Shown: positions 1 to 64,000 of the stretch, one piece after another
Position numbering within the stretch: position 1 is the first letter of the stretch
How the letters are laid out: each line of letters opens with the position of its first letter
Program-made: the position numbers and the translations under genes
IMG/VR virus record: IMGVR_UViG_3300022188_000009
Reading direction: 5' to 3' (one strand)
From: a virus
Taxonomy: Duplodnaviria > Heunggongvirae > Uroviricota > Caudoviricetes
DNA: 64,000 bases
Notes under the pieces: generated by a model
The model's input: the letters and a program-made list of their open reading frames with translations, nothing else
Database searches by the model: none
What the model was told of the DNA's origin: nothing

Positions 1-135
1 TAGTGTGATCACTTGTAGTGTGATCACTTGTAGTGTGATCACTTGTAGTGTGATCACTTGTAGTGTGATCACTTGTAGTGTGATCACTTGTAGTGTGATC
101 ACTTGTAGTGTGATCACTTGTAGTGTGGTTGATTA
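1..135. repeat. Tandem direct repeat array: 15-bp unit tagtgtgatcacttg x8 plus a degenerate ninth copy. Each unit contains the palindrome GTGATCAC.
   Basis: Eight perfect head-to-tail copies are visible at positions 1-120, followed by tagtgtggttgat. The track ORF at 5..190 (MITCSVITCSV...) is just the translation of this repeat. Confidence 0.9.
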
Positions 136-330
136 TTTAGTACGTCTACCATCGACCACACCTCGTACTCCATGCTCAGCGATTATCTGACCTATTGAGA
201 AGTAATCTCGTGTAATATCAGATACTAATGCAAAAGCGGCATTCCTAGATATACTACACGTTTTTGCTATATCATCAAGAAAATCTATTATATTTTCATC
301 CACTCTAATTGAAATTTGTTTCTTTATCAT
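133..330 (-). CDS. Ribbon-helix-helix (CopG/Arc/ParG-like) DNA-binding protein, about 66 aa
   Basis: The translation MIKKQISIRVDENIIDFLDDIAKTCSISRNAAFALVSD has the typical RHH layout: an N-terminal beta-strand (ISIRVDE) followed by two helices and an S-R-N-A-A motif. I placed the start at the internal Met, which has the RBS agggg 8 nt upstream. The track ORF 133..408 would extend the N-terminus over the predicted promoter. Confidence 0.5.
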   Translation of the reverse strand: MIKKQISIRVDENIIDFLDDIAKTCSISRNAAFALVSDITRDYFSIGQIIAEHGVRGVVDGRRTK

Positions 331-385
331 AATTACTATACCCCTATTGTGATTGATTACATACGTACTGTGATTACCTATACCT

Positions 386-415
386 ATAATATAATCACTA
401 TATACCACTTGTCAA
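386..415 (-). promoter_or_regulatory. Sigma-70-like promoter for the RHH gene, with an overlapping inverted-repeat operator
   Basis: On the minus strand there is TTGACA (reverse complement of 410-415), an 18-nt spacer, then TATTAT (reverse complement of 386-391). The inverted repeat GTGATTA (370-376) / TAATCAC (392-398) overlaps the -10 element. Its half-sites resemble the GTGATCAC core of the terminal repeats. Confidence 0.4.
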
Positions 416-759
416 GCCTTTTTAAGCAAAAAGTGATACTTTGCAAAACACTAAATATCGAAAAGTGGCATAATCCTCAATAAAATCAGATACTTCTAGA
501 TCATGGTCAAAGGACATGTTATATAATTGATAAAGAAGCCCCAATAAGTACTCCAGTTAACAAATTTCATCCCGGCGGAAGAATATGTAATAATATGAGT
601 AAGTTAAACCAACAAAAAGCTTTAAATACCTTTAAATAAGTAATTAAAAATAACAAAAAGGTAATAACCCACGTATAATAATAGCTTTATCAAACATAAT
701 AGTACCCTGTATATTACCGAGTATATTGGTATTCTAGGCTCTCTGTGGTGATGTGGTGG

Positions 760-870
760 GGTGCGGTATCTGTATACTAGTCTATATTATCGGTATGGTA
801 TCGGTATACTATCGGTATGCTATGCTGTGGTATCGGTATGCTAGTCTATTAGAATTATGGTATAATATCA
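760..870. repeat. Iteron-like cluster of CGGTAT(G/A) direct repeats (at least 6 copies), followed by a perfect extended -10 element TGGTATAAT at 858-866 on the + strand
   Basis: The motif ggtatcggtat recurs at about 764, 791, 801, 813 and 834. The sequence tatggtataatatc matches the TGnTATAAT consensus. Confidence 0.55.
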
Positions 871-959
871 GGTATTTACAGATAAATTAATCATAATAAA
901 AAATTGTCTCAATCAATCGGTATGTTGGTTTGCAGTCAGAGCGTGCCTTCGCAAGACCC

Positions 960-1470
960 TATGGTAATATAATACAATAATAATAGTAGTATAATACAAT
1001 CTAATAAACAAGTATAATGAGTTTCTATAAACCAGCATACCGATATTCGATAAATATTCAAGTAATTCGGACAATTAGTATAATAATAGTAATATAATAA
1101 ATAGTATAGTAACCTGTTAGTAATCAATCAATAAGCCAGTAATTTGATAACTCAATAATGCTCTAAACCCGCCATGGTCTAGTAATACATCGATTTAATA
1201 ATAATAGTAATATATAATATGATAGTATATCTTATAATCCAATAAACCAGTATATCGATAATTTTTATAGACTAGTATATCATGTTTAATCAAATAATTC
1301 GGGTAGTTAGTATAATAATAATAGTAATATAATCTAATAAACCAGTATATCGATAATATAGCATAGCATACCGATAGTATTGATAGTCTATAAACCAGTA
1401 TATCGATACAGCATCCGATAACCCAGTAATACTCTAAACCCGCTATGGGCTAGTGATGGGCTGATTTAAT
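960..1470. repeat. Complex AT-rich iteron region, a candidate origin of replication or packaging site
   Basis: The motif taataatagtaatataat is repeated at about 1081, 1199 and 1313. The motif (a/t)ataaaccag(t/c)ata(t/c)cgata occurs four times, at about 1028, 1241, 1336 and 1389. A 28-nt module, ctctaaacccgc(c/t)atgg(t/g)ctagt(a/g)at, occurs twice (1161-1188 and 1433-1460). No credible ORF is present. Confidence 0.6.
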
Positions 1471-1630
1471 AGTATGATAAATGATATAGTATATCGCTAT
1501 ACAGATATTCTCTATAGACTGGGATTTCTGCTAATTTAGCTTAAGTTAATCTTCTATACTTATTGGTGTACTTATATACTTAGTTTTAGTACTCTTAATA
1601 CTGTTAAATTGATGTGATATTTTTATTTTC

Positions 1631-1640
1631 CGCCCGGGCG
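1631..1640. other. GC-rich 10-bp palindrome CGCCCGGGCG, flanked by short TTTTC/AAAAT arms, in an otherwise AT-rich spacer
   Basis: The sequence ttttccgcccgggcgaaaatt is a potential hairpin or recognition site. There is no T-tract, so it is not a canonical terminator. Confidence 0.4.
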
Positions 1641-1863
1641 AAAATTGGTAAGAACATACGTTAAACCTATTGGAATGTAAGAGTTTTCTAATGGGTGACT
1701 AGTGGTCTTATTATTCTAGGTATCTATAGTAATATATAAATACCTGTAATCATTAGAATTACACTGATGTGTTACACTAGTGTAATGACCATTATCAATG
1801 TTATAATTCTTGATGGCATTATCAATCAATTAAACTGTATTTTTTTAGAAGGAGGATCCTATT

Positions 1864-2052
1864 GTGAAAGGTAATATTACAATTACAAAAGAACGTTTTT
1901 TAAGGCTTATTGTTAGGTCTACAATATTAAATAGACTAGAATGTGGAGGAGTAGATAATTGGGAATGGTATGATGAAAGTATGAATCCAGAAGGTGAGTT
2001 AAGTATGGATGAATTTGAAGAAGAAGAGAAGCTTCGTATATCTAAATTATAG
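1864..2052 (+). CDS. Hypothetical protein with an acidic C-terminus
   Basis: GTG start, preceded by the RBS gaaggagg at 8-nt spacing. Clean 62-codon ORF. Confidence 0.5.
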   Translation: MKGNITITKERFLRLIVRSTILNRLECGGVDNWEWYDESMNPEGELSMDEFEEEEKLRISKL

Positions 2053-2067
2053 AAAGGAAATTTTAAA

Positions 2068-2262
2068 ATGAATGACATAATTGTAGTAGTTTTTATAATT
2101 TCTATACTATTATTTATTTATTTTATTCCAACTTTCGTAGCGTATAGAAAATTACATGATGATTTCTTCGACATTTTTATATATAATATTTTCTATGGTT
2201 ATACTATTATTGGTTGGATAATGGTATTAATTTGGGCACGTACTAGGGATGACGAACTATAG
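2068..2262 (+). CDS. Small membrane protein, similar to the superinfection-immunity (Imm) family
   Basis: Two predicted transmembrane helices. The motif IYFIPTFVAYRK is reminiscent of the Imm_superinfect family, which carries a FLPTIIA-type motif. RBS is gaaaggaaa. Confidence 0.4.
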   Translation: MNDIIVVVFIISILLFIYFIPTFVAYRKLHDDFFDIFIYNIFYGYTIIGWIMVLIWARTRDDEL

Positions 2263-2311
2263 CAATTATGTTGATGTTTGTATAATAATTAATTAAATAA
2301 GGAGAAAAACA

Positions 2312-2974
2312 ATGAAGACATATTTAAAATTAGTAACAATAGTGTTCATAGGTTTTATGATGTTTGGATGTACTCATGATTTGAGAATTACAAATCTTGA
2401 CCGATATCAAAATTTTGAATTTAAGCAATTTCGAAATAAAACTATAATTGGAATAGTTCCAGAGTTAGATAATATAGAACATAAAAAAATAGTCAAAAGT
2501 TTCGCTGAAGGCTTAACAAAATATGAAGCTGTAGTTATTTTACCCTATAATCTTTTAAATATTTCTTCAGTTGATTATATAACTAAGATTAGTATTAATT
2601 CAAATTATAGAGGATCTTGGACTAATTATTTTATAGATTTTCCAGGATTTTTAATATGGACACCAGTATGGCATGGTTATAATTATACAATATCTCATAA
2701 TGTTCAAATTAAATTAATTAGCGGTAAAACCAATAAAGAAATAAAACAATTTAATATTCCAATTGAACTTAAAGTTAAACAAGCAGATAGTGGTAGAACT
2801 TGGGTACAATGTGGGTGGTTAGAGACAGGAATAATGCCTTTTATTGGCGGATTTTTCCATATACAATATGATGATGATGTTACAGCTATGGTTACTAAAG
2901 AAATATATTACCCTATAGGTAGTTATGTAGCTGAGGAAATAATAGATCAAATTATGGCTTATGAGAATAAATAA
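2312..2974 (+). CDS. Lipoprotein of unknown function
   Basis: Signal peptide with lipobox (MKTYLKLVTIVFIGFMMFGC). RBS aaggag. A TATAAT -10 element sits at 2281-2286. Confidence 0.6.
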   Translation: MKTYLKLVTIVFIGFMMFGCTHDLRITNLDRYQNFEFKQFRNKTIIGIVPELDNIEHKKIVKSFAEGLTKYEAVVILPYNLLNISSVDYITKISINSNYRGSWTNYFIDFPGFLIWTPVWHGYNYTISHNVQIKLISGKTNKEIKQFNIPIELKVKQADSGRTWVQCGWLETGIMPFIGGFFHIQYDDDVTAMVTKEIYYPIGSYVAEEIIDQIMAYENK

Positions 2975-3036
2975 ATTAAAAATAAAGTAAAGAACAATAT
3001 TAATAATAAACATATATAATAGTATTAAATAATAAT

Positions 3037-3111
3037 AAGAGTGTAGATCAATGGTAGAGCATCAGTCTTTGATACTGGTGGTTATAGGTTCAAATCCTAT
3101 CATCCCTTCCA
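3037..3111 (+). tRNA. tRNA-Gln(UUG)-like gene with an encoded CCA end and a weak acceptor stem
   Basis: D-arm gatc/aatggta/gagc. Anticodon arm tcagt/cTTTGat/actgg, giving anticodon TTG. T-arm atagg/ttcaaat/cctat. The 3-prime end is catccct-t-cca. The acceptor stem pairs in only 5 of 7 positions and has two A-C mismatches. Confidence 0.5.
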
Positions 3112-3139
3112 ACAATACTTTATAAAATAGAGAATAATT

Positions 3140-3337
3140 ATGGCTTGTATATGTCAACAATGTGGGAAAAAATATCGAATTGATTTGGTTATTCCTGATA
3201 ATATTTGGGAAAAAATAAAACCTATAAATAAACCGAAAGGATCTGGACTTTTATGTGGAATGTGTATAATGAACAAACTTGAATCTTTTAATAAATATGG
3301 GATTATTTATGTAAATAATAATCTTTTTGAATTATAA
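3140..3337 (+). CDS. Small zinc-ribbon protein
   Basis: Motif CQQCG...CGMC. Confidence 0.4.
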   Translation: MACICQQCGKKYRIDLVIPDNIWEKIKPINKPKGSGLLCGMCIMNKLESFNKYGIIYVNNNLFEL

Positions 3338-3357
3338 TATAATAAAAGGGGTAAATA

Positions 3358-3552
3358 ATGAGTACATCTGAATGTATTAGATGTAAGAGACATGTTTCAA
3401 TTCATTATATAAATGATGATAATTTGTGTTGTGATTGTGCAAGTGGAAGTTTAGAATTTTTAAAACGTGATTTAAAGTTTGATATACTAAAAACAATACC
3501 TCCAGATCCATATAAAAAAGCTATAAAGGAGATAAAAAATGAAAGAGTTTAA
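3358..3552 (+). CDS. Small Cys-rich protein
   Basis: Motif CIRCKRH...CCDC. RBS aaaagggg. Confidence 0.4.
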   Translation: MSTSECIRCKRHVSIHYINDDNLCCDCASGSLEFLKRDLKFDILKTIPPDPYKKAIKEIKNERV

Positions 3553-3736
3553 AAAAGAATTAAGAGATTTAATTAACACACATAGTATTGATACTGTGTG
3601 TAATATATCAGATACCTTGTTGGCAGAACTAATTGTCGGTGCTATTAAAGGTATAAAAAAAACTAAAAGAAAGTGTTTTGGTTGCCATGAATGTGATCCA
3701 AAACAGCCCACGTGTACACATATTGAAAGGAGTTAA
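3539..3736 (+). CDS. Small protein with a C-terminal Cys cluster
   Basis: RBS aaggag. Motif CFGCHECDPKQPTC. Confidence 0.4.
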   Translation: MKEFKKELRDLINTHSIDTVCNISDTLLAELIVGAIKGIKKTKRKCFGCHECDPKQPTCTHIERS

Positions 3737-3737
3737 A

Positions 3738-4727
3738 ATGAAAATTCTACAGCATCTAAAAGTACCAACCGGTGATATACTGGTGGTAGAAGGTAAAAAA
3801 GGTAAATTGGAAATGTTATCTATAGGCGACTATGGACAGGGTCATAACCTAAAATGCGATGCTCTAGGAATATCAAGAGTGTTAGACAAAGTAGAACATA
3901 CTGATATACTGCCTTTAGAAGAAAAGTGGGTAATCACCATATCTACCCAATACGGCTGTTCAATGGGGTGTAAGTTTTGTGATGTTCCTAAAGTAGGGTC
4001 TGGTAAAAATGCTACCTATAAAGACCTTATAAAGCAAATATTGCAAGGCATCTATTTACACCCAGAAGTTAAATCAACAAAAAGACTCAATATTCATTAC
4101 GCTCGTATGGGTGAGCCTACGTGGAATCCTAATGTGTTGGATGCTACGAAATGGGCTAAGGAACATCTTGATCATGAATATAAGATTCATCCGGTGGTGT
4201 CTACTATGATGCCAAGAAAGAATGAATGGCTAAGAACCTTTATACACACTTGGATGAGAATAAAGAATCGGCTACTTGAAGGGAATGCAGGATTACAGTT
4301 AAGCATTAACTCGACCAATGACAAAGAAAGAGAAGTAATGTTTAATAATAATGCCTGCTCCTTTCCTGAGATAGCCAATATTATGAGAGGTGTTATTCCA
4401 AATGGAAGAAAGATTACTCTTAATTTTCCTATAGCCGGCTATGAGATAGATCCAAGCGTTTTACTGAACTTTTTTGATCCGGATGATTATATCATTAAAT
4501 TAACGCCCATGCATAAAACGTCGGCTGCTCTCAAAAATGATATTAAAACAGAAGGAGATTATACAGAGTATCATCCATATGAACAGCATGAAACAGAGTT
4601 AAAGGCTGCTGGATATGATGTTTTGGTCTTTATAGCATCAAAAGAAGAAGACTTGGGATTGATAACTTGTGGGAATGTTATCTTATCCGGGGCATTACCA
4701 AAAGTTGATTATAAACGAGTATTATAA
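3738..4727 (+). CDS. Radical SAM enzyme of the RlmN/Cfr family
   Basis: The segment VITISTQYGCSMGCKFC matches RlmN ATLCVSSQVGCALECKFC and includes the CxxxCxxC cluster. ARMGEPTWN aligns with RlmN MGMGEPLLN. LSINSTNDKERE aligns with RlmN ISLHAPNDEIRD. The C-terminal ITCGN aligns with RlmN AACGQ. The start is placed at the MKILQ Met, which has the RBS aaaggag. The residue equivalent to RlmN Cys118 is Thr. Confidence 0.7.
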   Translation: MKILQHLKVPTGDILVVEGKKGKLEMLSIGDYGQGHNLKCDALGISRVLDKVEHTDILPLEEKWVITISTQYGCSMGCKFCDVPKVGSGKNATYKDLIKQILQGIYLHPEVKSTKRLNIHYARMGEPTWNPNVLDATKWAKEHLDHEYKIHPVVSTMMPRKNEWLRTFIHTWMRIKNRLLEGNAGLQLSINSTNDKEREVMFNNNACSFPEIANIMRGVIPNGRKITLNFPIAGYEIDPSVLLNFFDPDDYIIKLTPMHKTSAALKNDIKTEGDYTEYHPYEQHETELKAAGYDVLVFIASKEEDLGLITCGNVILSGALPKVDYKRVL

Positions 4728-4747
4728 ATATTGAAAGTTTTAAGGAG

Positions 4748-4954
4748 GTGATAGTAGAGGTGATAGTACATGAACAAAATAGGTCTATGCTTCCGGTTCT
4801 ATATAAATCTATAATGCCGGTTTTATATACGTCTAGAGTTACGGTTTTGTGTAATCCTGAAATTATACACGTAATGCCGATTAAACCACATAGACTTATT
4901 ACAGGAGTTAGTAAATCAGGTAAAAAAGGTATGGTTATAGACATGTTTGTATAA
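4748..4954 (+). CDS. Hypothetical small protein with an internal repeat (MLPVLYKS / IMPVLYTS)
   Basis: RBS aaggagg. Questionable, because the DNA in this stretch is itself repetitive. Confidence 0.25.
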   Translation: MIVEVIVHEQNRSMLPVLYKSIMPVLYTSRVTVLCNPEIIHVMPIKPHRLITGVSKSGKKGMVIDMFV

Positions 4955-5020
4955 ATTCTTTAGACAGGTAAAGATGATATGAGTGGTAGTTCGTTTTAAT
5001 TTATAGAAAGAGGTGATTAA

Positions 5021-5365
5021 ATGCAAGAAGAATTGATAGGTTTAATTAACCATGGAAATGAATTAGTTTTGAGATTAGAATCTAGAACAGGAGAAAACAA
5101 TTATTCCAGCCCTGTTATAAGTGAAGATAGTGTAATCAAAATTATAGGAAAACTTAGATATAAAATAAAAACTGAAGATGATCTATATCATAAATTACGT
5201 ACTATTGTTAAAGTTATTCATTCTAATATGACTCATATTGATGATCTATCATTAAATGAAGTAGAAATTATATACATATGGGCATGTCATGTTGATAGAC
5301 TGTTAAAAGAATTAGATACTACCATTCTGGAGGATATGGTAGCTTTGAAAAAACTACTAAGTTAA
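5021..5365 (+). CDS. Hypothetical protein
   Basis: 114-codon ORF with the RBS agaggtg. Confidence 0.45.
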   Translation: MQEELIGLINHGNELVLRLESRTGENNYSSPVISEDSVIKIIGKLRYKIKTEDDLYHKLRTIVKVIHSNMTHIDDLSLNEVEIIYIWACHVDRLLKELDTTILEDMVALKKLLS

Positions 5366-5387
5366 TCAATAATTTAAAGGTGGTTTT

Positions 5388-5621
5388 ATGAAACATTTTA
5401 TTCTGGCAATGATTGTGCTGTTCGTATTTCAGATGACAGTTATTGGAGATAGTTTGAAGTTCGATCCTTTGTATAATAACAAAGCTAAATGTTTTATGTC
5501 TTTGAACTATGAGGGTATTGAAGGGCCGGCTCCTAAATACTGGAAAATCAAAGATGCTGTTTATAAAGAAGGAATTCTCAAACGTGATTTGATTTTTGTA
5601 CGTATTGATGGTAATAAATGA
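5388..5621 (+). CDS. Small secreted protein
   Basis: N-terminal signal peptide MKHFILAMIVLFVFQMTVIG. Confidence 0.45.
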   Translation: MKHFILAMIVLFVFQMTVIGDSLKFDPLYNNKAKCFMSLNYEGIEGPAPKYWKIKDAVYKEGILKRDLIFVRIDGNK

Positions 5622-5636
5622 TATAAACGACGTAAG

Positions 5637-6095
5637 ATGTTGACTATTGCAGCCGATAAACGTATATCTTGTTTTGAGAGTAATACTGTTGATGCTGCCT
5701 GGTTATGTCCTGAGTACATTAAAGAAATTATGCCTGTAGTTAAAGCTCCTACGGAAAAGAAAGTATTTTATGTTTACTTTGATTTTAACAAGTCTAATAT
5801 TAAAGACGAACAGGTGCCTATACTGAAAGCTGCTATTGACTATGCTAAGCTTGGTGGTACTGTAGATATCAAACTGGAAACAAGTTGTGATTTTCGTGGT
5901 TCTGTTGCATATAACTTTAAGCTTGGAGAAGACCGTGCTGATGCTGTAGCATTATGGTTTGCTGATAACGGATTAGATTTACCTATCTCTATTGATAATT
6001 ATGGTGAAGAGCGGTCTATGATTCGTTCTTTAGTAAATGGTATCTTTTGTCCTGATTGTTGGGCTGATCGTAAAGTAAAGGTTACTGTTGAATAG
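5637..6095 (+). CDS. Hypothetical protein
   Basis: 152-codon ORF, followed by a strong terminator. Confidence 0.45.
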   Translation: MLTIAADKRISCFESNTVDAAWLCPEYIKEIMPVVKAPTEKKVFYVYFDFNKSNIKDEQVPILKAAIDYAKLGGTVDIKLETSCDFRGSVAYNFKLGEDRADAVALWFADNGLDLPISIDNYGEERSMIRSLVNGIFCPDCWADRKVKVTVE

Positions 6096-6103
6096 TTAAT
6101 GGG

Positions 6104-6140
6104 CTTGGTGGGGGATTTTTCCCCCGCCGGCTAAAATTTT
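6104..6140 (+). terminator. Rho-independent terminator
   Basis: Stem ggtggggg, loop attttt, stem cccccgcc, followed by a taaaatttt tail. Confidence 0.65.
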
Positions 6141-6500
6141 ATGAAAGGAAATAAAATGATATATACAGCCCAGTATAGATACCCTGGAAAAGATAGATTT
6201 GATATTACAGTTAAAGGTAATTATGAAGTTGGTAAACTTTATGCACCAACATGGTCTATGGTAAGTGGAATCAAAAAGGGTACACTGACTCATGAAGAGT
6301 ATACAGCCCAATATTATAATCTCCTAATTCAGCGTTGGGCTATATCAGGTGAAGAAATGATGAGTATTATTGATAAAGCACGTAATCAAGACGTCACATT
6401 AGTGTGCTTTTGCCCTGCTAATGCTTTTTGTCATCGCTATTTACTGGTAAAATTTCTGCAGCATAATTGGGGTGTTGAGTATGGAGGAGAAAGGAAATAA
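6141..6500 (+). CDS. DUF488-family protein
   Basis: MIYTAQY...VTLVCFCPANAFCHRYLL matches the DUF488 signature (N-terminal IYTiGy and a C-terminal LLCxC..CHR motif). The start may instead be the Met at 6156. Confidence 0.55.
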   Translation: MKGNKMIYTAQYRYPGKDRFDITVKGNYEVGKLYAPTWSMVSGIKKGTLTHEEYTAQYYNLLIQRWAISGEEMMSIIDKARNQDVTLVCFCPANAFCHRYLLVKFLQHNWGVEYGGERK

Positions 6501-6605
6501 ATGACTTCTGGAGAATGTTTATTGTTAGCTATAATAATAGTTACAGTTTGTTTATCTTACTGTTGTGGTATGACATGGCCTGCTAACTGGATAATGGGTT
6601 GGTAG
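6501..6605 (+). CDS. Possible 34-aa hydrophobic peptide
   Basis: Translation MTSGECLLLAIIIVTVCLSYCCGMTWPANWIMGW. It overlaps the upstream stop in a TAAATG arrangement. Speculative. Confidence 0.25.
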   Translation: MTSGECLLLAIIIVTVCLSYCCGMTWPANWIMGW

Positions 6606-6732
6606 AAACGTTAACTGTATGAAATCTTTAGATAGAATTAATTAAAATAACTGTCAAACATAGAGTTTGGAAATTCGAAATAACATAAAATGAAAGGAAA
6701 AATAACTAAAAGAGGTAAAAAAGAAAATAACA

Positions 6733-7251
6733 ATGAATAAAAATTTACAAAGTGCAAGGAAAAATAAAAATGATGAATTTATTAAGATAAAAGATCATCC
6801 AAGATATTCTATTTCAAAAAGTGGTATAGTATGCAACGATAAAACAGGAAAGGTTTTAAAAAATATAAAACTTAAAACAGGATATTTACGGGTAACTTTA
6901 TCTAGTAGAAAACAAGTTTTAGTACATAGATTGGTTGCAGAAGCTTTTATTCCTAATCCATATAATTTACCTTGTGTTAATCATATAGATGAAAATCCTG
7001 AAAATAATAATAACTATGGTAACTTAGAATGGGTTACTCACAAACAAAATATAAGACATTCATGTAAAGGTTGCAAAAGTTATTTGTTTAATAAGAAAGA
7101 ATATTATGAAACAAACAGTTGTACCAGATCGGATTTCAAAAGAATATGTAATAGGCATGTATGGAATATAGTAGATTTTACAGAATTAGATAGTGGAGAA
7201 AAACGGTATTCAAATAAAAAATATTATTATATTGAAAGAGGCCCCCAATGA
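6733..7251 (+). CDS. HNH homing endonuclease
   Basis: The motif VNHIDENPENNNNYGNLEWVTHKQN is the classic H-N-H core of phage homing endonucleases. Confidence 0.7.
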   Translation: MNKNLQSARKNKNDEFIKIKDHPRYSISKSGIVCNDKTGKVLKNIKLKTGYLRVTLSSRKQVLVHRLVAEAFIPNPYNLPCVNHIDENPENNNNYGNLEWVTHKQNIRHSCKGCKSYLFNKKEYYETNSCTRSDFKRICNRHVWNIVDFTELDSGEKRYSNKKYYYIERGPQ

Positions 7252-8282
7252 ACAGTAACCTACAAAGAGCTAAAAAAGCAAAACAGGATGAATTCTACAC
7301 ACAGCTTACAGACATTGAAAAAGAATTAAAACATTACCGAGAGTATTTTAAAGGAAAAAACGTATTTTGTAATTGTGATGACCCAAGTATTAGTGGATTT
7401 TTTCACTATTTTTCATATAATTTTGAATATTTAGGTCTAAAAAAACTAATTACTACCTGTTACAAGAATCAACAGATGAATTTATTCAGTAAACGTGATA
7501 TAGAAAAAGCGATTTATCTTGAGTATGAAGGTACTAAAAATGACGGTAATGTACCAGCTCTTGAAGACATCGGTATTAAACCGTTAAAAGGTAATGGAGA
7601 TTTTCGTTCTGAAGAATGTATAGAGATTCTTAAAGGAGCTGATGTTGTTGTTACTAATCCACCATTTTCATTATTTAGAGAGTATTTGGCCCAATTAATT
7701 AAGTATGAAAAGAAATTTCTGATTGTTGGCCACATGAATGCTTTAACCTACAAAGAGATTTTTCCTTTAATAAAAAACAATAAAATTTGGTTAGGCACCA
7801 ATAATAATCAAAGTTTTGTATTTGGATCACCTTATAAAAATACTCTTGAAAATAACAAAAAATTTTGCAAACAAAAAGGTTATAATGGGGATAAATACAT
7901 TAAAGTGCCAGGAATAAATTGGTATACAAATCTTCTACATAAAAAGAGAAACAAAAAACTTACATTATTTGAAAATTATTATGGGCATGAAGAAAACTAT
8001 CCAAAATATGATAATTACGATGCTATTGAAGTCAGTAGAGTAGTAAATATCCCTGGAGACTTTAATGGTGTAATGGGTGTACCAATAACTTTTTTAGACA
8101 AACATAATCCTGAACAGTTTGAGATTATATGGCAGGCTGCAGGAAATACACGGGCAACTGCTCCAAAAGAAATTTTAGATAGATTAAATTATCAGCAACA
8201 TATCGAAGATAGGGGTGGTTGTGCGATTATTAAAGGAAAAAGGACTTATGCAAGAATATTAATTAAAAGGAAAATAATGTAA
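7248..8282 (+). CDS. Putative N6-adenine DNA methyltransferase
   Basis: VVVTNPPFSL matches catalytic motif IV, (D/N)PP(Y/F). The start overlaps the stop of the upstream HNH gene. Confidence 0.5.
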   Translation: MNSNLQRAKKAKQDEFYTQLTDIEKELKHYREYFKGKNVFCNCDDPSISGFFHYFSYNFEYLGLKKLITTCYKNQQMNLFSKRDIEKAIYLEYEGTKNDGNVPALEDIGIKPLKGNGDFRSEECIEILKGADVVVTNPPFSLFREYLAQLIKYEKKFLIVGHMNALTYKEIFPLIKNNKIWLGTNNNQSFVFGSPYKNTLENNKKFCKQKGYNGDKYIKVPGINWYTNLLHKKRNKKLTLFENYYGHEENYPKYDNYDAIEVSRVVNIPGDFNGVMGVPITFLDKHNPEQFEIIWQAAGNTRATAPKEILDRLNYQQHIEDRGGCAIIKGKRTYARILIKRKIM

Positions 8283-9394
8283 TGAAAATAGAATTACGCG
8301 AAATACCAATTCAAGAAGTAGTACAATATAGTAAACATTTAAAGAAACGTCAAGGTTACAAAGATAATGCTGAAGAAGGTGTATATGGTATGAATGGTAG
8401 ATTAAATATTCGTCCTGCATATCAAAGAGAATTTATTTATAAAGATCTTCAAAGAAATGCAGTAATTAACACTGTCACACACGACTTCCCATTAAATGTT
8501 CTTTACTGGGCAGTAAATAAAGACGGAAGTTATGAGGTGTTAGATGGGCAACAACGCCTCATAAGCATAGGTCAATATGTAAACAGTGATTTTAGTTTAA
8601 ACCATAAATTTTTTCACAACTTAACCGACGATGAACGTAATCAAATATTAGATTATAAACTGATGGTTTATTTATGTGAAGGAAGAGATAATGAAAAATT
8701 AGATTGGTTTAAAATTATTAATATAGCAGGTGAAAAATTAACTGATCAAGAATTACGTAATGCTATTTATACTGGATCGTGGTTACATGATGCAAAAAGT
8801 TATTTCAGTAAAACAGGTTGTCCTGCATATAAAATAGCCTCGGATTACGTTAAAGGCTCGCCCATACGCCAGAACTACCTAGAAACTGTTTTGAAATGGG
8901 TAAGTGAAAATAATATTGAAGACTACATGTCAAAAAATCAGCATAACAAGGATGCCGTTGAGCTATGGAATTATTTTGAAAAAAGTATTTCATGGTTTAA
9001 AAATATATTTATTAAATACAGAAAAGAAATGAAAGGGTTACCAATCGGAAGTTTATACAATGATTTTAGTGACAATGAGTACCCTCTGCCCGATCAAATA
9101 GAAAAAACCGTCAGTGAATTAATGATAAACGATGAAGTGACTAAAAAATCAGGTATATACCCATACATACTTACTGATGATGAAAAATATTTAAACATTC
9201 GTTCATTTGATAATAATCAAAAACGTGAAGCATATGAAAAACAGGCCGGTATATGTGTACACTGTAAAAAACATTTTGAAATAAATGATACGGAAGCCGA
9301 TCATATAACTCCATGGTCTAAGGGAGGAAAAACTACTCCTGAAAATTGTCAAATATTATGCCTATACTGTAACCGTACAAAAAGTTCCAAATAA
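8282..9394 (+). CDS. DUF262 (ParB-like NTPase) plus C-terminal HNH nuclease, a GmrSD-like architecture
   Basis: The N-terminus carries the LDGQQRL motif that is the signature of DUF262. The C-terminus, CVHCKK...ADHITPWSKGG...NCQILCLYCNRTK, is a canonical HNH. Confidence 0.6.
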   Translation: MKIELREIPIQEVVQYSKHLKKRQGYKDNAEEGVYGMNGRLNIRPAYQREFIYKDLQRNAVINTVTHDFPLNVLYWAVNKDGSYEVLDGQQRLISIGQYVNSDFSLNHKFFHNLTDDERNQILDYKLMVYLCEGRDNEKLDWFKIINIAGEKLTDQELRNAIYTGSWLHDAKSYFSKTGCPAYKIASDYVKGSPIRQNYLETVLKWVSENNIEDYMSKNQHNKDAVELWNYFEKSISWFKNIFIKYRKEMKGLPIGSLYNDFSDNEYPLPDQIEKTVSELMINDEVTKKSGIYPYILTDDEKYLNIRSFDNNQKREAYEKQAGICVHCKKHFEINDTEADHITPWSKGGKTTPENCQILCLYCNRTKSSK

Positions 9395-9712
9395 AAATAT
9401 ATAATTAGGAGATTACAGTGGATAAATCTAAAACATACATAAAAATGTGTAATCATCCAAAAATTCAAGATAAATAGGTATTAGAATAAGGACAAATATA
9501 TTATGTAGACCCAATGATGGAAATATTTTCTTGGAGAGGGAAAGGAGAAGGAAATTCATCAGGTTGTTATCATATAATATCTATACTTTAATAGAAAAAT
9601 TTTATAAGTTCAATAAAGATATAAAAGACATATTAAATGAATATTCTATGGAACAACGTTGGCTTATGTTTGTTATGTATGAATTATATGGATTAAACTG
9701 GCAAAATAATAA

Positions 9713-10030
9713 ATGGAGAAAGAATTAAGAGAGGGATACAAAATGACAAAGGAATTAGTTACGTACAAAAAGATAAATACATATTTTTATAAACGCAGAT
9801 ATAGCAACAGGTGTAAAACACGTGATATATGCCCAATATGTAAAAAATTAATACTAACGGGTGACCATTTATACCTGCTTATAAATAATTATAAACTGTT
9901 TCCAAATATATTTGTTCATCGAGACTGCATAACTACTAAAAAAGAATGCATAATTAAATTGACAAAAAGTTATAAAAAATATGAAGATTTTAAAGATAAA
10001 TATATTTTTTGGGGGCCGAAAGAATATTAA
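9713..10030 (+). CDS. Zinc-finger protein
   Basis: Motif CKTRDICPICKK...HRDC. Confidence 0.4.
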   Translation: MEKELREGYKMTKELVTYKKINTYFYKRRYSNRCKTRDICPICKKLILTGDHLYLLINNYKLFPNIFVHRDCITTKKECIIKLTKSYKKYEDFKDKYIFWGPKEY

Positions 10031-10047
10031 TAATAGGAGTGTGTTTT

Positions 10048-10170
10048 ATGCTTTATAAAATTGCGTCATTAATTGCTATTATTGGCATGTATGGGTATAT
10101 TGGTAGATCGTGTGTCTTGTGGTATCGTAAACAGATTGATAGTAATTCTAAAAAGAAGGGAGATTCATGA
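10048..10170 (+). CDS. Possible 40-aa membrane peptide
   Basis: RBS ataggagtg. Translation MLYKIASLIAIIGMYGYIG. Confidence 0.3.
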   Translation: MLYKIASLIAIIGMYGYIGRSCVLWYRKQIDSNSKKKGDS

Positions 10171-10373
10171 TTATTGAAATCGTACTTTCAGTTACTTTTA
10201 TTGTTTGTATCTGTCTACTATCCTGTTTGTTGGGACTGTACACTGGTTATAAATACGGAATAGGAAAAGGAAAAGTAGAGGGTTGGTGTGAGTATGAAGA
10301 CCTTGTATTTCGTCGTACGATAAGTGAGCCTAGGTATAACAAAAATAAAGTTCAAAAAGATTTACTTAAATGA
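10167..10373 (+). CDS. Small membrane protein
   Basis: N-terminal transmembrane helix. The start overlaps the upstream stop in a tcATGa arrangement. Confidence 0.4.
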   Translation: MIIEIVLSVTFIVCICLLSCLLGLYTGYKYGIGKGKVEGWCEYEDLVFRRTISEPRYNKNKVQKDLLK

Positions 10374-10397
10374 CTTTAAAAATTGATTGGAGAATTG

Positions 10398-11024
10398 ATG
10401 GAAGCAATATATAATTATCAACCAGATGTATTGGAAAATGAGGTTCCTGTTTTTAGAAAACAAATGGATAAATTATTTAAAGAGTATGAAGTATATGTAT
10501 TTGGCTATGGAAGTCTCTTGTACGCTGAAGGTTGGCGTGGTAGAAACATGCCACATCCCCCACAAAAGAAAGATCTTATAGAGGGCACACTGAATAATTT
10601 TGAACGGGGGCCATGGGGATTATACAGCACTATAAATTTTTATGGTGTAATACCCACTAAAGGTAAAAAAGTCAATGGTGTAATAACCAAAATCGGTACT
10701 TTAAAGAACTGGGCTAATCTAATGAATACTGAAGTAGTTGCCGGTTTACATCGTTATGCAAATTATCGTGTTGTTGATGTTACTAACAATATCACAGGCT
10801 GGAAAAAGAAGCCTAAAGGAATAAAAATTCACTGTGTAGTAAATCGTCCTATAAATCGTACTCTACTGCATAATTCGAAACCTTACCATAAATACTACAA
10901 TCATGTGTGGGAGGGTATTCAAAAAGAACGTACTTCAAAATTCAATAAAGAATTTTTGAAGTTAGGTGGTTTTAAGGGGAATGAATCTGTAACAAAATTT
11001 ATGGAAATAAGGAGGAAAAAATGA
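10398..11024 (+). CDS. ChaC-like gamma-glutamylcyclotransferase-fold protein
   Basis: VYVFGYGSLLYAEGW matches the ChaC/GGCT YGSL motif. ATG start at 10398. Confidence 0.55.
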   Translation: MEAIYNYQPDVLENEVPVFRKQMDKLFKEYEVYVFGYGSLLYAEGWRGRNMPHPPQKKDLIEGTLNNFERGPWGLYSTINFYGVIPTKGKKVNGVITKIGTLKNWANLMNTEVVAGLHRYANYRVVDVTNNITGWKKKPKGIKIHCVVNRPINRTLLHNSKPYHKYYNHVWEGIQKERTSKFNKEFLKLGGFKGNESVTKFMEIRRKK

Positions 11025-11656
11025 AAAATATTGAAAAAGATCTTGTCGTAGAGGAAGTTTATCAACATTTAAAAATCGTTTTTCACAAACATGTTGTAAA
11101 GGCTATGTTAGAAGTAGGTCAGTACATAATTAAATCTTTTTACGATAATAATTATAAACAAGCACAAGGAAAAGAATTTAATGGAAAAAAATCTTTATTA
11201 AAACTTATAAAACGGCTCCAAAGCGATTCCCAAGGGGACGTTCCTTCACGGACATGGGTGTATGATGCTGTTAATTTGGCAATTGACCAATACCTGTTTG
11301 AAGAAAAAAAGCTACCGTCCGTATACGGACAATTAGGGCATAGTCATAAAGTTAATTTAACATATGTTAATAAACTTGAAATTAAAAAACAGCTTATTCA
11401 GGAAACATTCGATGAATCTTATACAGTTTCACAACTAAGAAAACGTATGAGAGAAGAAAAAGTAAAAACTGGTATTAAATATGTTTCATTGAAAAGCAAT
11501 ATGCCAGTAAGTAAGCTTAAAGCACTTGATGTGAAAAAGATAAGAACTCTAAAGAAACAAACTCTGAAGCTCGAAAAAGAATTAAAAAAACGTTTAAACA
11601 TATACCAATCAAACTTGAAAAAGCTTAAGAAAATTTTAGAGACAAAGCAAAAATAA
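11021..11656 (+). CDS. Hypothetical Lys-rich protein
   Basis: 211-codon ORF with a coiled-coil-like C-terminus. Confidence 0.5.
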   Translation: MKNIEKDLVVEEVYQHLKIVFHKHVVKAMLEVGQYIIKSFYDNNYKQAQGKEFNGKKSLLKLIKRLQSDSQGDVPSRTWVYDAVNLAIDQYLFEEKKLPSVYGQLGHSHKVNLTYVNKLEIKKQLIQETFDESYTVSQLRKRMREEKVKTGIKYVSLKSNMPVSKLKALDVKKIRTLKKQTLKLEKELKKRLNIYQSNLKKLKKILETKQK

Positions 11657-11696
11657 AATTTAATAGAAAAAGCATGAATAATAAAGGAGAAAAATA

Positions 11697-12401
11697 ATGT
11701 ATAACAGAGATAAAATAGATGCCATTCGTAAAACTGTTATGATAATGATAATTATATCTATTGTAATAATGATTTTCTCGGCTGCAATATCTTATGGCGG
11801 TAACAATATGGTTATTACCTTACCCAATGGTCAGGCAATTCCTGTAGATGGCCTGGATTCAAACGAACTAAAAATGATGACAACTTATATGACTAAAGTT
11901 GCTAAAGCTCAGAACGCACAGGGGAGCTTTATGGCAAACTCTTCTAAAGTTATGTCAGAAATTGCCAATAATCCAGAAAAATTTAATGACTGGCGTAAAC
12001 TCATTACTGGTACTATAAAGGATGCCTGTAATGACCTGAATATTAGTGTTAATGAGTTTATAAAAACACCGGTTGGTATTGGAGTTGCAGTCTTAGTTAT
12101 ATATAAAATTGCCGGTGCAGATGTCTTGAGTAAATTATTTGAAATTATTATATTTGTACCACTATGGATCTCAGTAATAGTTATATTATACTCATTACAA
12201 CGAAAATATTTGAGTAGTAAAGTGATTTATAATCATAAAAAAGATGTTAGTGTTGATGGTAAACCTAAGTATGAATATTCTAATCCTACTCATACCACAT
12301 CATACCCTTGGGATTCTGATGAAGCACGTGCATGGTTTGGAATATTTTTATTAGTAATTGGTGTTGGATCTATAGCTGTATTATTAGCAATTTTAATTTA
12401 A
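11697..12401 (+). CDS. Membrane protein
   Basis: Several hydrophobic segments. RBS aaaggagaaaaa. Confidence 0.55.
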   Translation: MYNRDKIDAIRKTVMIMIIISIVIMIFSAAISYGGNNMVITLPNGQAIPVDGLDSNELKMMTTYMTKVAKAQNAQGSFMANSSKVMSEIANNPEKFNDWRKLITGTIKDACNDLNISVNEFIKTPVGIGVAVLVIYKIAGADVLSKLFEIIIFVPLWISVIVILYSLQRKYLSSKVIYNHKKDVSVDGKPKYEYSNPTHTTSYPWDSDEARAWFGIFLLVIGVGSIAVLLAILI

Positions 12402-12422
12402 TTAATTTTAGGAAAATTTATC

Positions 12423-12836
12423 ATGCCTTTATCAAAATTACCCAACCGTAGAAAAACCTATTACAAAATTACTAACAAAAAAGAACGTCATAGCGGTTTA
12501 CAATACAAAGATGGATTAGTAATTGATCCTAAAAAATTTAACAATAATCCAGAAGATTCATGTGTTGAAGGAGGAATTTATTTTACTACAAAAGAACATT
12601 TACATAAATTCTTTATATATGGTCCATGGATTCGACCGGTTAAAATTTCTAGTGACGCGAAAGTAATTCTTGATGCTGGTGGAGATAAATATAGAGCGGA
12701 TAGATTATTTTTTAAACCAAGAAAAAATCTTAATTTTTATTTTGATAAATTATTTGATAAAGAAACATTTCCTAAAGAAGATTATTGGTATTTAACAAAC
12801 TATTGTCAAGAATACAAAAATATTTGGGATAATTAA
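12423..12836 (+). CDS. Hypothetical protein
   Basis: 137-codon ORF. Confidence 0.5.
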   Translation: MPLSKLPNRRKTYYKITNKKERHSGLQYKDGLVIDPKKFNNNPEDSCVEGGIYFTTKEHLHKFFIYGPWIRPVKISSDAKVILDAGGDKYRADRLFFKPRKNLNFYFDKLFDKETFPKEDYWYLTNYCQEYKNIWDN

Positions 12837-12977
12837 TTTAGTTGCACTTGGTAAAAATTATTTCTAGGCCGAATTAAAATTTATATATATATATACAAAA
12901 AGAAAATATGTCAAAAATTTTAAATCTTTATGGTTTAATAAAAACAGGAACAAATAAAGTTTTTAGGGGAAACTATA

Positions 12978-13448
12978 ATGGCAAAAGAAAAAAGAAGGAT
13001 TCAGACAAAATTTGATAGGCCTATAGTAAAACAAAACAAGAAAAAAGCAAAACGTAAAAAACGTGAAAGAGAATGTTCAATTAAACGATTTAAAGATGGC
13101 TGTGGTATTTGCGGATCGTCTAATATAGCACAACATGGTGTTAGATATTGCACAAAATGTGGTGAAGAACTATATTATTTTGTTAATAAGCCAGAATTTT
13201 CTTTTTTTCAGCTAAAAGAAATACCTGAATTAAAATGTAAATGTATGGATGAACATAAATATAAATTTAAAGGAAGAGAGCGTATATTTAAGAGTAAACC
13301 CGAAAAATTTATCTATGTAAACGTATGTTTAGATTGTGGAGCAACCCAATCATGTTATTGTCCGGTGTGTAAACAAAGTAAAAGACAATGTTGGAAAAAC
13401 GCAACAGGAAAAAGGTTATGTCAGGTTTGCAATTTTAGAAGTAATTAA
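12978..13448 (+). CDS. Cys-rich multi-zinc-ribbon protein with a basic N-terminus
   Basis: At least five CxxC pairs. Confidence 0.5.
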   Translation: MAKEKRRIQTKFDRPIVKQNKKKAKRKKRERECSIKRFKDGCGICGSSNIAQHGVRYCTKCGEELYYFVNKPEFSFFQLKEIPELKCKCMDEHKYKFKGRERIFKSKPEKFIYVNVCLDCGATQSCYCPVCKQSKRQCWKNATGKRLCQVCNFRSN

Positions 13449-13464
13449 CAAAGGAAAAAACATT

Positions 13465-14193
13465 ATGAAAAAGTCTTCATCAGGATATGCATATATAGAT
13501 ACTGAAACAGGTAAATGGAAATGGGCTCAACAAATTAGAAGAAAATGGCAAACCTTTTCCTACATACAAAGACTTACCAGAGAAACAATTGCAAACGAAT
13601 TTCTGATGATAGGCCCTCTTGTACAGGATTTATTTACTAAAGTAGTAGTATCTGAAACATTACACAATGAAATACTTTATGATTTTATTCCACGTTGGAA
13701 AAAAGCTAAACTTAGAGAATCTCGTTTTCAAATGGACAATGATCAAATGGTAAACCGTGCAATGGCAGGTTTTCTTGGAGAAGCAGCCATAGAAACACTG
13801 TTCGGAATACCCGTACTTGATCGTGATAAAGATGGTAAGCTTTCCGTTAAAAGTTCGTATAGTTTTAAAACTGCAGACCTGAGTGCAAGTGGGTTAGATG
13901 TTGGCGTTAAGACGGTAGAATGGGGTAAATTTCCAGTTATTAAACGTACAGTTAGACGTCCACAAATGATTAGCTTTAAGGTCGGTTCCCGTACTTTTTT
14001 AGTAGGTGGATATGCATCAATGAAAGTATTACGAGATTTTCAATCATCTATATATATTCTCAATGAAGCACTTCGTAACAAACGTAAGAATGATGGACAA
14101 TTGGAAAAAGTCTGTTTCTATGGTTTTCATAAATTAGTACAAATACATGATTTAGATACTCTTCGATCATCCTATTATAAAAAAGGAAAATAA
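13465..14193 (+). CDS. Hypothetical protein
   Basis: Start placed at MKKSSSGYAY, with the RBS aaaggaaaaaa. The track ORF at 13336 overlaps the upstream gene. Confidence 0.5.
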   Translation: MKKSSSGYAYIDTETGKWKWAQQIRRKWQTFSYIQRLTRETIANEFLMIGPLVQDLFTKVVVSETLHNEILYDFIPRWKKAKLRESRFQMDNDQMVNRAMAGFLGEAAIETLFGIPVLDRDKDGKLSVKSSYSFKTADLSASGLDVGVKTVEWGKFPVIKRTVRRPQMISFKVGSRTFLVGGYASMKVLRDFQSSIYILNEALRNKRKNDGQLEKVCFYGFHKLVQIHDLDTLRSSYYKKGK

Positions 14194-14277
14194 TATTTTA
14201 CTATAAAGAAGGGTTCTTCTGGTTCTGGGGCTCTCCTGACAGGTTTTTGAGGGTTCTGGATTCTGAGTGGAGGTGAT

Positions 14278-14430
14278 ATGACTATAAAAAGGCGTAGAAA
14301 GCCCAAAAAGCTGCATATTCGTGGAGATAAACCTGAAATGGGGCGTGTACCTATAGCACCACCTACAACGTGGTATAAGGACAAATCAAGATACAATAGA
14401 CAAAAAGAGAAGATTATACCTAACGATTAA
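14278..14430 (+). CDS. Possible 50-aa highly basic protein
   Basis: RBS ggaggtga. Translation MTIKRRRKPKKLHIRG.... Preceded by a GGTTCT repeat region. Confidence 0.3.
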   Translation: MTIKRRRKPKKLHIRGDKPEMGRVPIAPPTTWYKDKSRYNRQKEKIIPND

Positions 14431-14445
14431 AATTAAGAGGTAATT

Positions 14446-14865
14446 ATGACTAAAGAAGAAAACTCTAACATTATTGAAATAACTACTATTGGAGATGAAA
14501 AACGTAGTTATCTTAAAAATTATGATGCAAAAATGTTTACTTCTGAAATAAATGATCAATATTATGAAAATGATCCTTCTGATTCACCTGAAACGATTAC
14601 ATCAAATCAGATACATATTATTAACCAATATCTCGTAGGTAATACAAAGAATTGGTGGGTACATTTAATAAAACATGTAGGACACGCATTAGGTATTAAA
14701 ATATATAATATCCAAGAATTAACAAAAAAACAGGCTAATGTAGTAATAAATTATTGTAGAAATTATTCTCACCACTATCAAGAAGATCGAGCGGTTGTTC
14801 AAGATAGTAATGAAATTCAGTCAAATAATCAAAATTCATGTATTGATATATGGGAGGATCTATAA
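14446..14865 (+). CDS. Hypothetical acidic protein
   Basis: 139-codon ORF. RBS taagaggt. Confidence 0.5.
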   Translation: MTKEENSNIIEITTIGDEKRSYLKNYDAKMFTSEINDQYYENDPSDSPETITSNQIHIINQYLVGNTKNWWVHLIKHVGHALGIKIYNIQELTKKQANVVINYCRNYSHHYQEDRAVVQDSNEIQSNNQNSCIDIWEDL

Positions 14866-14962
14866 AGCATTAATGTATTACTGTACCGCAATTAAATTCT
14901 GTTGAAGACAAAATTGAAGGTTTTTGAATGTTTAAAATTAACAAACTACAAAGGAGCAAATC

Positions 14963-15094
14963 ATGAACAAAAAGACTAATCAGACTTTTGGTTCTTTAAA
15001 TAGTGATAAAGATCGTCGTCGTAAGAAACGTGAACGTGATCATAAAAATAAAAGATCGAGAAAAAAGTGGGGTAATAAAAACAATTGGAAATAA
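14963..15094 (+). CDS. Possible 43-aa basic protein
   Basis: RBS aaaggagc. Arg/Lys-rich. Confidence 0.3.
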   Translation: MNKKTNQTFGSLNSDKDRRRKKRERDHKNKRSRKKWGNKNNWK

Positions 15095-15111
15095 TTATTT
15101 GAAAAGGAAAA

Positions 15112-15339
15112 ATGGATATGGATATTAATTATTATAAAAAAGTATTATTGCCAATTACAGTCTCAGAAGGAGATTATTGTTTTGGTAACGGGAGATGTTG
15201 TGAGCATTTTTCAAATGAATTTGGTTATCCACAGTGTAATTTTAATATGGAATTTTCAGGAGGAACAGATCTTAAATACGATAAAAAAGGAAGAGTATTT
15301 AAACTTAAAGTCTGTAAAAATCTTAAAGAAATACTTTAA
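15112..15339 (+). CDS. Small Cys-containing protein
   Basis: RBS aaaaggaaaaa. Confidence 0.4.
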   Translation: MDMDINYYKKVLLPITVSEGDYCFGNGRCCEHFSNEFGYPQCNFNMEFSGGTDLKYDKKGRVFKLKVCKNLKEIL

Positions 15340-15358
15340 TAATTTAAAGGAAAAAATT

Positions 15359-15676
15359 ATGGAAGCCTTTGGTATTATTAAATTAATGCAAACATACGCA
15401 AAAACTCAAAATAAATGGTGTATGTATATACATACCTCTTACGATGATTTTAATGAAATAATTAAAGCCGCCCCATATTTAAAAGAAACAGATAAATATG
15501 GATCAGCTTACGATTGCATTGTATTAACGTTTGATACAGAAAAAGAAATGGAAAAGTACTATGATTTAACTGTAGGTGATGACGGACCTACTAAACATAA
15601 TTCTTATGACGGTGAGTGTAGAGTTTATGCTCTAACATGCTCAAATACAGGAGAATTATTGACCGAAAATACCTAA
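15359..15676 (+). CDS. Hypothetical protein
   Basis: Start at MEAFGII, with the RBS aaaggaaaaaa. The track ORF at 15182 overlaps the upstream gene. Confidence 0.4.
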   Translation: MEAFGIIKLMQTYAKTQNKWCMYIHTSYDDFNEIIKAAPYLKETDKYGSAYDCIVLTFDTEKEMEKYYDLTVGDDGPTKHNSYDGECRVYALTCSNTGELLTENT

Positions 15677-15721
15677 TTTTTTTATATAAATGTCACTTAA
15701 TTAAAAAGGAAAGGGGTAAAA

Positions 15722-16012
15722 ATGGAAAAAAGAGCACTTATACGTAAACATATAGTTGGTCCGATCTGTGCTATTTTGACGATTATTGCTGGTAATATTG
15801 CCAATTCAATTTATTTGGCTTATAGCTCACCAGTAGAGGCACAAATTGCTGCAAATCAGGTAACAGATTCAAATACTGCATGGGCAGTTCATCAAGCTAT
15901 TCAGAATGGTATGATTCCCTATGTTATCGGTGTTAGTACATCAATTATTTTTATATTATTCTTATTGCCGTCCATTATGGACATTGTCAAAAACATGAAC
16001 AAAAATCAGTAA
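15722..16012 (+). CDS. Membrane protein
   Basis: Two transmembrane helices. RBS aaaggaaagggg. Confidence 0.5.
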   Translation: MEKRALIRKHIVGPICAILTIIAGNIANSIYLAYSSPVEAQIAANQVTDSNTAWAVHQAIQNGMIPYVIGVSTSIIFILFLLPSIMDIVKNMNKNQ

Positions 16013-16062
16013 TTTTTATTAACTTTATTTTTTATTAAAATTGAAAAGGAAATTTATTTATT

Positions 16063-17106
16063 ATGAAACATTTTATCAAACTATTTGTTATAACTGCTAT
16101 TGTCATGAGCTTTTTCACTGCCTGCGGGCCCGCAAAAATTGAACAGTTTGCCACTATAGCTGCCAATGAAACAGCGTTTCTTGTGCCACTTGAAGGTGCA
16201 AACAAGACTAATCAGGCAAAATTCATGTCTATAGACTACCTCAATGGTGCAAAAGTAGCCACCAAACGTATCAGTCTACCTTTACGTAAATGGTCAACCG
16301 GTCGTTTATGGATAAATTACAAATGGATACAGACTATGTCCGTAATTAAAGTAAACAGAATGCCTGTTACCCGTGAATGGACTGGTGACTCCTCTACAGG
16401 TACGAATAGTAAAAATCAGGCTCTATGGGTAGAGTCTGCTGATTCAATCGGGTTTGGTGTTGGTGTGAACGTTACTGCTTTAATAACAGAAACTGATGCA
16501 GCAACATTTTTATACTATTTTGCCGGTAAACCATTAGCACAGGTAGTTGATCAAAATGTACGCGGTAAAGTTAATTCTATTTTATCCCGTGAATTCGCAA
16601 AATATGATTTGGAAAAGGCCAGACGTGCAAAAAATACTATTTTTGAAACTGCGGCTAAAGAAACTATTGCTGAATTTATAGAGTTGGGTGTAACCATAAC
16701 TAACCTTGGTTTGGCAGAAGGTCTTGTATATGCAGATAAAGAAATACAGAATGCAATTAATGCCAAATTTAAAGCAGAAATGGGTATTCAGATTCAGGAA
16801 CAGAAGAACTTTACTCAGGAACGCATTAATGAACGTAATGTCGCTATAGCTACAGCAGAAGCACTTGCATCCTTAAAAAGAGCTGACGGTATGATCCGTA
16901 TTGAAGCTGCCAAAGCTGAAGCTGCTAAGAAATTCTTTAAAGAAATTGACGCACGTCGTGCCCAAGTACAGCTTGAAGTTGATCTTATGCGTGCAGAAGC
17001 TATGTTAGCGTTTGCCAAGAATATAAAGCCTGGTACATTGCCATCTAACATTTTACCAGCAGGATCAGGCCTGTTGTTCGGTCTTGATGCCAATAATAGC
17101 AAGTAA
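16063..17106 (+). CDS. Lipoprotein with an SPFH/Band-7-like domain
   Basis: Lipobox FFTAC. The C-terminal half is an Ala/Glu-rich coiled coil (IEAAKAEAAKKF...RAQVQLEVDLMRAEA), typical of HflK/flotillin-type SPFH proteins. Confidence 0.5.
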   Translation: MKHFIKLFVITAIVMSFFTACGPAKIEQFATIAANETAFLVPLEGANKTNQAKFMSIDYLNGAKVATKRISLPLRKWSTGRLWINYKWIQTMSVIKVNRMPVTREWTGDSSTGTNSKNQALWVESADSIGFGVGVNVTALITETDAATFLYYFAGKPLAQVVDQNVRGKVNSILSREFAKYDLEKARRAKNTIFETAAKETIAEFIELGVTITNLGLAEGLVYADKEIQNAINAKFKAEMGIQIQEQKNFTQERINERNVAIATAEALASLKRADGMIRIEAAKAEAAKKFFKEIDARRAQVQLEVDLMRAEAMLAFAKNIKPGTLPSNILPAGSGLLFGLDANNSK

Positions 17107-17135
17107 TGATAAGTAAGTGACAAGAAAAAAGGGAG

Positions 17136-17165
17136 GGGGCTGGAAACAGTCCCAAACTTTTATTT
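17136..17165 (+). terminator. Rho-independent terminator
   Basis: Stem ggggctg, loop gaaa, stem cagtccc, followed by aaacttttattt. Confidence 0.55.
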
Positions 17166-17180
17166 AAAAAAGGAGGATGT

Positions 17181-17633
17181 ATGGCTATATTGGATATTGT
17201 TACAATTGAAAATGATGATAAAGGTGTACTGAGAAAGATAGCCGAACGAGTTGAACCGAAAGAAATTTCAGAATTTCAACAATTAATTGACGATATGCTG
17301 GAGACAACACTCCATTTTGGAGCTATAGGGTTATCAGCTCCTCAAGTAGGCGTAAGTAAACAGATATTTGTCCTTGAGGAGGGCACTGTATGCATTAACC
17401 CCGGTAGTAAAATGGGCAGTGGTAAAATAACATCACATGCTGAAGGTTGTTTATCTATTAAAGAAAAACAGTTTGATGTAAAACGTATTCGTAATGTTAT
17501 TATACGTTGTTTGGGTCGTAATGGGCAGCCTCAAAAGCTTGCTCCTAGAAAGAAGCTTTACTCTATTGCTATTCAGCACGAAATCGACCACCTCAATGGA
17601 GTATTAATTTGTGATAAGGGAAAGGTAAGATAG
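17181..17633 (+). CDS. def: Peptide deformylase
   Basis: All three PDF motifs are present: GLSAPQVG (motif 1), EGCLS (motif 2) and HEIDHLNG (motif 3). RBS aaaggagg. Confidence 0.85.
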   Translation: MAILDIVTIENDDKGVLRKIAERVEPKEISEFQQLIDDMLETTLHFGAIGLSAPQVGVSKQIFVLEEGTVCINPGSKMGSGKITSHAEGCLSIKEKQFDVKRIRNVIIRCLGRNGQPQKLAPRKKLYSIAIQHEIDHLNGVLICDKGKVR

Positions 17634-17678
17634 ATAGTATAGATTAATCATCCTTAATATAAAAAGGTTGGGCATAAT

Positions 17679-19043
17679 ATGCATATCAAAGATCAGGAAA
17701 GAAATGGATTTAGAAGAACAGCATCTCCCTCAGAAACTATCAAAACAGTCAAAGACGGGTTACAACGTTTAGAATTGAAAGAAGAAATCAAAATAATGAA
17801 GTCTTCAGACCATTTATGGTCAGTACGTTTAGAAATACCCACTCTTCGTGCTGGTGTAAATGGTAAAGGTATAAGTGAACAACTTGCTATTGCTTCAGCT
17901 TATGGAGAAATGGCTGAACGTCTTTCTGCTGGTATGGAAATAGGTATTGAAGTTGGTCCATTTCGTCAGTTATTTGGAACAACAGGTGATGCTATGGCTA
18001 AAGTTACACTTTATAAATATATGAAAGGATACCGCTGGACTCATCAAGATAGTATACAAAATAGTGTAGCAGTTGAAGACTTTTGTAAACGTAACCCGTT
18101 TACTAATGAAGAATACCATAATATGAAAATGAATAGTGAGTTACTAAAACATTGGGTTCCTGGTTATTCTTTAGTACAAAAAAAGAATATTTATATACCG
18201 ATTCTTTTTACTAAATGGATATCATCTACCAACGGGTTAGCAGCAGGTAATACTATAGAAGAGGCTATAGTACAGGGTTGTTGCGAGATATTTGAACGTG
18301 ATGCCATGATAGACTTTTTACTAGGAAAAACTCCCCTTGAGAATTGTCCAGTAATTAATCTTACTACAATTGATAACCCCATTATTAAACAACATATTGA
18401 ATTTTTTCATAATAACCATGTTGAAGTTGTAATTCGTGATATAGGTAACAGTATTTATCCAGTATATACTATTCTAACATATAATCATGATATGCCTGAA
18501 AACTATATAGGCTATAATAATATTAAAGCCGGCAGTTCTTTTGATTCAAATGAAGCAATTATGCGTTGTTTTACAGAACGTATGCAGGGTACAGACTTTG
18601 AATTTGAAGAATCTCAAGGGCCTCGACCAGAAGGACTTAATCATGATCAATATATGTCTGCATTTTTCAAAGGAATATGTCCCATGGATCTTAAGACTCA
18701 CGGGGTAGGTACTTCAGTACCATATAAATCTTATTCAGAAACGAATATTGTGACTGAGATAAATAATTGTGTTGAAATTGCAAAGAAACTTGACACAGAT
18801 ATTATTGTAGTAGATCACACACATCCTATAATAAATTTTCCCACCGCCCGCGTAATTATGCCAGGAGTATCGGATTTTATGAAGTGGTGGGCACCTAGTA
18901 CACTAACCTCACAATTTGTTGGTAATCTTCAGCCTGAAGAAGATAAATATGAGAAAAAGTTAATTAGTGTCTTGGAATCTTTCTTTAAAAAGAAACCCCG
19001 TAAACAAGATCATGGTGGGGTTATAACATGTACAGAGGACTGA
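17679..19043 (+). CDS. YcaO-domain protein
   Basis: The segment GVNGKGISEQLAIASAYGEMAERL matches the YcaO signature, which is a GKG ATP-binding motif followed by a Ser/Ala-x-x-E-x-x-ER motif. Confidence 0.7.
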   Translation: MHIKDQERNGFRRTASPSETIKTVKDGLQRLELKEEIKIMKSSDHLWSVRLEIPTLRAGVNGKGISEQLAIASAYGEMAERLSAGMEIGIEVGPFRQLFGTTGDAMAKVTLYKYMKGYRWTHQDSIQNSVAVEDFCKRNPFTNEEYHNMKMNSELLKHWVPGYSLVQKKNIYIPILFTKWISSTNGLAAGNTIEEAIVQGCCEIFERDAMIDFLLGKTPLENCPVINLTTIDNPIIKQHIEFFHNNHVEVVIRDIGNSIYPVYTILTYNHDMPENYIGYNNIKAGSSFDSNEAIMRCFTERMQGTDFEFEESQGPRPEGLNHDQYMSAFFKGICPMDLKTHGVGTSVPYKSYSETNIVTEINNCVEIAKKLDTDIIVVDHTHPIINFPTARVIMPGVSDFMKWWAPSTLTSQFVGNLQPEEDKYEKKLISVLESFFKKKPRKQDHGGVITCTED

Positions 19044-19044
19044 T

Positions 19045-19464
19045 ATGGAAGAACAATGGATTGGCCCAGTTCGGCCGTTATTTAACTTAGAAGAGGAACC
19101 ACCTAAGAATAAAAGAGTTGAAAGACTTGTGGCTGGTACCAACAGTAATGGTATGGTGATAGATGTATCGAGACAAGGTTTAGAAATAAATGGGTACTAT
19201 GTGTCTTTTAATGACGGAGACACCCGTTATTCAATATTACGAGAACCTGTAGTTATCCCTTGGGATGAATTGGACAAAATGAAGAGTCGTATTTTTAAAG
19301 CAAAGAAACGTGTTGCTGAAATGGATCGAATAGAAGAAAAAGTCGATAAAAAGTATCTTAAAACATTACCAATTGTTGTAATTAATGGCGGAAAATACTA
19401 TATAGACCCCGAAAAGAGAGAAAGAAGGTCTGTGGACAAATCACAAGAAGTCTGGAAATTTTAA
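19045..19464 (+). CDS. Hypothetical protein
   Basis: 139-codon ORF. Its start overlaps the stop of the YcaO gene. Confidence 0.5.
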   Translation: MEEQWIGPVRPLFNLEEEPPKNKRVERLVAGTNSNGMVIDVSRQGLEINGYYVSFNDGDTRYSILREPVVIPWDELDKMKSRIFKAKKRVAEMDRIEEKVDKKYLKTLPIVVINGGKYYIDPEKRERRSVDKSQEVWKF

Positions 19465-19490
19465 GTTTATTTTATGAAAAGGTACAAAAA

Positions 19491-20351
19491 ATGAAATTTA
19501 TAAAAAAATTATATAATAATATTATTTGGAAAATGATTTATCATAATAAACCAATGTCTGAAAGCTTTATCAGAAGGTTTAAAGATAATGTTAATTGGTG
19601 GCAAATTTCTAGTTATCAAACTTTATCTGAAGACTTTATCAGAGAATTCAAAGACAGAGTCTTTTGGGATGAAATTTCTTATAATCAAATTTTATCAGAA
19701 GACCTCATAAGGGAGTTTTCCGATAAAGTAAATTGGGGTTGGATTTACTATAAACAAGCTTTACCTGAAGCTTTTATCAAAGAATTCTGGCACAAGGGAA
19801 ATTGGGCTATAATCTCACATAAACAAGTCTTATCAGAAGACTTTATAAGAGAATTTCAGGATAAAATTGATTGGCCAGGAATATCTCATTATCAGAATTT
19901 ATCAGAAGATTTTATAAGAGAGTTTCAGGATAAAGTTAACTGGAAAGCGATATCTAGCCACCAAATTTTATCAAAAAACTTCATTCATGAATTCAAAGAT
20001 GAAATTGATGTCGAAGTACAGTTTGTAAAACACCATAAGAAATTAATTTATAAAGAAAAATGTAAACTGGTCAAAAAGTACGCAGAAGAATACGGCCTGA
20101 AATATGACAATAAACATCTGTATGCTTACCGTAAACACGACAAGTTTGGCAGGGGTATGCACAGTAATACCGTTTACAAAAAGGGAGTTTATAGAGACTG
20201 GCATTGCGATCTGGAGTCAGGTTTTGGAGCTTCTTTCGGATTAGGAGTATTTCCGCAGGGTAACACACCTGTTCGTGTGAAGATTAAGGATATCGGTTGC
20301 TGGGCTGACGATTCAGATAAACTGAGGGTTTGGGAATTCGAAGTATTATAA
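19491..20351 (+). CDS. Tandem-repeat protein with about 6.5 copies of a 23-aa repeat (xQxLSEDFIREFxDKVNWxxISx)
   Basis: The repeats are visible at both the protein and the DNA level. Confidence 0.55.
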   Translation: MKFIKKLYNNIIWKMIYHNKPMSESFIRRFKDNVNWWQISSYQTLSEDFIREFKDRVFWDEISYNQILSEDLIREFSDKVNWGWIYYKQALPEAFIKEFWHKGNWAIISHKQVLSEDFIREFQDKIDWPGISHYQNLSEDFIREFQDKVNWKAISSHQILSKNFIHEFKDEIDVEVQFVKHHKKLIYKEKCKLVKKYAEEYGLKYDNKHLYAYRKHDKFGRGMHSNTVYKKGVYRDWHCDLESGFGASFGLGVFPQGNTPVRVKIKDIGCWADDSDKLRVWEFEVL

Positions 20352-20383
20352 AAAAATCTTTAAATAAAGTCTGGAGGCTACAA

Positions 20384-20848
20384 ATGGAATTTGTAAAAGG
20401 TGATATATTAGACGCAAAACATGGTATTATAGGACATCAGGTCAATTGTCGTATGGTAATGGGTGCCGGATTGGCTAAACAAATTCGTGATCAATACCCT
20501 ATAGTATTTACTGAATACAATGAAGTAATGGGTGCTGCTCCTATAGAGAATCGATTGGGTAAATGTCAGGTAGTACAAACTGGGCCCGATTTGTACGTAG
20601 CAAATCTGTTCGGTCAAATGGATTATTTTCCAAAAAACATACGTCATACTGACTATAACGCCTTATCTATGGCATTACATGGATTAAATTCCTGGCGAAA
20701 AATTAATTGGCCAGATGATCCATCAGTTATGCCTATTTATTTACCATCAGGATTGGGTTCCGGACTCGCTGGAGGAGATTGGATAATTGTAAAAGAATTA
20801 ATTGCAACAGTAATTTCTGACGCGATTATAGTTAGATATAACAAATAA
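20384..20848 (+). CDS. Macro-domain (ADP-ribose binding/processing) protein
   Basis: MEFVKGDILDAKHGIIGHQVNCRMVMGAGLAKQI matches the macro-domain N-terminal motifs (GDIT and NAAN..L.GGGV). RBS ggagg. Confidence 0.5.
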   Translation: MEFVKGDILDAKHGIIGHQVNCRMVMGAGLAKQIRDQYPIVFTEYNEVMGAAPIENRLGKCQVVQTGPDLYVANLFGQMDYFPKNIRHTDYNALSMALHGLNSWRKINWPDDPSVMPIYLPSGLGSGLAGGDWIIVKELIATVISDAIIVRYNK

Positions 20849-20849
20849 A

Positions 20850-21407
20850 ATGTATCAAGGGGGTGACCAAGTGTCAAGTTATTTTACCGAAATATATAAG
20901 GTTAACGCGTATGGAAAAAGCTCATCAAAACGAAAAACGTTATCAATAAAGTGTAAATATTGTGGAAGAACCTATATGTATACTTCAAATAAACATAAAC
21001 CTAAGAAATGTAGTATTTGTAACCATGTTTACGGCACCCCAATACCAATTAATACTATCATACCAGAAGGGGCTAAACTCTCTACACATAATCAAATACG
21101 TTTAGTGTGTGATCATTGTGGATATAGGGCAATAGTTTGGGTTAAGAAGGGTATTGCTAAGATTCCTTGTCCTAAATGTGAGATAGATGGGTTTGGAGTA
21201 AAAATTTATAAGTTGAACCCAGAAGGAGCTTGTGATACATATGAAGTATGGGAAGAAGAGTTTGTAAGTATATTTTCTAAAAAACCTAAAATTGCCACTA
21301 GACCAAAGAAGAAATTTTGTATTTGTAATGAATGTGGTTACAATAATTCTTTTATTATCAAACAACCAACTAAATGTAAAATTTGTAAAAGGATACTTCT
21401 TCCATGA
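20850..21407 (+). CDS. Multi-zinc-ribbon protein
   Basis: About eight CxxC pairs. Confidence 0.5.
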   Translation: MYQGGDQVSSYFTEIYKVNAYGKSSSKRKTLSIKCKYCGRTYMYTSNKHKPKKCSICNHVYGTPIPINTIIPEGAKLSTHNQIRLVCDHCGYRAIVWVKKGIAKIPCPKCEIDGFGVKIYKLNPEGACDTYEVWEEEFVSIFSKKPKIATRPKKKFCICNECGYNNSFIIKQPTKCKICKRILLP

Positions 21408-21610
21408 TAAAAATAAGAATAATTTTTCCACGAAATGCTACATTTTCAGAATTTCATTGGTGGTGCCCTGTATGTGATAAAGAAACTTATTTTTATTCAA
21501 TGCCGCCAACAAAATGCTTAAATTGTCAATACAACGCTCTACCAAATCTACGTTATTTGAACGAATGTAGAGATTACAGAATAAATTACCACAAAAAATG
21601 GAAGACATAA
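21404..21610 (+). CDS. Small zinc-ribbon protein, member of a paralog family
   Basis: Motif WWCPVCDK...CLNCQY. Confidence 0.45.
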   Translation: MIKIRIIFPRNATFSEFHWWCPVCDKETYFYSMPPTKCLNCQYNALPNLRYLNECRDYRINYHKKWKT

Positions 21611-21757
21611 TACAAATATTAAAAAAAAAGCTAAAGATCCTGTATGGTATACTTTTTGTCCATTTTGTGGTACTAGATTGTCTTACGTTTATGTATCTCC
21701 TGCAACTTGTAAAAATTGTACCAAAGTACTTCCACCATTTTGCTAAGGAATTTTAAT

Positions 21758-21982
21758 ATGTTTTCATTAAAATATGATATTCATTTTGACGATTATATGT
21801 TTACATGTCCGTCATGTAACTGTGTAACTATATATAGGACTAAATACCCTACTTCAAAATATTGTCGTATATGTGACACTAAGGTATATCCCAGAATAGA
21901 TATTATTATAAAAAGTATAGTGTATCGTACCATTTATCACTTTTCCAAGGAGGATTTATATGATAATGGGACAAAAAGGTAA
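21758..21982 (+). CDS. Small zinc-ribbon protein, member of a paralog family
   Basis: Motif CPSCNC...CRICD. RBS aaggaa. Confidence 0.45.
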   Translation: MFSLKYDIHFDDYMFTCPSCNCVTIYRTKYPTSKYCRICDTKVYPRIDIIIKSIVYRTIYHFSKEDLYDNGTKR

Positions 21983-22457
21983 AAAAAAGAGCCACTATAT
22001 AAGAGTGGCAACATTTAAAATAGATGAAGTATTACCATTTGTTTTTACAAGAGAGATTCGACATACTCTTCGTGCACAAGGTTTTCGTTATGATAGTAAT
22101 GAGTGGAAGACTGCTAGCCGACGTGGATACCAGATTTATTTGAACGGTAAAGATAAAACAATTAAGGTTTCCATGGGCTCACACCGATATCAACTGTTTG
22201 CTCTTAAAGGTATTAAATGTACAAGATGTGGTATTGAAGGTGAATATTTCGCACTTGAGCGTGATTTTAAAACCAGCCCTGATAAATTTCACTTCAATCT
22301 ATATGGTAATGATAGTAATGGACAAGAAATAATGATAACCAAAGATCACGTTATTCCTCGATCAAAAGGGGGAAAAAATAAGTTGAATAATTATCAACCT
22401 ATGTGCTTTAGGTGTAACCAGAAAAAGGCGGATAAATTATATTATGTTAAAGATTAA
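21960..22457 (+). CDS. HNH endonuclease
   Basis: The motif ITKDHVIPRSKGGKNKLNNYQPMCFRCNQKK is an HNH core. Confidence 0.65.
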   Translation: MIMGQKGKKKSHYIRVATFKIDEVLPFVFTREIRHTLRAQGFRYDSNEWKTASRRGYQIYLNGKDKTIKVSMGSHRYQLFALKGIKCTRCGIEGEYFALERDFKTSPDKFHFNLYGNDSNGQEIMITKDHVIPRSKGGKNKLNNYQPMCFRCNQKKADKLYYVKD

Positions 22458-22662
22458 AGTTGAAGCCTGTAGGTATAGTTGTGTCAACTTTAGGTGTCCT
22501 AAATGCAAGTCATATGATATAGTATATATTAATATGCCAGATACTTGTTGGAATTGTGGGAGTAAATATCAATTTGATCTTGCAACATTAATTAAAAATA
22601 AAAATGAACGCACATTCTTTCACTTTAATAAAGGGGAAACGTCGGGTTATTATCATGATTAA
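22444..22662 (+). CDS. Small zinc-ribbon protein, member of a paralog family
   Basis: Motif CPKCKS...CWNCG. Confidence 0.45.
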   Translation: MLKIKVEACRYSCVNFRCPKCKSYDIVYINMPDTCWNCGSKYQFDLATLIKNKNERTFFHFNKGETSGYYHD

Positions 22663-22885
22663 ATTTAAAGTTTTAAGAGCATTAGATGAACACCCAGGTA
22701 ATTCTAGCATAAGCATAAAATGTCCAAAATGCCAAAGTATAAATTTTCGCGGACTCACTTCTTTTGACAATTCAGGCGTCTTTATGTGTTGGGATTGTTT
22801 AAATATTTTACCTAATATCATATTAATGTTTAAATACCAAGTACACCGTAAAATTTATTACACAAAAAGTTCTACTCCTTTTTAA
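22655..22885 (+). CDS. Small zinc-ribbon protein, member of a paralog family
   Basis: Motif CPKCQS...CWDC. Start at MIKFKV. Confidence 0.4.
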   Translation: MIKFKVLRALDEHPGNSSISIKCPKCQSINFRGLTSFDNSGVFMCWDCLNILPNIILMFKYQVHRKIYYTKSSTPF

Positions 22886-22906
22886 GATAATTGTGAGGGT
22901 TAGTTA

Positions 22907-23128
22907 ATGTTTAAAGTTAAGATACATAAAAACAATGAGTATAACAATATGAAACATTGGCAATGCCCACACTGTCTTACAAAAGAAGTTGCAATAACAA
23001 TATTTCCTGAAAGCTGTCATAATTGTGGTGAAACATTACCGTTTCTTTTTGATTTATTGTCACGAGTATCTGCTAGAGCTGCATATCATTTTGCAAAAAG
23101 GTATCAAAGTAATTCAAATTTAATTTAG
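22907..23128 (+). CDS. Small zinc-ribbon protein, member of a paralog family
   Basis: Motif WQCPHC...CHNCGE. Confidence 0.45.
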   Translation: MFKVKIHKNNEYNNMKHWQCPHCLTKEVAITIFPESCHNCGETLPFLFDLLSRVSARAAYHFAKRYQSNSNLI

Positions 23129-23145
23129 GGTACTAAGGACAAATT

Positions 23146-23358
23146 ATGATTAAAATGAAATTAAATGGTAGATTTTCTGGCAGCAATATCCCCATTAAGA
23201 ATTATGTGCGGTGTCCACAATGTTTAACAGAGAATTTTTTTCATAATTGGGCACCACGGTATTGTGAAAGTTGTGGTTTTTCTTTTGGAAATATAATTTT
23301 ACTAATAGAGAGCATACGTGTTCGTAAATACTACTACAAAAAAGGAGAAATAAATTAA
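23146..23358 (+). CDS. Small zinc-ribbon protein, member of a paralog family
   Basis: Motif CPQCLT...CESCGF. Confidence 0.45.
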   Translation: MIKMKLNGRFSGSNIPIKNYVRCPQCLTENFFHNWAPRYCESCGFSFGNIILLIESIRVRKYYYKKGEIN

Positions 23359-23361
23359 CTA

Positions 23362-23568
23362 ATGTACAAATATAAAAAATATGGAAATGTTGAGATAGAA
23401 GAATCCTGGGATTTAACAACAGACGATCGTAATGAAATTGTGTCGACGCTCGCAGAGTCTGTATGTATCCCAACATTGAAAAAATTTGACGGTGTTTGGA
23501 CACAACAAGAGGCCAGAACTATTCTTGAAAGTGGTTACAGAGTTTTTAGCAATATTAAGGAAAAATAA
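23362..23568 (+). CDS. Hypothetical small protein
   Basis: 68-codon ORF. Confidence 0.4.
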   Translation: MYKYKKYGNVEIEESWDLTTDDRNEIVSTLAESVCIPTLKKFDGVWTQQEARTILESGYRVFSNIKEK

Positions 23569-23571
23569 ATA

Positions 23572-23769
23572 ATGGAATACAAAATAGCGGTATCGTGGGT
23601 AGAGACAGGAATAATAAAAATTGAAGGGAACAGTGTTGAGGCCGCCCTTAAAATTGCTGAAAAGACAATAGATGATATGAGATTGCCAGACGGTGAATAT
23701 CTCGATGAATCTTTTCAGATAGATAAGGAAACAACAAAGTTATTAAATTTTAAAAAGAATTTAGTTTAA
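23572..23769 (+). CDS. Hypothetical small protein
   Basis: 65-codon ORF. Confidence 0.4.
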   Translation: MEYKIAVSWVETGIIKIEGNSVEAALKIAEKTIDDMRLPDGEYLDESFQIDKETTKLLNFKKNLV

Positions 23770-23789
23770 TAAGTAAAAGGAAAAGCATT

Positions 23790-24074
23790 ATGGTCCAAAC
23801 AATTAAGAAAAGTAATTGTACACTTGTTCATTTAAAAACCGTAAAACCTATTAACAAAGGTAGGTTACTGTATGATAAGCAAGCTAATTCGTCAATTGAA
23901 GCAATGGATATGAATAAACGAACCAAACATGTTGATGCTGCTTATGATTACTTATCAAAAAAGTCAACTAATAGCTGGCGTAAAAATGACTTTACTCCTA
24001 TTTTATTTGGACTTGGATGGTTAGCTGGACTAATAACAATGTATGTAATTACACATTATTGGGAAATCATGTAA
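23790..24074 (+). CDS. Small protein with a C-terminal transmembrane helix
   Basis: RBS aaaaggaaaagc. Confidence 0.4.
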   Translation: MVQTIKKSNCTLVHLKTVKPINKGRLLYDKQANSSIEAMDMNKRTKHVDAAYDYLSKKSTNSWRKNDFTPILFGLGWLAGLITMYVITHYWEIM

Positions 24075-24445
24075 TGATTAATAAATATATATCGTGGGAA
24101 GAATACCGCAAAACATGTACACAAAAATTTAAATTAGATAATTTTCTCTGTGATCATCCGAATTGCTCAATGTGGAACTGTGAAGAACATACATGCCCTA
24201 TTTTCCGAAAGGACTCAAAAATGTTTATGATGAATAACATAAGTATGATGAATGCCCCAAGTTGGGCTATAAGATCCACTACTGTTAATAAAAACGGTGG
24301 TATAGCAATATTTAATGATGAAATGTCTAGCGACTACCCGTTATCTCAAGTCATAAGGCACCATTTGTTACGCTGTAAATCTGTCGTGAATGATGTGTCA
24401 ATGTTAGAAATAAGGCCAAATAGTACGAGAAGTTTTAAGTTTTAA
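24074..24445 (+). CDS. Cys/His-containing hypothetical protein
   Basis: Start at MINKYISW, overlapping the upstream stop in a TAATG arrangement. Confidence 0.4.
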   Translation: MINKYISWEEYRKTCTQKFKLDNFLCDHPNCSMWNCEEHTCPIFRKDSKMFMMNNISMMNAPSWAIRSTTVNKNGGIAIFNDEMSSDYPLSQVIRHHLLRCKSVVNDVSMLEIRPNSTRSFKF

Positions 24446-24465
24446 AATGTAAAAAAGAGGGTATA

Positions 24466-24654
24466 ATGACACATAAATGGGCGACTACAACGGTCTACAA
24501 AGAAGGTGATTATTACGGAGCCATGATTGATGCAGAAGATTTATCTGAAGCAATAAACATACTGCTTTCTTATCGTGATGTAATAATTGCATATGGATCT
24601 GTGTCTCCTGTTATTAACACTCAGGAATGTTTTTTAAGTGAGGTTGCAATATAA
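24466..24654 (+). CDS. Hypothetical small protein
   Basis: RBS aagagggt. Confidence 0.35.
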   Translation: MTHKWATTTVYKEGDYYGAMIDAEDLSEAINILLSYRDVIIAYGSVSPVINTQECFLSEVAI

Positions 24655-24818
24655 TGACACATATACAGGTCAAAACAGATAATAGTGAGTATTTAAGAAT
24701 ATTTGATATCGATAAGGAATTAAGCGAAGTTATAGACAGTTGTTTAGATGACCAGAATAACCCTAGACACCCTATTGTACTTATGACAGTTTCTCCAGAA
24801 CCAATTGTTTATGATTAA
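24654..24818 (+). CDS. Possible 54-aa protein
   Basis: Overlaps the upstream stop in a TAATG arrangement. Speculative. Confidence 0.25.
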   Translation: MTHIQVKTDNSEYLRIFDIDKELSEVIDSCLDDQNNPRHPIVLMTVSPEPIVYD

Positions 24819-24841
24819 AATACCTAGTAAAGGATTATTAA

Positions 24842-25324
24842 ATGAATATTAAGATATTAGGAGCAAGAAAACGTTTTTATATCCCACCACTTGTTGTAAT
24901 ATATATTGCGTTTTTAATTGCAGCAATATCTACGAGTATTAAAGTAACTCGGGTATATAGAGTTTGCCCAGTATTTATTTGGTTTGTTGATGATAATATA
25001 TATGGTGGTGCTTCATTTGCTGGAATATGTAAAGGGCCAGTTATTCTAATTAATAAAAAATATCGTAATGATGAAGAAATACTGGCACATGAATTAGTTC
25101 ATTCAGAACAAGTTTACCGTACTTTTTTCTTACATTGGATTATTTGTTATTTATTCAGTGATTACCTTGCTGAGGCTGAAGCTGAAGCTTATGGACGTAC
25201 TGGTATGACAAGAGAAAGTGACGCAGATTATTATGCAAAATTTATCAAAGAAGAGTATGCACCTGAAACTGATGTTAAATTTATTGCTAAAAAACTGAGG
25301 TATTATTGGAAAATCAGTAATTAA
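24842..25324 (+). CDS. Membrane-anchored putative zinc metallopeptidase
   Basis: An N-terminal transmembrane helix followed by the HExxH motif in AHELVHSEQ. Confidence 0.4.
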   Translation: MNIKILGARKRFYIPPLVVIYIAFLIAAISTSIKVTRVYRVCPVFIWFVDDNIYGGASFAGICKGPVILINKKYRNDEEILAHELVHSEQVYRTFFLHWIICYLFSDYLAEAEAEAYGRTGMTRESDADYYAKFIKEEYAPETDVKFIAKKLRYYWKISN

Positions 25325-25344
25325 AAGGAGAAAATATAAGTATT

Positions 25345-26118
25345 ATGAAAACAACAAAGATTGACTGGGATACTAATAGTGCTCCTAAAAACTGTTACAC
25401 CAGCGATAGTATTCTATTTAGTTGGTTAACTACTCCAAAAAAGAATGTATTTCTGCAAGTCTCAAATTGGCATAGTTGTAGAGAGACTTTTATAACAGAA
25501 ATTCAACGTGCTTTAGGAATCACAGAATGGAGCTACATACGCAAGTTAAATTTACGTCGGATGAGGTTTGCAGTTATTCGTAATTATCCTAAAAAAGTAA
25601 CTAACTTTAAAAAGAAGACTAATTATGATATTATATGGATAAAAAACGCTAAACTAATTCTGAATTTATTTGAGAAACGCCTTGGTTGGGGGTTAACTAC
25701 AGTGTACAGAGTAGACCCTGAATGTGTTGGTGAAGATGCTAATGCCAATGTATTCGTATTTTCAGGATCTGTTAAATGGATGCGTTCTCCACAATTAATG
25801 TCCCTATATCTGTTGATTCTGCGTCTTAGTAAACACGCTCATTTTCAGAAAGTTAAAAGTATGGACGATTTGGGCGAATGGGTAAAAGAAAACAGGACTA
25901 AGGACCATCAAGATGCTGTATATTTAAAATATATTTATCCACACCTGTTTAATATATTGGATAATGTAGAATATCTTTTCTTTAAACGGTCTATGAAAAA
26001 GAATTTTGCTAAACAGGATGGATACAACGGCATTAATAATATGATTAACGGTATTGCTGATTATGTCACAAACTACAAATTAAATAAAATTAAAAAAAAA
26101 TGCAAAAAAAATGTTTAA
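25345..26118 (+). CDS. Member 1 of a five-gene paralogous family of unknown function (WHSCRETF and SPQLMSLYLLILRL motifs)
   Basis: Long segments of its DNA are identical to the gene at 26143..26907. Confidence 0.6.
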   Translation: MKTTKIDWDTNSAPKNCYTSDSILFSWLTTPKKNVFLQVSNWHSCRETFITEIQRALGITEWSYIRKLNLRRMRFAVIRNYPKKVTNFKKKTNYDIIWIKNAKLILNLFEKRLGWGLTTVYRVDPECVGEDANANVFVFSGSVKWMRSPQLMSLYLLILRLSKHAHFQKVKSMDDLGEWVKENRTKDHQDAVYLKYIYPHLFNILDNVEYLFFKRSMKKNFAKQDGYNGINNMINGIADYVTNYKLNKIKKKCKKNV

Positions 26119-26142
26119 ACATATAAAGGAAATATAGGTATT

Positions 26143-26907
26143 ATGAAAATGACGAAGATTAACTGGATATCTGGATATAACCCTAAACATTGTTACACCA
26201 GCGATAGTATTCTATTTAGTTGGTTAACTACTCCAAAAAAGAATGTATTTCTGCAAGTCTCAAATTGGCATAGTTGTAGAGAAACTTTTGTGTCTGAAAT
26301 TCCACGTGCTTTAGGAGTTAAAAAATGGCGTTATTCACGTAAGTTAGATTTACGTCGAATGAGGTTTGCAGTTATCCGTAAGTATACCACAAAAGTAACT
26401 AACTTTAAAAAACATATAGATTATGACGTTAAATGGATGAAAAATGCAAAGCGTATTTTGAATTTATTCGAGAAATACCTTGGTTGGGGGTTAACTACAG
26501 TGTACAGAGTAGACCCTGAATGTGTTGGTGAAGATGCTAATGCCAATGTATTCGTATTTTCAGGATCTGTTAAATGGATGCGTTCTCCGCAATTAATGTC
26601 ATTATATTTACTGATTCTACGGCTTAGTCGACACTATCATTTTCAGAATATTAAAAGTATGGATGATTTTGATAAGTGGATGAAAAAGAATGTAAATAGG
26701 GTGGATACAGACACTATGTACCTGAAAGCAGTTTATCCATATCTATTTAGTATATTAGATAATGTAAAATATCTTTTCTTTGAGCGATCCATGAAGAAAA
26801 ATTTTACTAAACAAACCGGAAATCATGGTATTAATAACATGATTAAGGGTATTGCTGATGATGCTACTATAGTAAGGTTCAATAAAATCAAGAAAAGGGC
26901 AAAGTAA
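26143..26907 (+). CDS. Member 2 of the paralogous family, the tandem duplicate of member 1
   Basis: A stretch of about 110 nt at 26478 is identical to the stretch at 25680. A stretch of about 90 nt at 26197 is identical to that at 25398. Confidence 0.6.
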   Translation: MKMTKINWISGYNPKHCYTSDSILFSWLTTPKKNVFLQVSNWHSCRETFVSEIPRALGVKKWRYSRKLDLRRMRFAVIRKYTTKVTNFKKHIDYDVKWMKNAKRILNLFEKYLGWGLTTVYRVDPECVGEDANANVFVFSGSVKWMRSPQLMSLYLLILRLSRHYHFQNIKSMDDFDKWMKKNVNRVDTDTMYLKAVYPYLFSILDNVKYLFFERSMKKNFTKQTGNHGINNMIKGIADDATIVRFNKIKKRAK

Positions 26908-27467
26908 TGTTTAAATATATAATTTGTTTACTATTTTGTTTCTCAATGTTTACTGGTTGTGCAACTATTAAAATCGAGCATAAAGGTTTACCTGTAGCAA
27001 ATAATATTGTGCGAGCAAGTATTCTTAGTGGAAATATTGAGATGAGTTCTGCCCTCATCAGGTATTATGGTAAAATTGAGGGTGATGAAGTGTTGTTGAC
27101 TTATGAGTATATAAAACTTCGTTCTAAAGAAAAACATCTTATTTCATCGTATAATTTGAAGGGGTTATGTTATAAAGTACAAGTTTTCAACCCACGAAAA
27201 GTAGAATACCAAATGTTTGTTGAACGTTATTATTATGACGAAACCAAACGTAAACGTATAACGTATGAATTCAAATCAATCTATGCAGGAAACCTATCGA
27301 TGAAAGATTTCAATATAAGCCTGCCACTAGATAAAGGAAGTAATGGTTACGTTCAATTATTTGTTCATGATGAAGATGGGCTAATTATTTACCAAAGCCC
27401 TAAGGCTGGTTATGAGATTGGTGAAATTAAGAGGAGTCGAATAACTGGTGGTTATAAGTCAAAATAG
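26907..27467 (+). CDS. Lipoprotein
   Basis: Lipobox in LLFCFSMFTGC. Confidence 0.5.
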   Translation: MFKYIICLLFCFSMFTGCATIKIEHKGLPVANNIVRASILSGNIEMSSALIRYYGKIEGDEVLLTYEYIKLRSKEKHLISSYNLKGLCYKVQVFNPRKVEYQMFVERYYYDETKRKRITYEFKSIYAGNLSMKDFNISLPLDKGSNGYVQLFVHDEDGLIIYQSPKAGYEIGEIKRSRITGGYKSK

Positions 27468-27560
27468 AATGTTGTGATGTTGCATGAATCCATGCACAAA
27501 TTTATTTTTTTATTTATTTTATTTTATTTTTATTAATTTTTTTTCAAGGAGGTATTTTTT

Positions 27561-28004
27561 ATGAAGAGATCAACAATTGTTAGTTTAGTTGCAGCAGCAG
27601 TACTCGCATTTACCGGTATAGCTGGAGCAGGGCAGAATGCCCCGGAAGCTACAGTTAATAATGTTCCGAAAGCTCCAGTTAATGCACTTGCAGATAGTAA
27701 TGGTAATGCATACAATAATAATGAAGCACACATTGGTGCCTATAAATTTAATAATTCTGCCGAATTCAACATGGAAACAGTACATGCAGATCCAACAGGG
27801 AAGGTCAACTCCACAACAACCATCGGATTCACTGGGCCTGGTTTTGTTAAAGACACCCAGTCTGACCAGGGCACTGCAATTGCCAAATCTACCGGAAGTA
27901 TGACTGCAAATACAAATAATAATGTCTTCGGCAATGTCGATAATCCAACTAATAGAAATGAATATGATGTTGAGACTGAGCCTGGTCATTTGAAAAGTGG
28001 ATGA
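27561..28004 (+). CDS. Secreted N/G/T/A-rich protein. It is possibly the N-terminal part of a readthrough protein that continues into 28038..28748.
   Basis: Signal peptide MKRSTIVSLVAAAVLAFTGIAGA. RBS aaggagg. It is in the same frame as the next ORF, separated by a single TGA. Confidence 0.55.
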   Translation: MKRSTIVSLVAAAVLAFTGIAGAGQNAPEATVNNVPKAPVNALADSNGNAYNNNEAHIGAYKFNNSAEFNMETVHADPTGKVNSTTTIGFTGPGFVKDTQSDQGTAIAKSTGSMTANTNNNVFGNVDNPTNRNEYDVETEPGHLKSG

Positions 28005-28037
28005 AATAACGAAGGCGTTGGTAACCACAATTTTGAT

Positions 28038-28748
28038 ATGCATATTGATATGACGGCCGAACAGTATAATGGTGCATCTGCTCAAATAGGTTCTGGTTAT
28101 AACGCAACATGGGCCAGTGGAGATAATTTTACAGGCAGCAGTATTTTTGCCAATTACGGTGGCAAAGGTAATTTGGAAACATCGGAAGGCTGTGAAACTT
28201 ACTTTAATGAAAATCATCCGCCATATGGTGGTGATAGTTGGGATTATGATGGAAAAATAAAAGCTTCACTTACAGGTAATCTTAGTGCTGACGGAACCAC
28301 AGTAGCTAATGCAAGTAGAGAGCATAATGACAATAACGCATCCTCATACGCAACCGGCAAAACTTTAGGGGATTCTAACGCATCCGCTAACACTGCATTT
28401 TCTTCAATGAATGGTAATTCTTCAGAGTATGATTTTGATGCTACACTGCATGCTTTTGGTACGTGGGAGATTAAGCATCAAAGTTACGCTGCACTGCCAG
28501 ACAACACTGCAACAGCAATAACTTATGGGGCTGCTAAATTCGATTATAACAACACACAGTATGTTGAAGGCAATAACAATTGCTATGGCGGTATGGATAT
28601 TGGGATTAAAGGTGATGGATTTGCAAAAACAATTGGAAACTCTGATATCGATCGTACAGCTAACGCTTTTAATGTTACAAGTAAATCAATATCAAGAGCT
28701 TACTCTAACATGCCTGTAGGATATTCCAACAGTTGTTGTGAAGAATAA
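28038..28748 (+). CDS. N/G/S/T-rich protein with a Cys-rich C-terminus. It has no signal peptide of its own and is in frame with the upstream secreted ORF.
   Basis: The first ATG lies 33 nt after the TGA that ends the previous gene, in the same frame. There is no obvious RBS of its own. Confidence 0.5.
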   Translation: MHIDMTAEQYNGASAQIGSGYNATWASGDNFTGSSIFANYGGKGNLETSEGCETYFNENHPPYGGDSWDYDGKIKASLTGNLSADGTTVANASREHNDNNASSYATGKTLGDSNASANTAFSSMNGNSSEYDFDATLHAFGTWEIKHQSYAALPDNTATAITYGAAKFDYNNTQYVEGNNNCYGGMDIGIKGDGFAKTIGNSDIDRTANAFNVTSKSISRAYSNMPVGYSNSCCEE

Positions 28749-28777
28749 CAGATAAATCTTTTAACAGTATAGTTTTT

Positions 28778-28808
28778 AAAGGGGCTGTGTAACAACAGCC
28801 CCTTTTTC
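28778..28808 (+). terminator. Strong rho-independent terminator
   Basis: The sequence aaaggggctg, loop tgtaacaa, cagcccc, then ttttt forms a perfect 7-10 bp GC-rich stem followed by a T-tract. Confidence 0.8.
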
Positions 28809-28845
28809 ATTACATTAAATTTTCATTTAGGAGGTACTCTTATTT

Positions 28846-29352
28846 ATGAAACGTTTATTTCTAATTTTTGCCCTTTGTCTGGTTCTTATAATACCAGGCA
28901 CGGCTCTTGCTATTGCTCCAGGTAGTACTATTCCAAATACTACTTCTGAGGCAGATTCAATAGCAGTCAATAATCTCAGCTTATATAATGAGGCTGCCGA
29001 TCTTAATACCGGCCGTGGATTTGCCATTCCAGGTGATACAATATTCCCAGGTACTCCAGGTTATTATGGAGAAGCTACCCCAGGTCACAGATTTATTCCA
29101 TTGAAAAAATTACTTATGTTTGTTACTGTATTGAACGCTAATAAAGCTGCCAATATGTTAACCGGTCGTACAGGAAGTGAAGATATACAGATACGTGATT
29201 TAATTGCCACAAAAGATGCAAATCCTACCAAATTGGTATATTGTTCTATTGTCAAGCCGGCCGCAGTAGGTGCCCATACAACAGAACAGGTTTCTATAGG
29301 GACCGTAGCTGCAAAAAATCGTAAATCAATCAGTGCAGACGTACTTGCTTAA
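28846..29352 (+). CDS. Secreted protein
   Basis: Signal peptide MKRLFLIFALCLVLIIPGTALA. RBS aggagg. Confidence 0.55.
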   Translation: MKRLFLIFALCLVLIIPGTALAIAPGSTIPNTTSEADSIAVNNLSLYNEAADLNTGRGFAIPGDTIFPGTPGYYGEATPGHRFIPLKKLLMFVTVLNANKAANMLTGRTGSEDIQIRDLIATKDANPTKLVYCSIVKPAAVGAHTTEQVSIGTVAAKNRKSISADVLA

Positions 29353-29391
29353 GCAATTGTTAATGTCAGCAAACGTGGTGCAAATTATATT

Positions 29392-29667
29392 ATGTTTATG
29401 GCCGAAGGTATTAATCGTGAAATTGATGCCCAGGGTTTCGGTATCGGATTTAATACAACACAGGCCCAGCTCCACTCCAGTGATAACTCCAAAGCCAACG
29501 TATCGACCTGTGGATTAGGCTATAGTCACGGATGGTCCGGTTACATTGATTACCCATGGTTACAGTTTACCTATCTGAAAGTTACCGGTATGGATCAGTT
29601 GGAAGTAGTTAATACACCAATCGAACTTTTGCAAAGCCATACCATTGAATCAAAAATAGATTACTAA
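29392..29667 (+). CDS. Hypothetical protein
   Basis: 91-codon ORF. Confidence 0.35.
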   Translation: MFMAEGINREIDAQGFGIGFNTTQAQLHSSDNSKANVSTCGLGYSHGWSGYIDYPWLQFTYLKVTGMDQLEVVNTPIELLQSHTIESKIDY

Positions 29668-29692
29668 TAACATTTTTCTTAATACGAATAAA

Positions 29693-29730
29693 AAGGGTAA
29701 ACTATTTTTTTAGCGGCTTACCCTTTTTTT
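29693..29730 (+). terminator. Putative terminator
   Basis: The stem aagggtaa / ttaccctt has a large loop and is followed by ttttttt. Confidence 0.4.
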
Positions 29731-29751
29731 ACTTTAAAAAGAGATAATTAC

Positions 29752-30111
29752 ATGATCTGTACTATTTGTGGCAAAACTATAGAATCAGTAAATGTATGTG
29801 GTAAAAAGTACTATTGTCCTGTTTGCTACATAAAAGAATTTCCTCCTATATTAGCCCTTACTATACCGTGGGGGACACAAACCACTCTCTATAATCCTAA
29901 TACAAACACCTTTGAACTAAAAACAATCAGTCAATTACAATATTGTGGTTTTCACCTACTTTATCGTACAGTTTATTTTAGTGAAAAACTCAGTCTTTAC
30001 CATAAAGAATTTTTAACTTTTCATTATCGTGGTAATTTTCGATGCCGTAAAATTCGTGGTTACCTATGGCCGGCAGCTGTAAAACCCTGTACTAATACTA
30101 ATTGTGTTTAA
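29752..30111 (+). CDS. Cys-containing hypothetical protein
   Basis: The N-terminus carries a CTICGK...CPVC zinc ribbon. Confidence 0.4.
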   Translation: MICTICGKTIESVNVCGKKYYCPVCYIKEFPPILALTIPWGTQTTLYNPNTNTFELKTISQLQYCGFHLLYRTVYFSEKLSLYHKEFLTFHYRGNFRCRKIRGYLWPAAVKPCTNTNCV

Positions 30112-30126
30112 GAAAGGAATTATATC

Positions 30127-30837
30127 ATGGCAAACATTGCGACGAATAAACCCAAATATACTAAGCAAAACGGGACTTTTTCTGTTTTATTTAGTATAGT
30201 ATTCGGTATTATTATAGTTAGTGGATTTGTTTGTTGTTTGTACACTTACAAGCAGCATAATATAACACAGATCATTCTAAAAGAAATGACGGAATCTCAT
30301 AATGAAGCTTTAACTATACTCAATCAAAAAGTTGAGCAGGCTGAACGTGACAAAAAAGACTACTTAAAGAAAGTGGCTAACCCGTCAAAGAGAAACATTC
30401 AAGATATGAAAAATTATATCACTTTAAGATATTCCACCATTCCTGATGAGTTAGTATTAATCATTGCGGAAACAACGCAGAAAATAACTGAAAAACATGA
30501 CGTAGATTTTGGGTTGGTTGTTGGTCTCATGGAAGTAGAATCAGTATTTAATCCTTTTGCTAAAAGCAAAGCAGATGCTCGCGGTCTTCTTCAAATTATG
30601 TACAAAATTTGGGGTAAAACGTATGATATTAAACATCCATCCGATCTCCATAATATTGAATATAATGTCGATATAGGAGTTCATATACTTAAGCATTATT
30701 TGAAAAAGAATAATGGCAACATTCGCAATGCCTTGCAAAACTATAATGGGTCTGAAGGTACTGCCTTTTCTAATAAAGTATTCACTGCTTTAGGCAAATT
30801 TACAGCTTATAGAAATAACTCCTCAACGTGTGATTGA
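30127..30837 (+). CDS. Membrane-anchored lytic transglycosylase (SLT domain)
   Basis: An N-terminal transmembrane helix. The segment EVESVFNPFAKSKADARGLLQIM matches the SLT catalytic E-S...GLMQ motif. Confidence 0.65.
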   Translation: MANIATNKPKYTKQNGTFSVLFSIVFGIIIVSGFVCCLYTYKQHNITQIILKEMTESHNEALTILNQKVEQAERDKKDYLKKVANPSKRNIQDMKNYITLRYSTIPDELVLIIAETTQKITEKHDVDFGLVVGLMEVESVFNPFAKSKADARGLLQIMYKIWGKTYDIKHPSDLHNIEYNVDIGVHILKHYLKKNNGNIRNALQNYNGSEGTAFSNKVFTALGKFTAYRNNSSTCD

Positions 30838-30858
30838 TCATGATAAGGAGCAAACTCC

Positions 30859-32085
30859 ATGACTATTTTTACACCTCAATTAGAAATTCAGAAATTTTTA
30901 AACAGTTTTCAAAATTTAACAACGGCACAGGATCGCCTTAAACAATATTTTAAAATTGACATTAAACAGGATGTCATCACATTCTCTGACGGAAATACTG
31001 AACCAGTCTGGATTTATAATTATAACCTTTTCGAAGCTCGCGGAGAAAGTATAGTAGAAAACGAAGCACGTGCTTTGATTCTAAATAGACATAACGAAAT
31101 AGTAAGTTTTTCTTTTCCAAGATTTTTTAACCTAAATGAAAAAAATGCAGCTAATTTAGATTGGGAAACAACGGTATTAGAAACCAAATTTGACGGATCA
31201 CTTATTGTAGTTTACGGATACAAGGACGAGATATTTATTCAAACCAGACGCTCAGCTACAGCTAATGGTCAACTAAATAATATTGAAAACAAAACATATT
31301 ATGAAGCTGTCATGGATGTTCTTAAAGTAAAAAATCATAATTCTCCTCTTGCACCATTTATTGAAAATAAAAACTATATAAATAACTGTACTTGTGTTTT
31401 TGAATATGTTGGGCCAGATAATCGTCTAGTTACACCATATAATAAACCAGACCTTGTCTGTTTAGCAGTATTTAGGAAAGATTTTGCAGTTGAAATTGTA
31501 TCAAAACGTGTTGATTATTGGTGTGAAAAGTGTGGGTTTCTACGCCCAAAACGTTACGGAGGGTTCAAAGGTAGTGAAGACGCTATTGATTTTGTAAAAT
31601 TATCTTCGAAGCCTCTAGATGAGGGATTCGTTGCAGTTGATTATTATAATTGCCGGATAAAGATAAAAAACCCTGCATTTTTATCTATCTCAAGAGCTAT
31701 AAATGCGGGTAATTTGTTATTACCGAAACATTTCGCCAAAATAGTATTAAATGGTGATACTGAAGAAACAGTATCTTATTTTAGTGAATTCGCTAATATA
31801 CTATTACTGATGGATGGTACACTTGAAGAAATAATTGAAGAGTTGGATAATATATGGGAACTTAATAGAAACGCTAAGTCACTAAAAGAATTTGCTGAGG
31901 TAATAAAATACCACTCATTAAGCCATATATTATTTATGATCTGGAAAAATAAAATTAAAAATTTTGATGATATACTTCAATATATAAAACCTGAATTATT
32001 AGTTACAGAAACAAAGGAAAGACATAATGATTCATATAAAGCGGCTATTAAAGAGGCTGTCTATTCTAGAGGTCAAAAAACATGA
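30859..32085 (+). CDS. ATP-dependent RNA ligase, similar to T4 RnlA (Rnl1)
   Basis: RFFNLNEKNAANLDW matches T4 KFFNLNENP. TKFDGSLIVVY matches T4 motif I, KEDGSLVSTY. FEYVGPDNRLVTPY matches T4 FEFVAPTNRIVLAY. Confidence 0.75.
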   Translation: MTIFTPQLEIQKFLNSFQNLTTAQDRLKQYFKIDIKQDVITFSDGNTEPVWIYNYNLFEARGESIVENEARALILNRHNEIVSFSFPRFFNLNEKNAANLDWETTVLETKFDGSLIVVYGYKDEIFIQTRRSATANGQLNNIENKTYYEAVMDVLKVKNHNSPLAPFIENKNYINNCTCVFEYVGPDNRLVTPYNKPDLVCLAVFRKDFAVEIVSKRVDYWCEKCGFLRPKRYGGFKGSEDAIDFVKLSSKPLDEGFVAVDYYNCRIKIKNPAFLSISRAINAGNLLLPKHFAKIVLNGDTEETVSYFSEFANILLLMDGTLEEIIEELDNIWELNRNAKSLKEFAEVIKYHSLSHILFMIWKNKIKNFDDILQYIKPELLVTETKERHNDSYKAAIKEAVYSRGQKT

Positions 32086-32128
32086 CTTAAAAGTTTCTGA
32101 ATATTTAAAGAGGAGAAGAAAAGAAAAA

Positions 32129-32935
32129 ATGGCTAGAAAAAAAATAGTAACAGTTGAATGGTTTAAAAGTGTAAATAAATTATGTGAATCTTATCAACAA
32201 ACAGGAATGGCTTTTGCTTTCGTAACAAGCCAAAAAGATGGAAATAAAATGTGTCATGAATGGGTAAAATGTAGAGATTTCTTACATGATGGTGTTCGCA
32301 CACAAATCACTGGTATACCATGTGAAATTTATGGATTTAAATTTAATACAAAAACAAATCCAAACATTTATCTTTACAAAATGCGTATGCTTGTAACAAA
32401 ATACAATTTAAAGACCACTGCTGATACAAAATTGTTTAATAAAAAAATAGTATCGGGTCTTAAATTAATTAATCATTTTGAAAAACAAGCTAAAGTTTCT
32501 CTGACTAAAGTACATAAAGTTGATACAAAAGATTCAGGAAAAGAGTCAATATTTATGTTCATAGGTCCAGCTATGTGGGTACATTCACCGTTTTTAGTGT
32601 CTATGTATACGTTCTTAATTCGTCTTGGGGATAAACAGATAAAATTCAAAAACGCCAATAGTCTTAAAAAAGAATTAAAAAGACTGAATACTAAATATAC
32701 AAAAGATGAATTATTAGATAATGATGCTGAATATCTAGGATGCTTGTGGGATAAATTACATATAATTATTAAAAATCGTGCTAAATTATTCACAAAGAAG
32801 AATAAAATGCATGATATTTATAGTGATGACATAAGTATAAATAATTTTCATAATAGATGCGGAATACGCAGTCTGGCAATGGGAACAACCCCAAACAACG
32901 AGCTTAATGAATGTATTAAGGAGATTTGTAAGTAA
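32129..32935 (+). CDS. Member 3 of the paralogous family
   Basis: VTSQKDGNKMCHEWVKCRDF...MWVHSPFLVSMYTFLIRL matches the family motifs. Start at MARKK, with the RBS aagaggag. Confidence 0.5.
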   Translation: MARKKIVTVEWFKSVNKLCESYQQTGMAFAFVTSQKDGNKMCHEWVKCRDFLHDGVRTQITGIPCEIYGFKFNTKTNPNIYLYKMRMLVTKYNLKTTADTKLFNKKIVSGLKLINHFEKQAKVSLTKVHKVDTKDSGKESIFMFIGPAMWVHSPFLVSMYTFLIRLGDKQIKFKNANSLKKELKRLNTKYTKDELLDNDAEYLGCLWDKLHIIIKNRAKLFTKKNKMHDIYSDDISINNFHNRCGIRSLAMGTTPNNELNECIKEICK

Positions 32936-33783
32936 TGACACAAAATGAAACAGTATCTGAAAAAACAGAAAAGAAAAAGTTAATTAGGGTGCATAATCGT
33001 TCTAAAAACGGTACAACTTATAAAGACAATTATAAATACTCATCAATCAACTTCGCATTTGTATCCAATCCAGAAAATGGTAGGAAACAGGCAACTAACT
33101 TAGTGACATGCCGCGAATATGTTAATCGTGTAGCATTAGGAGCAGCTACAGGTACTGGTGATCCTAACCATGACGTAAACAGTGACGCACCAATTGATTT
33201 TGATAGATTACGCCTTCTTATAGTGCATGATCCAGATGGCTGGGAGGAGTTTAGAACTAAACTATTTAATGGTAAAGCCTGTCTTAATTTACTTGAAAAG
33301 GTAAATAAATGGAAACCAAGTACGATTACTACAGTTAAACACGATACATATGACCATGCGTGGTTGTTAACTGGACCAAAAGAGTGGATGAGTCAGCCAC
33401 AACTTCTTTCTTTAGCAACTTGGATATTAAGACTTGCAGCTGTTGAAGGGCCAATCGAAACAACAAATTTTGATGTTTTTGAAGATGATTTGAAAAAACG
33501 CATAAATATTAACAATAGCCATGATTCCGGCCTATATTTAAATAATTTTTGGGACAAACTGTACATTTTGACTAAATATCATGATCAGATTTGGGAAGGT
33601 GTTGATGAAAAGAAAGCCTGGACCGATGTAGATCCTAGCAGTTTTGGTATTTATAGTGGGTTACTGAATTTTGTATCAAAAACTCCTAAATACTCTAATT
33701 GTGTTAGGATTACGCAAAAAAGATTTCTTGGCCTGTGCAAAGAACATTTGCCACGTAAAAAGAAACAGACTAAAGAAGATTAA
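32935..33783 (+). CDS. Member 4 of the paralogous family
   Basis: Carries the motifs LVTCREYV and EWMSQPQLLSLATWILRL. Confidence 0.5.
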   Translation: MTQNETVSEKTEKKKLIRVHNRSKNGTTYKDNYKYSSINFAFVSNPENGRKQATNLVTCREYVNRVALGAATGTGDPNHDVNSDAPIDFDRLRLLIVHDPDGWEEFRTKLFNGKACLNLLEKVNKWKPSTITTVKHDTYDHAWLLTGPKEWMSQPQLLSLATWILRLAAVEGPIETTNFDVFEDDLKKRININNSHDSGLYLNNFWDKLYILTKYHDQIWEGVDEKKAWTDVDPSSFGIYSGLLNFVSKTPKYSNCVRITQKRFLGLCKEHLPRKKKQTKED

Positions 33784-33814
33784 AAATTTATAAATTCAAA
33801 GGGGGAAAAAGGTA

Positions 33815-34738
33815 ATGGAAAAGTGTTTCACAATTGGATGTGATCCTGAATTCTTTCTTCGCGAAAAACAAAGCGGAAAATTAATTTCAGCTATTCCACA
33901 CATTAAAGGTACCAAAACAGAACCACAATTATTGCCAAAGGGAGGTAATATCCAACATGATAATGTTGCTGTAGAAATTGCAACAGATCCAGCAAAATCT
34001 ATGGAAATGTTTATACAAAATATCAAAATGACTTTGTCAGAAGCAGTAAGAACTTTACCTGCAGATACAGAGATTATTGCGATACCTTCAGCGAATTTTG
34101 ATAAAGACCAGCTTGAGCATCCAGAAGCACAGGTATTCGGCTGTGATCCTGATTATGATGCTTGGGAAATTCGTGAAAATGAAAAACCACATGCAGGAGA
34201 TAATACTTTTAGATCTTGTGGTGCCCATATCCATCTTGGTACTGACGGAAAAGATGAAAATTCTTTCCTACTTGATTTTGAAGGTAAGCTGACCACTGTA
34301 AAAATTATGGATTGTGTACATGGAATTATTTCTACTGTACTTGATTCCGGTAAAGAAGCTATCGACCGTCGTAAATTATACGGTAAACCTGGGGCTCATA
34401 GGCCAAAGGAATATGGCGTAGAATATCGAGTATTATCCAATTACTGGTTAAAAAGTCCAGTAACTGTATCAATGATGTACCATTTGTCAAAAGATGTATT
34501 GACTATTGTACGTGAAGGTAAAGCTGAAGAATTAATCAATGCAATGGGTGAAAGTCAGGTAAAGGCTACTATTGAGGACGGTAATGCAGATGATGCCATG
34601 AAGATGATTGAAACAAACCTATTACCCATCCTCAGTGAAGACTCAGTTTATTATTTTAATGAAGTTTTGGCAAAAATTAAAGCAAACGATATGAATTTCC
34701 ACATGGAGTGGGAACTATACAAGGAGGCAGTCGCATGA
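33815..34738 (+). CDS. Carboxylate-amine ligase of the GCS2 / glutamine-synthetase-like (amidoligase) family, copy 1
   Basis: The N-terminal TIGCDPEFFLRE matches the GCS2 lGvEeEfflvd motif. CGAHIHLGT matches the GCS2 HvHvgv motif. RBS aaggtaa. Confidence 0.6.
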   Translation: MEKCFTIGCDPEFFLREKQSGKLISAIPHIKGTKTEPQLLPKGGNIQHDNVAVEIATDPAKSMEMFIQNIKMTLSEAVRTLPADTEIIAIPSANFDKDQLEHPEAQVFGCDPDYDAWEIRENEKPHAGDNTFRSCGAHIHLGTDGKDENSFLLDFEGKLTTVKIMDCVHGIISTVLDSGKEAIDRRKLYGKPGAHRPKEYGVEYRVLSNYWLKSPVTVSMMYHLSKDVLTIVREGKAEELINAMGESQVKATIEDGNADDAMKMIETNLLPILSEDSVYYFNEVLAKIKANDMNFHMEWELYKEAVA

Positions 34739-35502
34739 AAATTGGTATACCGGTTTCTTTCAGTAACACACAGTATTATATTAACCAGGCCTATGTAAAA
34801 TATGTAGCTGATGCTGGCTATGAGCCAGTATTGCTTTCTCCGGAGTCATCAATAAAGACAGCTGTTAGCCTCATTGACGGTCTTATAATGCCCGGAGGTA
34901 TTGATGTTGATCCTATATACTATGGATATGACAACTTTTCATCTTATGCAGTTGACCCGCTAAAGGATGAATTTGAGCGGGAATTGTTTCATTCCGCCCG
35001 TGAAGCTAAATTGCCTATACTTGGTATTTGTCGTGGTTTCCAACTTATTATATATGAGTATATGGAGCACGATAACAACCTAATTGAGTTCATGGAGTTT
35101 AAACCACATATTTCTGGGCATAACCAGGTTGATGGCCAAAGATTACCACGTACTATTTCCCAGCACTTTGTTGATTATAACCCATCTACTCTTTATAATG
35201 CAAGCAGTACCAAAGCAGACTCAATGCCCGTAAATAGTATGCATCATCAATGCTTGGTTGTTGATTTTAAACGCAATGGGATTATCGGAATTCGTAATTT
35301 TCGTATGGGGGCTTGGACTACCCGTGGTATAAAGGTTAAAACAGTAAAAGACAGTAATCCAATGGTATGTGAAGCATTTCGTATAAGTAAATGGGGTGCA
35401 CCGATTTTGGCTGTACAGTGGCATCCTGAAGAAATAAAGGATTACGAGTTACTTCACCAATTCTTTGGTAATGTTAAAGCTGATACTATGGAGACTACGT
35501 AA
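34735..35502 (+). CDS. Class-I glutamine amidotransferase-like protein (peptidase C26 / gamma-glutamyl hydrolase PuuD-like), copy 1
   Basis: MKIGIPV...YVKYVADAGYEPVLL...DGLIMPGGIDVDP...LPILGICRGFQLI...HHQ...WHPE matches the C26 family, with a Cys-His-Glu catalytic triad. RBS aaggagg. Confidence 0.7.
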   Translation: MKIGIPVSFSNTQYYINQAYVKYVADAGYEPVLLSPESSIKTAVSLIDGLIMPGGIDVDPIYYGYDNFSSYAVDPLKDEFERELFHSAREAKLPILGICRGFQLIIYEYMEHDNNLIEFMEFKPHISGHNQVDGQRLPRTISQHFVDYNPSTLYNASSTKADSMPVNSMHHQCLVVDFKRNGIIGIRNFRMGAWTTRGIKVKTVKDSNPMVCEAFRISKWGAPILAVQWHPEEIKDYELLHQFFGNVKADTMETT

Positions 35503-35726
35503 TGTCATTCAGCATAGAAGTTATTTTCGATGATGATACTAAATTAACCACAGGATATAGGTTAAAGGACTTAATGGATGTTATTAAAAAATCTCCTTTA
35601 TACGAAAAAAGGTGTATCATGCCTGTAATCCCGTGGTTAATTGATTTAGGTATTGATTACGTTGGTTCTGGTTCACATAATAAGAGCATTAAACGTATCA
35701 ATATAGAGGAAAAGGTGGTAATATGA
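35502..35726 (+). CDS. Hypothetical small protein
   Basis: Its start and stop overlap the neighbouring genes. Confidence 0.35.
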   Translation: MSFSIEVIFDDDTKLTTGYRLKDLMDVIKKSPLYEKRCIMPVIPWLIDLGIDYVGSGSHNKSIKRINIEEKVVI

Positions 35727-37435
35727 TTAATCAAGTAGATATTGGTTATTTAAAAGAAATTGAAAACGTAAACTGGCTTTCTGAGGTAATAAGTGAGCGG
35801 TTCGATAATGCACTTGACATGTTAATTGACAACTCTATAATTTATGGTGGGGCTGTAAGGGATGTACTTGCGGATAAACCACTTGAAGGGGATCTTGACA
35901 TAGCAGTATTGCCAGAAAATTTTCAAATGATTTCAAAAACTTTTGCTGAAAATCCAAGATGGATAGCATATGCCCCTAGTCCAGGAAAATCACTTGGAGA
36001 TTCCGGTAAAATAGCCAGAGAACTCGCTCCAATGGGTAATATATCATCGTTTGTTAACATGAATAATGTTGTAGTACAACTCATTACATCAAACGATTTA
36101 AATAAAGATCGTATGCAGGCCGTTATGCACCCAGCACGCATGGTTGATATAGTGTGTTGTGGAGTTATAATGCTTAATGATGGGCGTGTGTTTGAAACCG
36201 TACCTGGTGCCCATAAAGACTGTATAGATGGGCTCCTTAGGCTAAACGAATCTTCAGATACTATGTATCTGGATGCTATACCTGCTAGAGTTAAAAAATT
36301 AGTTGCCCGCGGTTGGAAAAATCAGATTAATGTTGAAAAAGCAGTAGCAGAAATTAAATTGAAACGTGAACGTAGTAAAAAACCTCGTAAAAAAAGTGGA
36401 TGGGTCGGAAATAACCAATTTAAATGTCCAGATAAAATTGAGTATGAGATTTTTATGTACAATAAAACCTTAAAACTAGCAATTAATGGACATAAACGAG
36501 AAATTAAAAATCTGTATGAGCTGGGAGATAGCTACACAATATCTTCTCACGTCAACAATATTTGTCGAATTTGTAGACTTAACGCACGTATAATTAAATC
36601 ACCGCTTGGTCAAATATATATCGAATGTGCTGACAGGATAACAACTTCCAGTATTATCGCCAAATTGGATAAATATCGAAGAAAAAGAAAAACTTCTAAA
36701 AGAGCTCTTAGTAAACAATCAGACTATAGCCTTTTTGGCCCTTCTTCTGATGCTAAAAAAGTACATTATAAAGCAACATCTAAACAGTATGAGAATAGTG
36801 GTACACTTACAGGAAGATCAAGCGGAGGAAGAATTGCATCAGGTAGTGTAACAGGTCCTACAAGTGAGGTTATAAGTGAGCCAATAGAAGAAGACTTAGA
36901 AAAACCAATAGCTTATCGAAAAGACACTGTTAAAGTTAAATTTAGAGATTATAACGATCTTCCTGAAAATAAGAAACACGTAATAGCTACAGAAATTAGA
37001 GAAATAAGAGGTGAATTTGAAGCACTCGCTAAATTGGGACAAAAAGCAACTACAGACCACTTACTTGCTAAATTAAAGCCGAGAAAAGTCGTAACCGAGG
37101 AGCATACAGTCGATGTAGTAGAAAAACCTTCCGAAGTTAGTTTTCAAAACAGTACTGATGTAGAAGTATTTAAAAAATACATGACAGCCAGTGAAATTGA
37201 AGATTTAAAAAGAGGTTTGGAAACACTGCCTAAGAAAAAAAAGCTTAAGTGGGTACCACTTTCTAAATTAGACAATGTTACAAGCGAATCACTTTCTAAA
37301 GCAAATAAAAATCCGTGCTTAGAACAATCATTCGCTGAAAATGAGTGGAAAACAGCCCCTATAAAGAAAAAAAATACCATTTTTGATGAATTATTACTTC
37401 AAACCAAAAAGGAGGAGATAAACTCTAATGACTAA
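35723..37435 (+). CDS. Nucleotidyltransferase with a PolyA-pol/CCA-type head domain and a long, basic, low-complexity C-terminal extension
   Basis: NSIIYGGAVRDVLADKPLEGDLDIAV matches the GGxVRD...DxD motif of the class II tRNA nucleotidyltransferase and poly(A) polymerase family. Confidence 0.5.
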   Translation: MINQVDIGYLKEIENVNWLSEVISERFDNALDMLIDNSIIYGGAVRDVLADKPLEGDLDIAVLPENFQMISKTFAENPRWIAYAPSPGKSLGDSGKIARELAPMGNISSFVNMNNVVVQLITSNDLNKDRMQAVMHPARMVDIVCCGVIMLNDGRVFETVPGAHKDCIDGLLRLNESSDTMYLDAIPARVKKLVARGWKNQINVEKAVAEIKLKRERSKKPRKKSGWVGNNQFKCPDKIEYEIFMYNKTLKLAINGHKREIKNLYELGDSYTISSHVNNICRICRLNARIIKSPLGQIYIECADRITTSSIIAKLDKYRRKRKTSKRALSKQSDYSLFGPSSDAKKVHYKATSKQYENSGTLTGRSSGGRIASGSVTGPTSEVISEPIEEDLEKPIAYRKDTVKVKFRDYNDLPENKKHVIATEIREIRGEFEALAKLGQKATTDHLLAKLKPRKVVTEEHTVDVVEKPSEVSFQNSTDVEVFKKYMTASEIEDLKRGLETLPKKKKLKWVPLSKLDNVTSESLSKANKNPCLEQSFAENEWKTAPIKKKNTIFDELLLQTKKEEINSND

Positions 37436-37841
37436 CGAAAAGACTGATTTCTTTTTCGTCTACGGTACCCTTAAAGAAGGTGGCCATTTTGCAACCGATC
37501 TTGACCCTTTCCGTATTCGTTCTGAAAAGGCTGAACTTGATGGGTTTGAATTATTTAACTTAGGTTGGTTCCCTGGTATAAAAGAAGGAGACAGTAAAGT
37601 TTATGGAGAAGTCCATGAATATAAAAACTTAGGTTCAGTTCAACAGCGTCTTGATAATATTGAAGGGTATAATGAGAGTGACGAAAAGAACAGCTTATAT
37701 CTCAGGCGTCGTAAGACTGTAAATTTGGGTGCCGGTAAAGGAAAGATTGAAGCCAATGTGTACATATTTAATCAAAACGTACCGTCTGACGCAAAAAAGA
37801 TTGAATCTGGCGACTGGGATTTAGAAAAATACAGTAATTAA
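37428..37841 (+). CDS. AIG2/GGCT-like gamma-glutamylcyclotransferase-fold protein
   Basis: FFFVYGTLKEGG matches the YGTLKxG signature. RBS aaggagg. Confidence 0.65.
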   Translation: MTNEKTDFFFVYGTLKEGGHFATDLDPFRIRSEKAELDGFELFNLGWFPGIKEGDSKVYGEVHEYKNLGSVQQRLDNIEGYNESDEKNSLYLRRRKTVNLGAGKGKIEANVYIFNQNVPSDAKKIESGDWDLEKYSN

Positions 37842-37907
37842 TTGAAGTAGATATCTTGATTATTACAAAATATAAAATATTTTTAATGAAAAAGGAATAA
37901 AATAAAT

Positions 37908-38183
37908 ATGAAAATTAAAGAAAATTTAAACATGTTGGGGTTGTCTGTAGTAGATAAAGTTACAGGGTTTAAAGGTATTGTTTCATCAATGAGTTTTGAT
38001 TTATATGGATGTGTACAGGGCCTGGTTACTCCATCTATGAAAGAAGATGGAAAATGTCCGGACAATCTATGGCTTGATGTTGATAGATTACGAATAGTTT
38101 GCAGAGAGCCTGTCATGAAACGGCCTGATTTTGAGCTCAGTTCAGCCCCTAAAGGCCCTGCAATGAAACCAGTTAAATTTTAA
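37908..38183 (+). CDS. Hypothetical protein
   Basis: RBS aaaaggaataaa. Confidence 0.4.
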   Translation: MKIKENLNMLGLSVVDKVTGFKGIVSSMSFDLYGCVQGLVTPSMKEDGKCPDNLWLDVDRLRIVCREPVMKRPDFELSSAPKGPAMKPVKF

Positions 38184-38202
38184 TAGTTCAGAAAGGAAAA
38201 AT

Positions 38203-38523
38203 ATGAAAATCAACGAGATTACAATTAATCCACAAATGACAGCTACTGGAGACCCTTCACGGTTTCGAGTAAATGAAGCAATTGATGTTAATGGGCAGCC
38301 TGGGCATACAGTCAAAAAGATTACATATAATCCAGTTACACGTTTATTCAACAAAGGCCTGGAAGTCGGAAATAGCTGTTATACTGTCTATTTTAATGAT
38401 ATTCCTGAACGCCGTATAATCATGGATAATATAGTTACCTCAATTGAGGCAGTAAAAGACGATAACAAGAAAGATAACAACAATGACGCAGCCAGTGAAG
38501 CTGGTGTAGCATTACCGACATAG
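38203..38523 (+). CDS. Hypothetical protein
   Basis: RBS aaaggaaaaat. Confidence 0.4.
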   Translation: MKINEITINPQMTATGDPSRFRVNEAIDVNGQPGHTVKKITYNPVTRLFNKGLEVGNSCYTVYFNDIPERRIIMDNIVTSIEAVKDDNKKDNNNDAASEAGVALPT

Positions 38524-38531
38524 GAGGCCAA

Positions 38532-39254
38532 ATGGCAGATCGTATTTTAGTGGTTAATGGAGCAAGTTATGCGAGAGCTATAGATGGATTGGGGGACCCA
38601 ACTTCAAGGGTTTCTCAATTTATGGAAAGTCCTAAGGATTTCAAGCTTGTATTGTTTACTGGAGGGGCTGATGTTGATCCAAGATTTTATGGAGATACTA
38701 GCCCTAAAAGACTTTGTCAAGCTAACCCTGAACGAGATATATTTGAAATTTCTATCTTCAAAAAGGCTAAAAAAGCAGAAGTTTTAATGACTGGTATATG
38801 CCGAGGACTACAATTTCTTAATGTAATGAATGGTGGTAAAATGATCCATCATTTAGAGAATCATGGTTTTGGAACACATGATATGATTACTGATTGTGGA
38901 GATGTCATACCTGTTAATTCTTTACATCATCAAATGATTATTCCTGGTATGGATTCTATAGTTACAGGATGGACAGAATCGCTTTCTAAATTACATATAG
39001 GCCAAGACGATGAAGAAATTAACTGGCCGGGCGTAAATTATGAAGCAGCAATATACACAAACACAAAGTGCTTCGGCGTACAATACCATCCTGAGATGCT
39101 GAATAATGACAGCGAAGGTTACCAATATTATTATGATATGGTACACCGTGCTCTAACTATGGATTGGAATGACTTCGTCGAGCCTCACCTAATAAAGGCT
39201 AAAGATGGAAAATCTTCTAAAATATCTCAATCTAATTCTTGTATTACCTGGTAA
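38532..39254 (+). CDS. Class-I glutamine amidotransferase-like protein (peptidase C26-like), copy 2
   Basis: LFTGGADVDPRFYG...LMTGICRGLQFLNVMNGG...SLHHQ...QYHPE. RBS taggaggcc. Confidence 0.65.
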   Translation: MADRILVVNGASYARAIDGLGDPTSRVSQFMESPKDFKLVLFTGGADVDPRFYGDTSPKRLCQANPERDIFEISIFKKAKKAEVLMTGICRGLQFLNVMNGGKMIHHLENHGFGTHDMITDCGDVIPVNSLHHQMIIPGMDSIVTGWTESLSKLHIGQDDEEINWPGVNYEAAIYTNTKCFGVQYHPEMLNNDSEGYQYYYDMVHRALTMDWNDFVEPHLIKAKDGKSSKISQSNSCITW

Positions 39255-39675
39255 TCGTATATTACTTAAACGTAATATAAGTTCCGTATCTAAAACTTGG
39301 CAATGGTCAGCTACAGAGGAATCTTATTTAACAGAATCTATGGATGCTGCTATGGAAGCAAACAGACTCCTACGTAACAATTATAATATAATACCGCCTA
39401 TTGATACTACAGAAGACTTTGTAATCATAAAACATGTACCACCGATTAAATCTTTAGCAGGAAAATTTATTATACCACTTATCGCAAAAATAAATATACA
39501 TATGAATTTTCAGGTAGACAAAACTATCCAATTTAGGGCTGTACGATTTGATGACTTACTAGACGATATTATGGCGAACTCTATTTATCAAAAAACAGGA
39601 GATTTTCCTTTACATACGCCTGTTTTGGTACATACGTTACAAACTTGTCATAATAGGAGGATTCTTAATCAATGA
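39205..39675 (+). CDS. Hypothetical protein of uncertain start
   Basis: The track ORF overlaps the upstream gene by 50 nt. The alternative start MDAAMEANRLL lies at 39343. Confidence 0.3.
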   Translation: MENLLKYLNLILVLPGNRILLKRNISSVSKTWQWSATEESYLTESMDAAMEANRLLRNNYNIIPPIDTTEDFVIIKHVPPIKSLAGKFIIPLIAKINIHMNFQVDKTIQFRAVRFDDLLDDIMANSIYQKTGDFPLHTPVLVHTLQTCHNRRILNQ

Positions 39676-40190
39676 GCAAAAAACTGTCAAATTACACTTG
39701 TAAAGAGATCTTCATAGTGTGTGAAGAAGAAGATCAGGACTTCGGAGAGATGTTTGTTACAGATAACTGGAGTGACCTCAAAACACATTTGAAAACTTTA
39801 ACTCCTGATACAGATTCTGAAATGAGAGTCTTTCATGGAGTTATAACCCCAGCAGAATTCTTACCTAACTCGTTCCACGGTAAATCTGTTTTCATTGTTT
39901 GCCAGGACCCAGATGATTTACAGAAAGGTAACGCTATAGAAGCTGTATCTGATACCCCAGAAGGCTTGTCAGAAGATATTTCGAGACTTCTTGATTATGG
40001 AACGGTACATTTATTTAATGGTGAATTGGACATTGATAATGTTTATTTACTGTACGGGTACCAATTACAAACCTGTCTAACTGTTGATGGAGATGAGCTT
40101 GACGAAGAAATTATTGAAATGTGCAAAATTATTGGAACTGAAGTAAAAATGACTGAGCAGGCATTTTCAAAGAACAGTCAGGGAGGATAG
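39672..40190 (+). CDS. Acidic hypothetical protein
   Basis: 172-codon ORF. Confidence 0.45.
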   Translation: MSKKLSNYTCKEIFIVCEEEDQDFGEMFVTDNWSDLKTHLKTLTPDTDSEMRVFHGVITPAEFLPNSFHGKSVFIVCQDPDDLQKGNAIEAVSDTPEGLSEDISRLLDYGTVHLFNGELDIDNVYLLYGYQLQTCLTVDGDELDEEIIEMCKIIGTEVKMTEQAFSKNSQGG

Positions 40191-40192
40191 AT

Positions 40193-40576
40193 GTGGTAGA
40201 AAAAATAAAAAAGATTATAGAAGTTGAGGTGTATGACCAAAATGTTCAGGCAAGCTACAAAGGTCGTTTGTTGGGACTATTATCTCAAAAAGAATATGCA
40301 GGAATTATTGCAAAAAAAGATCTCAGGAACAAACTATTTACTGTGCCTACAAAACCATGTTCTGAAATAGCAAATCTTGTTATGATTGAAGGACTTCGTT
40401 TAGCAATAGCAGTTAAAGAAAAAGATGATAAAGAGGTAACAAGAAAAACTCTGTTCTTTACAGAGCAATTAGATATAATTAGTCACGTAGTTAGTGATAT
40501 TGACATTACATTTGTAGGAAAAAATGGATCTTACATTATTCTTACGGAGGAAGAAGTAAATGAAAATCATCCCTAG
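40193..40576 (+). CDS. Hypothetical protein
   Basis: 127-codon ORF. Confidence 0.45.
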   Translation: MVEKIKKIIEVEVYDQNVQASYKGRLLGLLSQKEYAGIIAKKDLRNKLFTVPTKPCSEIANLVMIEGLRLAIAVKEKDDKEVTRKTLFFTEQLDIISHVVSDIDITFVGKNGSYIILTEEEVNENHP

Positions 40577-41357
40577 TCAAGTATTTAATACTGGTACTAA
40601 ATTTGTAGTTACCAAAGAGTCTATAGACGGCACATTTAAACCAGGATCCACAGGCTTCATTTCATACGTCAAAGGTATAGATCGTGATTACCCCAATGTA
40701 GTGTTTATAAGGGCTAATATAGTTAAAAGAGGAAAAGCTGGTAAAGAACGTCTGGAGCAGTGTGAGATATCTACGCCTGTATTTGATTTTGAGAGTGAGC
40801 ATTTACATGCTTTGCTTCCAAATGAAGAAAGGCGGCATTTTGTTCATATTAAGTCTGTAACAGTGCCTAACAATGTAATATCATTTTCTAAAATAGATTA
40901 TCTTGCCTGGGCAAATGCATATGCGAGATATATCCATAAACTTAGCATAAAAGCTAAGCATGTTTCTGTATGGCCAAACGGTAGTAAAAATTTAGTAAAC
41001 CGTATTCTACACATAGATGATTACTACAGAGAAGATGAGAATTATACGAAAGACACATACTGCAATACAGATTCAAGAGTAGAATTTATTGCTAAAATAC
41101 GTGTTATTAGTTCTACGTTAGTTCGTTGTTGTATTTCGTATATGTATAAAATAGCTCAATTGGAAGAACATGCTATATTAGACATAAATAAACGTAGCAC
41201 TAAAGACAAACCAATTAATACAGAAACAATTCTAAAAACTACAAAGGATTTCTTCTCAGAGCGAAAATCGATGATTGGCTTTTTACATTCAGAACACGGT
41301 AAAAATAAAAATTCTAAAACTATGGAAATTATACGTAATGGTCTATCGTGGTCTTAA
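40560..41357 (+). CDS. Hypothetical protein
   Basis: 265-codon ORF. Confidence 0.45.
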   Translation: MKIIPSQVFNTGTKFVVTKESIDGTFKPGSTGFISYVKGIDRDYPNVVFIRANIVKRGKAGKERLEQCEISTPVFDFESEHLHALLPNEERRHFVHIKSVTVPNNVISFSKIDYLAWANAYARYIHKLSIKAKHVSVWPNGSKNLVNRILHIDDYYREDENYTKDTYCNTDSRVEFIAKIRVISSTLVRCCISYMYKIAQLEEHAILDINKRSTKDKPINTETILKTTKDFFSERKSMIGFLHSEHGKNKNSKTMEIIRNGLSWS

Positions 41358-41398
41358 CATTTGATTTACGTTAAAATTAAAATTCATTTGGAGGCAAC

Positions 41399-42298
41399 AT
41401 GTTCGATTTAGGAACACAAATTGTAGTTTTGGCTAGTAATAAAAGAAAAAATACTGGTTTTAGGAGGGGTAGTATAGGATTCGCCTCAACTTGTTTAAGA
41501 AGTAATACCTTTTACAAATATGGTTTTGTTGCTACAATCAATGAAATATTTTTTAGTAGGTATGGGTTTGAACTTAAAGACAGGGTAGAAAAGAAAACTA
41601 TTATATCTATTTTTCCAATAATTAAATCACCCATGGAAGATACTGAAACTCAAATACTGTCTTTAATTAAACGAATAAATTCACCAAAAAGTACTATCAT
41701 CTGGAATGACATTAATGATTACTTTGGTATGAGCCAAACAACCCCTGTAGCGTTGGCTATTCCATTAAACTATAAAAGAACAAATCTTGCAGATTGCAGT
41801 AATAATGAATTTAAGGCTTGGGTAAACAGTGTTTTTCTGAATTCAAACTTCGTAAGTTGGCTGAACGGGTTAATGGTCACTAACCATTTCGTTAACTCTA
41901 ATATGCTAAATATTAACTGTAAGTCTATTAGAATCATACACCAGATGGTTGTTGATCGAGAATATAGACACTCAAAATTAATTAGTATATGTAAAAACAA
42001 TGATACAAAAAAATCTATTACTGTTGTAATTAAAGCACTTTTGGTTATGTTTGGACGAACTGAGAAAAATAATTTAATTAATTATTTAATAGCTGTTATG
42101 CATAATACAGATATTAATGACAAAAAGTTACTATTCAGATCAATTTTAAATAACATTGTAGTAAGCCTATATTCTCCGTCAGTGTTTGAAGCATTAAAAA
42201 ATAATTTTAAGAAAATAAACCATACTGAGGCATTAAATGTTATTAATACTATTGAAGCCACGAAACATTCTGTTATAACGCTCCATTCTAGTCTTTAG
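41399..42298 (+). CDS. Hypothetical protein
   Basis: RBS tggaggca. Confidence 0.45.
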   Translation: MFDLGTQIVVLASNKRKNTGFRRGSIGFASTCLRSNTFYKYGFVATINEIFFSRYGFELKDRVEKKTIISIFPIIKSPMEDTETQILSLIKRINSPKSTIIWNDINDYFGMSQTTPVALAIPLNYKRTNLADCSNNEFKAWVNSVFLNSNFVSWLNGLMVTNHFVNSNMLNINCKSIRIIHQMVVDREYRHSKLISICKNNDTKKSITVVIKALLVMFGRTEKNNLINYLIAVMHNTDINDKKLLFRSILNNIVVSLYSPSVFEALKNNFKKINHTEALNVINTIEATKHSVITLHSSL

Positions 42299-42350
42299 AA
42301 AAATTTGGTTAATATCTAACAATAACTTTATTTAGTGAAAGGGGAATCCT

Positions 42351-45300
42351 ATGCAGGATACATTCAATTCGAGCAGAGTTCAACACCTAGTTAATACTAT
42401 TTTTACTCAATTTCGCTCAAGAACAGAAACTGAAGGACGGAAGAGCGGTGTAGATTTTGGAATCACACTTGATTTAAATATTGATTCAGATAATATACTT
42501 TGGCTTAAGTTTGCTAAAGGCAATGAATCACACAGTATCACTATACCAATGCCGTTTATAGAAAACAGTATAGAGTTTGTTCAGCAGAATGAAGTTTTAA
42601 GAGCTACTTGCCCATTCTGGTTGGAAGAAGAACAACGTGAGTTGGACTATTTTGGTGCTGTTTCTCAGGTCATACTTGGAACTCCAAGTGGGCTGATATC
42701 TGACGATTTAATCAAAGCTACTCCATATCTACAACGGGTTATATACGGCTTCAAGAATGATAATGCTTCGATAATTATTTATAACTTTCAACAGGCAATT
42801 AACGAAATAGTTCATAAAATGCCTCTACATGAAACAATGATGAATAGTTTCGTAATGAATAACAGACTGATGGTTGTTGACAAAGACTTTGATGAACTTA
42901 CAAGTCCTACACAACGCCTTGAGTATCAGGTAAACAAAGCTAAGAAATATTTCAATATTGGTTGGACATCGATAGGTCTGTCAGACGGGGCACTGGCAGA
43001 TAAGAATTATATCCTTAAGAAAGACTTACGTAATCTATCACCATTCGGTATACGATATCATAATCCTCAACGTAATCTGTATTCCACACTTGGGATGAAA
43101 GGTGATGAGTATTCAATTATTAGTTCACAGACATCCAAAGAACTTGCAGACAAGAATATTACTCGTAAAGGGTGGAATTTATTCTCAGCTTTTGTTGATA
43201 TTCCTGATATCTTTGAAGATCAAATAATGGTTGACAACTCTCACCTTGACAAGTTTGTAACATATGAACGCAGATACCAAGTATTCGGTATACTTCATAT
43301 AAAAGAAAATCAGACAATTAAAACAAATGACATTTTGGGCACTTCACCTGATCAGGAAAATATAATCTTCGATACAGTATGTGACAGTGCTCGTGTTATT
43401 AAAATTGTCGAATCTTCAGTATCAGTTGGTGGAGCTTTAACTAAAGTGTATAATGTTATTGTTTCCTATTGTCGTAACTTTCGTGACGGTGTTAAAATTA
43501 CTAACATGCATGGTAATAAAGGAGTCATTCGGATGGCTGACTTAGGCTATGCCGTTGATCCAAGAACAGGTCAGAAAAGGAAAATTGACGTAATTATTGG
43601 GGCAAAAACTGTTGGCAAAAGACGTAACTATGGACAGATTCTTGAGGCACTCACTAACTGTATTCTGGAAGCAGACGCTTCTTCTAGTACTGTATATATA
43701 GATTCAGAAACAGTTGAAATTCCTAAAGTTAATCCTATAGTTATTGCTGATGATTGGTATCAACCAAATGAGCAGATTGAAGCTGGATTAGAGAAGCGTG
43801 GGTTCAGACGTGATGGTACGTGGGATTGTGATACTTATGCTGGTAAAGTTAAAGCTATATGTGGTAATATTTTCTGGGGAGTAATTAAAACTCCAGAAGA
43901 TCAAGTATGGAAACCCAATGCTACAACTAACCGTAATGGTAAAGGGGTCCGCACAGCAGGCTTAAAGCTGTCTCATATCGAGTTTATGTCAATAGAAACC
44001 CGTTTTGGTGCTAACAGTGCTCTTATGGATGAAATCATGTCATACTCACAAGGCTCAGCAAATTTGCATGATGTATTGAGTATGATGCGTGCTAAAATTG
44101 GTACAGTACCAACCGATAAACCAGTGCTTGATTTACAAAGTATTATACCAGTAAACCAACAGGGTAGTACTATTATACCTGGACAATTCATCGGAGGAAC
44201 TATTGTTGATGAATTCTTTCATCCTGATGGTTTTGTATTTCAACTGCCATTACCTTATATGACTCTTGTTGATAGTGATGGAGAAACATTTGAAGGCTCT
44301 CCTTTATCATTCGACCAGATGACTGTTGCTGAGAAAGCAAAATATAAAAAGCAATTCGTCACTGATAAACTATATATCCCTAATGGGACGCTTAGAAAAT
44401 GTTGGAGGCATGCTACAGGAAAATATGGTTTGAGTGAGATCGGTGTATTAGTTAATAATGTAACAGTTATGGCACGAAGACTTGTAGAAGACCCACAGAA
44501 TGCAATTCACCACAGATTATATTATAGTACGTTATATACATATTTTAATAAGCTGAGTAAAATACTTGGTACAAAACGTGGTGAAATATCAACATATGGT
44601 ATGGGTATCAGATATCCATTTTCTGTTAAAGCTATTGCATGCCTGTCTACAACGCTGCCTAAAAACACAGTAGAAATTCATCGTAGTATGGCAGAAGTAA
44701 TGAAAGTCAAAAATAATGATGTTGTTTTGGCTGAAAGATTTCCATGTTTAGGATTTATGTCCGTACGTCCTCAGAAAGTACGAATTACTGATGATCCTAT
44801 GTGTAAATACGTTATTAGAGTGAGTGGTAATAGTTTAGTAAGTCAGAATCTTGATTTTGATGGCGATGTTCTATTCTTAGCAGCATTTCATACGCCGGCA
44901 GCGAAAACAGAATTACTTCGTGAATGGACAAACCCTGATAAGACGTGTTACAAGTTCATTAAAGAACTCAATGAACGAAAAGGAGCTCCCCATATTAAGG
45001 AGTTCACGTTTAAAGACTTTGATATTAAACCATTTGCAGACATGACTAATGAGGAACATGCAATTATAGTGGAGAAGAACACTGGGGTAAAAGCTCAAAC
45101 TGGCTCAGTTATTGCGTTAACTTATAATATTATGCGTATGGTTGAAAATTCTGATTTAGCTAAAGACCATAAAACGAAAGTTTCTATAGAGATGTTCTTG
45201 GAAAAAGCAGCTCAATCTGTATTCGAACAGAAGCATGGAGGCAGATCTCTTTATGAAATAGTTACCGAAGGTGTGTGTACTTCTGATGTTGAAATGCTAG

Positions 45301-45776
45301 TTGAAGTTGGTTTCAAAAGAGGTGTTACTGAAAAATTATGTACTTTAATTAAAGAACGTGCATCCACTTTAGGTATTTTTGACCTGGTTAAGTTTCATCA
45401 GGACTCGAAAAAGTTTGGAGGTGGCAATATCATAAATAAGGTTATTCGTGAATACCATCATATATATTTTGCAAGTCGTGCTTGCCTTGAAGGTACTGCA
45501 CTGCTTGAGGCATTAGATTATGATGCTGTAGATATTCCAAGTAGAATGTTCAAACGTATAATTGCAGGAAAAAATGAGAAAATACATACAGAGCTGGATA
45601 AAGTATTGAATGAAGCACAAGCTAATCAAATTAATGATAACAAATTGAAGAAAGCTGTTACAGACATATGCGAGATCTTTGATATAGCTATGAGCTGTAA
45701 GTCTATGGGTATACTGCCTAAAACAGGCAGTAAACTACGTGCAGCTCCAAAAACCGTTATAGGTGGAGGTTTCTGA
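42351..45776 (+). CDS. Large (1141 aa) protein similar to the RNA polymerase beta-prime subunit, carrying a double-psi beta-barrel catalytic motif
   Basis: VSQNLDFDGDVLFLAAFH matches the universally conserved NADFDGD metal-binding motif of multisubunit RNAP beta-prime. It is also related to RdRP/YonO-like polymerases. RBS aaagggg. Confidence 0.5.
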   Translation: MQDTFNSSRVQHLVNTIFTQFRSRTETEGRKSGVDFGITLDLNIDSDNILWLKFAKGNESHSITIPMPFIENSIEFVQQNEVLRATCPFWLEEEQRELDYFGAVSQVILGTPSGLISDDLIKATPYLQRVIYGFKNDNASIIIYNFQQAINEIVHKMPLHETMMNSFVMNNRLMVVDKDFDELTSPTQRLEYQVNKAKKYFNIGWTSIGLSDGALADKNYILKKDLRNLSPFGIRYHNPQRNLYSTLGMKGDEYSIISSQTSKELADKNITRKGWNLFSAFVDIPDIFEDQIMVDNSHLDKFVTYERRYQVFGILHIKENQTIKTNDILGTSPDQENIIFDTVCDSARVIKIVESSVSVGGALTKVYNVIVSYCRNFRDGVKITNMHGNKGVIRMADLGYAVDPRTGQKRKIDVIIGAKTVGKRRNYGQILEALTNCILEADASSSTVYIDSETVEIPKVNPIVIADDWYQPNEQIEAGLEKRGFRRDGTWDCDTYAGKVKAICGNIFWGVIKTPEDQVWKPNATTNRNGKGVRTAGLKLSHIEFMSIETRFGANSALMDEIMSYSQGSANLHDVLSMMRAKIGTVPTDKPVLDLQSIIPVNQQGSTIIPGQFIGGTIVDEFFHPDGFVFQLPLPYMTLVDSDGETFEGSPLSFDQMTVAEKAKYKKQFVTDKLYIPNGTLRKCWRHATGKYGLSEIGVLVNNVTVMARRLVEDPQNAIHHRLYYSTLYTYFNKLSKILGTKRGEISTYGMGIRYPFSVKAIACLSTTLPKNTVEIHRSMAEVMKVKNNDVVLAERFPCLGFMSVRPQKVRITDDPMCKYVIRVSGNSLVSQNLDFDGDVLFLAAFHTPAAKTELLREWTNPDKTCYKFIKELNERKGAPHIKEFTFKDFDIKPFADMTNEEHAIIVEKNTGVKAQTGSVIALTYNIMRMVENSDLAKDHKTKVSIEMFLEKAAQSVFEQKHGGRSLYEIVTEGVCTSDVEMLVEVGFKRGVTEKLCTLIKERASTLGIFDLVKFHQDSKKFGGGNIINKVIREYHHIYFASRACLEGTALLEALDYDAVDIPSRMFKRIIAGKNEKIHTELDKVLNEAQANQINDNKLKKAVTDICEIFDIAMSCKSMGILPKTGSKLRAAPKTVIGGGF

Positions 45777-46278
45777 TATGCTAAAAACTATTGAATTTAA
45801 TGATTTTGTAATAAAGGTTGGAGATAAATTTCGAGTCAAAAAAGGATCTTCTACACCAGACGGTTGTCCAACAAATTGTATTGTTAAAGTAGAGTGTATT
45901 ACCAGTGATGGTTTAATAGGATTATATAGTAAACATGCAATTGAAGGTTGGAGTGACCTAAATGGTAGGGTTAATTATGAGCATGGACTTTATGTACAAG
46001 CCAAGTATGTTTATAAAAATCTCGATATAATTAAAACAGAGTTCACCATACAAAAAGCTATAAAACATAAAGGGCATAACCTTCAAGGAATGAAATGTAA
46101 ACTTATTAAATCTTTACGCCACACTCAGCACGTTTTTGTTGAGGTAGATAAAAATATAGGAGCCGGTGGTGCTGACGGTCTAGGAAAACTAGGTCATTGT
46201 ATACTGATTACAAAAGATAATTTATCCAGTATCCCACCGGAAAAAAAGAAATCTAAAAACCAAAAGATATTTAATTGA
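45763..46278 (+). CDS. Hypothetical protein
   Basis: Its start overlaps the stop of the upstream gene. Confidence 0.45.
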   Translation: MEVSDMLKTIEFNDFVIKVGDKFRVKKGSSTPDGCPTNCIVKVECITSDGLIGLYSKHAIEGWSDLNGRVNYEHGLYVQAKYVYKNLDIIKTEFTIQKAIKHKGHNLQGMKCKLIKSLRHTQHVFVEVDKNIGAGGADGLGKLGHCILITKDNLSSIPPEKKKSKNQKIFN

Positions 46279-46335
46279 TATATATATATATAAACAGAAT
46301 TAGACACTCTTTGCTAAAAAAGGAGAACTAAATTT

Positions 46336-46707
46336 ATGACTGAGAAAAAATGGAAAGGAATTACTAATAATTTTGCCCTGTTTCAGGGAGAGATTATAGC
46401 AGATCCCCAGTTTAACGGGGATTATGGATTTATGACGCTGCGTACAATAATTTTGCAACGTGATGCTAATGGTCAATTTGTTGAGGTTAATCAAGATATT
46501 CCAATAATGATTGAACCCGGATCACCAAATTTGAAAGTAGCTCGTGATTATATCAAGACTGGTCGAAAACTCCAGGCATGGGCACATTATAAATCTTGGG
46601 AAACAGACGGGGTGACACAGCACGCATTCGTTGTACGCAGAATAGATTTGGGTGACAAGCCTTATGAGGGACCACCTTCTGGAAGTACTCCCCCACTGCC
46701 GCAATAA
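46336..46707 (+). CDS. SSB-like OB-fold protein
   Basis: NNFALFQGEIIADPQF...GFMTLRT resembles the SSB N-terminus (N.V.LiGnLgrDPE). The C-terminus has a Pro-rich tail. RBS aaaaggaga. Confidence 0.4.
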   Translation: MTEKKWKGITNNFALFQGEIIADPQFNGDYGFMTLRTIILQRDANGQFVEVNQDIPIMIEPGSPNLKVARDYIKTGRKLQAWAHYKSWETDGVTQHAFVVRRIDLGDKPYEGPPSGSTPPLPQ

Positions 46708-46747
46708 TATTTTATGTTCGGGCAGAATAAGTTGGGAGGATTTTATT

Positions 46748-47173
46748 ATGGGAAAGAAAATTGCATTAGGACAAAGTACCGAAGCTCCAGCAACTGTAAT
46801 TGCAGCAATACCGCTTTCATTAGAAGAAAAAGTGGTGTTGCTGACAAAACAGGTCGAGGAATTAACTAAAGCATTTCATATTGTGAACAACATTCGTCTT
46901 AAAGATAAAAGACAGCAAGAAATTCATGATGAGCTTGGAGCCAAAAACATTAATATAGACAAAATACCAATTGGTTTAAGTTTGATAGGGATATCAGTAC
47001 TTGAAGGTATTCATATTCTAACTGTAACAGCAGATGGGTATTATATAGGGGAAACAAAATATAATTCACTGTCTGCAGCGGCTGAGGCTGTCAGTCACGT
47101 TAAAATAGATGGCTGGATATATTGGAAACTACCAGATGGGCGTACAGCTAAGGAAGCCTTTAGGAAGGACTAA
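46748..47173 (+). CDS. Hypothetical protein
   Basis: Start at MGKKIAL, with the RBS tgggagga. Confidence 0.45.
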   Translation: MGKKIALGQSTEAPATVIAAIPLSLEEKVVLLTKQVEELTKAFHIVNNIRLKDKRQQEIHDELGAKNINIDKIPIGLSLIGISVLEGIHILTVTADGYYIGETKYNSLSAAAEAVSHVKIDGWIYWKLPDGRTAKEAFRKD

Positions 47174-47700
47174 TGGGTAAAAAATCTAAGAAAAAACGTA
47201 AGAATTATAAATATACTAAAACTGAGTTCGTAGACATAATATGCACTAAATGTGGTCTGTGTCCTGAAGGAACAGATCCTGTGTTCTGTTATAATGACGT
47301 ATATGTCAATAATCATAAAAAGTTCATCAAAGTAATTTTTAAGAATCTTATTGAGGTTAAACGGTGGCTAGTTAATATTGGCCATTCTGACCCTACATTC
47401 TGCCCGGACGAAGATATTGAGTACATATTCAAGATGAGCTTTTGCCAATCAGATTACTGTAAACAAAGACCGCTTGCAAATCATAATTGTGCTTATTTAG
47501 CAGGCTGCATTGGTGCATTTCGTGGACAAATTAAAAACCCAAATAATCAGATTATGTTACTTAATGAGTATCGTAATCGGAAGAAGAAAGAGAAAAAGAA
47601 TAAAAACAGTTATAAGCAGCAACCATGCCCGACTTTCTTTTGTAAGCCTGGTATGGAAGACGAGGTTAAGAAGATTATAAATGGAAATAATATTAAATAA
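47173..47700 (+). CDS. Cys-rich basic protein
   Basis: Many Cys residues. The C-terminus is Lys/Arg-rich. Confidence 0.45.
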   Translation: MGKKSKKKRKNYKYTKTEFVDIICTKCGLCPEGTDPVFCYNDVYVNNHKKFIKVIFKNLIEVKRWLVNIGHSDPTFCPDEDIEYIFKMSFCQSDYCKQRPLANHNCAYLAGCIGAFRGQIKNPNNQIMLLNEYRNRKKKEKKNKNSYKQQPCPTFFCKPGMEDEVKKIINGNNIK

Positions 47701-49084
47701 TAGAATAAGAGTAAAGGACCCCCCTGAAATCATTAAGAACCTTTTAATTGAAAAATTATTAGTGGACAATCCGAAATTTCTAGAAGCAGAAGCATCTGGA
47801 CGTAGTACGTGGGGTATTGATAAAAATATATTAAATTTTGCTACTATGCCTGACGGTAGTTTTTTAGTTCCAAGAGGAATACGTCAGTGGCTAGTAAAAC
47901 AAGCAGAAGAAATACTTGGCCCCAATAATTTCACCATTACGGATGAAAGAACTATATTTGAGTATACTGAAGTAGACTCGTCTAGCATTAAATATAGACC
48001 ATATCAACTTGAAGCGGTGACTAATTTAGTTTCTAGTTCTCCTGAAGGGGTACTGGTTGCTCCTGCCGGCAGTGGTAAAACAGTAATGGGTTTGAGTTTA
48101 ATACCACTTGTGGGACAACCAGCCCTATGGTTAACACATACAGGAACATTAGCTGAACAGGCCAAAGAGAGAGCAGAGGCTTTCCTACCAAATATAGGAG
48201 AAATAGGACTATTCGGTAGAAGTGAGTGGGAGAAGGGCGATCTTCTTACTATAGGCATGATACAAACTCTCATTCGCAATCCAGAAAAGCTTATTAAAAT
48301 GAGGGATGAATGGGGGTTGGTTATACTTGATGAAGCTCATCACTGTTCCTCTAGAACTTTTTTAGAGGTTGTTCAACACTTAAATCCCTATTATATATAT
48401 GGACTAACCGCTACTCCATATAGAAGAGATAAGTTAGAAATGTTGATGTTCCAGACATTAGGGGAAACTAAAACCATAATACCAATTAAAAAGGTAGAGA
48501 AACATGGCGGTATTATAGTTCCAAAAATTCGGTGTAGAGCTGTCATTTCAAAACAAATAGACGGTAATAATATTCAAGAAATATTAAAAGTAATTATTAG
48601 TGACAAGAAAAGAAATAACATGATTGTTAGTGATGTCATTGCAGAAGCCACAGCAGGCCACTTTTGTATAGTAATTAGTGATCGTAGGGCTCATTGTGAA
48701 ACTCTCCATAAGCTAATACAAACTAAGTGGAAAAAGACAGACATTGTTACTGGTAAATATAACCGTAAACATATCAATAGACAAGTTGACAGATACAATA
48801 AAAACGAGATAACCGTATTAGTAGCCACATTTGCTCTTCTTGGTGAAGGGTTTGATGTACCGTTCCTTGATCGTGCTTTTATCGCTATGCCATTTAGGGC
48901 AGAAGCTAAGACAGAGCAATTGATTGGAAGGATACAAAGAGCATATCCTGGAAAAAAGGATGCTATAGTATATGATTATATTGACATAAATATCGGTGTT
49001 TTAGAAAACCAATTTTCAAACAGAAAAAAAGCTTCTAGAAGTAGAGTGTATAATAGACTTGGTGTAGAGATAGAACACTATTAA
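47681..49084 (+). CDS. Superfamily-2 DEAH-box helicase (SNF2/UvsW/type-III-Res-like)
   Basis: Walker A in APAGSGKTVMG. Motif II in LVILDEAHHC. C-terminal helicase motifs in VLVATFALLGEGFDVP and IGRIQRA. Confidence 0.75.
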   Translation: MEIILNNRIRVKDPPEIIKNLLIEKLLVDNPKFLEAEASGRSTWGIDKNILNFATMPDGSFLVPRGIRQWLVKQAEEILGPNNFTITDERTIFEYTEVDSSSIKYRPYQLEAVTNLVSSSPEGVLVAPAGSGKTVMGLSLIPLVGQPALWLTHTGTLAEQAKERAEAFLPNIGEIGLFGRSEWEKGDLLTIGMIQTLIRNPEKLIKMRDEWGLVILDEAHHCSSRTFLEVVQHLNPYYIYGLTATPYRRDKLEMLMFQTLGETKTIIPIKKVEKHGGIIVPKIRCRAVISKQIDGNNIQEILKVIISDKKRNNMIVSDVIAEATAGHFCIVISDRRAHCETLHKLIQTKWKKTDIVTGKYNRKHINRQVDRYNKNEITVLVATFALLGEGFDVPFLDRAFIAMPFRAEAKTEQLIGRIQRAYPGKKDAIVYDYIDINIGVLENQFSNRKKASRSRVYNRLGVEIEHY

Positions 49085-49097
49085 TGGGGGGATGTAG

Positions 49098-50261
49098 ATG
49101 GAACTGAGTATAAAAATTTCTGCTACTATGAATAAGGAATCAGATTGGAACGATTTTTATGAACATCGTATTATCCGATTGCCTGCAGATGCTAGATCAA
49201 AATATAATTTACAGATTGAAGATTTTCTCTATCTGAGGAATAAATTTGGTGGGTATATAACCCTACAGATAGCAGAGGCATTTAAAGAGGATGTTGAAAG
49301 AAATCATCTATGTGGTTACGTAACTGCCACGAATTATGATAAATTATTTATTAAATCCCAAGATACTAATGAAGTCCAACAAGTGAGGGATATAACCCTC
49401 GGCTGTGACCCAGAAGCTTTTTTAGTTGATACTACAACCGGTAACATTATCGCAGCTCATCGATTTATGAAAAAATACGGGGATGTTGGACACGATGGTA
49501 TGTTACTTGAATTCAGACCATTACCATCAACCAGTGAAAATGTAGTTACAGCAAATATTGCAAATTTAATAATGAAAGCAAGAAAAATACTTAATGAGAG
49601 CACTGAGGGGCTTAAATACACGATGGTTGGTGCTTCCTCATGTCACGGCCTAGCTGCAGGTTTTCATCTCCATTACGGGCTTCCTGCAGGCCTTCTTGGA
49701 CGTAGACCAGCTGTGTCTAATATCGCTAAATTAATGACCAAAGCATTTGATTATTATATAGGTATTCCATCTATTATACCTGAAGGAAATGAAGACACCA
49801 GTAGACGAACGATGCAATTTGTTGAATATGGGAAGCCTGGTGGATACCGTTTAGATAATCGTACCTTTGAATATAGATTGCCTGGTGGTATAAATTTGAG
49901 GCATCCTTGTTTAACAAGAGGGCTTATGGCTCTGGGGGCCGTTGTTGTGGAGGACTTAGTTAGTAGGATACATACAAGTACTGATTACTTCTCAAATTTG
50001 AAAGAGGTGGCCACGGATGAGGATTTAAAAACTATTTATCCGAGATTACCTGTTATTGAGACACTTTATTCGGTAATCTGTAATCCTGATATCGGTCCTG
50101 CGAAAGCACATTTTGATGTTATAAAGGAAGATATACGAAAAATGATCGGTTACAGTGAACGTGCAGCATCAGTTGAATCTTATTTTACGTGTTTGGATCA
50201 TGGTATCCAGTATGATTCTAATCTTGAAGCAAATTGGGGAGGTTTTAATGAGAAACAGTAA
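49098..50261 (+). CDS. Carboxylate-amine ligase (GCS2/GS-like amidoligase), copy 2
   Basis: Carries ITLGCDPEAFLVD, and HGLAAGFHLHYG as the HxH motif. RBS gggggg. Confidence 0.55.
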   Translation: MELSIKISATMNKESDWNDFYEHRIIRLPADARSKYNLQIEDFLYLRNKFGGYITLQIAEAFKEDVERNHLCGYVTATNYDKLFIKSQDTNEVQQVRDITLGCDPEAFLVDTTTGNIIAAHRFMKKYGDVGHDGMLLEFRPLPSTSENVVTANIANLIMKARKILNESTEGLKYTMVGASSCHGLAAGFHLHYGLPAGLLGRRPAVSNIAKLMTKAFDYYIGIPSIIPEGNEDTSRRTMQFVEYGKPGGYRLDNRTFEYRLPGGINLRHPCLTRGLMALGAVVVEDLVSRIHTSTDYFSNLKEVATDEDLKTIYPRLPVIETLYSVICNPDIGPAKAHFDVIKEDIRKMIGYSERAASVESYFTCLDHGIQYDSNLEANWGGFNEKQ

Positions 50262-51936
50262 AGACAAGTGGTCGTTTTATAATCTACCATCACGACCAGA
50301 CTTGAATGCTGGAGAAATTATGTATTGGAAGAATACTCTTAAGAAAATTCTAAAGATTGGCTTAGAGTTTGAATATAATCTCCCAGAAAAGAAAAACGGG
50401 TCCTGTAAAGGTGATAGTACTACATGCCCGTGTGTAAATTTAACGCCTGAAAATGACTGTTGGCAACAATGTATTAATACAGAAGCATGCAACTTAATTA
50501 AACCAAATTTAGAGCTGTGTGATAATGTTACAGGTACATGTGAACCAGAAGACTGTAATACATGTGCTCACTTTACTCCGCATTGTAACGGAATATTTTG
50601 CCCTAATTTTGTTAGTTATTGCTTTGCATGCTCTGATTTTCGTAATGATTGTAAAAACTGTAAGTATAAGTATGATCCAAATCGTAATCCAGAAAATATT
50701 CGAAAACATATGATTAATGAATTAAAACCTAACAATACTTACGGTCAGGTTAGCCCAACAGGCGTTCACAGTATAGTAACTGATGGTTCCTTACTTGGTA
50801 AACGTGGGGCAGAAATTATTACTGTTGGTCGACGTGTAGATTATTGGGAATTTTATCGAATGGCTGAAAACATCATCAGTCTATCAACTAAACGTGGTGC
50901 GTACTTAAATGAAAGATGTAGCATCCACATGCACGCCTTAGCCAGTTACTATGGCAAGGTAGTTCCTGGGCAGGAAAAACTCAGTGTTCCAACTCGTGTA
51001 AATGAAATGGAGCGTGATATGCCCGAAATTATTTTAGCAAATTTACACCAGTTAGTTAGGCGTTACCAAAATGCTATGACATGGATGGTAATGGGCCTGT
51101 CAGAACAACACAGAATGACAAGATGGGAAAAATTTAGAGTTAGTGTACTCCCAGTTAGTGCTGTTATGAATCATATGTGTGAAGTACAGCAAAAAGTTGC
51201 CTCTAACGCAGGGGGGAATAAGTATGGATGGATTAATTATAGTAATATTGAATTTTCACCAACTGGCGATGTTAGTAGATTCCATGTAGAGTTTAGAGCA
51301 GCAGACGGTCTTAATTCTCCAAGTGCTGTTGCAGCTATTGCTTGTATGTACTATGCTCTTGTTATTAAAGCAGTAGAGATAAGTCGTTACGGTGTTGTGG
51401 AAATTGGCGGAGATAACTGGACAAAACAAGCAGATACAGTAAAGAAAGTATTACTGAATAATATGAGTTCGTATAATGAAGGTGATCGTTTTGGAGATAC
51501 TTCCAAACTTCACAAATATTATAATATTCTTATTGGTGAGTCGCTTGATTTGGTACGACAGTTGAAATCTATATTGATTAAGATTGGGCCTGCTTTTGAA
51601 GTACTTGAAAAATTGGCAGAACGCCCCTGTGCTTTACGCCTTGTTGATGGCCAAACCTGGGAACGTATTGAAGACGACCTAAAAGTCATCGTTAATAAAG
51701 AAGGTATGTTTGAATTAACTGTTAGTGAGATTATTACACTTAACCAAGTATCTGAGTGTCGTGATATAGATGAATGGGTTGGAGTTATTGGTCAGATTTT
51801 GCGTAATGACCCTGAATTAAATATTGATCCGGATAATGTGGAAGTCGAAGATACTATAAAAAGTTTCGTAATTAAAAAACAAGAAGAGGGTGAGTTGGTG
51901 TGGTCAAAGAACATCGGAGCCCCTATACTTATTTAA
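50248..51936 (+). CDS. GS-like amidoligase (GxExE type) with an approximately 90-aa Cys-rich insertion (about 20 Cys)
   Basis: IGLEFEYNLP matches the GxExE N-terminal strand motif of GS/GCS2-like ligases. ERCSIHMHALAS is the HxH motif. Start at MRNSK, with the RBS ggggagg. Confidence 0.45.
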   Translation: MRNSKDKWSFYNLPSRPDLNAGEIMYWKNTLKKILKIGLEFEYNLPEKKNGSCKGDSTTCPCVNLTPENDCWQQCINTEACNLIKPNLELCDNVTGTCEPEDCNTCAHFTPHCNGIFCPNFVSYCFACSDFRNDCKNCKYKYDPNRNPENIRKHMINELKPNNTYGQVSPTGVHSIVTDGSLLGKRGAEIITVGRRVDYWEFYRMAENIISLSTKRGAYLNERCSIHMHALASYYGKVVPGQEKLSVPTRVNEMERDMPEIILANLHQLVRRYQNAMTWMVMGLSEQHRMTRWEKFRVSVLPVSAVMNHMCEVQQKVASNAGGNKYGWINYSNIEFSPTGDVSRFHVEFRAADGLNSPSAVAAIACMYYALVIKAVEISRYGVVEIGGDNWTKQADTVKKVLLNNMSSYNEGDRFGDTSKLHKYYNILIGESLDLVRQLKSILIKIGPAFEVLEKLAERPCALRLVDGQTWERIEDDLKVIVNKEGMFELTVSEIITLNQVSECRDIDEWVGVIGQILRNDPELNIDPDNVEVEDTIKSFVIKKQEEGELVWSKNIGAPILI

Positions 51937-51945
51937 GAGGTGCTT

Positions 51946-52767
51946 ATGTGTGCTATTTTTGGAGTAGGATTTCAACGAGGTTGTAAAATATGTAATAATG
52001 AGATGGTACGGGAGATTATCCGTAATTTATTTCTTGAAAATATGGTAAGGGGCCGGACAGCTTCTGGCCTCGCCTATGTTTCAGGTAAAGAAATTCAAGT
52101 AATTAAGAAGAATACTGCTGCTTGTGATTTTATTCAGTTACCTGACTATAAAAAATCAAATCTTACATATTTAAAAATGTCGAATTCTGAAGATTCTATA
52201 AATTCAGAACATCGACCTGTTTCGGTACTTGGACATTGCAGATTAAAAACGAAAGGGACAGAACTTAATAATGTCAACAATCACCCAATTATAAGAGATA
52301 ATATAGTTGGAGTGCATAACGGTATGATTAGTAATGATGACTACTTATTTGACCATTATTCAGATAAATTCAAGCGTAACGGAAAAGTCGATAGTGAGAT
52401 TATATTTGCATTAATTGAGCATTATTCTGGCAATAACGGGACAATAGTTGAAGCCATTCAGAAAGCAAATCAAGAGATCTACGGAGGATTTGCCTGTGCC
52501 ATGGTACATAGATTTCAACCATACATTGTGTGGTTATTTAGAAACAGCAATCCATGTTCTATTTTTCATTACAAAGATAGTGGCCTTGTAATCTGGTCAT
52601 CAATGCCACAGTTTATAAGGTCGGCAACAAAAGGATATACTTTAGGGGAACCAGAAGAAATTGAATTTCCTGCAGAGACTGGAATTGCAATTGATCTATA
52701 TCAGAATAAATTTTACAGGTTCAAATTAAAGGACCAAGGAAAAGAAACTAATGCAGGAGTTCACTAA
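51946..52767 (+). CDS. Class-II (Ntn) glutamine amidotransferase, copy 1
   Basis: N-terminal MCAIFG, whose Cys would be exposed after Met removal. Also RGRTASGLA, HCRLKTKG...NNHP and VDSEII. RBS agaggtg. Confidence 0.6.
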   Translation: MCAIFGVGFQRGCKICNNEMVREIIRNLFLENMVRGRTASGLAYVSGKEIQVIKKNTAACDFIQLPDYKKSNLTYLKMSNSEDSINSEHRPVSVLGHCRLKTKGTELNNVNNHPIIRDNIVGVHNGMISNDDYLFDHYSDKFKRNGKVDSEIIFALIEHYSGNNGTIVEAIQKANQEIYGGFACAMVHRFQPYIVWLFRNSNPCSIFHYKDSGLVIWSSMPQFIRSATKGYTLGEPEEIEFPAETGIAIDLYQNKFYRFKLKDQGKETNAGVH

Positions 52768-53734
52768 ATATTTAATGGGGGTTATGGAACAACCAAAGTT
52801 ACTTGAAGAAAAATCCCCATCACCAACTGTTTGTATAGGACAAATGCTTTATGAACCAGGTATGCCTATTCCACTAATGTCACCTGTTATAATTGATACT
52901 AACTATCAAGAAAAATCGAGTTACACCCTTCAAATTAGTGAGTCTAACAGAGTGTTTGTGAAAGTAAAAACATATTTTCCGCCTAATAGTAATTTTAACC
53001 CGATTAATACAATAGTAACAAATGTTAATAAAGTTAGTGTAACAGAGCCCAAACAATTACTTGACAACCATTGTGTTAAAGATATCGATATATTTAAAAA
53101 AGAAAATATAGGTAAGATTGCAGACTATGTTAAGGAACACGGGGTAATCACTTTTAGAATGGAAAACCCCAATACGGCTATAAATTTTATGAGCACCTGT
53201 TTAAAAAGTGTAAAAAGTGATTATAGATATTCCTGTTTCATAAAACGGTTTTGTGTGGGAAATAGACACCCTAGACTTTCATGTATTGATGATACTTTGA
53301 TCTTATTTGTTAGTTTTTTCGACTTGCCTTATGCAATTCCTGTATATAATAAGAAAAAAGCTGATGGTATGGGAGTACGCATCGGCATGTACTGGCCAAA
53401 ATCTACAAAAAAAATGGGTAAGTTGTGTGAGGTTGACTCATTGTACTTTGCAGTATCTATGCACCCTGATAACTTGTTGCACATTGATGGGCAAAAAATA
53501 AATAAACCTGGATTTATTTGTAATGATTATATAGATAATTTCTGTAATACATTGAATAACGAGATTAAACGACGTAAAGATTTACCAAGGCTTATTGAAG
53601 AGGCTAAACAAAATAAGAAAAAAGAAGAAGGAGAACCAAGTAAATTTACAGATGTGTATTTAAGTACAACAAATTTAGGTAGTTCAGCTACTTCTTATAC
53701 GTATACAACTAGTAGTAATACATCAACTTATTAA
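52751..53734 (+). CDS. Hypothetical protein with a Ser/Thr-rich C-terminus
   Basis: Lies between the two class-II GATase genes. Confidence 0.45.
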   Translation: MQEFTKYLMGVMEQPKLLEEKSPSPTVCIGQMLYEPGMPIPLMSPVIIDTNYQEKSSYTLQISESNRVFVKVKTYFPPNSNFNPINTIVTNVNKVSVTEPKQLLDNHCVKDIDIFKKENIGKIADYVKEHGVITFRMENPNTAINFMSTCLKSVKSDYRYSCFIKRFCVGNRHPRLSCIDDTLILFVSFFDLPYAIPVYNKKKADGMGVRIGMYWPKSTKKMGKLCEVDSLYFAVSMHPDNLLHIDGQKINKPGFICNDYIDNFCNTLNNEIKRRKDLPRLIEEAKQNKKKEEGEPSKFTDVYLSTTNLGSSATSYTYTTSSNTSTY

Positions 53735-53756
53735 AATAAAGGTTAGGAGGTAACCC

Positions 53757-55763
53757 ATGTGTGGAGTTGTAAGTGCATTAGCATACGGTGAGTTTGAGAC
53801 AAATAGAGAGGAAAAGACTCGACAAGAGTCCATTATTTTCCTTGTTTCTGAATTACTCCAACTCACGCAATCACGAGGCAAAGACGCCACAGGTATTGCA
53901 ACTATGTTCGCAAATTGTGACTATATGGGGCTGAAGATGGGTGTTTCGGCTCAAGAGTTTGTTGGACGATTTGGTGGAACGGAGAAGGATTATGACGGTT
54001 ATTTGGATATATGGCGGAAGAAAAAACATCCAGCTAAGATTGTTATTGGACACTGTCGTAAACCATCGGTAGGAGGCAACGCCGGTGCAGACGACAATAA
54101 TAACAATCACCCAATTAAAGTAGGTGATATTATTGGAGTACATAACGGTACATTAGATAACCATGAAAACATATTCAAAAATTTGGATTGTACTCCTGAA
54201 TCTAACGTGGATAGTGAAGCTATCTTCAGGCTGCTACACCATTTTACTGATAATGGTACAAAACCTTTCACAACTGAAAGTATACTTGAGACCTGTAAAC
54301 GTATGGGTGGTACTTACTCATGTTTAACATTTAGTGGTAATAACCCATATCAAATGGCCGCATTTCGCGATGGTCGGCCTCTGGAAGCATGTATAATACG
54401 TCCACTCAAATTATTACTTATCGCAAGTGATAAGGATTTTCTGAAAGCAGCAGTCTTCCGTTATAACAAAATGGCTCATCTATATCAGACTGGGGCTGTT
54501 AAATTTCTATCATTAAAGAAAGACGATATAGACCTTGAGACGTTAAAAGATGACTGTATGTATCTTTTTGATGTGCAGGATGAAATAAATTCAAAAACAC
54601 AGATTAAAGATCTGTATATTTCTGAAAAGGTACCACGTGCAGATAAAATTTGGAAAAAATCCGGTGGATCTACAACTATGTGGCATCGTAATAACCAGAA
54701 TCGTAATACAGTGGTAAAAAAAACAACAGTGACAACATCCAAACCGGACAACCAGTCTGGGACTCATGGAAAAGAAAGTACAACTGGGGATAATAAAACA
54801 AAACGGTTGGGTATGGTTTGGAATCGAAGTAATTATAAATATGAATCCATTCATGATGTGGATAAAGCGGATAAACATGGAAGTACAGAAATTGATATAG
54901 ATAATGGGGAAATAATTGATATTTCTAATAATGTAATAATTCAAGAAGGCGAAAAAAAAATAGACAAATCGATCTTACAAGTAGAAAATGATATTACACA
55001 TCCTCTTGAAGAGTCAGATAATCCTGTAGATAATCTTATTTCTGACCCAGCTAAAATTAATGAAATTGCTATTTCTCAAATTGAGGAGATACAGAATAAA
55101 ACTAACTCTTCAGACACAAACAACACCTCTGAGGATGTTAATTTACCCAAAAAAGCCCTTCTACTTGATTATGTAAAGCAACATAAGAAAATCGAGATAG
55201 ATGCATCGACTTACCCTGATGTTGTAGAAAAGGCCCAAAAAGCTACAAAAGAAGAAGAAACCTTCAGCAGCAACGACGAGCTTGCTGATGCTATTGAAGT
55301 AACAAATGTAAATATTATGAAAAATATGTCTACATACTCTTTAGCTAATCGGATCAAGGCGTTCTTCTTTAGAAAAGGCTGGTATGCTGGGTATATTACA
55401 CGCATGAAAGAAGAAGAGAGTGTAATGGTTGGGGGTGATTACTCACGTAAAATGTTGATAAGATCTCGTAATAAAGCTCTTAATGCTCAGAAAACCATTA
55501 AAATGATGAAAATAATGGTAAAGATTTACGATAATATAACTGGACAATGCTTGCTTACGCCTACTTATGGCAACGTTTTTGGCAAACAACAGTCCCATAT
55601 CATCCAGGATTGTAAAATTAATCGAGCAGTAACTGAAATTTTTGATAAAAATGAACATATCAGACCCAACTCTGTGCTGAATCTATTTAGTGAAGGAGAT
55701 ATGAAAAATAGTTCATTCTTAAAACGTATTACATCTGCGATATCACACAAATGCAGTAATTAG
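53757..55763 (+). CDS. Class-II (Ntn) glutamine amidotransferase, copy 2, with an approximately 440-aa C-terminal extension
   Basis: N-terminal MCGVVSA. Also ATGIATMF, HCRKPSVGGN...NNHP and VDSEAIF. RBS ggaggtaa. Confidence 0.6.
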   Translation: MCGVVSALAYGEFETNREEKTRQESIIFLVSELLQLTQSRGKDATGIATMFANCDYMGLKMGVSAQEFVGRFGGTEKDYDGYLDIWRKKKHPAKIVIGHCRKPSVGGNAGADDNNNNHPIKVGDIIGVHNGTLDNHENIFKNLDCTPESNVDSEAIFRLLHHFTDNGTKPFTTESILETCKRMGGTYSCLTFSGNNPYQMAAFRDGRPLEACIIRPLKLLLIASDKDFLKAAVFRYNKMAHLYQTGAVKFLSLKKDDIDLETLKDDCMYLFDVQDEINSKTQIKDLYISEKVPRADKIWKKSGGSTTMWHRNNQNRNTVVKKTTVTTSKPDNQSGTHGKESTTGDNKTKRLGMVWNRSNYKYESIHDVDKADKHGSTEIDIDNGEIIDISNNVIIQEGEKKIDKSILQVENDITHPLEESDNPVDNLISDPAKINEIAISQIEEIQNKTNSSDTNNTSEDVNLPKKALLLDYVKQHKKIEIDASTYPDVVEKAQKATKEEETFSSNDELADAIEVTNVNIMKNMSTYSLANRIKAFFFRKGWYAGYITRMKEEESVMVGGDYSRKMLIRSRNKALNAQKTIKMMKIMVKIYDNITGQCLLTPTYGNVFGKQQSHIIQDCKINRAVTEIFDKNEHIRPNSVLNLFSEGDMKNSSFLKRITSAISHKCSN

Positions 55764-55776
55764 GAGGATATAGTTT

Positions 55777-57069
55777 ATGGCACGCGAAAAGTTAATTATA
55801 GTCCAATCTGCAAGTATGGATAGTAATAAAAAGAAAGATAGGAATGAACACAGTCTTATTCGTATGAGTAAAGTTACCCGTAATACTATGGACTTCGATA
55901 ATAGTGTAGAAGTGTATCCTGTAACTAAAAGTACTGAAAAAAGAATGAAAGGAGCAATGCTTCTGGACATTTTTCAAGCTTTTTCAACTGATATTAAAAA
56001 GCTTCGTGCTGAAGGATTCACTGATACTGAGCTCAACAACGTTGGATTTGTAACTACCAAAACATTCAACAAGATTAACGGTGTTACTAAAGAAAGTAGT
56101 GGAAATATATGGGTAACTGATGATATCGCTGATACTATTATTGGTGCAGATCCTGAATTCCTACTATTCGATAATAATGGTGAAGTTATTCGTGCGAACA
56201 ACGTACTTGGCTATCACGGCCCTATTGGATGTGATGGTGCAATGGCTGAAGTTCGTCCTATGCCTGCCATTCAACCGGAAGAATTGGTTGAAAATATGGA
56301 AAAATTGTTTAAAACTAAGGAATTAGTAGAAGCAATTGAGCCGTATAACTGGATGGCTGGGTGTTATTATAAAGATAGTGCTCGTGATTACCCACTTGGT
56401 GGCCATATTCATATTGGTAATCCAATAAAAGTGGCCAATATGGATAGTTCAATACGAAGAAGATTTTTCACGTCCTTCAATAAAATTTTGGATGAACTAC
56501 TGGCTGTGCCAATGATCAAAATTGACGGTAGTTCTCTTGGTCGTGCTCGACGAACAGAGTGCTCTATGGGAAAATATGGGTATTTTGGAGAGTTTAGAGT
56601 ATGTAATGGTCGACTGGAATATAGAACCTTAAGTGGGCTGTGGATGATGCACCCAACATTGGCTATAATGGTTCTAGGCACAGCTAAAGCTATTATTGAT
56701 GAAGTATTTCGGCATGTAGCAGATAAAGAGTACAAACCTACCTATACATGTCCTTCAAAGTTCAATGATACCAATGTGTGGAAAAAAGATTTTGATTTAT
56801 GGGCTCAAATTCCCTTATGTAAAGATCTTGGCTGTACAAAATCTTCTGATAAAATGATTGAACTATTGCATAATTCATCAGCAACCAAGATTACTGTTCC
56901 TTATTTAAAAAGTTGGTATGGAAGAATGAAAAAATTATCGACTTACAAACAGTATGGTAAATATATTGACGGGCTATATGAAATATTGAAGAATAGTACT
57001 AAAACTTTTAACAATTATGATAAGAGAATACAGTCTAATTGGTTAGAAGACAAAAAATTCTTAGATTAA
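55777..57069 (+). CDS. Carboxylate-amine ligase (GCS2/GS-like amidoligase), copy 3
   Basis: Carries IGADPEFLLFD and LGGHIHIGNP. RBS aggagg. Confidence 0.55.
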   Translation: MAREKLIIVQSASMDSNKKKDRNEHSLIRMSKVTRNTMDFDNSVEVYPVTKSTEKRMKGAMLLDIFQAFSTDIKKLRAEGFTDTELNNVGFVTTKTFNKINGVTKESSGNIWVTDDIADTIIGADPEFLLFDNNGEVIRANNVLGYHGPIGCDGAMAEVRPMPAIQPEELVENMEKLFKTKELVEAIEPYNWMAGCYYKDSARDYPLGGHIHIGNPIKVANMDSSIRRRFFTSFNKILDELLAVPMIKIDGSSLGRARRTECSMGKYGYFGEFRVCNGRLEYRTLSGLWMMHPTLAIMVLGTAKAIIDEVFRHVADKEYKPTYTCPSKFNDTNVWKKDFDLWAQIPLCKDLGCTKSSDKMIELLHNSSATKITVPYLKSWYGRMKKLSTYKQYGKYIDGLYEILKNSTKTFNNYDKRIQSNWLEDKKFLD

Positions 57070-57090
57070 TAAAAGGATTAAATAAAACAA

Positions 57091-57891
57091 ATGAAAGAAA
57101 TTAAAATAGATTTTATTGATGAATATTCTCCAGCAAATCTTTACTCTACTAAAGATATATATTTTTCATGGTTAACTGCCCCCAAAAAAAATGTACTTTA
57201 TCAAATTACAAAGTGGCATAGTTGCCGAGAAACGTTTGTTGGAGAATTAAATAAACAGTTCGATGAAAAAAGAAAATGGCCCTATAAATATGAAATCAAC
57301 ACTACACATACAAGGTTTGCTGCTACACATAAATACATTAATAATATGCACATTAACCATTTTGAAAAAACGTGTGCTAACAACCTTAGATGTGCAAAAC
57401 ATGCTAAACGGCTTCTGAATTTATTCGAAAAATATCTTGGTTGGGGACTAACTACAATATATAAATGTAATAATGATAACTTTACCAAGCACAGAATTGA
57501 TATGTTTGTAGTATATGGTTCAGCAAAGTGGTTAAGATCCCCACAACTTATGTCATTATATTTATTAATCATTCGACTTTCAAAAAATGAGTATTTTCAA
57601 ACACTTAAAAATATCAATGATATAAAAAAATTCAGTAGTAATATTAAAAATAATGATTCTCAGGATATAATTTTTTGGAAAAGAATCAATCCATATCTTT
57701 TCAGAATATTAGATAATGTAAATGATTTATTTTTCCATCAATCTATAAAAAACTCACATACAGAGCAGTCAGGAACATCTGGTATAAATAATTTGGTAAA
57801 TGGATACAGTAATAAAGTAACAAACGGTGTATTTTGTAAAATTAAAAATGATATTGACAATAAGATGCCTGATTCTACGCTAAAAAGATAA
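57091..57891 (+). CDS. Member 5 of the paralogous family
   Basis: Carries YFSWLTAPKKNVLYQITKWHSCRETF and WLRSPQLMSLYLLIIRL. Confidence 0.55.
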   Translation: MKEIKIDFIDEYSPANLYSTKDIYFSWLTAPKKNVLYQITKWHSCRETFVGELNKQFDEKRKWPYKYEINTTHTRFAATHKYINNMHINHFEKTCANNLRCAKHAKRLLNLFEKYLGWGLTTIYKCNNDNFTKHRIDMFVVYGSAKWLRSPQLMSLYLLIIRLSKNEYFQTLKNINDIKKFSSNIKNNDSQDIIFWKRINPYLFRILDNVNDLFFHQSIKNSHTEQSGTSGINNLVNGYSNKVTNGVFCKIKNDIDNKMPDSTLKR

Positions 57892-57945
57892 TTGCACCAG
57901 AAAAAAGTATCTTATAGTTTTTAAGAAATAAGGAGAAATGTAAAA

Positions 57946-59049
57946 ATGTCTATTGACAAAACAATTGAGAATGGTTATATTTGGTATAGTGGAGCGACAA
58001 ATACGACTGGGGAGAAGCTTGCTGTAGCTCTCGGCATGAAACACGGTAGAAAAAAACCAGTGATGTCAAACACGAGCTTATGCATTGGTTGGGGAGCAAA
58101 AATAAAAGAAGATATCGGGCTATCGGACAAAATGGTACTTAATCACCCAAATAAGATCAGAATAAATAGAAATAAATTACTTGCTCTTGAACTTATGAAG
58201 AAGAATGATGTATCAGTGGCCCCATTTTGTACAGATACAGGAACAGCAGCCATGAAGAAATCTGGAACAATGCTGCCGGTAATTGGCCGTACGAAATACC
58301 ACCAGGGCGGTAAAGGGTTTTGGAGCTGCCCTACTATGACTCATATAAAAGAGGCAAAGAATGCCGGAGCTGTGTACTTTCAAAACCTTATTGAAATTAA
58401 AGACGAGTTCAGGTTACATATTGTTGGTGATAAATGTATATATGCCGTAAAGAAAGTCAAGCGTACAGTTAAAGAGATGGAAGAAGCATACGTCAGGCAT
58501 GAAATGGAGCGTCAGAAACAATTGGCGGAAAAGAATAATGACCAGTTTGATGATGCAACTGCCAAACTATTTCTTAAACGGCAGGCTAAAAAGTTTGCAC
58601 ATGACGGTGCAGACATGATGATAAGGTCAAACAGACTTGGATGGAGATTCTCTCACATAAAGACACCTGGCAAGAATCTGGTTACAGAGTCTATTAAAGC
58701 ATGTAAAGCAATTGGCCTTGATTTTGGTGCCGTTGATTGTTGTATTGATGTAAATGATAAACCATTTATCATTGAAGTAAACACAGGCCCAGGTTTAGAA
58801 GAAACTCCGTTCAATGCGTGGGTTGAAGCTCTACGTGTTATGATTACTGACACTCTTAAACCGAAAAGTAAAGTTGGTAAACTCGTAGAGAAAGTTTCCG
58901 GTATTGTAAATGTTAAGAAACCGGCTACTAAGTCTTCCAAGAACAAGTTGGCTGACAAATTAGCATTGGCACAGGAAATGGTGGAAGCTGCAGATGAGGA
59001 GGAGATAACCGTACTTGATAGAGTATTCAGTAATATGTTTGGTAAATAA
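57946..59049 (+). CDS. ATP-grasp ligase (RimK / glutathione-synthetase-like)
   Basis: EFRLHIVGDKCIYAVKK and DFGAVDCCIDVNDKPFIIEVNTGPG match the ATP-grasp C-terminal D..E.N..PG metal-binding motif. RBS aaggag. Confidence 0.6.
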   Translation: MSIDKTIENGYIWYSGATNTTGEKLAVALGMKHGRKKPVMSNTSLCIGWGAKIKEDIGLSDKMVLNHPNKIRINRNKLLALELMKKNDVSVAPFCTDTGTAAMKKSGTMLPVIGRTKYHQGGKGFWSCPTMTHIKEAKNAGAVYFQNLIEIKDEFRLHIVGDKCIYAVKKVKRTVKEMEEAYVRHEMERQKQLAEKNNDQFDDATAKLFLKRQAKKFAHDGADMMIRSNRLGWRFSHIKTPGKNLVTESIKACKAIGLDFGAVDCCIDVNDKPFIIEVNTGPGLEETPFNAWVEALRVMITDTLKPKSKVGKLVEKVSGIVNVKKPATKSSKNKLADKLALAQEMVEAADEEEITVLDRVFSNMFGK

Positions 59050-59058
59050 GGAGATGCT

Positions 59059-59511
59059 ATGGTAGAGTTTTATGTTTCGTTATCAAATCATGACATAGCT
59101 CAACAGGTCACTACAATGGTTAATACGTATAATCGTTGGTATACGAAATTATCTACACAAGCATTACTGATAAGCTCAGCCAGCTACTTTACGGAAATAG
59201 AATGTAATAGAGTAGTTGGCTGTGCTTCATTTGTTCATGAGTATAACAATTATACAAAAATACAACATATTTGTGTGCTTCCATCTCACAGACAGAGAGG
59301 AATAGCACACAGATTATCAGAATTAGCAATTGCAAACTCAAAAACAGAATATGTATACATGACGATTCGTGAGGATAATATTTCAAGTATTAAACTTGCT
59401 AAATCTTTAAAATTTGTTTACATTAAAAAACATTGGTTTCGAGACCATTGGACCTTAACTTTTGGAAGGAGACGTGAACATGTTGGAAACAACTATACAG
59501 CAACAATGTAA
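59059..59511 (+). CDS. GNAT-family acyltransferase
   Basis: HICVLPSHRQRGIAHRL is GNAT motif A, (Q/R)xxGxG/A. RBS aaggag. Confidence 0.6.
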   Translation: MVEFYVSLSNHDIAQQVTTMVNTYNRWYTKLSTQALLISSASYFTEIECNRVVGCASFVHEYNNYTKIQHICVLPSHRQRGIAHRLSELAIANSKTEYVYMTIREDNISSIKLAKSLKFVYIKKHWFRDHWTLTFGRRREHVGNNYTATM

Positions 59512-60217
59512 AATTAAGTATATTTATGTTGAAATGATATTCAATAAAGAAAATAAATATGACGTTGTTGCTGGCTTATTTAAAGGTATTGTTAAAAAGA
59601 AAGATGAGGTTTTTATCCTCCTTCATGGAGTTAAAAATGCTACAATAATTTTAAATACTAATTTTTATAACATCATGTCAGTAGAAATATTGGAAAAAGA
59701 CTACAAAAATATGACATATTTGACATCTGAAGATAATGACCAGAAGATGGCTTTTCAGCTGCTTGGGGAGTCTAACGAAATGTTACTTAAGCATAATTTT
59801 GGCCTAAAAAATGATACTAAAATTATTGATATTGAAAAATATAAAGATGTACCATCAAATTATATGGATGGTAAATCAATCAATAAAGATATTACTAAAT
59901 CAGATGAATCAGGAACTAAAACAAGTACGTTTTCTTCTTCTGGTAATGATTATAAACCAAAGTCTTCTAGTAACGCTACAATATACAGAAGACATCAAAC
60001 TAAAGATGAAAAAACTCCGGCTATAATATCCCGTGCTGAGTCTAAAAAACCTACTAAATCTGACCTTGAACTAATGCGTGAAAGGATTGAACAAATTAAA
60101 AAAGGTACTTATGAACATGTATTACCTGAAACATTGGGCGAAGAGCCTGGAGACGATGATGATGATCTCGATAACAGGTTTGATAGAAACTGTTATAGCG
60201 GATACGGATACGGATAA
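59480..60217 (+). CDS. Hypothetical protein with an acidic C-terminal tail
   Basis: Start at MLETT, with the RBS aggag. Confidence 0.45.
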   Translation: MLETTIQQQCKIKYIYVEMIFNKENKYDVVAGLFKGIVKKKDEVFILLHGVKNATIILNTNFYNIMSVEILEKDYKNMTYLTSEDNDQKMAFQLLGESNEMLLKHNFGLKNDTKIIDIEKYKDVPSNYMDGKSINKDITKSDESGTKTSTFSSSGNDYKPKSSSNATIYRRHQTKDEKTPAIISRAESKKPTKSDLELMRERIEQIKKGTYEHVLPETLGEEPGDDDDDLDNRFDRNCYSGYGYG

Positions 60218-60228
60218 GGAGATTTATT

Positions 60229-61215
60229 ATGGAACTCATTGGTCATGAAAAAACTAAAAAACAATTAGAGATAGCTACTGCTTCAGCACAAAAGCGGAAT
60301 ACTGCATTACCTCATATGATGTTTGCAGGAGCTGCTGGTTGTGGTAAGACTAGTATGGCACGTTGGTTAGCTATGGAGCTCAGTATACCATTCTTATCAG
60401 TTGTTCCAAATGATTTGGGTGATTACAAAGGAATCGTAAAAGTTCTCGATCAACTAAATCACGATAATTACGATGATTGTGGTAATAGACTTGGAGCCAT
60501 TAACCCTACAATTGTATTTTTAGACGAGGTACATAATCTTCCATTAAAAGGTCAAGAATTGTTAGGCTTAGTAATGGAAAGATTCATTATTGAGTCAGGT
60601 AGACCAAATAAATTTCACTGGATACCAAGATTTACATTAGTCGGTGCTACTACCATGTCAGGTAAACTTTCTAAACCATTCCGTGATAGGTTTAAACTTC
60701 AATTTCTTTTTCAACCCTATGGGATAGAAGATATGAAGGCAATTGTAAGAATTCATGCAAAACAGATGAAAATTAAATTATTGCCTAAGGCAGTAGAGAC
60801 TATAGCCTCTAGAAGTAGAGGTACACCTCGCATCGCAGTTGGGTTTACAGAACGAGTTAGAGATAAAATGGTAGCCTGTAGTTCTAGTTTCGGCACTTTT
60901 CATCTAGTTGAAAGTGTTTTTAAAGATATGGAAATAGATAAGGAAGGGTTTACAGTGGTAGAACTTAAGATATTAAGATCTCTTTTTTCAGCCGGCGGGA
61001 CCCCAATTGGTTTAGATAACCTTTCTATAATTACTGAGGAAGATAAGAAGACTATCAGAGATAGTGCAGAACCTTTTTTAATAAGAAAAGGGTTGATACT
61101 TGTTGGTAGTAAAGGTAGGATACTAACAGAAACCGGTATTTCCTATGTAGAAAATATGGATACAGAAGGAAAACGAATGAAGAAAGAAATAGATTTTGAT
61201 TACGAACGTTATTAA
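60229..61215 (+). CDS. RuvB-like AAA+ ATPase
   Basis: LIGHEKTKKQLEIATASAQKR...FAGAAGCGKTSMA matches the RuvB N-terminus. Also FLDEVHNL, TLVGATT, PFRDRF and SRGTPRIA. RBS aaggag. Confidence 0.8.
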   Translation: MELIGHEKTKKQLEIATASAQKRNTALPHMMFAGAAGCGKTSMARWLAMELSIPFLSVVPNDLGDYKGIVKVLDQLNHDNYDDCGNRLGAINPTIVFLDEVHNLPLKGQELLGLVMERFIIESGRPNKFHWIPRFTLVGATTMSGKLSKPFRDRFKLQFLFQPYGIEDMKAIVRIHAKQMKIKLLPKAVETIASRSRGTPRIAVGFTERVRDKMVACSSSFGTFHLVESVFKDMEIDKEGFTVVELKILRSLFSAGGTPIGLDNLSIITEEDKKTIRDSAEPFLIRKGLILVGSKGRILTETGISYVENMDTEGKRMKKEIDFDYERY

Positions 61216-61225
61216 GAGAGGCATA

Positions 61226-62101
61226 ATGACACCCTTCAGACAAAAACCAGCAAAGTGGGACGGTGATAATGAAAATGGTCGTTACAGAGAAAAAGATGGC
61301 TTTAAGTTCGATATAATAACTCAATCAGTAGTTAATGTTGTAGAGAAAATGCCTAAACATTTTTTAGCTGATACTCCTAAAGAAGCTGACGCAATTTATG
61401 CACAATATAAAAACATGCTTAATGGGTGGGCATATGCTTATGCAACATCTACAGGGTTAAGTAGGGCTGATCTATTTGGTGAGGCCTTAATAGGATTAGC
61501 TAGAACTTACCGCGATTGGGATCTGAATCGTGGAGGTAGTTTTCGTACTTATGCTATTTATAAAGTAAAAGACGCTCTTAACGAATTTGTAAGAGGTAAT
61601 TCAGCAACAATTTCAGTGCCTGCATATATTAAGAAAGCAAATGCTAATTTATGTGAAATTAAGTCAATTTGTGAGTCATATCAATTAAATTGGGAAATCC
61701 TTGTAATAGACCAGGATATACCGGATCCATTTGACATGCAGGACGCAATAAGATGTACAAATCTTGTTGAGAATCTAATCAATGCGGCTAAACGAGCAAA
61801 AGTTTCCTATGAGAAGTTTATAGACCGTGTTACTTATATTCCAGAGAACGCTGACTTTTCAGACCAGACAGCCCCTGAAGTTCACGAAAGAGCTCATCAA
61901 CAGATGGAAGCTGCACTAATTGTCGAAAAACTTAAAACACATATGAATGAAGACGAATTGACTATTTGTGACGGTATTATGAAAGATAAATCTTTCGAAC
62001 AAATAGGATCTGAAATGGGAAAAAGCAAATCCTGGATCTCGGGAAAATTAAAGAGATTGAAAGAAAAGATCATAGATAAGATGGAAGATGGTACTCTTTG
62101 A
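61226..62101 (+). CDS. Sigma-70-family sigma factor
   Basis: Region-2-like segment DLFGEALIGLARTYRDWDLNRGGSFRTYAIYKVKDALNEF. C-terminal region-4-like helix-turn-helix SFEQIGSEMGKSKSWISGKLKR. Start at MTPFR, with the RBS agagagg. Confidence 0.6.
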   Translation: MTPFRQKPAKWDGDNENGRYREKDGFKFDIITQSVVNVVEKMPKHFLADTPKEADAIYAQYKNMLNGWAYAYATSTGLSRADLFGEALIGLARTYRDWDLNRGGSFRTYAIYKVKDALNEFVRGNSATISVPAYIKKANANLCEIKSICESYQLNWEILVIDQDIPDPFDMQDAIRCTNLVENLINAAKRAKVSYEKFIDRVTYIPENADFSDQTAPEVHERAHQQMEAALIVEKLKTHMNEDELTICDGIMKDKSFEQIGSEMGKSKSWISGKLKRLKEKIIDKMEDGTL

Positions 62102-62154
62102 TCATGGTCGAAAAGGTTATAGTGGTTTAAAACTAAAACGGGGAATTGCAAAAA

Positions 62155-62331
62155 ATGAACACAGACGTTTTCAAACAGTTAGTATTGGAAGCAGAGAACC
62201 TACTCGATAGGGTAGAAGAGGACACAGATTGTAACATTAGGTGGGTATGCGAGAAAGATACACTGGTGGAAACAATAAAGGAGGCAAGGGAATTATTATG
62301 GCCGAAAAAAGGACAGCAATTAAAGTATTAA
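62155..62331 (+). CDS. Hypothetical small acidic protein
   Basis: ATG at 62155. Confidence 0.35.
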   Translation: MNTDVFKQLVLEAENLLDRVEEDTDCNIRWVCEKDTLVETIKEARELLWPKKGQQLKY

Positions 62332-62498
62332 ACAATGCTCACACTACTCTTAATAGTTTTATTAATAATTTAGAAGTAACAGCAACTAACAGAGAACTTG
62401 CTTCTGCAAAACAAGCACTCACAGACATTATACTTGTTATAAATCACTTGAACGGCCTAAAAGCTGATCTTGCAGCACTAGCTAATGTGTATAAATAA
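62298..62498 (+). CDS. Hypothetical small protein
   Basis: RBS aaggaggcaaggg. Confidence 0.4.
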   Translation: MAEKRTAIKVLNNAHTTLNSFINNLEVTATNRELASAKQALTDIILVINHLNGLKADLAALANVYK

Positions 62499-62517
62499 GA
62501 TTAAGGAAGGGAATATA

Positions 62518-63927
62518 ATGAATACTGTGCAAGTATTACAACGTCTCGATAATGAGACAAAAGCAGAGGTCTTTTTTGTTGGAGGTTACGTAAGAGACTT
62601 ATTACGAGATAAAAACAATACTGACCTCGATATTGTTGTACGTGGGTTATCAATGCGGAACATAAAAAAGTTTTTAGCACGATATGGTAAAGTTAAAGAA
62701 GTAAATCTGGCTAAAACTAATGATCATTTTAGTATAAATATTTTATTATTCAAAGCCTCTAATGATACGTTTGAGGCACAAATATCTTTACCGAGAAGAG
62801 GTAAAAAGCAAATACCAGATTCACATAATACACTCAGACAAGACGTTCGATTCAGAGATTTTAAAATCAATGCAATGTACTTATCAATCAATTATAAAAC
62901 AAAAGAAGACATAATTGATCTGGTTGGAGGCAAAGATGATACTGTGAGTCGTAGTATTACCGCTAATGGTAGTGCAGTCGGGCGTATAAAAGAATCACCA
63001 ATACGTATGATTCGAGCAGTCTCACTTGCTGCTAGAACAGGTTATGCTATAGATGAAGAAATCATCGAAGCTATTCAGGCTAATGCCTCTATAATAGATA
63101 AAGTACCTGTTGAAATGATAAAGAAAGAATTCAATAACATTATAATGAGTGAAAAGCCAAGCAAGTATTTAAGATTGTTAAACAAAACAGGATTACTGAA
63201 ACACATTGCTCCAGAACTGTATAATTGTGTTGAGGTGACACAAGATAATCGTTATCACAAATATGATGTATTTACACACCTGATATATTCTTGTGATAAT
63301 TGTGAGTTTGATTTAGTTTTAAGACTTGCAGGATTATTACATGATATCGGTAAACCAAGTACACGTAAAGAAATTAATGATCCACATGGTGGTATTAGAG
63401 TTACCTTTCATAAGCATGAAATGGCAAGTGTGAAATTAGCAAGAACTTTTCTCCGCCGGCTGAAATATGATAATGAAGTAACAAAGGCAGTACTGTCTCT
63501 TGTAAAATTACATATGTACCACTTCACACGTGATTGGACTGACTCTGCTGTACGTAAATTTATTAAGCGTGCTGATATCGGCGAAGAATATATGGCTGAA
63601 GATAAGATAGGTTATTTTCCACTATTCAAACTCCGTGCAGCTGAACGAATGGGTAATGGACTTAAAGGCATACCTGTTACAGACAGGCAGAAGGATTTTG
63701 AAAAGAAAATAGTAAATATTTTTCAGGAAAGCCATGTTCTTGATGTCTCAGACTTGGATATTAATGGTAATGTATTGATGGAAACATTTAATATAAAACC
63801 AGGGGAAGCAGTAGGTAAACTTTTAAAACACCTATTAGAACAGACACTTGAGAACCCAAAGTTAAATACAAGACTTGAATTATTAAAAACTGCAACTGAA
63901 TTTATTTATAATGGAGGAATAAACTAA
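62518..63927 (+). CDS. cca: tRNA nucleotidyltransferase (CCA-adding enzyme) with a C-terminal HD phosphohydrolase domain
   Basis: VFFVGGYVRDLL...DLDIVV is the head-domain GGxVRD/DxD motif. LAGLLHDIGKP is the HD-domain motif. RBS aaggaaggg. Confidence 0.8.
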   Translation: MNTVQVLQRLDNETKAEVFFVGGYVRDLLRDKNNTDLDIVVRGLSMRNIKKFLARYGKVKEVNLAKTNDHFSINILLFKASNDTFEAQISLPRRGKKQIPDSHNTLRQDVRFRDFKINAMYLSINYKTKEDIIDLVGGKDDTVSRSITANGSAVGRIKESPIRMIRAVSLAARTGYAIDEEIIEAIQANASIIDKVPVEMIKKEFNNIIMSEKPSKYLRLLNKTGLLKHIAPELYNCVEVTQDNRYHKYDVFTHLIYSCDNCEFDLVLRLAGLLHDIGKPSTRKEINDPHGGIRVTFHKHEMASVKLARTFLRRLKYDNEVTKAVLSLVKLHMYHFTRDWTDSAVRKFIKRADIGEEYMAEDKIGYFPLFKLRAAERMGNGLKGIPVTDRQKDFEKKIVNIFQESHVLDVSDLDINGNVLMETFNIKPGEAVGKLLKHLLEQTLENPKLNTRLELLKTATEFIYNGGIN

Positions 63928-63964
63928 CTTACGTTATAAGTAGAAGACAAGTTTATTTTTTTTC

Positions 63965-63992
63965 TTGACAAATTAAAAAAGATGATTATAAT
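63965..63992 (+). promoter_or_regulatory. Near-consensus sigma-70 promoter: TTGACA, 16-nt spacer, TATAAT
   Basis: ttgaca at 63965-70 and tataat at 63987-92, downstream of the cca stop. The transcript would read out of the window. Confidence 0.45.
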
Positions 63993-64000
63993 TGTAAGGT

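Follow-up and report, generated by a model that had tools for sequence, protein, structure and literature searches.

Iyer and colleagues are said to have predicted, in 2009, that phages carry a "peptidoglycan-modification cassette". Its components are a PF14395 COOH-NH2 ligase, a PF12224 protein (Amidoligase_2), a class-II glutamine amidotransferase (GATase), an ATP-grasp protein and GGACT, and it is present in phiEco32, LUZ24/PaP3/tf, RIO-1, CW02 and other phages (Hardies et al. 2013). The cassette is located among replication and transcription genes (PMC5498523), and its action on the stem peptide of peptidoglycan is a prediction (PMC5498523, PMC11945000) for which no experiment was found in the literature searched. 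Also relevant are the aGPT-Pplases, which occur as paralogous pairs, carry a conserved Cys with a nearby Glu and adopt a helix-hairpin-helix glycosylase-like fold (PMC8989533).

The DNA analysed here, hereafter the window, is a 64,000-nt stretch of a Caudoviricetes virus (IMG/VR record IMGVR_UViG_3300022188_000009). It resembles the known cassette in an expanded form, with three PF14395 ligases, two class-II GATases, two C26 GATases, an ATP-grasp protein, GGACT and a GNAT protein, while small relatives carry a compact cassette that includes Amidoligase_2. Among these genes are members of a five-copy protein family, which we designate A through E.

Five paralogs in an expanded cassette

Coordinates, strand and identity of the relevant genes are as follows.

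25345-26118, + strand: paralog A, 257 aa; a standalone gene of the A type, orthologous to the one copy that relative L008 has
26143-26907, + strand: paralog B, 254 aa; older tandem paralog of A
32129-32935, + strand: paralog D, 268 aa counted from the ATG at 32129; its longest ORF would begin at 32027
32935-33783, + strand: paralog E, 282 aa; most populous subfamily
33815-34738, + strand: Lig1, PF14395 COOH-NH2 ligase, 307 aa; always immediately preceded by D/E
34735-35502, + strand: C26a, Peptidase_C26 / class-I glutamine amidotransferase
35502-37435, + strand: p74 (35502-35726) and p570 (35723-37435), conserved cassette genes of unknown function
37428-37841, + strand: GGACT gamma-glutamyl cyclotransferase
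38532-39254, + strand: C26b, second Peptidase_C26 / GATase
49098-50261, + strand: Lig3, third PF14395 ligase, 387 aa; missed by the sequence-only reading
51946-52767, + strand: class-II (GATase_6) glutamine amidotransferase
53757-55763, + strand: class-II GATase with a long C-terminal extension, 668 aa
55777-57069, + strand: Lig2, PF14395 COOH-NH2 ligase, 430 aa
57091-57891, + strand: paralog C, 266 aa; flanked by Lig2 and the ATP-grasp gene
57946-59049, + strand: RimK-like ATP-grasp ligase (E 3.8e-4, narrowly missing the Pfam cut-off)
59059-59511, + strand: GNAT acetyltransferase

An earlier reading of this DNA, made from the sequence only, had proposed that A through E form a paralogous family. 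Pairwise BLASTP comparisons among these ORFs, all on one strand, bear this out (E-values of 2e-11, 3e-14 and 7e-16), and a family HMM recovers exactly five copies from the window. By sequence comparison, then, the five ORFs are true paralogs of one phage protein family. Amino-acid identity is 75% between A and B, 44% between A and C, and 24-29% between A and D or E. The conserved blocks described in the same reading (YTSDSILFSWLTT..., GWGLTTVYRVDPEC) are found in A and B and partly in C, whereas D and E retain only scattered residues in common with the other copies (C45, R46, R74, E110, W145, P149, S153 and R160). The C-termini of the five window copies are dissimilar and mostly basic.

Three members flank amidoligase genes, as had been noted: D and E lie directly upstream of Lig1 (33815) and C directly downstream of Lig2 (55777). 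A and B have no adjoining ligase in the window and are surrounded by predicted envelope-targeted proteins. The cassette as a whole is set among replication, transcription and RNA-repair genes, with DnaB, primase and RNA polymerase genes nearby, and in four lineages a T4-type Rnl1 gene is directly upstream of D. The stop codon of D overlaps the start codon of E (TAATG), and the two genes are counterparts of the N-terminal and C-terminal halves, respectively, of fused proteins in other phages.

A large family with a candidate active site

Approximately 2,000 representatives of the family, clustered at 50% identity, are present in public metagenomes. None of the five window copies matches an entry in Pfam, NCBIfam, PHROGs or the PDB sequences, and a Pfam scan of 58 family members likewise returned nothing for any of them. 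Searches of a cultured-phage collection by tblastn with three queries (A, E and one member from a small phage) revealed no family homolog, megablast of the region gave no match, and a search for related loci with the five-copy alignment yielded one locus. The competing identity named in the sequence-only reading, a well-known structural family such as a tail-fibre chaperone with no linkage to ligases, does not apply: the PHROGs, Pfam, NCBIfam and PDB sequence searches were negative for remote homology to any structural or chaperone family, and the linkage is present (see below).

Conservation was assessed over 265 domains. C45 and W145 are retained in 100%, R/K46 in 100%, E/D47 in 98%, R74 in 96%, E110 in 99.6%, S153 in 97%, R160 in 99% and G229 in 99.6% of these domains, and N107 also belongs to the conserved set. 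Thus about ten polar residues, including the lone Cys, are 96-100% conserved even though paralogs are only about 20-25% identical, while no Lys is invariant among the same domains. This pattern looks like that of an active site or a ligand-binding site.

Fusions of D-type and E-type domains, 520-570 aa in length and in the gene order of the window, account for at least 18 of the top 150 representatives, and the conserved residues are kept in both halves. Since the two types are joined into one protein in other phages, D and E probably act as a pair. Among phages, the identity of their orthologs is 49-63%, a level comparable to that of the GATase and GGACT genes next to them.

Gene conversion between the tandem copies

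Two stretches of DNA are identical in A and B:

25680-25790, + strand: gene-conversion tract 1, 111 nt, matching 26478-26588 at every position; codes for residues ~112-149, with W115, G141, W145 and P149 among them
25393-25484, + strand: gene-conversion tract 2, 92 nt, matching 26191-26282 at every position; codes for residues 17-47 and thus contains the C45-R46-E47 motif

The first was seen previously as about 110 nt of identity (25680 versus 26478), which proves to be exact, and was attributed to recent duplication or gene conversion, with a very recent tandem duplication put forward. Of these, gene conversion explains the identical tracts. The A/B alignment contains 159 differences in 771 aligned nucleotides, and identical runs as long as the observed tracts arose in none of 20,000 permutations. 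Between A and B, dS is 0.05 within the two tracts but 1.26 over the rest, a pattern that points to gene conversion; in a recent tandem duplicate, dS would be low along the entire gene. Moreover, A groups with the single copy of L008 (dS 0.52) and not with B; judged by this grouping, the A/B duplication is older than the split from that single-copy relative. Together these comparisons indicate that the duplication itself is old and that recent gene conversion has homogenised parts of the two copies.

Other origins of the tracts were considered. Constraint at the nucleotide level is ruled out, as the L008 ortholog differs by 12-20% over the tract regions (dS ~0.5). The contig comes from a metagenome assembly, and its name (k141_...) hints at a k-mer of 141, which is longer than either tract; an assembly artefact is an unlikely source of the identity.

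The number of copies at the A-type locus varies among phages, with one, two or three present. An apparent difference between L002 and L004 coincides with a 100-N scaffold gap and was discarded. A-type orthologs are 38-52% identical, which is below the values for their neighbour genes. Nevertheless, dN/dS values of 0.17-0.33 reflect purifying selection and give no sign of positive selection.

Linkage to PF14395 ligases

A PF14395 ligase adjoins a family gene in all seven testable contigs that were reached from a family protein, testable contigs being related ones long enough for the surroundings to be read. In the reverse direction, the ligase led to 79 IMG/VR loci, of which 30 have a family gene on the same strand within 10 kb; nearly every locus with a ligase at least 38% identical to Lig1 is among these 30. 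No family member is detectable in the more distant PF14395 cassettes, namely the other 49 ligase-first loci and those of the cultured LUZ24-like phages, which implies that the family is not a universal partner of these ligases.

Gene orders are FAM-FAM-LIG-C26 and LIG-x-Amidoligase_2-GAT2-(ATP-grasp)-FAM, and co-location and co-orientation with the PF14395 ligase, GATase, ATP-grasp and GGACT genes recur across phages. The most divergent match, P0120, is part of a bare two-gene unit consisting of a family gene and a ligase, with GATases absent nearby. In L006 and L007, an A-type copy is directly preceded by a divergent ligase with intact ExE, HxH and EYR motifs.

Candidate relatives elsewhere in the cassettes were rejected. 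Other ORFs of 180-420 aa without assigned function were clustered and compared by hhalign, and all were negative, as were gp14/gp15 of LUZ24-like phages (tf_17/tf_18), whether compared as single sequences or as small alignments. A large-database search with tf_18 returned only itself. A weak BFVD match of the family to a 307-aa protein of phage tf (E 0.24) found no corroboration in these comparisons.

Fold and relation to the ligases

An AlphaFold2 model of the family protein (pLDDT 95.9, pTM 0.93) is an alpha/beta structure with a sheet like that of glutamine synthetase (GS), and contains the antiparallel beta-sheet "cradle" of carboxylate-amine ligases (GS/GCL/PafA). A Foldseek search against the PDB found nothing significant, and the only significant BFVD match is an uncharacterised protein. 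The model of a D-E fusion has a pTM of 0.54, which is too low to fix the packing of the two domains.

Comparisons with the neighbouring ligase by hhalign and jackhmmer gave no significant direct homology and showed one shared motif only. This motif, W-x-x-S-[PY]-x-L-[LM]-S-x6-R, is the sole hhalign match to the ligase profile (probability 0.7%), and Pfam gives no match to PF14395, PF12224 or related HMMs. The same motif recurs in HMM alignments to distant ligases, and all of the sub-threshold reciprocal matches between family and ligases are centred on it. Ligases make up six of the top 15 non-family matches versus about 1.6% of ORFs.

The PF14395 ligases have invariant residues D10, E12, E54, H138, H140, R185/R186/R196 and E203-x-R205, among which the Glu/His residues that bind metal and the Arg residues that bind ATP are presumably to be found. 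In the only segment that can be aligned, E203 and R205 correspond to hydrophobic residues of the family, so that loss is directly seen in the E203-x-R205 segment; the other Glu, His and Arg invariants have no identifiable counterpart among the conserved residues of the family, and nothing in that conserved set resembles a site for ATP or metal. The family probably descends from the same carboxylate-amine ligase fold.

Possible functions

We consider the best explanation, at roughly even confidence, to be that these proteins are an undescribed, dedicated, Cys-dependent partner of PF14395 ligases, acting through a complex, a D-E heterodimer, and thioester formation or acceptor binding. The paralogy and size of the family, its linkage, the fusions, the resemblance in fold, the conserved residues, purifying selection, gene conversion and the varying copy number were observed, whereas a physical complex, catalysis by Cys45 and the target are inferred. 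The family protein would form a complex with the ligase, and D and E may constitute a heterodimer, as they are translationally coupled in the window and fused in other phages. In place of the ATP/metal site, the protein has a universally conserved C-[RK]-[DE] motif, set at the N-terminal end of a helix, together with R74, N107, E110, W145, S153 and R160. If these residues share a single pocket, the invariant Cys could be a thiolate in an Arg-rich environment that binds a carboxylate or phosphate. It may take the activated acyl group of the ligase (for example, a gamma-glutamyl phosphate) as a thioester and pass it to the final acceptor, or may instead hold that acceptor. We know of no direct precedent for such a Cys-thioester role in a GS-type ligase fold. 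Paralogs could differ in specificity, with D/E serving Lig1, C serving Lig2/ATP-grasp and A/B standing alone, and the stem peptide of peptidoglycan is the final target predicted in the literature. Counting against this explanation are the lack of a ligase adjoining A and B in the window, the hhalign probability of 0.7% to the ligases and the null Foldseek/PDB result.

A broader version of this proposal is possible but doubtful. The family may be a new class of Cys-dependent enzymes derived from a GS-fold amidoligase, forming with the PF14395 ligase a two-component "activate-then-transfer" machine that uses a Cys45 thioester to decorate a peptidoglycan precursor, DNA or tRNA, with paralogs providing different donor or acceptor specificities.

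The loss of ligase Glu and Arg residues where the two families align, despite the GS-like fold, would also be expected of non-catalytic pseudo-ligase subunits, degenerate amidoligase copies that scaffold a complex (as a ligase-GATase bridge or ammonia channel, like PurS in PurLQS) or regulate it. The ever-adjoining ligase, the usual GATase and the D-E fusions, which suggest a structural module, are consistent with this idea. However, the near-complete retention of about ten polar residues including the lone Cys is the pattern of an active or ligand site and not of a pure scaffold, and the pairing of family gene and ligase persists in L100 without any GATase; we judge pseudo-ligases unlikely. 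The genomic setting among replication, transcription and RNA-repair genes, with Rnl1 upstream of D, could instead suit a nucleic-acid-modifying enzyme, analogous but not homologous to aGPT-Pplases, that attaches an amino acid or gamma-glutamyl group to DNA or tRNA for tailoring by ligases, GATases and GGACT. Amidoligase and GATase genes do occur in thymidine-hypermodification clusters (Lee et al. 2021, PMC8989533), and the C-[RK]-[ED] motif agrees with such a role. Yet none of the 58 members matches the Pfam aGPT-Pplase model, the fold is alpha/beta and GS-like rather than helix-hairpin-helix, and neither a 5-hmdU DNA kinase nor a dUMP hydroxymethylase was found among the roughly 55 Pfam-scanned ORFs of the window or the Pfam matches of flanking genes, making this alternative quite improbable.

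The sequence-only reading had suggested two other roles. Carrier-protein chemistry with ATP-grasp and GGACT enzymes has precedent in LysW/LysX and BtrI/BtrJ/BtrG, and the tight ligase linkage and the invariant E110 and C45, as potential attachment sites, would accord with the paralogs being substrates or carrier scaffolds for a ligase-built modification. However, they are large (~270 aa), have many conserved polar residues and adopt the fold of the enzyme family itself. Because no Lys is invariant and the window copies have differing C-termini, a substrate or scaffold role is less likely than an active partner role, and we regard it as very unlikely. The remaining suggestion, rapidly diverging anti-defence or host-takeover effectors, which would act independently and lie near the ligases by chance, draws on the varying copy number and lower identity of A-type genes and on the envelope-targeted proteins around A and B. 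The dN/dS values argue that A through E are not diversifying effectors, D/E orthologs remain 49-63% identical, core residues are near-invariant, ligase adjacency is kept across very distant phages and D-E fusions exist, leaving this suggestion with hardly any probability.

Cassettes of amidoligase, GATase, ATP-grasp and GGACT genes are widespread in phages, from 40-kb podoviruses to genomes of at least 300 kb, and their predicted "peptidoglycan modification" label dates from 2009. What is new is that a large unnamed family is a core, tightly linked component in many uncultured phages. The family now has a fold and a candidate active site, made up of C-[RK]-[DE] with three Arg, Glu and Trp, and D and E are likely to form a heterodimer; concrete mutants and partners for reconstituting the pathway follow, and a new Pfam or DUF entry would be justified. 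In addition, A and B provide a clean case of phage tandem paralogs in which gene conversion mimics recent duplication.

Comparison with known systems

Like the aGPT-Pplase amino-acid:DNA transferases (Iyer 2013, Lee 2021), the family has a conserved Cys with an acidic residue nearby, and aGPT-Pplases are sometimes accompanied by amidoligase and GATase genes (PMC8989533). Membership in that group, which the pairing of paralogs, the Cys and the nearby amidoligase genes had suggested, was rejected, as the family has no Pfam match and an alpha/beta GS-like fold in place of the helix-hairpin-helix glycosylase-like one. The known peptidoglycan-modification cassette differs in that the A-E family is not among its named components in the literature following the 2009 description; in LUZ24-like phages, two unrelated-looking proteins of ~300 aa (gp14/gp15) occupy the same position upstream of the ligase.

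The family also resembles the carboxylate-amine ligases in some respects. The W-x-x-S-P...S...R helix motif is common to the family and the PF14395 ligases. PafA and Dop consist of an N-terminal beta-sheet domain and a helical C-terminal domain, and the AlphaFold2 model of the family protein has the same succession. In contrast to glutamine synthetase, GshA/GCS2 and PafA/Dop, however, the family proteins are much smaller (~260-280 aa) and carry a new invariant Cys-Arg-acid motif.

A five-member protein family in the window

The window represents approximately the opening 64 kb of a metagenomic contig that measures 86.7 kb. It is AT-rich (33% GC), and its + strand carries nearly all predicted genes. 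The features relevant to this analysis are listed below.

3037-3111, tRNA-Gln (anticodon TTG), the only tRNA of the window
3687-4727, weak radical-SAM protein
6733-9394, side by side: HNH/NUMOD4 endonuclease, EcoRI-type adenine methyltransferase (E 3e-133) and GmrSD_N+HNH protein
17679-19043, YcaO-domain protein (E 6e-48), conserved in relatives
24842-29352, run of probable envelope-targeted proteins that includes A and B: a 160-aa protein carrying an HELVH (HExxH) motif and, N-terminally, a hydrophobic segment; a 186-aa protein whose signal is lipoprotein-like (..FTGC); and two proteins whose N-termini resemble signal peptides
25345-26118, + strand, family paralog A
26143-26907, + strand, family paralog B
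30127-30837, SLT transglycosylase
30859-32085, T4 Rnl1-type RNA ligase, immediately 5′ of D, as in the related loci L002, L006 and L019
32129-32935, + strand, family paralog D
32935-33783, + strand, family paralog E
33815-34738, Lig1, PF14395 COOH-NH2 ligase
34735-35502, C26a, Peptidase_C26/GATase
35502-35726 and 35723-37435, cassette genes p74 and p570
42351-45776, single 1,141-aa ORF with RNA polymerase beta-like (Rpb2_6) and beta'-like (Rpb1_2) domains
49098-50261, Lig3, PF14395 ligase
55777-57069, Lig2, PF14395 ligase
57091-57891, + strand, family paralog C
62485-63927, CCA-adding enzyme with HD domain

In those large-phage relatives whose retrieved stretch reaches that far (L001-L004, L101-L103), the cassette is followed downstream by a similar RNA polymerase ORF. 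Just past the window lie genes for a protein with a cold-shock domain and for one with a faint TROVE/Ro resemblance (L098, 13747-16670); with Rnl1 and the CCA-adding enzyme they form an RNA-repair-like set. The GmrSD family comprises endonucleases specific for modified DNA.

The five ORFs grouped by the sequence-only reading are indeed homologous. Amino-acid identities range from 24 to 75% (A/B 75%, A/C 44%, A versus D or E 24-29%), pairwise BLASTP E values are 2e-11 (A-E), 3e-14 (A-D) and 7e-16 (D-E), and a family HMM run against the window recovers exactly these five copies. The long motif blocks originally quoted for all five hold in A, B and partly in C, whereas D and E retain only scattered core residues. 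Phylogenetic analysis divides the family into three old clades: D, E and A/B/C.

None of the five copies has a match in Pfam, PHROGs or NCBIfam, and no consistent Pfam family match was found among 58 diverse members. A profile search of PDB sequences with the family and tblastn searches of 50,697 phage records with three different family queries likewise gave no match. The family is nevertheless large: a word-indexed search returned 120 clusters, and an exhaustive HMMER search of 1.84 billion representatives yielded 2,017 at E ≤ 1e-3, of which 348 reach E ≤ 1e-30. Two-domain family proteins of 520-570 aa account for at least 18 of the top 150 representatives; they have a D-like N-terminal half and a mostly E-like C-terminal half, matching the order of genes D and E. 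These fusions, together with the overlap of the D stop with the E start in the window and its relatives, argue that D and E function as a pair.

Gene conversion within an old tandem pair

The tandem genes A and B had been read as a very recent duplication or a case of gene conversion. The identical stretches behind that reading are real: 25680-25790 equals 26478-26588 (111 nt), and 25393-25484 equals 26191-26282 (92 nt). Given 159 differences over 771 aligned positions, runs of these lengths were reached in 0 of 20,000 permutations. A relative with 82-90% nucleotide identity to the window in aligned stretches (L008/L009) carries one copy, X, with the same neighbouring gene on either side.

Synonymous divergence (dS) relative to the two identical tracts
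Outside both tracts: A-B 1.26; A-X 0.52; B-X 0.94
Inside both tracts: A-B 0.05; A-X 0.51; B-X 0.42

A neighbour-joining tree has the form (B,(X,A)). Given this dS pattern, A is the ortholog of X and B an older paralog, and the homogenisation of both tracts between A and B postdates the divergence from X. Constraint at the nucleotide level is ruled out as the cause, since X differs by 12-20% in the tracts. Thus the pair is best described as an old duplicate with recent gene conversion, rather than a very recent duplication. The 92-nt tract encodes residues 17-47, including C45-R46-E47, and the 111-nt tract encodes residues ~112-149, including W115, G141, W145 and P149. These segments are the most conserved protein motifs of the family, where seeding of recombination is expected.

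The proposal that the proteins are diversifying effectors finds no support in these data. Over the entire gene, A-B has dS 0.68 and dN/dS 0.22, and values of 0.17-0.33 in all comparisons indicate purifying selection. The identities of D and E to their orthologs are comparable to those of the neighbouring GATase (C26a) and GGACT genes, and therefore D and E are ordinary conserved genes that are not hypervariable.

Amino-acid identity of orthologs, window versus four relatives
Lig1: 74-83%
RNAP: 64-68%
C26a: 59-62%
E: 49-63%
D: 52-61%
GGACT: 52-56%
A-type: 38-52%

Copy number at the A-type locus does vary across related phages, with one copy in L008, L006, L001 and L005, two in the window and three in L002/L003. 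The difference in L004 is only apparent: a 100-N scaffold gap (2227-2326) falls exactly at tandem copies 2 and 3 of the otherwise identical L002. Such tandem paralogs break or collapse assemblies, and scaffold-derived copy numbers therefore need care. An inserted IS605 OrfB/Cas12f-like TnpB gene lies upstream of the three tandem copies of L002 (3506-4573).

Association with PF14395 ligases

Two cassette segments are present in the window. The first segment reads Rnl1, D, E, Lig1, Peptidase_C26, p74, p570, GGACT and a second Peptidase_C26. The second comprises Lig3, p578, a class-II GATase, p327, a long class-II GATase, Lig2, C, ATP-grasp and GNAT. Lig3 (387 aa, PF14395 E 5.7e-18), absent from the sequence-only reading, overlaps at its 3′ end the start of the 578-aa ORF.

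A family gene is directly beside a PF14395-type ligase in all seven contigs of sufficient length that were sampled from family proteins (P0049, P0014, P0010, P0120, P0087, P0077 and P0119). When IMG/VR was sampled from the ligase instead, 30 of 79 loci had a same-strand family gene within 10 kb; almost every locus with a ligase sharing at least 38% identity with Lig1 is among them. The proposed link to the amidoligase system is strongly supported and can be narrowed to one particular partner family that is related in fold.

In L100 (8001-9706), the most divergent family member is paired with a PF14395 ligase alone, and this two-gene unit is surrounded by glycosyltransferases (GT2/GT9), an NAD-dependent epimerase, methyltransferases and Prim-Pol. 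No amidotransferases surround the unit, which suggests that its specific partner is the ligase. In small phages, on contigs of 20-50 kb, the order is LIG, 236-aa gene, Amidoligase_2, class-II GATase, (ATP-grasp) and family gene, adjoining DnaB. L006 (9127-9981) and L007 carry an extra, very divergent COOH-NH2-type ligase of 284 aa directly upstream of the A-type paralog; its catalytic motifs (ExE, HxH and EYR) are all intact, it is without a precomputed Pfam match, and the window lacks it.

Predicted fold and conserved residues

AlphaFold2 with a 58-sequence alignment gave a model (pLDDT 95.9, pTM 0.93) whose N-terminal part is an antiparallel sheet accompanied by helices and whose C-terminal part is a helical bundle. 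Foldseek found nothing significant in the PDB, and the sole significant BFVD match is an uncharacterised protein of an uncultured phage. The modelled fold is probably that of the neighbouring PF14395 ligases, from which fold the family probably derives. Alignment of the family and ligase profiles by hhalign was not significant (probability 0.7%). One motif, W-x-x-S-[PY]-x-L-[LM]-S-x6-R, spanning family residues W145, S153 and R160, accounts for this single match and for the HMM alignments with two distant ligases. Ligases constitute 6 of the 15 top non-family matches of the family HMM, versus ~1.6% of ORFs, although the register is consistent in only two of those six alignments. In that register, ligase residues E203 and R205 lie opposite hydrophobic family residues, and the invariant ligase Glu, His and Arg have no identifiable counterpart in the family.

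Conserved instead in a set of 265 family domains are C45 (100%), R/K46 (100%), E/D47 (98%), R74 (96%), N107 (93%), E110 (99.6%), W145 (100%), S153 (97%), R160 (99%) and G229 (99.6%), all of which are kept in both halves of the fusions. In the model, C45 lies at the N-terminal end of helix 46-56, as nucleophilic thiols typically do. A model of the D-E fusion (pTM 0.54) does not fix the packing of its halves.

Possible role and target

In the best-supported interpretation, the family proteins are partners of PF14395 ligases. They have probably ceased to function as ATP-dependent ligases and probably carry a new Cys/Arg/Glu site. Between the substrate or scaffold role suggested earlier and an active one, we favour the latter, because the conservation pattern resembles an active or ligand-binding site and not a scaffold. 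The thiolate might capture or transfer an acyl group activated by the ligase, or the family protein might bind the acceptor.

Passages in PMC5498523, PMC11945000 and PMC10580990 that cite Iyer 2009 and Hardies 2013 describe the cassette as a module predicted to modify peptidoglycan and believed to block superinfection; our literature search found no experimental test of this prediction. An envelope target is mildly consistent with the nearby SLT transglycosylase gene and the envelope-type genes around A/B, and also mildly with the location of the L100 pair among glycosyltransferases. Other features could fit a nucleic-acid target: several lineages keep Rnl1 immediately before D/E, and replication genes lie alongside. 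Amidoligase and GATase genes also occur in thymidine-hypermodification clusters, according to a passage in Lee et al. (PMC8989533). Membership in aGPT-Pplase was tested and rejected.

Among cultured phages, the LUZ24-like tf, LUZ24, NV1, SCYZ1 and Pae-1 encode gp14 and gp15 (~300 aa each; 777-2590 in tf, L089, and 451-2388 in LUZ24, L093) directly upstream of a PF14395 ligase. In each of these two groups, an N-terminal Cys with F/W-G right after it is invariant. Homology of gp14/gp15 to the family is not detectable, and the pair, which occupies the same position as D/E, is a positional analogue only. The family is a novel variant in a phage system that is already known, though uncharacterised, and is of moderate interest, which would be higher if Cys-dependent transfer chemistry proves true.

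Follow-up and report, generated by a model that had tools for sequence, protein, structure and literature searches.

In-frame stop codons in two adjacent genes for predicted secreted proteins of a phage

Two stop-interrupted genes at the locus

The window analyzed here is a stretch of 64,000 nucleotides (64 kb) from a Caudoviricetes phage, part of a contig of 86.7 kb. It carries two neighboring genes, called gene 1 (27561..28748) and gene 2 (28846..29667), each crossed by one in-frame stop codon. The features of the locus are as follows.

26907..27467, + strand: upstream syntenic gene for a predicted lipoprotein (lipobox FTGC), with tblastn hits from contigs L012, L013, L014, L024, and L025
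27546..27552, + strand: Shine-Dalgarno sequence (SD) of gene 1, AAGGAGG, from sequence reading and an SD scan
27561..28001, + strand: N-terminal part of gene 1, 147 codons, with a signal peptide and an N/G/T/A-rich region
28002..28004, + strand: in-frame TGA of gene 1, inside a single BLASTP segment against protein P0002 of contig L009
28005..28748, + strand: C-terminal part of gene 1, 247 codons plus TAA, lacking its own SD and signal peptide
28778..28805, + strand: intrinsic terminator, hairpin plus U-run, after the end of full-length gene 1 (fold -19.7 kcal/mol, z -5.7)
28829..28835, + strand: SD of gene 2, AGGAGGT, from sequence reading and an SD scan
28846..29349, + strand: N-terminal part of gene 2, 168 codons, with a signal peptide and the conserved motif GRGFAIPG..FPGTPGYxGEATPGHRFIPL
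29350..29352, + strand: in-frame TAA of gene 2, which is GAA (Glu) in contig L010
29353..29667, + strand: C-terminal part of gene 2, 104 codons and a TAA, matching the C-terminal halves of homologous proteins of 239 to 294 aa
29690..29728, + strand: terminator-like hairpin plus U-run after the end of full-length gene 2 (fold z -2.2)
29752..30111, + strand: downstream syntenic gene for a Cys-rich, zinc-ribbon-like protein
30127..30837, + strand: downstream syntenic gene for an SLT lytic transglycosylase with an N-terminal transmembrane segment (Pfam PF01464 on an identical product; transmembrane core 3.23)

Gene 1 starts with the ATG at 27561, preceded by its SD (27546-27552), and its N-terminus contains the hydrophobic core IVSLVAAAVLAF, with a mean Kyte-Doolittle hydropathy of 2.82. 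After the TGA, the frame runs on without a stop from 28005 until the TAA at 28746-28748. This stretch of 247 codons is still coding-like and contains no frameshift. The earliest ATGs in this part, at 28038 and 28050, have an SD match of 3 nt at most, while the SD scan gave a match of at least 4 nt at about 70% of the other starts of the window. No hydrophobic N-terminus was found in the post-TGA part, where the hydropathy over 12 residues reaches 0.3 at most. Both parts are rich in A, G, N, T, and S and poor in K, L, I, and R, and among the 67 other proteins of the window, the first open reading frame (ORF) is the nearest in composition to the second. No internal repeats were found between the two halves. 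These observations confirm what a first-pass annotation of the same DNA had described: an ORF at 27561..28004 with a signal peptide, the AAGGAGG and a terminal TGA, followed in the same frame by a second ORF of the same unusual composition that lacks both an SD and a signal peptide. Gene callers annotate the two pieces separately, as proteins of 147 aa and of 232 or 236 aa.

The TGA is no assembly artifact: contigs from at least seven samples and three assembly pipelines agree with the window at 100% identity in all overlaps, which also makes the sequencing error raised by the first-pass annotation as a possible refutation very improbable. The contigs of all the samples represent one clone and carry no population information.

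Homologs and genomic context

P0002, a metagenomic protein of 458 aa encoded on contig L009 by a single ORF with a signal peptide, was found by exhaustive HMMER search only; a word-indexed search of 5.8 billion proteins with the fused gene 1 returned only the window's own second ORF. The read-through translation of gene 1 matches P0002 in one BLASTP segment (residues 31-391 against 65-453; E = 2e-47), and its N-terminal residues 31-131 align with residues 65-169 (E = 3e-12). The residue aligned with the TGA is a Lys, and the stop sits in a linker that joins two conserved blocks and is itself poorly conserved and variable in length (19 residues, compared with 32 in P0002). Counterparts of gene 1 are uninterrupted in eight related contig groups (L009, L012, L013, L014/15, L017, L024, and L025-27), each being a single ORF of 284 to 458 aa with a signal peptide; the TGA site is covered in this comparison by a distant homolog (35% identity) and by positional counterparts, since the contigs of the nearest relative (L010/L016) begin downstream of it. 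At the level of sequence, the homology across the stop shows that the ORFs at 27561..28004 and 28038..28748 are halves of one gene of about 395 codons, the single unit that the first-pass annotation had thought plausible.

The arrangement of the frames would not have sufficed for this. Two ORFs in one frame with a single intervening stop are found 8 times in the window, whose genes are tightly packed, and 6 of these cases are ordinary gene boundaries, so the split of gene 1 draws its significance from homology and not from the frame. That the pieces are truly separate genes with their own starts, as the separate gene calls would have it, is extremely improbable. The match to P0002 begins at post-TGA residue 3, nine codons 5' of the ATG at 28038, meaning that homology to a single protein crosses the stop and begins upstream of both candidate ATGs. 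Moreover, the second part lacks an SD and a signal peptide although the family is secreted, and in all related loci the counterparts are single ORFs, rather than the pairs of genes with independent ribosome binding sites that the first-pass annotation had named as evidence against a single unit.

The best explanation of the gene 1 product is a protein of about 395 aa that is secreted, evolves fast, and contains much Asn, Gly, Thr, and Ala. The gene is hypervariable (omega of 0.69), and an AlphaFold model built from an alignment of 3 sequences was unusable (pLDDT of 33). A diversity-generating retroelement was considered as the source of the hypervariability or of the stop and rejected, as neither gene 1 nor gene 2 has a template-like repeat anywhere in the window.

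The first-pass annotation had seen no need for recoding in any other gene of the window, which turned out to be wrong: the adjacent ORF at 28846..29352 ends at an in-frame TAA, and the homology of gene 2 runs on past it to 29664. At least 20 homologous protein clusters (239 to 294 aa) cover both halves of gene 2 across the stop, and the closest relative, L010 (85.5% nucleotide identity), has GAA at this position, a single base away from TAA. As in gene 1, the part after the stop has neither a frameshift nor a second stop (104 codons). The most conserved motif of the family precedes the TAA, and so does an invariant Trp that the window copy lacks. In the predicted structure, an alpha/beta core spans approximately residues 67-236 of the homolog P0004, which would place the TAA in the middle of the domain, at about residue 150. 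Gene 2 is best explained as the conserved partner of gene 1, coding for a periplasmic-type protein of about 270 aa.

The two genes keep their company across related loci. A gene 2 homolog lies directly downstream of the gene 1 homolog in L009 and L010, and in L012, L013, L014/15, L017, L024, and L025-27 the order is the gene 1 counterpart, gene 2, and then, as far as each contig reaches, the SLT, a peptide deformylase, and Rnl1. Among the approximately 15 genes common to the window and these loci, only gene 1 and gene 2 are crossed by a stop. The best explanation of this synteny is a conserved module of a large-phage lineage composed of the lipoprotein, gene 1, gene 2, the zinc-ribbon protein, and the membrane-anchored SLT transglycosylase. 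Scans of both halves and their homologs against Pfam, PHROGs, and NCBIfam gave no significant family. No match was found among INPHARED phages by blastn and tblastn, in IMG/VR with either half, the Rnl1 neighbor, or gene 2 alignments, or in GTDB genomes. The module, in which a hypervariable secreted protein and a conserved periplasmic-type protein of 240 to 290 aa have a lipoprotein gene on one side and a membrane-anchored SLT on the other, was previously unannotated. One relative occupies a contig of 330 kb.

Stop codon usage and signals for recoding

TGA ends 12 of the 68 ORFs of the window (18%) and TAA 48 of them; the TGA terminators include those at 7248 and 11021, where stop and start overlap as ATGA. 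When + strand ORFs of 100 aa or more are counted, code 11 gives a total of 17,995 aa and code 4 one of 18,658 aa, which is 3.7% more. An in-frame TGA backed by homology was found in only one gene of the window. Stop usage and ORF totals rule out genome-wide use of code 4, 15, or 25. Genome-wide recoding is therefore excluded for the 64-kb window, which bears out the first-pass annotation on this point.

The transcription signals fit the full-length genes, since strong hairpin-plus-U terminators are found after 28748 and 29667 and none follows either premature stop. Neither stop is followed by RNA structure beyond that of shuffled sequence (z of +0.7 to +1.0); the folds at 27990-28090 (z of +0.73) and 28002-28045 (-2.9 kcal/mol; z of +0.96) were no better than shuffled ones. 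No suppressor tRNA, such as one with the anticodon UCA, was found by Rfam and ARAGORN in 71 kb of the 86.7-kb contig (the window plus 7.2 kb), where the only tRNAs are a tRNA-Gln(UUG) and a tRNA-Tyr(GUA), the latter outside the window by 5 kb. No ORF resembles a release factor. These results leave a negligible probability to the idea that the TGA encodes selenocysteine or that the stop arose from an error of sequencing or assembly. The in-frame UGA, a feature shared with bacterial selenoprotein genes, is all that speaks for it. In those genes the UGA is followed by a SECIS hairpin, whereas the window has no such hairpin after the UGA, no Rfam hit, and no visible sel genes, and P0002 carries a Lys and not a Cys at the aligned residue; an error is at odds with the identity of the sequence across samples and pipelines.

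The two stops could also be functional, kept to delay or limit the synthesis of envelope-acting proteins and passed by suppressor tRNAs, of the phage or of the host, or through leakiness of the context. We consider such suppression or programmed readthrough improbable. It would account for downstream parts that are wholly open and still coding-like, and the broken genes adjoin a lipoprotein gene and the SLT with its membrane anchor, a neighborhood that could be related to lysis; in phages, recoded stops occur preferentially in lysis genes and structural genes (Borges et al., bioRxiv 10.1101/2021.08.26.457843). The genome is AT-rich and carries tRNA genes and tRNA-repair enzymes. The 71 kb examined belong to an incomplete genome, and suppressor tRNAs occur in only 35 to 40% of recoded phages (Borges et al., bioRxiv 10.1101/2021.08.26.457843). 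Nevertheless, two different stop codons would require two suppressors, one of them for TAA, the main terminator of the window, and the phage recodings described by Borges et al. (bioRxiv 10.1101/2021.08.26.457843) are TAG to Gln and TGA to Trp only, with no reassignment of TAA. The coding gain under code 4 is below the criterion of a 10% gain in coding density for contigs of 5 to 100 kb (bioRxiv 10.1101/2021.08.26.457843), and TGA is not depleted as a terminator. Since no counterpart of gene 1 is interrupted, no stimulatory structure follows the stop, and no suppressor tRNA was seen in the 71 kb, the site-specific programmed readthrough listed by the first-pass annotation among its options is not supported; the GAA of L010 argues in the same direction for gene 2.

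In phage Qbeta, whose stop is conserved and whose extended product is essential, the leaky stop context is a UGA followed by an A, as in gene 1. The tRNA-Trp misreads this UGA at the end of the coat gene at a rate of approximately 1/15, and the extended product, A1, is a minor coat protein (PMC8067240). Gene 1 resembles this system in its in-frame UGA about 440 nt from the start and in a same-frame extension with no start signals of its own. It differs in that its homolog and positional counterparts are free of stops, its neighbor has an unrelated TAA, and a long form is not evidenced. Phages recoded under code 4 (TGA to Trp) or code 15 (TAG to Gln) share with the window phage a large, AT-rich genome with its own tRNAs and stops near a putative lysis enzyme. 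Yet they show many in-frame copies of one stop in late genes, a coding gain above 5 to 10%, depletion of the stop as a terminator, and often suppressor tRNAs, unlike the window with its two stops of two kinds. It is very improbable that the TGA and the TAA form a deliberate brake on an envelope-targeted, possibly lysis-associated two-gene module, with late suppressor tRNAs encoded elsewhere in a probably very large genome. If true, this would amount to incipient, module-restricted stop-codon recoding using two different stops.

Probable inactivation of the two-gene module

The explanation we favor, and hold to be likely, is that recent lineage-specific nonsense mutations inactivated a two-gene module of secreted proteins. 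The linked neighbor has a different stop, TAA, and the closest relative has GAA in its place, suggesting decay of the module rather than a recoding device. A recent nonsense mutation was one of three options listed by the first-pass annotation and is the best supported of them. In this phage lineage, the TGA at 28002 would have cut gene 1, and a second, independent nonsense codon, the TAA at 29350, would have cut gene 2. Ribosomes would then initiate at the strong SD and ATG of each gene and terminate at the premature stop, giving secreted truncated fragments of 147 aa (gene 1) and 168 aa (gene 2) before cleavage of the signal peptide. The downstream parts, having neither an SD nor a signal peptide, would probably have no useful independent expression. 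Traces of full-length gene 1 product may arise only through background leakiness of the UGA, read by near-cognate tRNA-Trp. We infer that function was lost, that the loss is recent, and that the truncated products are the sole significant ones.

Patterns of substitution give a hint, in sequence comparisons, that constraint may be relaxed in the lineage of the window. At gene 2 columns where 14 or more of 15 homologs agree, the window copy has 5 changes (W to L, K to E, A to V, S to A, and G to C) and L010 only 1, a weak difference (one-sided p ~0.11). In the C-terminal part of gene 1, 25 residues are unique to the window and 12 to L010 (chi-square of 4.6; p ~0.03), in a gene that is hypervariable anyway. 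After the stop of gene 2, dN/dS against L010 is low (0.15), implying that the inactivation is very recent (an estimated 1 to 2% of neutral divergence or less) or else that translation of the downstream parts continues.

Counter to inactivation, neither gene shows any lesion beyond its single stop.

A shortening of the genes with function kept is unlikely, if somewhat less so than the other alternatives. The secreted N-terminal fragments (after cleavage, approximately 123 aa for gene 1 and 146 aa for gene 2) would be the selected products, and the downstream parts would be dead or re-initiated at the ATG at 28038 or 29392. Both fragments retain a strong SD, an ATG, and a signal peptide, the TGA falls in the variable linker of gene 1, and the fragment of gene 2 includes the most conserved motif. 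At least seven samples yielded this genotype, but these are one clone, so that its repeated recovery says little. Moreover, the predicted alpha/beta domain of gene 2 would be split midway by the TAA, both of its halves are kept in all homologs, and the invariant Trp missing from the window copy lies upstream of the stop.

A loss of function by nonsense mutation would bring the two genes close to the nonsense pseudogenes and natural knockouts of accessory genes in phages and bacteria. The resemblance lies in one premature stop in an otherwise intact ORF, intact orthologs, a gene 2 stop one base away from a sense codon, a hint of relaxed constraint, and no recoding machinery found. Here, however, two adjacent linked genes were hit together with no other lesion, and they belong to an uncharacterized secreted family, so that their loss of function is a probable reading of the sequence. 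The finding is most likely an ordinary one. It carries a caution, since a stop between ORFs of matched composition mimics recoding, and it was homologs and synteny that pointed to a nonsense-broken gene and to a second broken neighbor. If the module is indeed inactivated, the window phage would be a natural double knockout of it, suggesting that the phage can do without the module in at least some circumstances.

Two nonsense hits in adjacent genes and none elsewhere are a non-random pattern, which fits a functional coupling of the two genes and would also fit a module-specific device.

Homology across the gene 1 TGA

Sequence comparison indicates that ORF1 and the open frame after its TGA (ORF2) are one gene, here gene 1, with the following features.

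Features of gene 1, as read from the sequence (the terminator with its folding scores)
27546-27552, + strand: Shine-Dalgarno (SD) sequence AAGGAGG
27561 (ATG) to 28002-28004 (TGA), + strand: ORF1, 147 codons
Post-TGA open frame to the TAA at 28746, + strand: 247 codons
28778-28805, + strand: strong hairpin-plus-U terminator after full-length gene 1 (-19.7 kcal/mol, z -5.7)

The first-pass annotation had described ORF1 as a gene with a ribosome-binding site, a signal peptide and a TGA end, and ORF2 as a frame-sharing ORF of the same unusual composition without a ribosome-binding site or signal peptide of its own. Both descriptions were confirmed. The N-terminus of ORF1, MKRSTIVSLVAAAVLAFTGIAGA, contains a hydrophobic core typical of signal peptides (mean hydropathy, 2.82), while the hydropathy scan of the post-TGA part revealed no hydrophobic N-terminus. 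The candidate ORF2 start codons (ATG at 28038 and 28050) are preceded by SD matches of at most 3 nt, compared with at least 4 nt for about 70% of the other starts in the window. Both ORFs are high in A/G/N/T/S and low in K/L/I/R, and ORF1 is the nearest neighbor of ORF2 by composition among the 67 other proteins of the window. The frame relationship alone means little, since the window has 8 pairs of long same-frame segments with one stop between them, 6 of which are ordinary gene junctions.

Neither half of gene 1 matched Pfam, PHROGs, INPHARED, or IMG/VR. When the post-TGA translation was searched exhaustively with HMMER, one distant homolog emerged: P0002, a 458-aa protein encoded on a short metagenomic contig (L009; GC about 50%) by one uninterrupted ORF that has an SD and a signal peptide of its own. 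ORF1 matches residues 65-169 of P0002 (E 3e-12), and the post-TGA translation matches residues 202-453 from its third residue onward (E 7e-38), so that homology begins nine codons 5' of the first candidate ORF2 ATG. With the stop masked, BLASTP gave one segment covering window residues 31-391 (E 2e-47). The single protein proposed earlier is thus upheld as an ancestral gene; readthrough as the route to it is not supported. The TGA lies in a poorly conserved, length-variable stretch, where the aligned P0002 residue is Lys.

An assembly error was excluded (the first-pass annotation had named a sequencing error as a possible refutation): at least seven samples in Logan, ENA, and JGI assemblies contain the exact 147-aa product and its flanking DNA, and their overlaps with the window add up to tens of kilobases, all of it 100% identical. 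The samples therefore represent one clone, with no population diversity to exploit.

A second interrupted gene and its relatives

The earlier statement that no other gene of the window needs recoding proved wrong, and this changed the reading of gene 1. The L009 gene 3' of P0002 is a homolog of window positions 28846..29352, the 5' part of the neighboring gene 2. Its 168-aa product retrieved 20 homologous clusters, 19 of them of 239-294 aa and spanning the window stop; the remaining one (P0023, 100 aa) is the L009 copy, cut by the contig end. The window copy is short because of an in-frame TAA, after which the extension aligns over its full length to the C-terminal halves of the homologs. At 85.5% nucleotide identity to the window, L010 (identical to L016) is the closest relative; it has GAA at this codon, which implies a single G->T change.

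Features of gene 2
28846-29667, + strand: gene 2 at full length
29350-29352, + strand: in-frame TAA (frame translation and homologs)
Post-TAA extension to 29664, + strand: 104 codons (aligned with homologs)
29690-29728, + strand: terminator-like hairpin plus U-run after full-length gene 2 (z -2.2)

Contigs with gene 2 homologs share a gene order: a ~270-aa protein, a ~185-aa lipoprotein, the gene 1 counterpart, gene 2, a zinc-ribbon gene, a membrane-anchored lytic transglycosylase (SLT), in some cases a peptide deformylase, a T4-type RNA ligase (Rnl1), and COOH-NH2 ligase and GATase genes. The gene 1 counterparts (L009, L012, L013, L014/15, L017, L024, and L025-27) are uninterrupted single ORFs of 284-458 aa, all of which have a signal peptide and share the unusual composition. 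Homology to window gene 1 is demonstrable for L009 and L010 only, the other loci forming a second, weakly linked subfamily. When all ORFs of the related loci were compared with the window by tblastn (~15 shared genes), a stop was crossed only in genes 1 and 2.

Gene 1 is hypervariable (window versus L010: dN 0.45, dS 0.66, omega 0.69), and gene 2 shows much stronger conservation (dN about 0.06). The variability of gene 1 suggests that its protein could take part in an interaction shaped by an evolutionary arms race. Both proteins may act in the host cell envelope, since both genes have signal peptides and are flanked by the lipoprotein gene and the membrane-anchored SLT. The AlphaFold model of gene 2 was mediocre (pLDDT 60; 10-residue blocks of the core, residues ~67-236, average 53-90, most of those as far as ~170 at 70-90) and that of gene 1 unusable. 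The two genes constitute a new, uncharacterized, conserved phage gene pair.

One related locus (L025) carries tandem gene 1 paralogs (878-1852 and 1958-2968; 324 and 336 aa) whose signal peptides are 95% identical and whose mature parts are unrelated in sequence, which fits cassette-like diversification of the secreted protein. No gene 1 or gene 2 repeat usable as a DGR template was found in the window. Four related phages (L011-L014) have the peptide deformylase gene between SLT and Rnl1; the window lacks it there (SLT ends at 30837, Rnl1 starts at 30859). In L010 (about 1700-2026), the zinc-ribbon gene 3' of gene 2 is truncated, and the end motif of the following ORF, CSACGAQHDRDINAAKVI, resembles by eye the C-terminal zinc finger of TnpB/IS605 OrfB, which would suggest an IS insertion.

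Probable loss versus readthrough or recoding

Most simply, two nonsense mutations, independent of each other, would recently have knocked out a module of two secreted-protein genes. Once one partner was lost, or the module became dispensable, the other would be free to decay, and the adjacency of the two stops would follow from functional coupling of the genes. Of the options offered by the first-pass annotation, a pseudogene is the best explanation, given the intact counterparts and the second nonsense-broken gene next door. Translation would yield truncated secreted fragments, and ordinary UGA leakiness could add traces of the full-length protein from gene 1; that the N-terminal fragments retain function seems unlikely. 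The interrupted genes are an ordinary phenomenon.

Programmed readthrough, also proposed initially, is not supported in the form known from Qbeta A1, where UGA is decoded as Trp at a rate of about 1/15 (PMC8067240). The gene 1 stop is absent in every counterpart, folding revealed no RNA structure 3' of the TGA or the TAA better than shuffled controls, and the neighboring gene has a TAA that is absent in the closest relative.

Recoded phages carry one stop codon in frame at many sites in their late genes, gain more than 5-10% in coding density, and usually deplete that stop as a terminator; the surveyed recodings are TAG->Gln and TGA->Trp only, never TAA (Borges et al., 10.1101/2021.08.26.457843). 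The window shows none of the first three traits, and recoding of genes 1 and 2 is not supported. Its 68 ORFs end in TAA (48), TGA (12, some in ATGA overlaps), or TAG (8), and reading TGA as sense raises the ORF total by only 3.7%. The genetic code is standard, as the first reading, which saw no genome-wide reassignment, had held. No release-factor-like ORF was found in the window, and the proposed search for a suppressor tRNA yielded only tRNA-Gln(UUG) in the window and tRNA-Tyr(GUA) about 5 kb past its end on the same contig. A suppressor-dependent brake on a candidate lysis-associated module is very improbable, keeping a small residual probability because the genome is incomplete.

Gene 2 has acquired 5 substitutions in the window lineage, one of them at an invariant Trp, and 1 in L010 at columns shared by at least 14 of 15 homologs. 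The post-TGA part of gene 1 has 25 unique residues in the window versus 12 in L010 (three-way comparison with L009; chi-square 4.6, p about 0.03). These counts are weak and lean toward relaxed constraint in the window lineage. Against this count the post-stop parts of both genes, which have no further stop or frameshift, and the gene 2 post-stop dN/dS of 0.15 versus L010. As a rough estimate, zero extra lesions in about 1,050 nt would limit the neutral period to about 1-2% divergence or less, also the level at which one stop per gene would be expected.

Genomic surroundings

The window appears to be a piece of a large phage genome. Its genes (GC about 33%) all lie on one strand, and they encode a helicase, an RNA polymerase beta-like protein, an Rnl1 RNA ligase, a CCA-adding enzyme, COOH-NH2 ligases, and amidotransferases. 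Because the contig of a syntenic relative reaches 330 kb (L012; JGI 3300071178, Ga0613763_0052; 329,815 bp), the window phage, whose longest contig measures 86.7 kb, could be one of a group of related huge phages, most of its genome then being unseen.

An RNA-related set comprises the two tRNAs, Gln(UUG) and Tyr(GUA), both with standard anticodons, the T4 Rnl1-type ligase, a CCA-adding enzyme with an HD domain, and a faint TROVE/Ro-like protein (window 3037-3111, 30859-32085, and 62485-63927; contig L021 16048-17667 and 18942-19026). The set resembles a kit for the repair or maintenance of tRNA. Genes for COOH-NH2 ligases, glutamine amidotransferases, RimK/S6-glutaminyl-transferase-like proteins, and acetyltransferases form a dense cluster (49098-59049) that is conserved in the relatives. 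Paralogous proteins of ~255-300 aa without a Pfam match have at least five copies in the window (25345-26118, 26143-26907, 32027-32935, 32935-33783, and 57091-57891), the first two being a tandem duplicate with 82% nucleotide identity, and are also multicopy in related phages. A 1141-aa protein (42351-45776) weakly matches RNA polymerase beta-subunit PHROGs, and a 291-aa protein on a contig identical to the window (61196-62101 in window positions) weakly matches Sigma70_r2; together they may represent phage-encoded transcription machinery.

What the first reader, a model, noticed from the sequence alone, without database searches (positions are those of the whole stretch)
33815..59511. Phage-borne constellation of amide-bond-forming and glutamine-handling enzymes (4 amidoligases, 2+2 amidotransferases, 2 GGCT-fold, ATP-grasp, GNAT)
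Within about 26 kb there are three GCS2-type carboxylate-amine ligases and a fourth GS-like ligase. The three GCS2-type ligases (33815, 49098, 55777) carry the GxDPEF(F/L)L and GxH(I/L)HxG motifs; the GS-like ligase at 50248 carries GLEFEYN and has a Cys-rich insert. The cluster also holds two peptidase-C26-like class-I amidotransferases (34735, 38532), two Ntn class-II amidotransferases with N-terminal Met-Cys (51946, 53757), an AIG2/GGCT protein (37428) and an ATP-grasp/GNAT pair (57946-59511). A ChaC-like GGCT lies further upstream at 10398. Pfam-type gene neighbourhoods of 'Amidoligase_2' with a GATase-like thiol peptidase or an AIG2 cyclotransferase are known, but mostly as single three-gene cassettes. 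A quadruplicated ligase set with two kinds of amidotransferase, ATP-grasp and GNAT in one phage is far more elaborate. The cluster could build and trim gamma-glutamyl or peptide-like tags on virion or host proteins. Alternatively, by analogy with phage thymidine/cytosine hypermodification pathways that append amino acids or polyamines to hydroxymethyl-pyrimidines, it could decorate DNA bases. The DUF262-HNH nuclease at 8282 would fit a phage that protects its own DNA by hypermodification.
Basis: partly seen in the sequence, partly recalled or inferred. Interest (0 to 1): 0.9.

Follow-up and report, generated by a model that had tools for sequence, protein, structure and literature searches.

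The report
Expanded phage amide-ligase gene set
A huge uncultivated phage carries a doubled, two-part version of an enzyme set already known from many small phages. The set makes and trims amide (gamma-glutamyl or peptide-like) bonds, what it acts on has never been tested, and the evidence here argues against DNA-base decoration.

Summary

The set is not a new kind of system. It is an expanded, split version of the phiEco32/RIO-1/LUZ24 'amidoligase' cassette, called a 'peptidoglycan modification' cassette in the literature. That cassette holds COOH-NH2_lig, Amidoligase_2, GATase II, ATP-grasp, GGCT and sometimes a class-I GATase-like hydrolase, next to replication genes. The short ligase occurs in 319 GenBank phages, essentially once per genome.

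Here the canonical parts are divided between module A (33815-39254) and module B (49098-59511). Both are syntenic in an uncultivated clade of phages with contigs up to about 330 kb.

New elements:
- a Pfam-less 562-aa ligase family (238 clusters) with 16 invariant Cys and a probable C-terminal winged helix;
- barrel-like N-domains on two ligases;
- a CCA/poly(A)-polymerase-like nucleotidyltransferase;
- a GNAT;
- a five-copy unannotated family.

The target is unknown. DNA hypermodification is disfavoured: no hydroxymethylase, kinase or TET was found, GCGC is totally avoided, an EcoRI-type methylase is present, and DNA of a cassette-bearing LUZ24-like phage is restriction-sensitive.

The parts
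32027..32935 (+). 302-aa member of an unannotated paralog family associated with the cassette
   Evidence: Local HMM searches link 25345, 26143, 32027, 32935 and 57091 (E 1e-7 to 1e-21). The family HMM hits the 329-aa ORF between GATase II and DNA polymerase in podovirus MW202615 at E 1.2e-11. No Pfam hit.
32935..33783 (+). 282-aa member of the same paralog family, directly upstream of the module-A ligase
   Evidence: The ortholog in the 313 kb relative (L012 7236-8057) is 49% identical.
33815..34738 (+). Short COOH-NH2 ligase (PF14395), the LUZ24 gp16 type; module A
   Evidence: Pfam 1e-12. PHROG 3815 at 2e-62. 34% identity to LUZ24 gp16, E 3e-37. All invariant catalytic residues present.
34735..35502 (+). 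Peptidase_C26 / class-I GATase-fold hydrolase no. 1
   Evidence: Pfam 5e-32. GICRG and HPE triad motifs. Nearest NCBIfam models are gamma-Glu-GABA hydrolase and gamma-glutamyl-CDP-amidate hydrolase, far below their cut-offs.
35502..35726 (+). 74-aa ORF in a conserved position between the C26 and nucleotidyltransferase genes
   Evidence: ORFs of similar size occupy the same position in L010 (90 aa) and L012 (78 aa). No family hit.
35723..37435 (+). 570-aa protein with an N-terminal class-II CCA-adding/poly(A)-polymerase-like nucleotidyltransferase domain, a second small alpha/beta domain and a variable low-complexity C-terminus
37428..37841 (+). GGACT/AIG2-type gamma-glutamyl(amine) cyclotransferase
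   Evidence: Pfam 1e-20. YGTL and EGY motifs shared with LUZ24 gp22 and the MW202615 GGCT. Present in L012, absent in L010.
38203..38523 (+). 106-aa conserved small ORF preceding the second C26 gene
   Evidence: Homolog in L010 (31% identity). A 98-aa ORF sits at the same position in L012. No family hit.
38532..39254 (+). Peptidase_C26 / class-I GATase-fold hydrolase no. 2
   Evidence: Pfam 3e-21. Catalytic motifs intact. 36% identity to the class-I GATase-like protein of Vibrio phage 1.262.O, E 2e-25.
49098..50261 (+). Long COOH-NH2 ligase with an N-terminal barrel-like domain of about 100 aa; module B
   Evidence: Pfam 6e-18. The N-terminal extension profile hits designed double-psi beta-barrel proteins (7du7, E 4.8e-6). 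Conserved in L001, L007 and L008.
50248..51936 (+). 562-aa carboxylate-amine ligase, a remote Amidoligase_2 relative, with a Cys-rich insert of about 90 aa (16 invariant Cys) and a probable C-terminal winged helix
   Evidence: No Pfam hit in any of 37 members.
51946..52767 (+). Stand-alone Ntn (class-II) glutamine amidotransferase, 273 aa
   Evidence: Pfam GATase_6 at 1e-12. Met-Cys start and conserved catalytic motifs. GlmS-type by NCBIfam, below cut-off.
52751..53734 (+). 327-aa variable ORF of unknown function between the two amidotransferases
   Evidence: Homologs in L001 and L007 (about 30% identity), absent in L008. No family hit.
53757..55763 (+). Long Ntn amidotransferase, 668 aa: GATase II domain, low-complexity linker, conserved helical C-terminal domain of unknown function
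   Evidence: Pfam 1e-7. PHROG 14519 at 6e-18. Domain layout from the four-sequence alignment. The C-terminal domain has no match.
55777..57069 (+). Long COOH-NH2 ligase with the same N-terminal barrel-like domain
   Evidence: Pfam 3e-30. N-domain. 64% identical ortholog in L001.
57091..57891 (+). 266-aa member of the unannotated paralog family; variable, absent in L001, L007 and L008
57946..59049 (+). RimK-like ATP-grasp ligase
   Evidence: PHROG 2599 at 2e-26. Weak RimK matches in Pfam, NCBIfam and PDB. BLAST to LUZ24 gp21 at 3e-8.
59059..59511 (+). GNAT acyltransferase whose nearest model is RimI
   Evidence: Pfam Acetyltransf_1 at 9e-11. NCBIfam rimI at 3e-8, below cut-off. Always follows the ATP-grasp gene in L001, L007 and L008. 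Not found in the small cassettes.

Best explanation
The region holds two syntenic modules that together form an enlarged, split version of the known phage 'amidoligase' cassette of the phiEco32/RIO-1/LUZ24 type.

Shown here:
- The canonical parts are divided between the modules. Module A has the gp16-type COOH-NH2 ligase and GGACT, plus two C26 hydrolases. Module B has the Amidoligase_2-like ligase, the Ntn amidotransferases and the RimK-like ATP-grasp, plus two extra COOH-NH2 ligases and a GNAT.
- All catalytic signatures are intact.
- None of the module enzymes has a signal peptide or membrane anchor.
- The genes sit in a tightly packed co-directional block with the phage RNA polymerase, helicase, RuvB and sigma factor.

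Inferred mechanism: this is a cytoplasmic, ATP-driven amide-bond pathway acting early or in mid infection.
- The four carboxylate-amine ligases and the ATP-grasp enzyme activate carboxylates as acyl-phosphates and couple them to amines.
- The two Ntn amidotransferases supply ammonia from glutamine to convert carboxylates into amides.
- The GNAT caps an amine.
- The C26 hydrolases and GGACT remove gamma-glutamyl groups, for trimming, deprotection or recycling.

The two long ligases carry a barrel-like N-domain, and the 562-aa ligase carries a Cys-rich module and a winged helix. For that reason I think the acceptor is most likely a macromolecule or a macromolecule-bound precursor (a host or phage protein, or a peptidoglycan precursor) rather than DNA bases. 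The identity of the acceptor is not shown.
For: - Family and fold assignments.
- Catalytic residues.
- Orthology to the LUZ24 cassette: gp16 at 34% identity (3e-37), with gp19 and gp21 also matched.
- The same parts recur next to replication genes in independent lineages: MW202615 (GGCT, ATP-grasp, COOH-NH2_lig, amidoligase, GATase II, then DNA polymerase) and Vibrio phage 1.262.O (class-I GATase-like, GATase II, COOH-NH2_lig, ATP-grasp-like).
- Short forms of the 562-aa ligase sit beside a GATase II (L017) and near a GGACT gene (L018).
- The literature describes the cassette and its position among transcription and replication genes.
- Both modules are syntenic across the huge-phage clade, with at least 12 contig lengths common to the homolog lists of both modules.
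- Genes are packed with gaps of 66 nt or less and many overlaps.
- No module enzyme has a TM segment or signal peptide.
- Extra binding-type domains are present.
Against: - No experiment exists for any member of this cassette family in the papers I could search.
- Substrates cannot be read from these folds.
- Synteny within one clade may be inherited gene order rather than functional coupling. The nucleotidyltransferase and the GNAT have no counterpart in the small cassettes.
- The barrel-like N-domain is supported by one repeat of about 45 residues matching designed proteins.
- The Cys-rich insert is modelled at low confidence (pLDDT about 55-65).
- Ten kb of unrelated genes, including the RNA polymerase, separate the two modules.
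Confidence: 0.6

Rival explanations
1. Cell-wall editing, the hypothesis in the literature. The enzymes make or alter the unusual peptide linkages of peptidoglycan stem-peptide precursors in the cytoplasm, either to block superinfection or to prepare the wall for lysis. This is a special case of the best explanation with a named target.
For: Proposed for the homologous cassette in RIO-1-like, phiEco32-like and LUZ24-like phages. A soluble lytic transglycosylase gene lies just upstream at 30127-30837. From general knowledge, not tested here: stem-peptide amidation by a ligase plus a glutamine amidotransferase has precedent in MurT/GatD and in AsnB/LtsA-type enzymes.
Against: I found no experimental test. 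Nothing in the modules resembles Mur ligases or lipid II enzymes. The ATP-grasp/GNAT pair is closest to RimK and RimI, which modify ribosomal proteins. The winged-helix and barrel-like domains are not expected for a small soluble nucleotide-sugar-peptide substrate.
Confidence: 0.2
2. DNA base hypermodification. The ligases and amidotransferases append amino-acid or polyamine-derived groups to hydroxymethyl-pyrimidines in phage DNA.
For: Pfam amidoligase and amidotransferase genes co-occur with 5-HMUDK and aGPT-Pplase genes in some viral contigs (Lee et al. 2021, PMC8989533). The modules lie among replication and transcription genes. The 562-aa ligase has a possible winged helix.
Against: No thymidylate-synthase-like hydroxymethylase, 5-HMUDK, aGPT-Pplase or TET/JBP was found among the window ORFs scanned. 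GCGC is completely absent (0 observed; shuffles give 38.6 +/- 5.7 counted on both strands), also in the close relatives, and an EcoRI-type methylase is encoded. So the DNA is defended by classical means. The LUZ24-like phage U17 carries the cassette, yet its DNA is sensitive to 11 of 16 restriction enzymes.
Confidence: 0.1
3. RNA- or translation-directed modification. The system acts on tRNA or RNA 3' ends, or on ribosomal proteins or translation factors, as part of a takeover of translation.
Against: All RimK, RimI and YcaO matches are far below the family cut-offs. The nucleotidyltransferase is absent from the small-phage cassettes, so it may be a neighbour rather than a component. No tRNA-binding body or tail domain is recognisable in it.
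Confidence: 0.1
4. There is no single pathway. Modules A and B, and the ATP-grasp/GNAT pair, are separate auxiliary functions, for example gamma-glutamyl-amine or polyamine metabolism alongside a separate protein modifier, and they merely share an inherited gene order.
For: Ten kb of unrelated genes separate the modules. GGACT, the 327-aa ORF and the 266-aa ORF come and go between relatives. Reduced layouts exist, such as ligase plus GATase II alone. The C26 proteins are nearest to catabolic gamma-glutamyl hydrolases.
Against: In small phages the same families form one contiguous cassette, and here those canonical parts are split between A and B. That is most simply explained if the two modules still work together.
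Confidence: 0.15

Closest known systems
Phage 'amidoligase' or putative 'peptidoglycan modification' cassette of phiEco32, RIO-1, LUZ24, PaP3, tf, 7-11, PA11 and CW02 (Iyer et al. 2009; Hardies et al. 2013; as cited in PMC5498523, PMC6256558 and PMC11945000)
   Same: Same families: COOH-NH2_lig PF14395 (34% identity to LUZ24 gp16), an Amidoligase_2-type second ligase, a GATase II, a RimK-like ATP-grasp, an AIG2/GGACT cyclotransferase and, in Vibrio phages, a class-I GATase-like protein. Same position among early or middle replication and transcription genes. Function likewise untested.
   Different: Here the set is split into two modules 10 kb apart and expanded: three COOH-NH2 ligases instead of one, two GATase II and two C26. 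The Amidoligase_2-like member has diverged beyond Pfam detection and has gained a 16-Cys insert and a winged helix. Two ligases have gained an N-terminal barrel-like domain. A GNAT, a CCA/PAP-like nucleotidyltransferase and several copies of an unannotated family are added. The hosts are uncultivated phages with contigs up to about 330 kb, not 45-90 kb podoviruses.
Carboxylate-amine ligase superfamily (YbdK/GCS2, glutamate-cysteine ligase, glutamine synthetase, PafA/Dop)
   Different: No sequence-level membership in any curated family. No Pup-like substrate gene was recognised. Substrates are unknown.
Gamma-glutamyl handling pathways: Puu (PuuA ligase / PuuD C26 hydrolase), Campylobacter gamma-glutamyl-CDP-amidate hydrolase, and (from general knowledge) butirosin BtrJ/BtrG gamma-glutamyl protecting-group chemistry
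   Same: They combine an ATP-dependent gamma-glutamyl ligase with a C26 hydrolase or a GGCT-fold cyclotransferase that removes the gamma-glutamyl group again. The two C26 proteins score best against these hydrolases.
   Different: Scores are far below the equivalog cut-offs (about 31-37 bits against 250-266). The other pathway enzymes (oxidases, carrier proteins, kinases) are absent.
Phage thymidine hypermodification clusters (5-HMUDK, aGPT-Pplase, PLP and radical-SAM enzymes; Lee et al. 2021)
   Same: Some such clusters in viral contigs contain Pfam amidoligase and amidotransferase genes. They are located near replication genes.
   Different: None of the defining enzymes (hydroxymethylase or TET, 5-HMUDK, aGPT-Pplase) was detected in the window. 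The phage shows restriction-site avoidance and methylase protection instead.

Membership tests
Phage amidoligase ('peptidoglycan modification') cassette, phiEco32/RIO-1/LUZ24 type | COOH-NH2 ligase type 2 (PF14395) | tested here: met
   Three copies. The short one is 34% identical to LUZ24 gp16, E 3e-37. Invariant residues are shared with the LUZ24, MW202615 and Vibrio 1.262.O ligases.
Phage amidoligase ('peptidoglycan modification') cassette, phiEco32/RIO-1/LUZ24 type | Second ligase of the Amidoligase_2 (PF12224) type | tested here: inconclusive
   The Pfam model does not detect the 562-aa protein or 36 relatives, and gives one weak hit among 21 diverse members. However, the fold is carboxylate-amine ligase, profile comparison to LUZ24 gp18 plus the MW202615 amidoligase gives 84% probability at E 7e-6 over the catalytic motifs, and the top BFVD matches are phage amidoligases, including those of tf and CW02. 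A remote relative, not a Pfam-level member.
Phage amidoligase ('peptidoglycan modification') cassette, phiEco32/RIO-1/LUZ24 type | Class-II (Ntn) glutamine amidotransferase | tested here: met
   Two copies. Both BLAST to LUZ24 gp19 and to the MW202615 and Vibrio GATase II proteins. Both have the Met-Cys start.
Phage amidoligase ('peptidoglycan modification') cassette, phiEco32/RIO-1/LUZ24 type | RimK-like ATP-grasp ligase | tested here: met
   PHROG 2599 at 2e-26. BLAST to LUZ24 gp21 at 3e-8. Pfam RimK is just below its cut-off.
Phage amidoligase ('peptidoglycan modification') cassette, phiEco32/RIO-1/LUZ24 type | AIG2/GGACT-type gamma-glutamyl cyclotransferase | tested here: met
   Pfam GGACT at 1e-20. 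Aligns with LUZ24 gp22 and the MW202615 GGCT.
Phage amidoligase ('peptidoglycan modification') cassette, phiEco32/RIO-1/LUZ24 type | One contiguous cassette of about 5-7 genes | tested here: not met
   The parts lie in two modules (33815-39254 and 49098-59511) separated by about 10 kb that includes the RNA polymerase and a helicase. Several families are duplicated.
Phage amidoligase ('peptidoglycan modification') cassette, phiEco32/RIO-1/LUZ24 type | Located among early or middle transcription and replication genes | tested here: met
   Flanked by Rnl1, RNA polymerase, helicase, RuvB, sigma factor and the CCA enzyme. Compare LUZ24, MW202615 and Vibrio 1.262.O.
Phage amidoligase ('peptidoglycan modification') cassette, phiEco32/RIO-1/LUZ24 type | Modifies peptidoglycan (the proposed function) | not testable with these tools
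   A hypothesis only in the literature.
Phage thymidine/cytosine hypermodification pathway | Source of 5-hydroxymethyl-pyrimidine (dUMP/dCMP hydroxymethylase or TET/JBP) | tested here: not met
   No such Pfam hit among about 70 window ORFs scanned. The test is limited to this 64 kb window and to Pfam sensitivity; the rest of the genome is unseen.
Phage thymidine/cytosine hypermodification pathway | 5-HMUDK kinase and aGPT-Pplase | tested here: not met
   Not detected in the window (same calls).
Phage thymidine/cytosine hypermodification pathway | DNA resistant to restriction | tested here: inconclusive
   Indirect evidence only: total GCGC avoidance and an EcoRI-type methylase imply restrictable DNA, and cassette-bearing phage U17 is cut by 11 of 16 enzymes. 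No DNA of this phage was analysed.
Pup ligase / depupylase (PafA/Dop) | PafA/Dop-like fold | tested here: met
Pup ligase / depupylase (PafA/Dop) | A small tag protein ending in Gly-Gly-Gln/Glu encoded nearby | tested here: not met
   The small ORFs in the modules end in ...EEKVVI...KPVKF and ...GVALPT. The unusual C-terminal tail of the 251-aa protein is not conserved.
ChaC / GGCT fold (ORF 10398-11024) | Match to a ChaC, GGCT or GGACT profile | tested here: not met
   No Pfam, PHROG, NCBIfam or PDB hit for the protein or its 27-sequence profile. None of 44 homologs carries a Pfam domain.
ChaC / GGCT fold (ORF 10398-11024) | YGSL motif plus a downstream catalytic Glu | tested here: inconclusive
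   GYGSL and E112 are invariant. hhalign to GGACT is co-linear and aligns these residues, but at 0.7% probability.
Class-II CCA-adding / poly(A) polymerase nucleotidyltransferases (570-aa protein) | Pol-beta signature GGxxRD...DxD plus a third carboxylate, and the head/neck fold | tested here: met
Class-II CCA-adding / poly(A) polymerase nucleotidyltransferases (570-aa protein) | tRNA- or RNA-binding body and tail domains | not tested
   Only residues 1-340 were modelled. The C-terminal part is variable and of low complexity.

The most novel reading that the evidence does not exclude
The enlarged set could be a reversible macromolecule-tagging machine. PafA/Dop-fold and COOH-NH2 ligases, equipped with a barrel-like substrate-recognition domain, a four-site Cys module and a winged helix, would attach gamma-glutamyl or short peptide tags, amidated by the Ntn amidotransferases and capped by the GNAT, to host or phage proteins or to nucleic-acid-bound targets during takeover. 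The C26 hydrolases and GGACT would act as erasers. That would make it a phage counterpart of pupylation or RimK-type tailing, and it would give the long-unexplained small-phage cassette a function.
Probability: 0.15. Interest if true: 0.8.

Novelty: new variant of a known kind. Interest (0 to 1): 0.45.

Why it matters
The core cassette occurs in hundreds of sequenced phages: 319 GenBank records for the short ligase alone, including therapy candidates of the LUZ24 and phiEco32 groups. Its function has been guessed at since 2009 and, as far as I could find, never tested.

Three results give concrete handles.
- A large uncultivated huge-phage clade keeps an expanded version of the cassette inside its replication/transcription backbone.
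- The ligases there have acquired extra binding-type domains.
- The DNA-modification reading is disfavoured, which narrows the search to protein, cell-wall-precursor or metabolite targets.

The work also defines a conserved ligase family with no Pfam model (238 clusters at 50% identity) and an unannotated cassette-associated family. The phage itself is uncultivated, so direct tests must be done in the small cultured carriers.

Tried and rejected
- Megablast and tblastn against GenBank phages found no close relative of the region or of the 562-aa protein.
- PDB sequence searches for the 562-aa, 570-aa and ChaC-like proteins found nothing.
- hhalign of the narrow 562-aa profile (A1) against single LUZ24 gp18, and against the COOH-NH2_lig alignment, was not significant. 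Only the broader profile A10 reached Amidoligase_2.
- I considered the acidic ...YSGYGYG tail of the 251-aa protein (59480-60217) as a possible ligase substrate. I rejected it because the tail is not conserved in three orthologs.
- I looked for the nucleotidyltransferase, the GNAT, the 327-aa protein and the C-terminal domain of the 668-aa protein in the LUZ24, MW202615 and Vibrio cassettes. None was found beyond borderline hits.
- Vibrio phage V07 (349 kb) looked like a second jumbo carrier. The record is flagged UNVERIFIED_ORG, and the region is a podovirus-type cassette next to a terminase gene, so I set it aside.
- Sigma-70 promoter and intrinsic-terminator scans were at chance level and give no operon boundaries.
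- Rfam found only the tRNA.
- Iyer et al. 2009 and Hardies et al. 2013 are not held in the library. Their content is cited second-hand.

Full report
**1. What is there.** The window is a co-directional, tightly packed, low-GC (about 33%) stretch. It comes from an 86.7 kb metagenomic contig, ENA ERZ27248007 k141_151775. It has no near relative among GenBank phages.

- Three COOH-NH2 ligases of Pfam PF14395 lie at 33815, 49098 and 55777.
- Two Peptidase_C26 proteins lie at 34735 and 38532.
- Two class-II (Ntn) amidotransferases lie at 51946 and 53757.
- A GGACT cyclotransferase lies at 37428 and a GNAT at 59059.
- A RimK-like ATP-grasp lies at 57946. It is weak in Pfam but scores 2e-26 against PHROG 2599.

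Only the upstream 'ChaC-like' ORF (10398-11024) stays unverified. It keeps an invariant GYGSL and a downstream Glu but reaches no profile.

**2. It is conserved, in two modules.** Related metagenomic contigs keep the same order at roughly 40-70% protein identity.

Module B runs helicase, COOH-NH2_lig, the 562-aa ligase, a short GATase II, a variable 327-aa ORF, a long GATase II, COOH-NH2_lig, a variable 266-aa ORF, ATP-grasp, GNAT, an ORF of about 250 aa, RuvB, sigma factor, CCA enzyme. This order holds in L001 (141 kb), L007 (313 kb) and L008 (305 kb).

Module A runs two paralogous unknowns, COOH-NH2_lig, C26, a small ORF, a 570-aa-type protein, GGACT, a small ORF, C26. It is conserved in L012, which is the same 313 kb contig as L007. 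It is also conserved in the more distant L010, which lacks GGACT.

At least twelve contig lengths are common to the homolog lists of the 562-aa protein and the 570-aa protein. The two modules therefore travel together, inside a backbone that also carries a fused beta/beta-prime RNA polymerase.

**3. It is a variant of a known cassette.** LUZ24 encodes gp16 (COOH-NH2_lig), gp18 (Amidoligase_2), gp19 (GATase II, 510 aa), gp21 (RimK-like) and gp22 (UPF0131/GGACT), immediately upstream of primase/helicase. gp16 is 34% identical to the module-A ligase (E 3e-37). gp19 and gp21 match the window's amidotransferases and ATP-grasp.

Two further lineages repeat the pattern. MW202615 has GGCT, ATP-grasp, COOH-NH2_lig, amidoligase and GATase II, followed by DNA polymerase. 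Vibrio phage 1.262.O has a class-I GATase-like protein (36% identical to the second C26, E 2e-25), GATase II, COOH-NH2_lig and an ATP-grasp-like protein, followed by primase/helicase.

The literature calls this a seven-gene 'peptidoglycan modification cassette'. It is reported as conserved in RIO-1, phiEco32, 7-11, PA11, tf, MR299-2, LUZ24, PaP3, CW02 and phiM6, and as lying among transcription and replication genes. The proposed role, blocking superinfection or preparing the wall for lysis, has not been tested.

The short ligase alone is found in 319 GenBank phage records at 321 places. It is therefore single-copy, and the carriers are mostly 44-90 kb podoviruses.

The 562-aa protein is the diverged counterpart of Amidoligase_2. 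A diverse family profile aligns to LUZ24 gp18 plus the MW202615 amidoligase at 84% probability (E 7e-6), over GxExE, DGSLxxGxE and RCxxHxH in the same order. Its best viral structure matches are phage 'amidoligases', including those of tf and CW02.

The canonical parts are divided between the modules: the gp16-type ligase and GGACT in A, and the Amidoligase_2-like ligase, GATase II and ATP-grasp in B. This is the best argument that A and B still serve one pathway.

**4. What is new in this clade.**
- (a) The copy numbers are higher: three COOH-NH2 ligases, two GATase II and two C26.
- (c) The two long COOH-NH2 ligases share an N-terminal extension of about 100 aa. Its profile matches designed double-psi beta-barrel proteins (7du7, E 4.8e-6). 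From my own knowledge, not checked here, those designs derive from the substrate-recognising N-domain of CDC48/VCP-type ATPases.
- (e) A GNAT always follows the ATP-grasp gene.
- (f) Five paralogs of an unannotated family of 250-300 aa lie in the window, three of them abutting ligase genes. The family HMM hits the ORF between GATase II and DNA polymerase in MW202615 at E 1.2e-11.

**5. How it probably works.**

Shown: all catalytic signatures are intact. None of the enzymes has a signal peptide or membrane anchor. Gene spacing is 66 nt or less, with many overlaps.

Inferred from the established chemistry of the folds:
- The ligases and the ATP-grasp enzyme form acyl-phosphates and couple carboxylates to amines.
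- The Ntn amidotransferases deliver ammonia from glutamine to turn carboxylates into amides.
- The GNAT acylates an amine.
- The C26 proteins and GGACT cleave gamma-glutamyl-amide bonds. The nearest NCBIfam models for C26 are gamma-Glu-GABA hydrolase and gamma-glutamyl-CDP-amidate hydrolase, far below their cut-offs.

The acceptor is not identified. The added binding-type domains lead me to favour a macromolecular or macromolecule-bound acceptor. Peptidoglycan precursor (the literature hypothesis) and protein are the leading candidates. The RimK/RimI-like pair and the many translation-related genes in the window point towards the translation apparatus as one option.

**6. Why DNA hypermodification is disfavoured.**
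- No hydroxymethylase, 5-HMUDK, aGPT-Pplase or TET/JBP was detected among about 70 scanned ORFs. The rest of the genome is unseen, and many ORFs have no annotation.
- GCGC is absent from all 64 kb. The Markov expectation is about 19 sites, and shuffles give 38.6 +/- 5.7 matches counted on both strands.
- GCGC is also absent from L001, L007 and L012, which in addition deplete GGCC. L008 and L010 do not avoid GCGC.
- A strong EcoRI-type adenine methylase (3e-133) is encoded, and GAATTC is not avoided.
- These are classical anti-restriction devices of a phage whose DNA can be cut.
- The LUZ24-like phage U17 carries the cassette, yet its DNA is sensitive to 11 of 16 restriction enzymes, the most of the four phages tested.
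- The only positive lead is that some viral contigs with thymidine-hypermodification genes also encode amidoligase and amidotransferase domains.

**7. Verdict.** It is an enlarged, rearranged member of a cassette family that is already described, though never functionally tested. The DNA-decoration alternative and the significance attached to the DUF262-HNH gene are not supported. I rate the novelty as a new variant of a known kind and the interest as moderate. The main value lies in the new ligase family, the added domains, and the narrowing of hypotheses for a widespread cassette.

Noticed in passing
window 1-64000; also L001, L007, L012: The tetranucleotide GCGC is completely absent. The window has 0 sites against about 19 expected from a Markov model, and shuffles give 38.6 +/- 5.7 matches counted on both strands. 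It is also absent from the closer relatives, which deplete GGCC as well, but not from the more distant L008 and L010. This suggests a host with an HhaI-like restriction system, and phage DNA that is restrictable at G/C-only sites.
   Followed up: partly
window 7248-9394: An EcoRI-type N6-adenine methylase (Pfam 3e-133) ends exactly where a GmrSD_N(DUF262)-HNH nuclease gene starts (a shared base at 8282). This looks like a phage-borne methylase-nuclease pair. GAATTC is not avoided (20 observed, 17 expected).
   Followed up: partly
window 42351-45776: A 1141-aa single polypeptide carries both RNA polymerase double-psi barrel signatures (Rpb2 domain 6, then Rpb1 domain 2). It looks like a fused beta/beta-prime-like RNA polymerase. 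It is conserved in the 305-313 kb relatives (1107-1160 aa), and a sigma-70 region-2 protein lies at 61196-62101.
   Followed up: partly
window 25345-26118, 26143-26907, 32027-32935, 32935-33783, 57091-57891: Five paralogs of an unannotated family of 250-300 aa share the motif W(L/M)xxPQL(M/L)SL...RL. The family HMM also hits a 329-aa ORF next to GATase II in podovirus MW202615 (E 1.2e-11) and further copies in L012. Function unknown.
   Followed up: partly
window 3037-3111, 3678-4727, 17181-17633, 17679-19043, 30859-32085, 62485-63927: There is a cluster of translation- and RNA-related genes. They are tRNA-Gln(UUG), an RlmN/Cfr-like radical-SAM protein (5e-10), peptide deformylase (3e-33), a YcaO (6e-48) nearest the McrA-thioamidation and S12-accessory types, T4 Rnl1-like RNA ligase and a CCA-adding enzyme with an HD domain.
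   Followed up: partly
L002 19196-21293 (source contig beyond the window end): A cold-shock-domain protein and a 539-aa protein with a faint TROVE (Ro60-like) hit follow the CCA enzyme. This extends the RNA-repair theme.
   Followed up: no
window 2312-2974, 5637-6095, 16063-17106, 26907-27467: Several ORFs have lipobox-like N-termini (...FGC, ...TAC, ...TGC). One of them is an SPFH/Band-7 protein. There is also an OmpA-family domain protein. These are possible envelope-directed phage proteins and hint at a Gram-negative host.
   Followed up: no
window 50400-50665 (residues about 53-138 of the 562-aa ligase): Sixteen invariant cysteines lie within about 90 residues, with three CxxC pairs. That is enough for four Cys4 metal sites, and Zn versus Fe-S is undecided. 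The region is modelled at low confidence. Short-form relatives lack the insert.
   Followed up: partly
L009 6635-8589 versus L008 12606-14549: In one near-identical relative the long amidotransferase gene is called as two ORFs (464 aa and 162 aa) instead of one of 647 aa. This could be a frameshift, an assembly error or a real split.
   Followed up: no
L015 (MT135025.1 Vibrio phage V07, 293517-314149): The 349 kb record is flagged UNVERIFIED_ORG. It contains a podovirus-type amidoligase cassette, tRNAs and a terminase gene in one stretch, which suggests a chimeric assembly of two phages.
   Followed up: no
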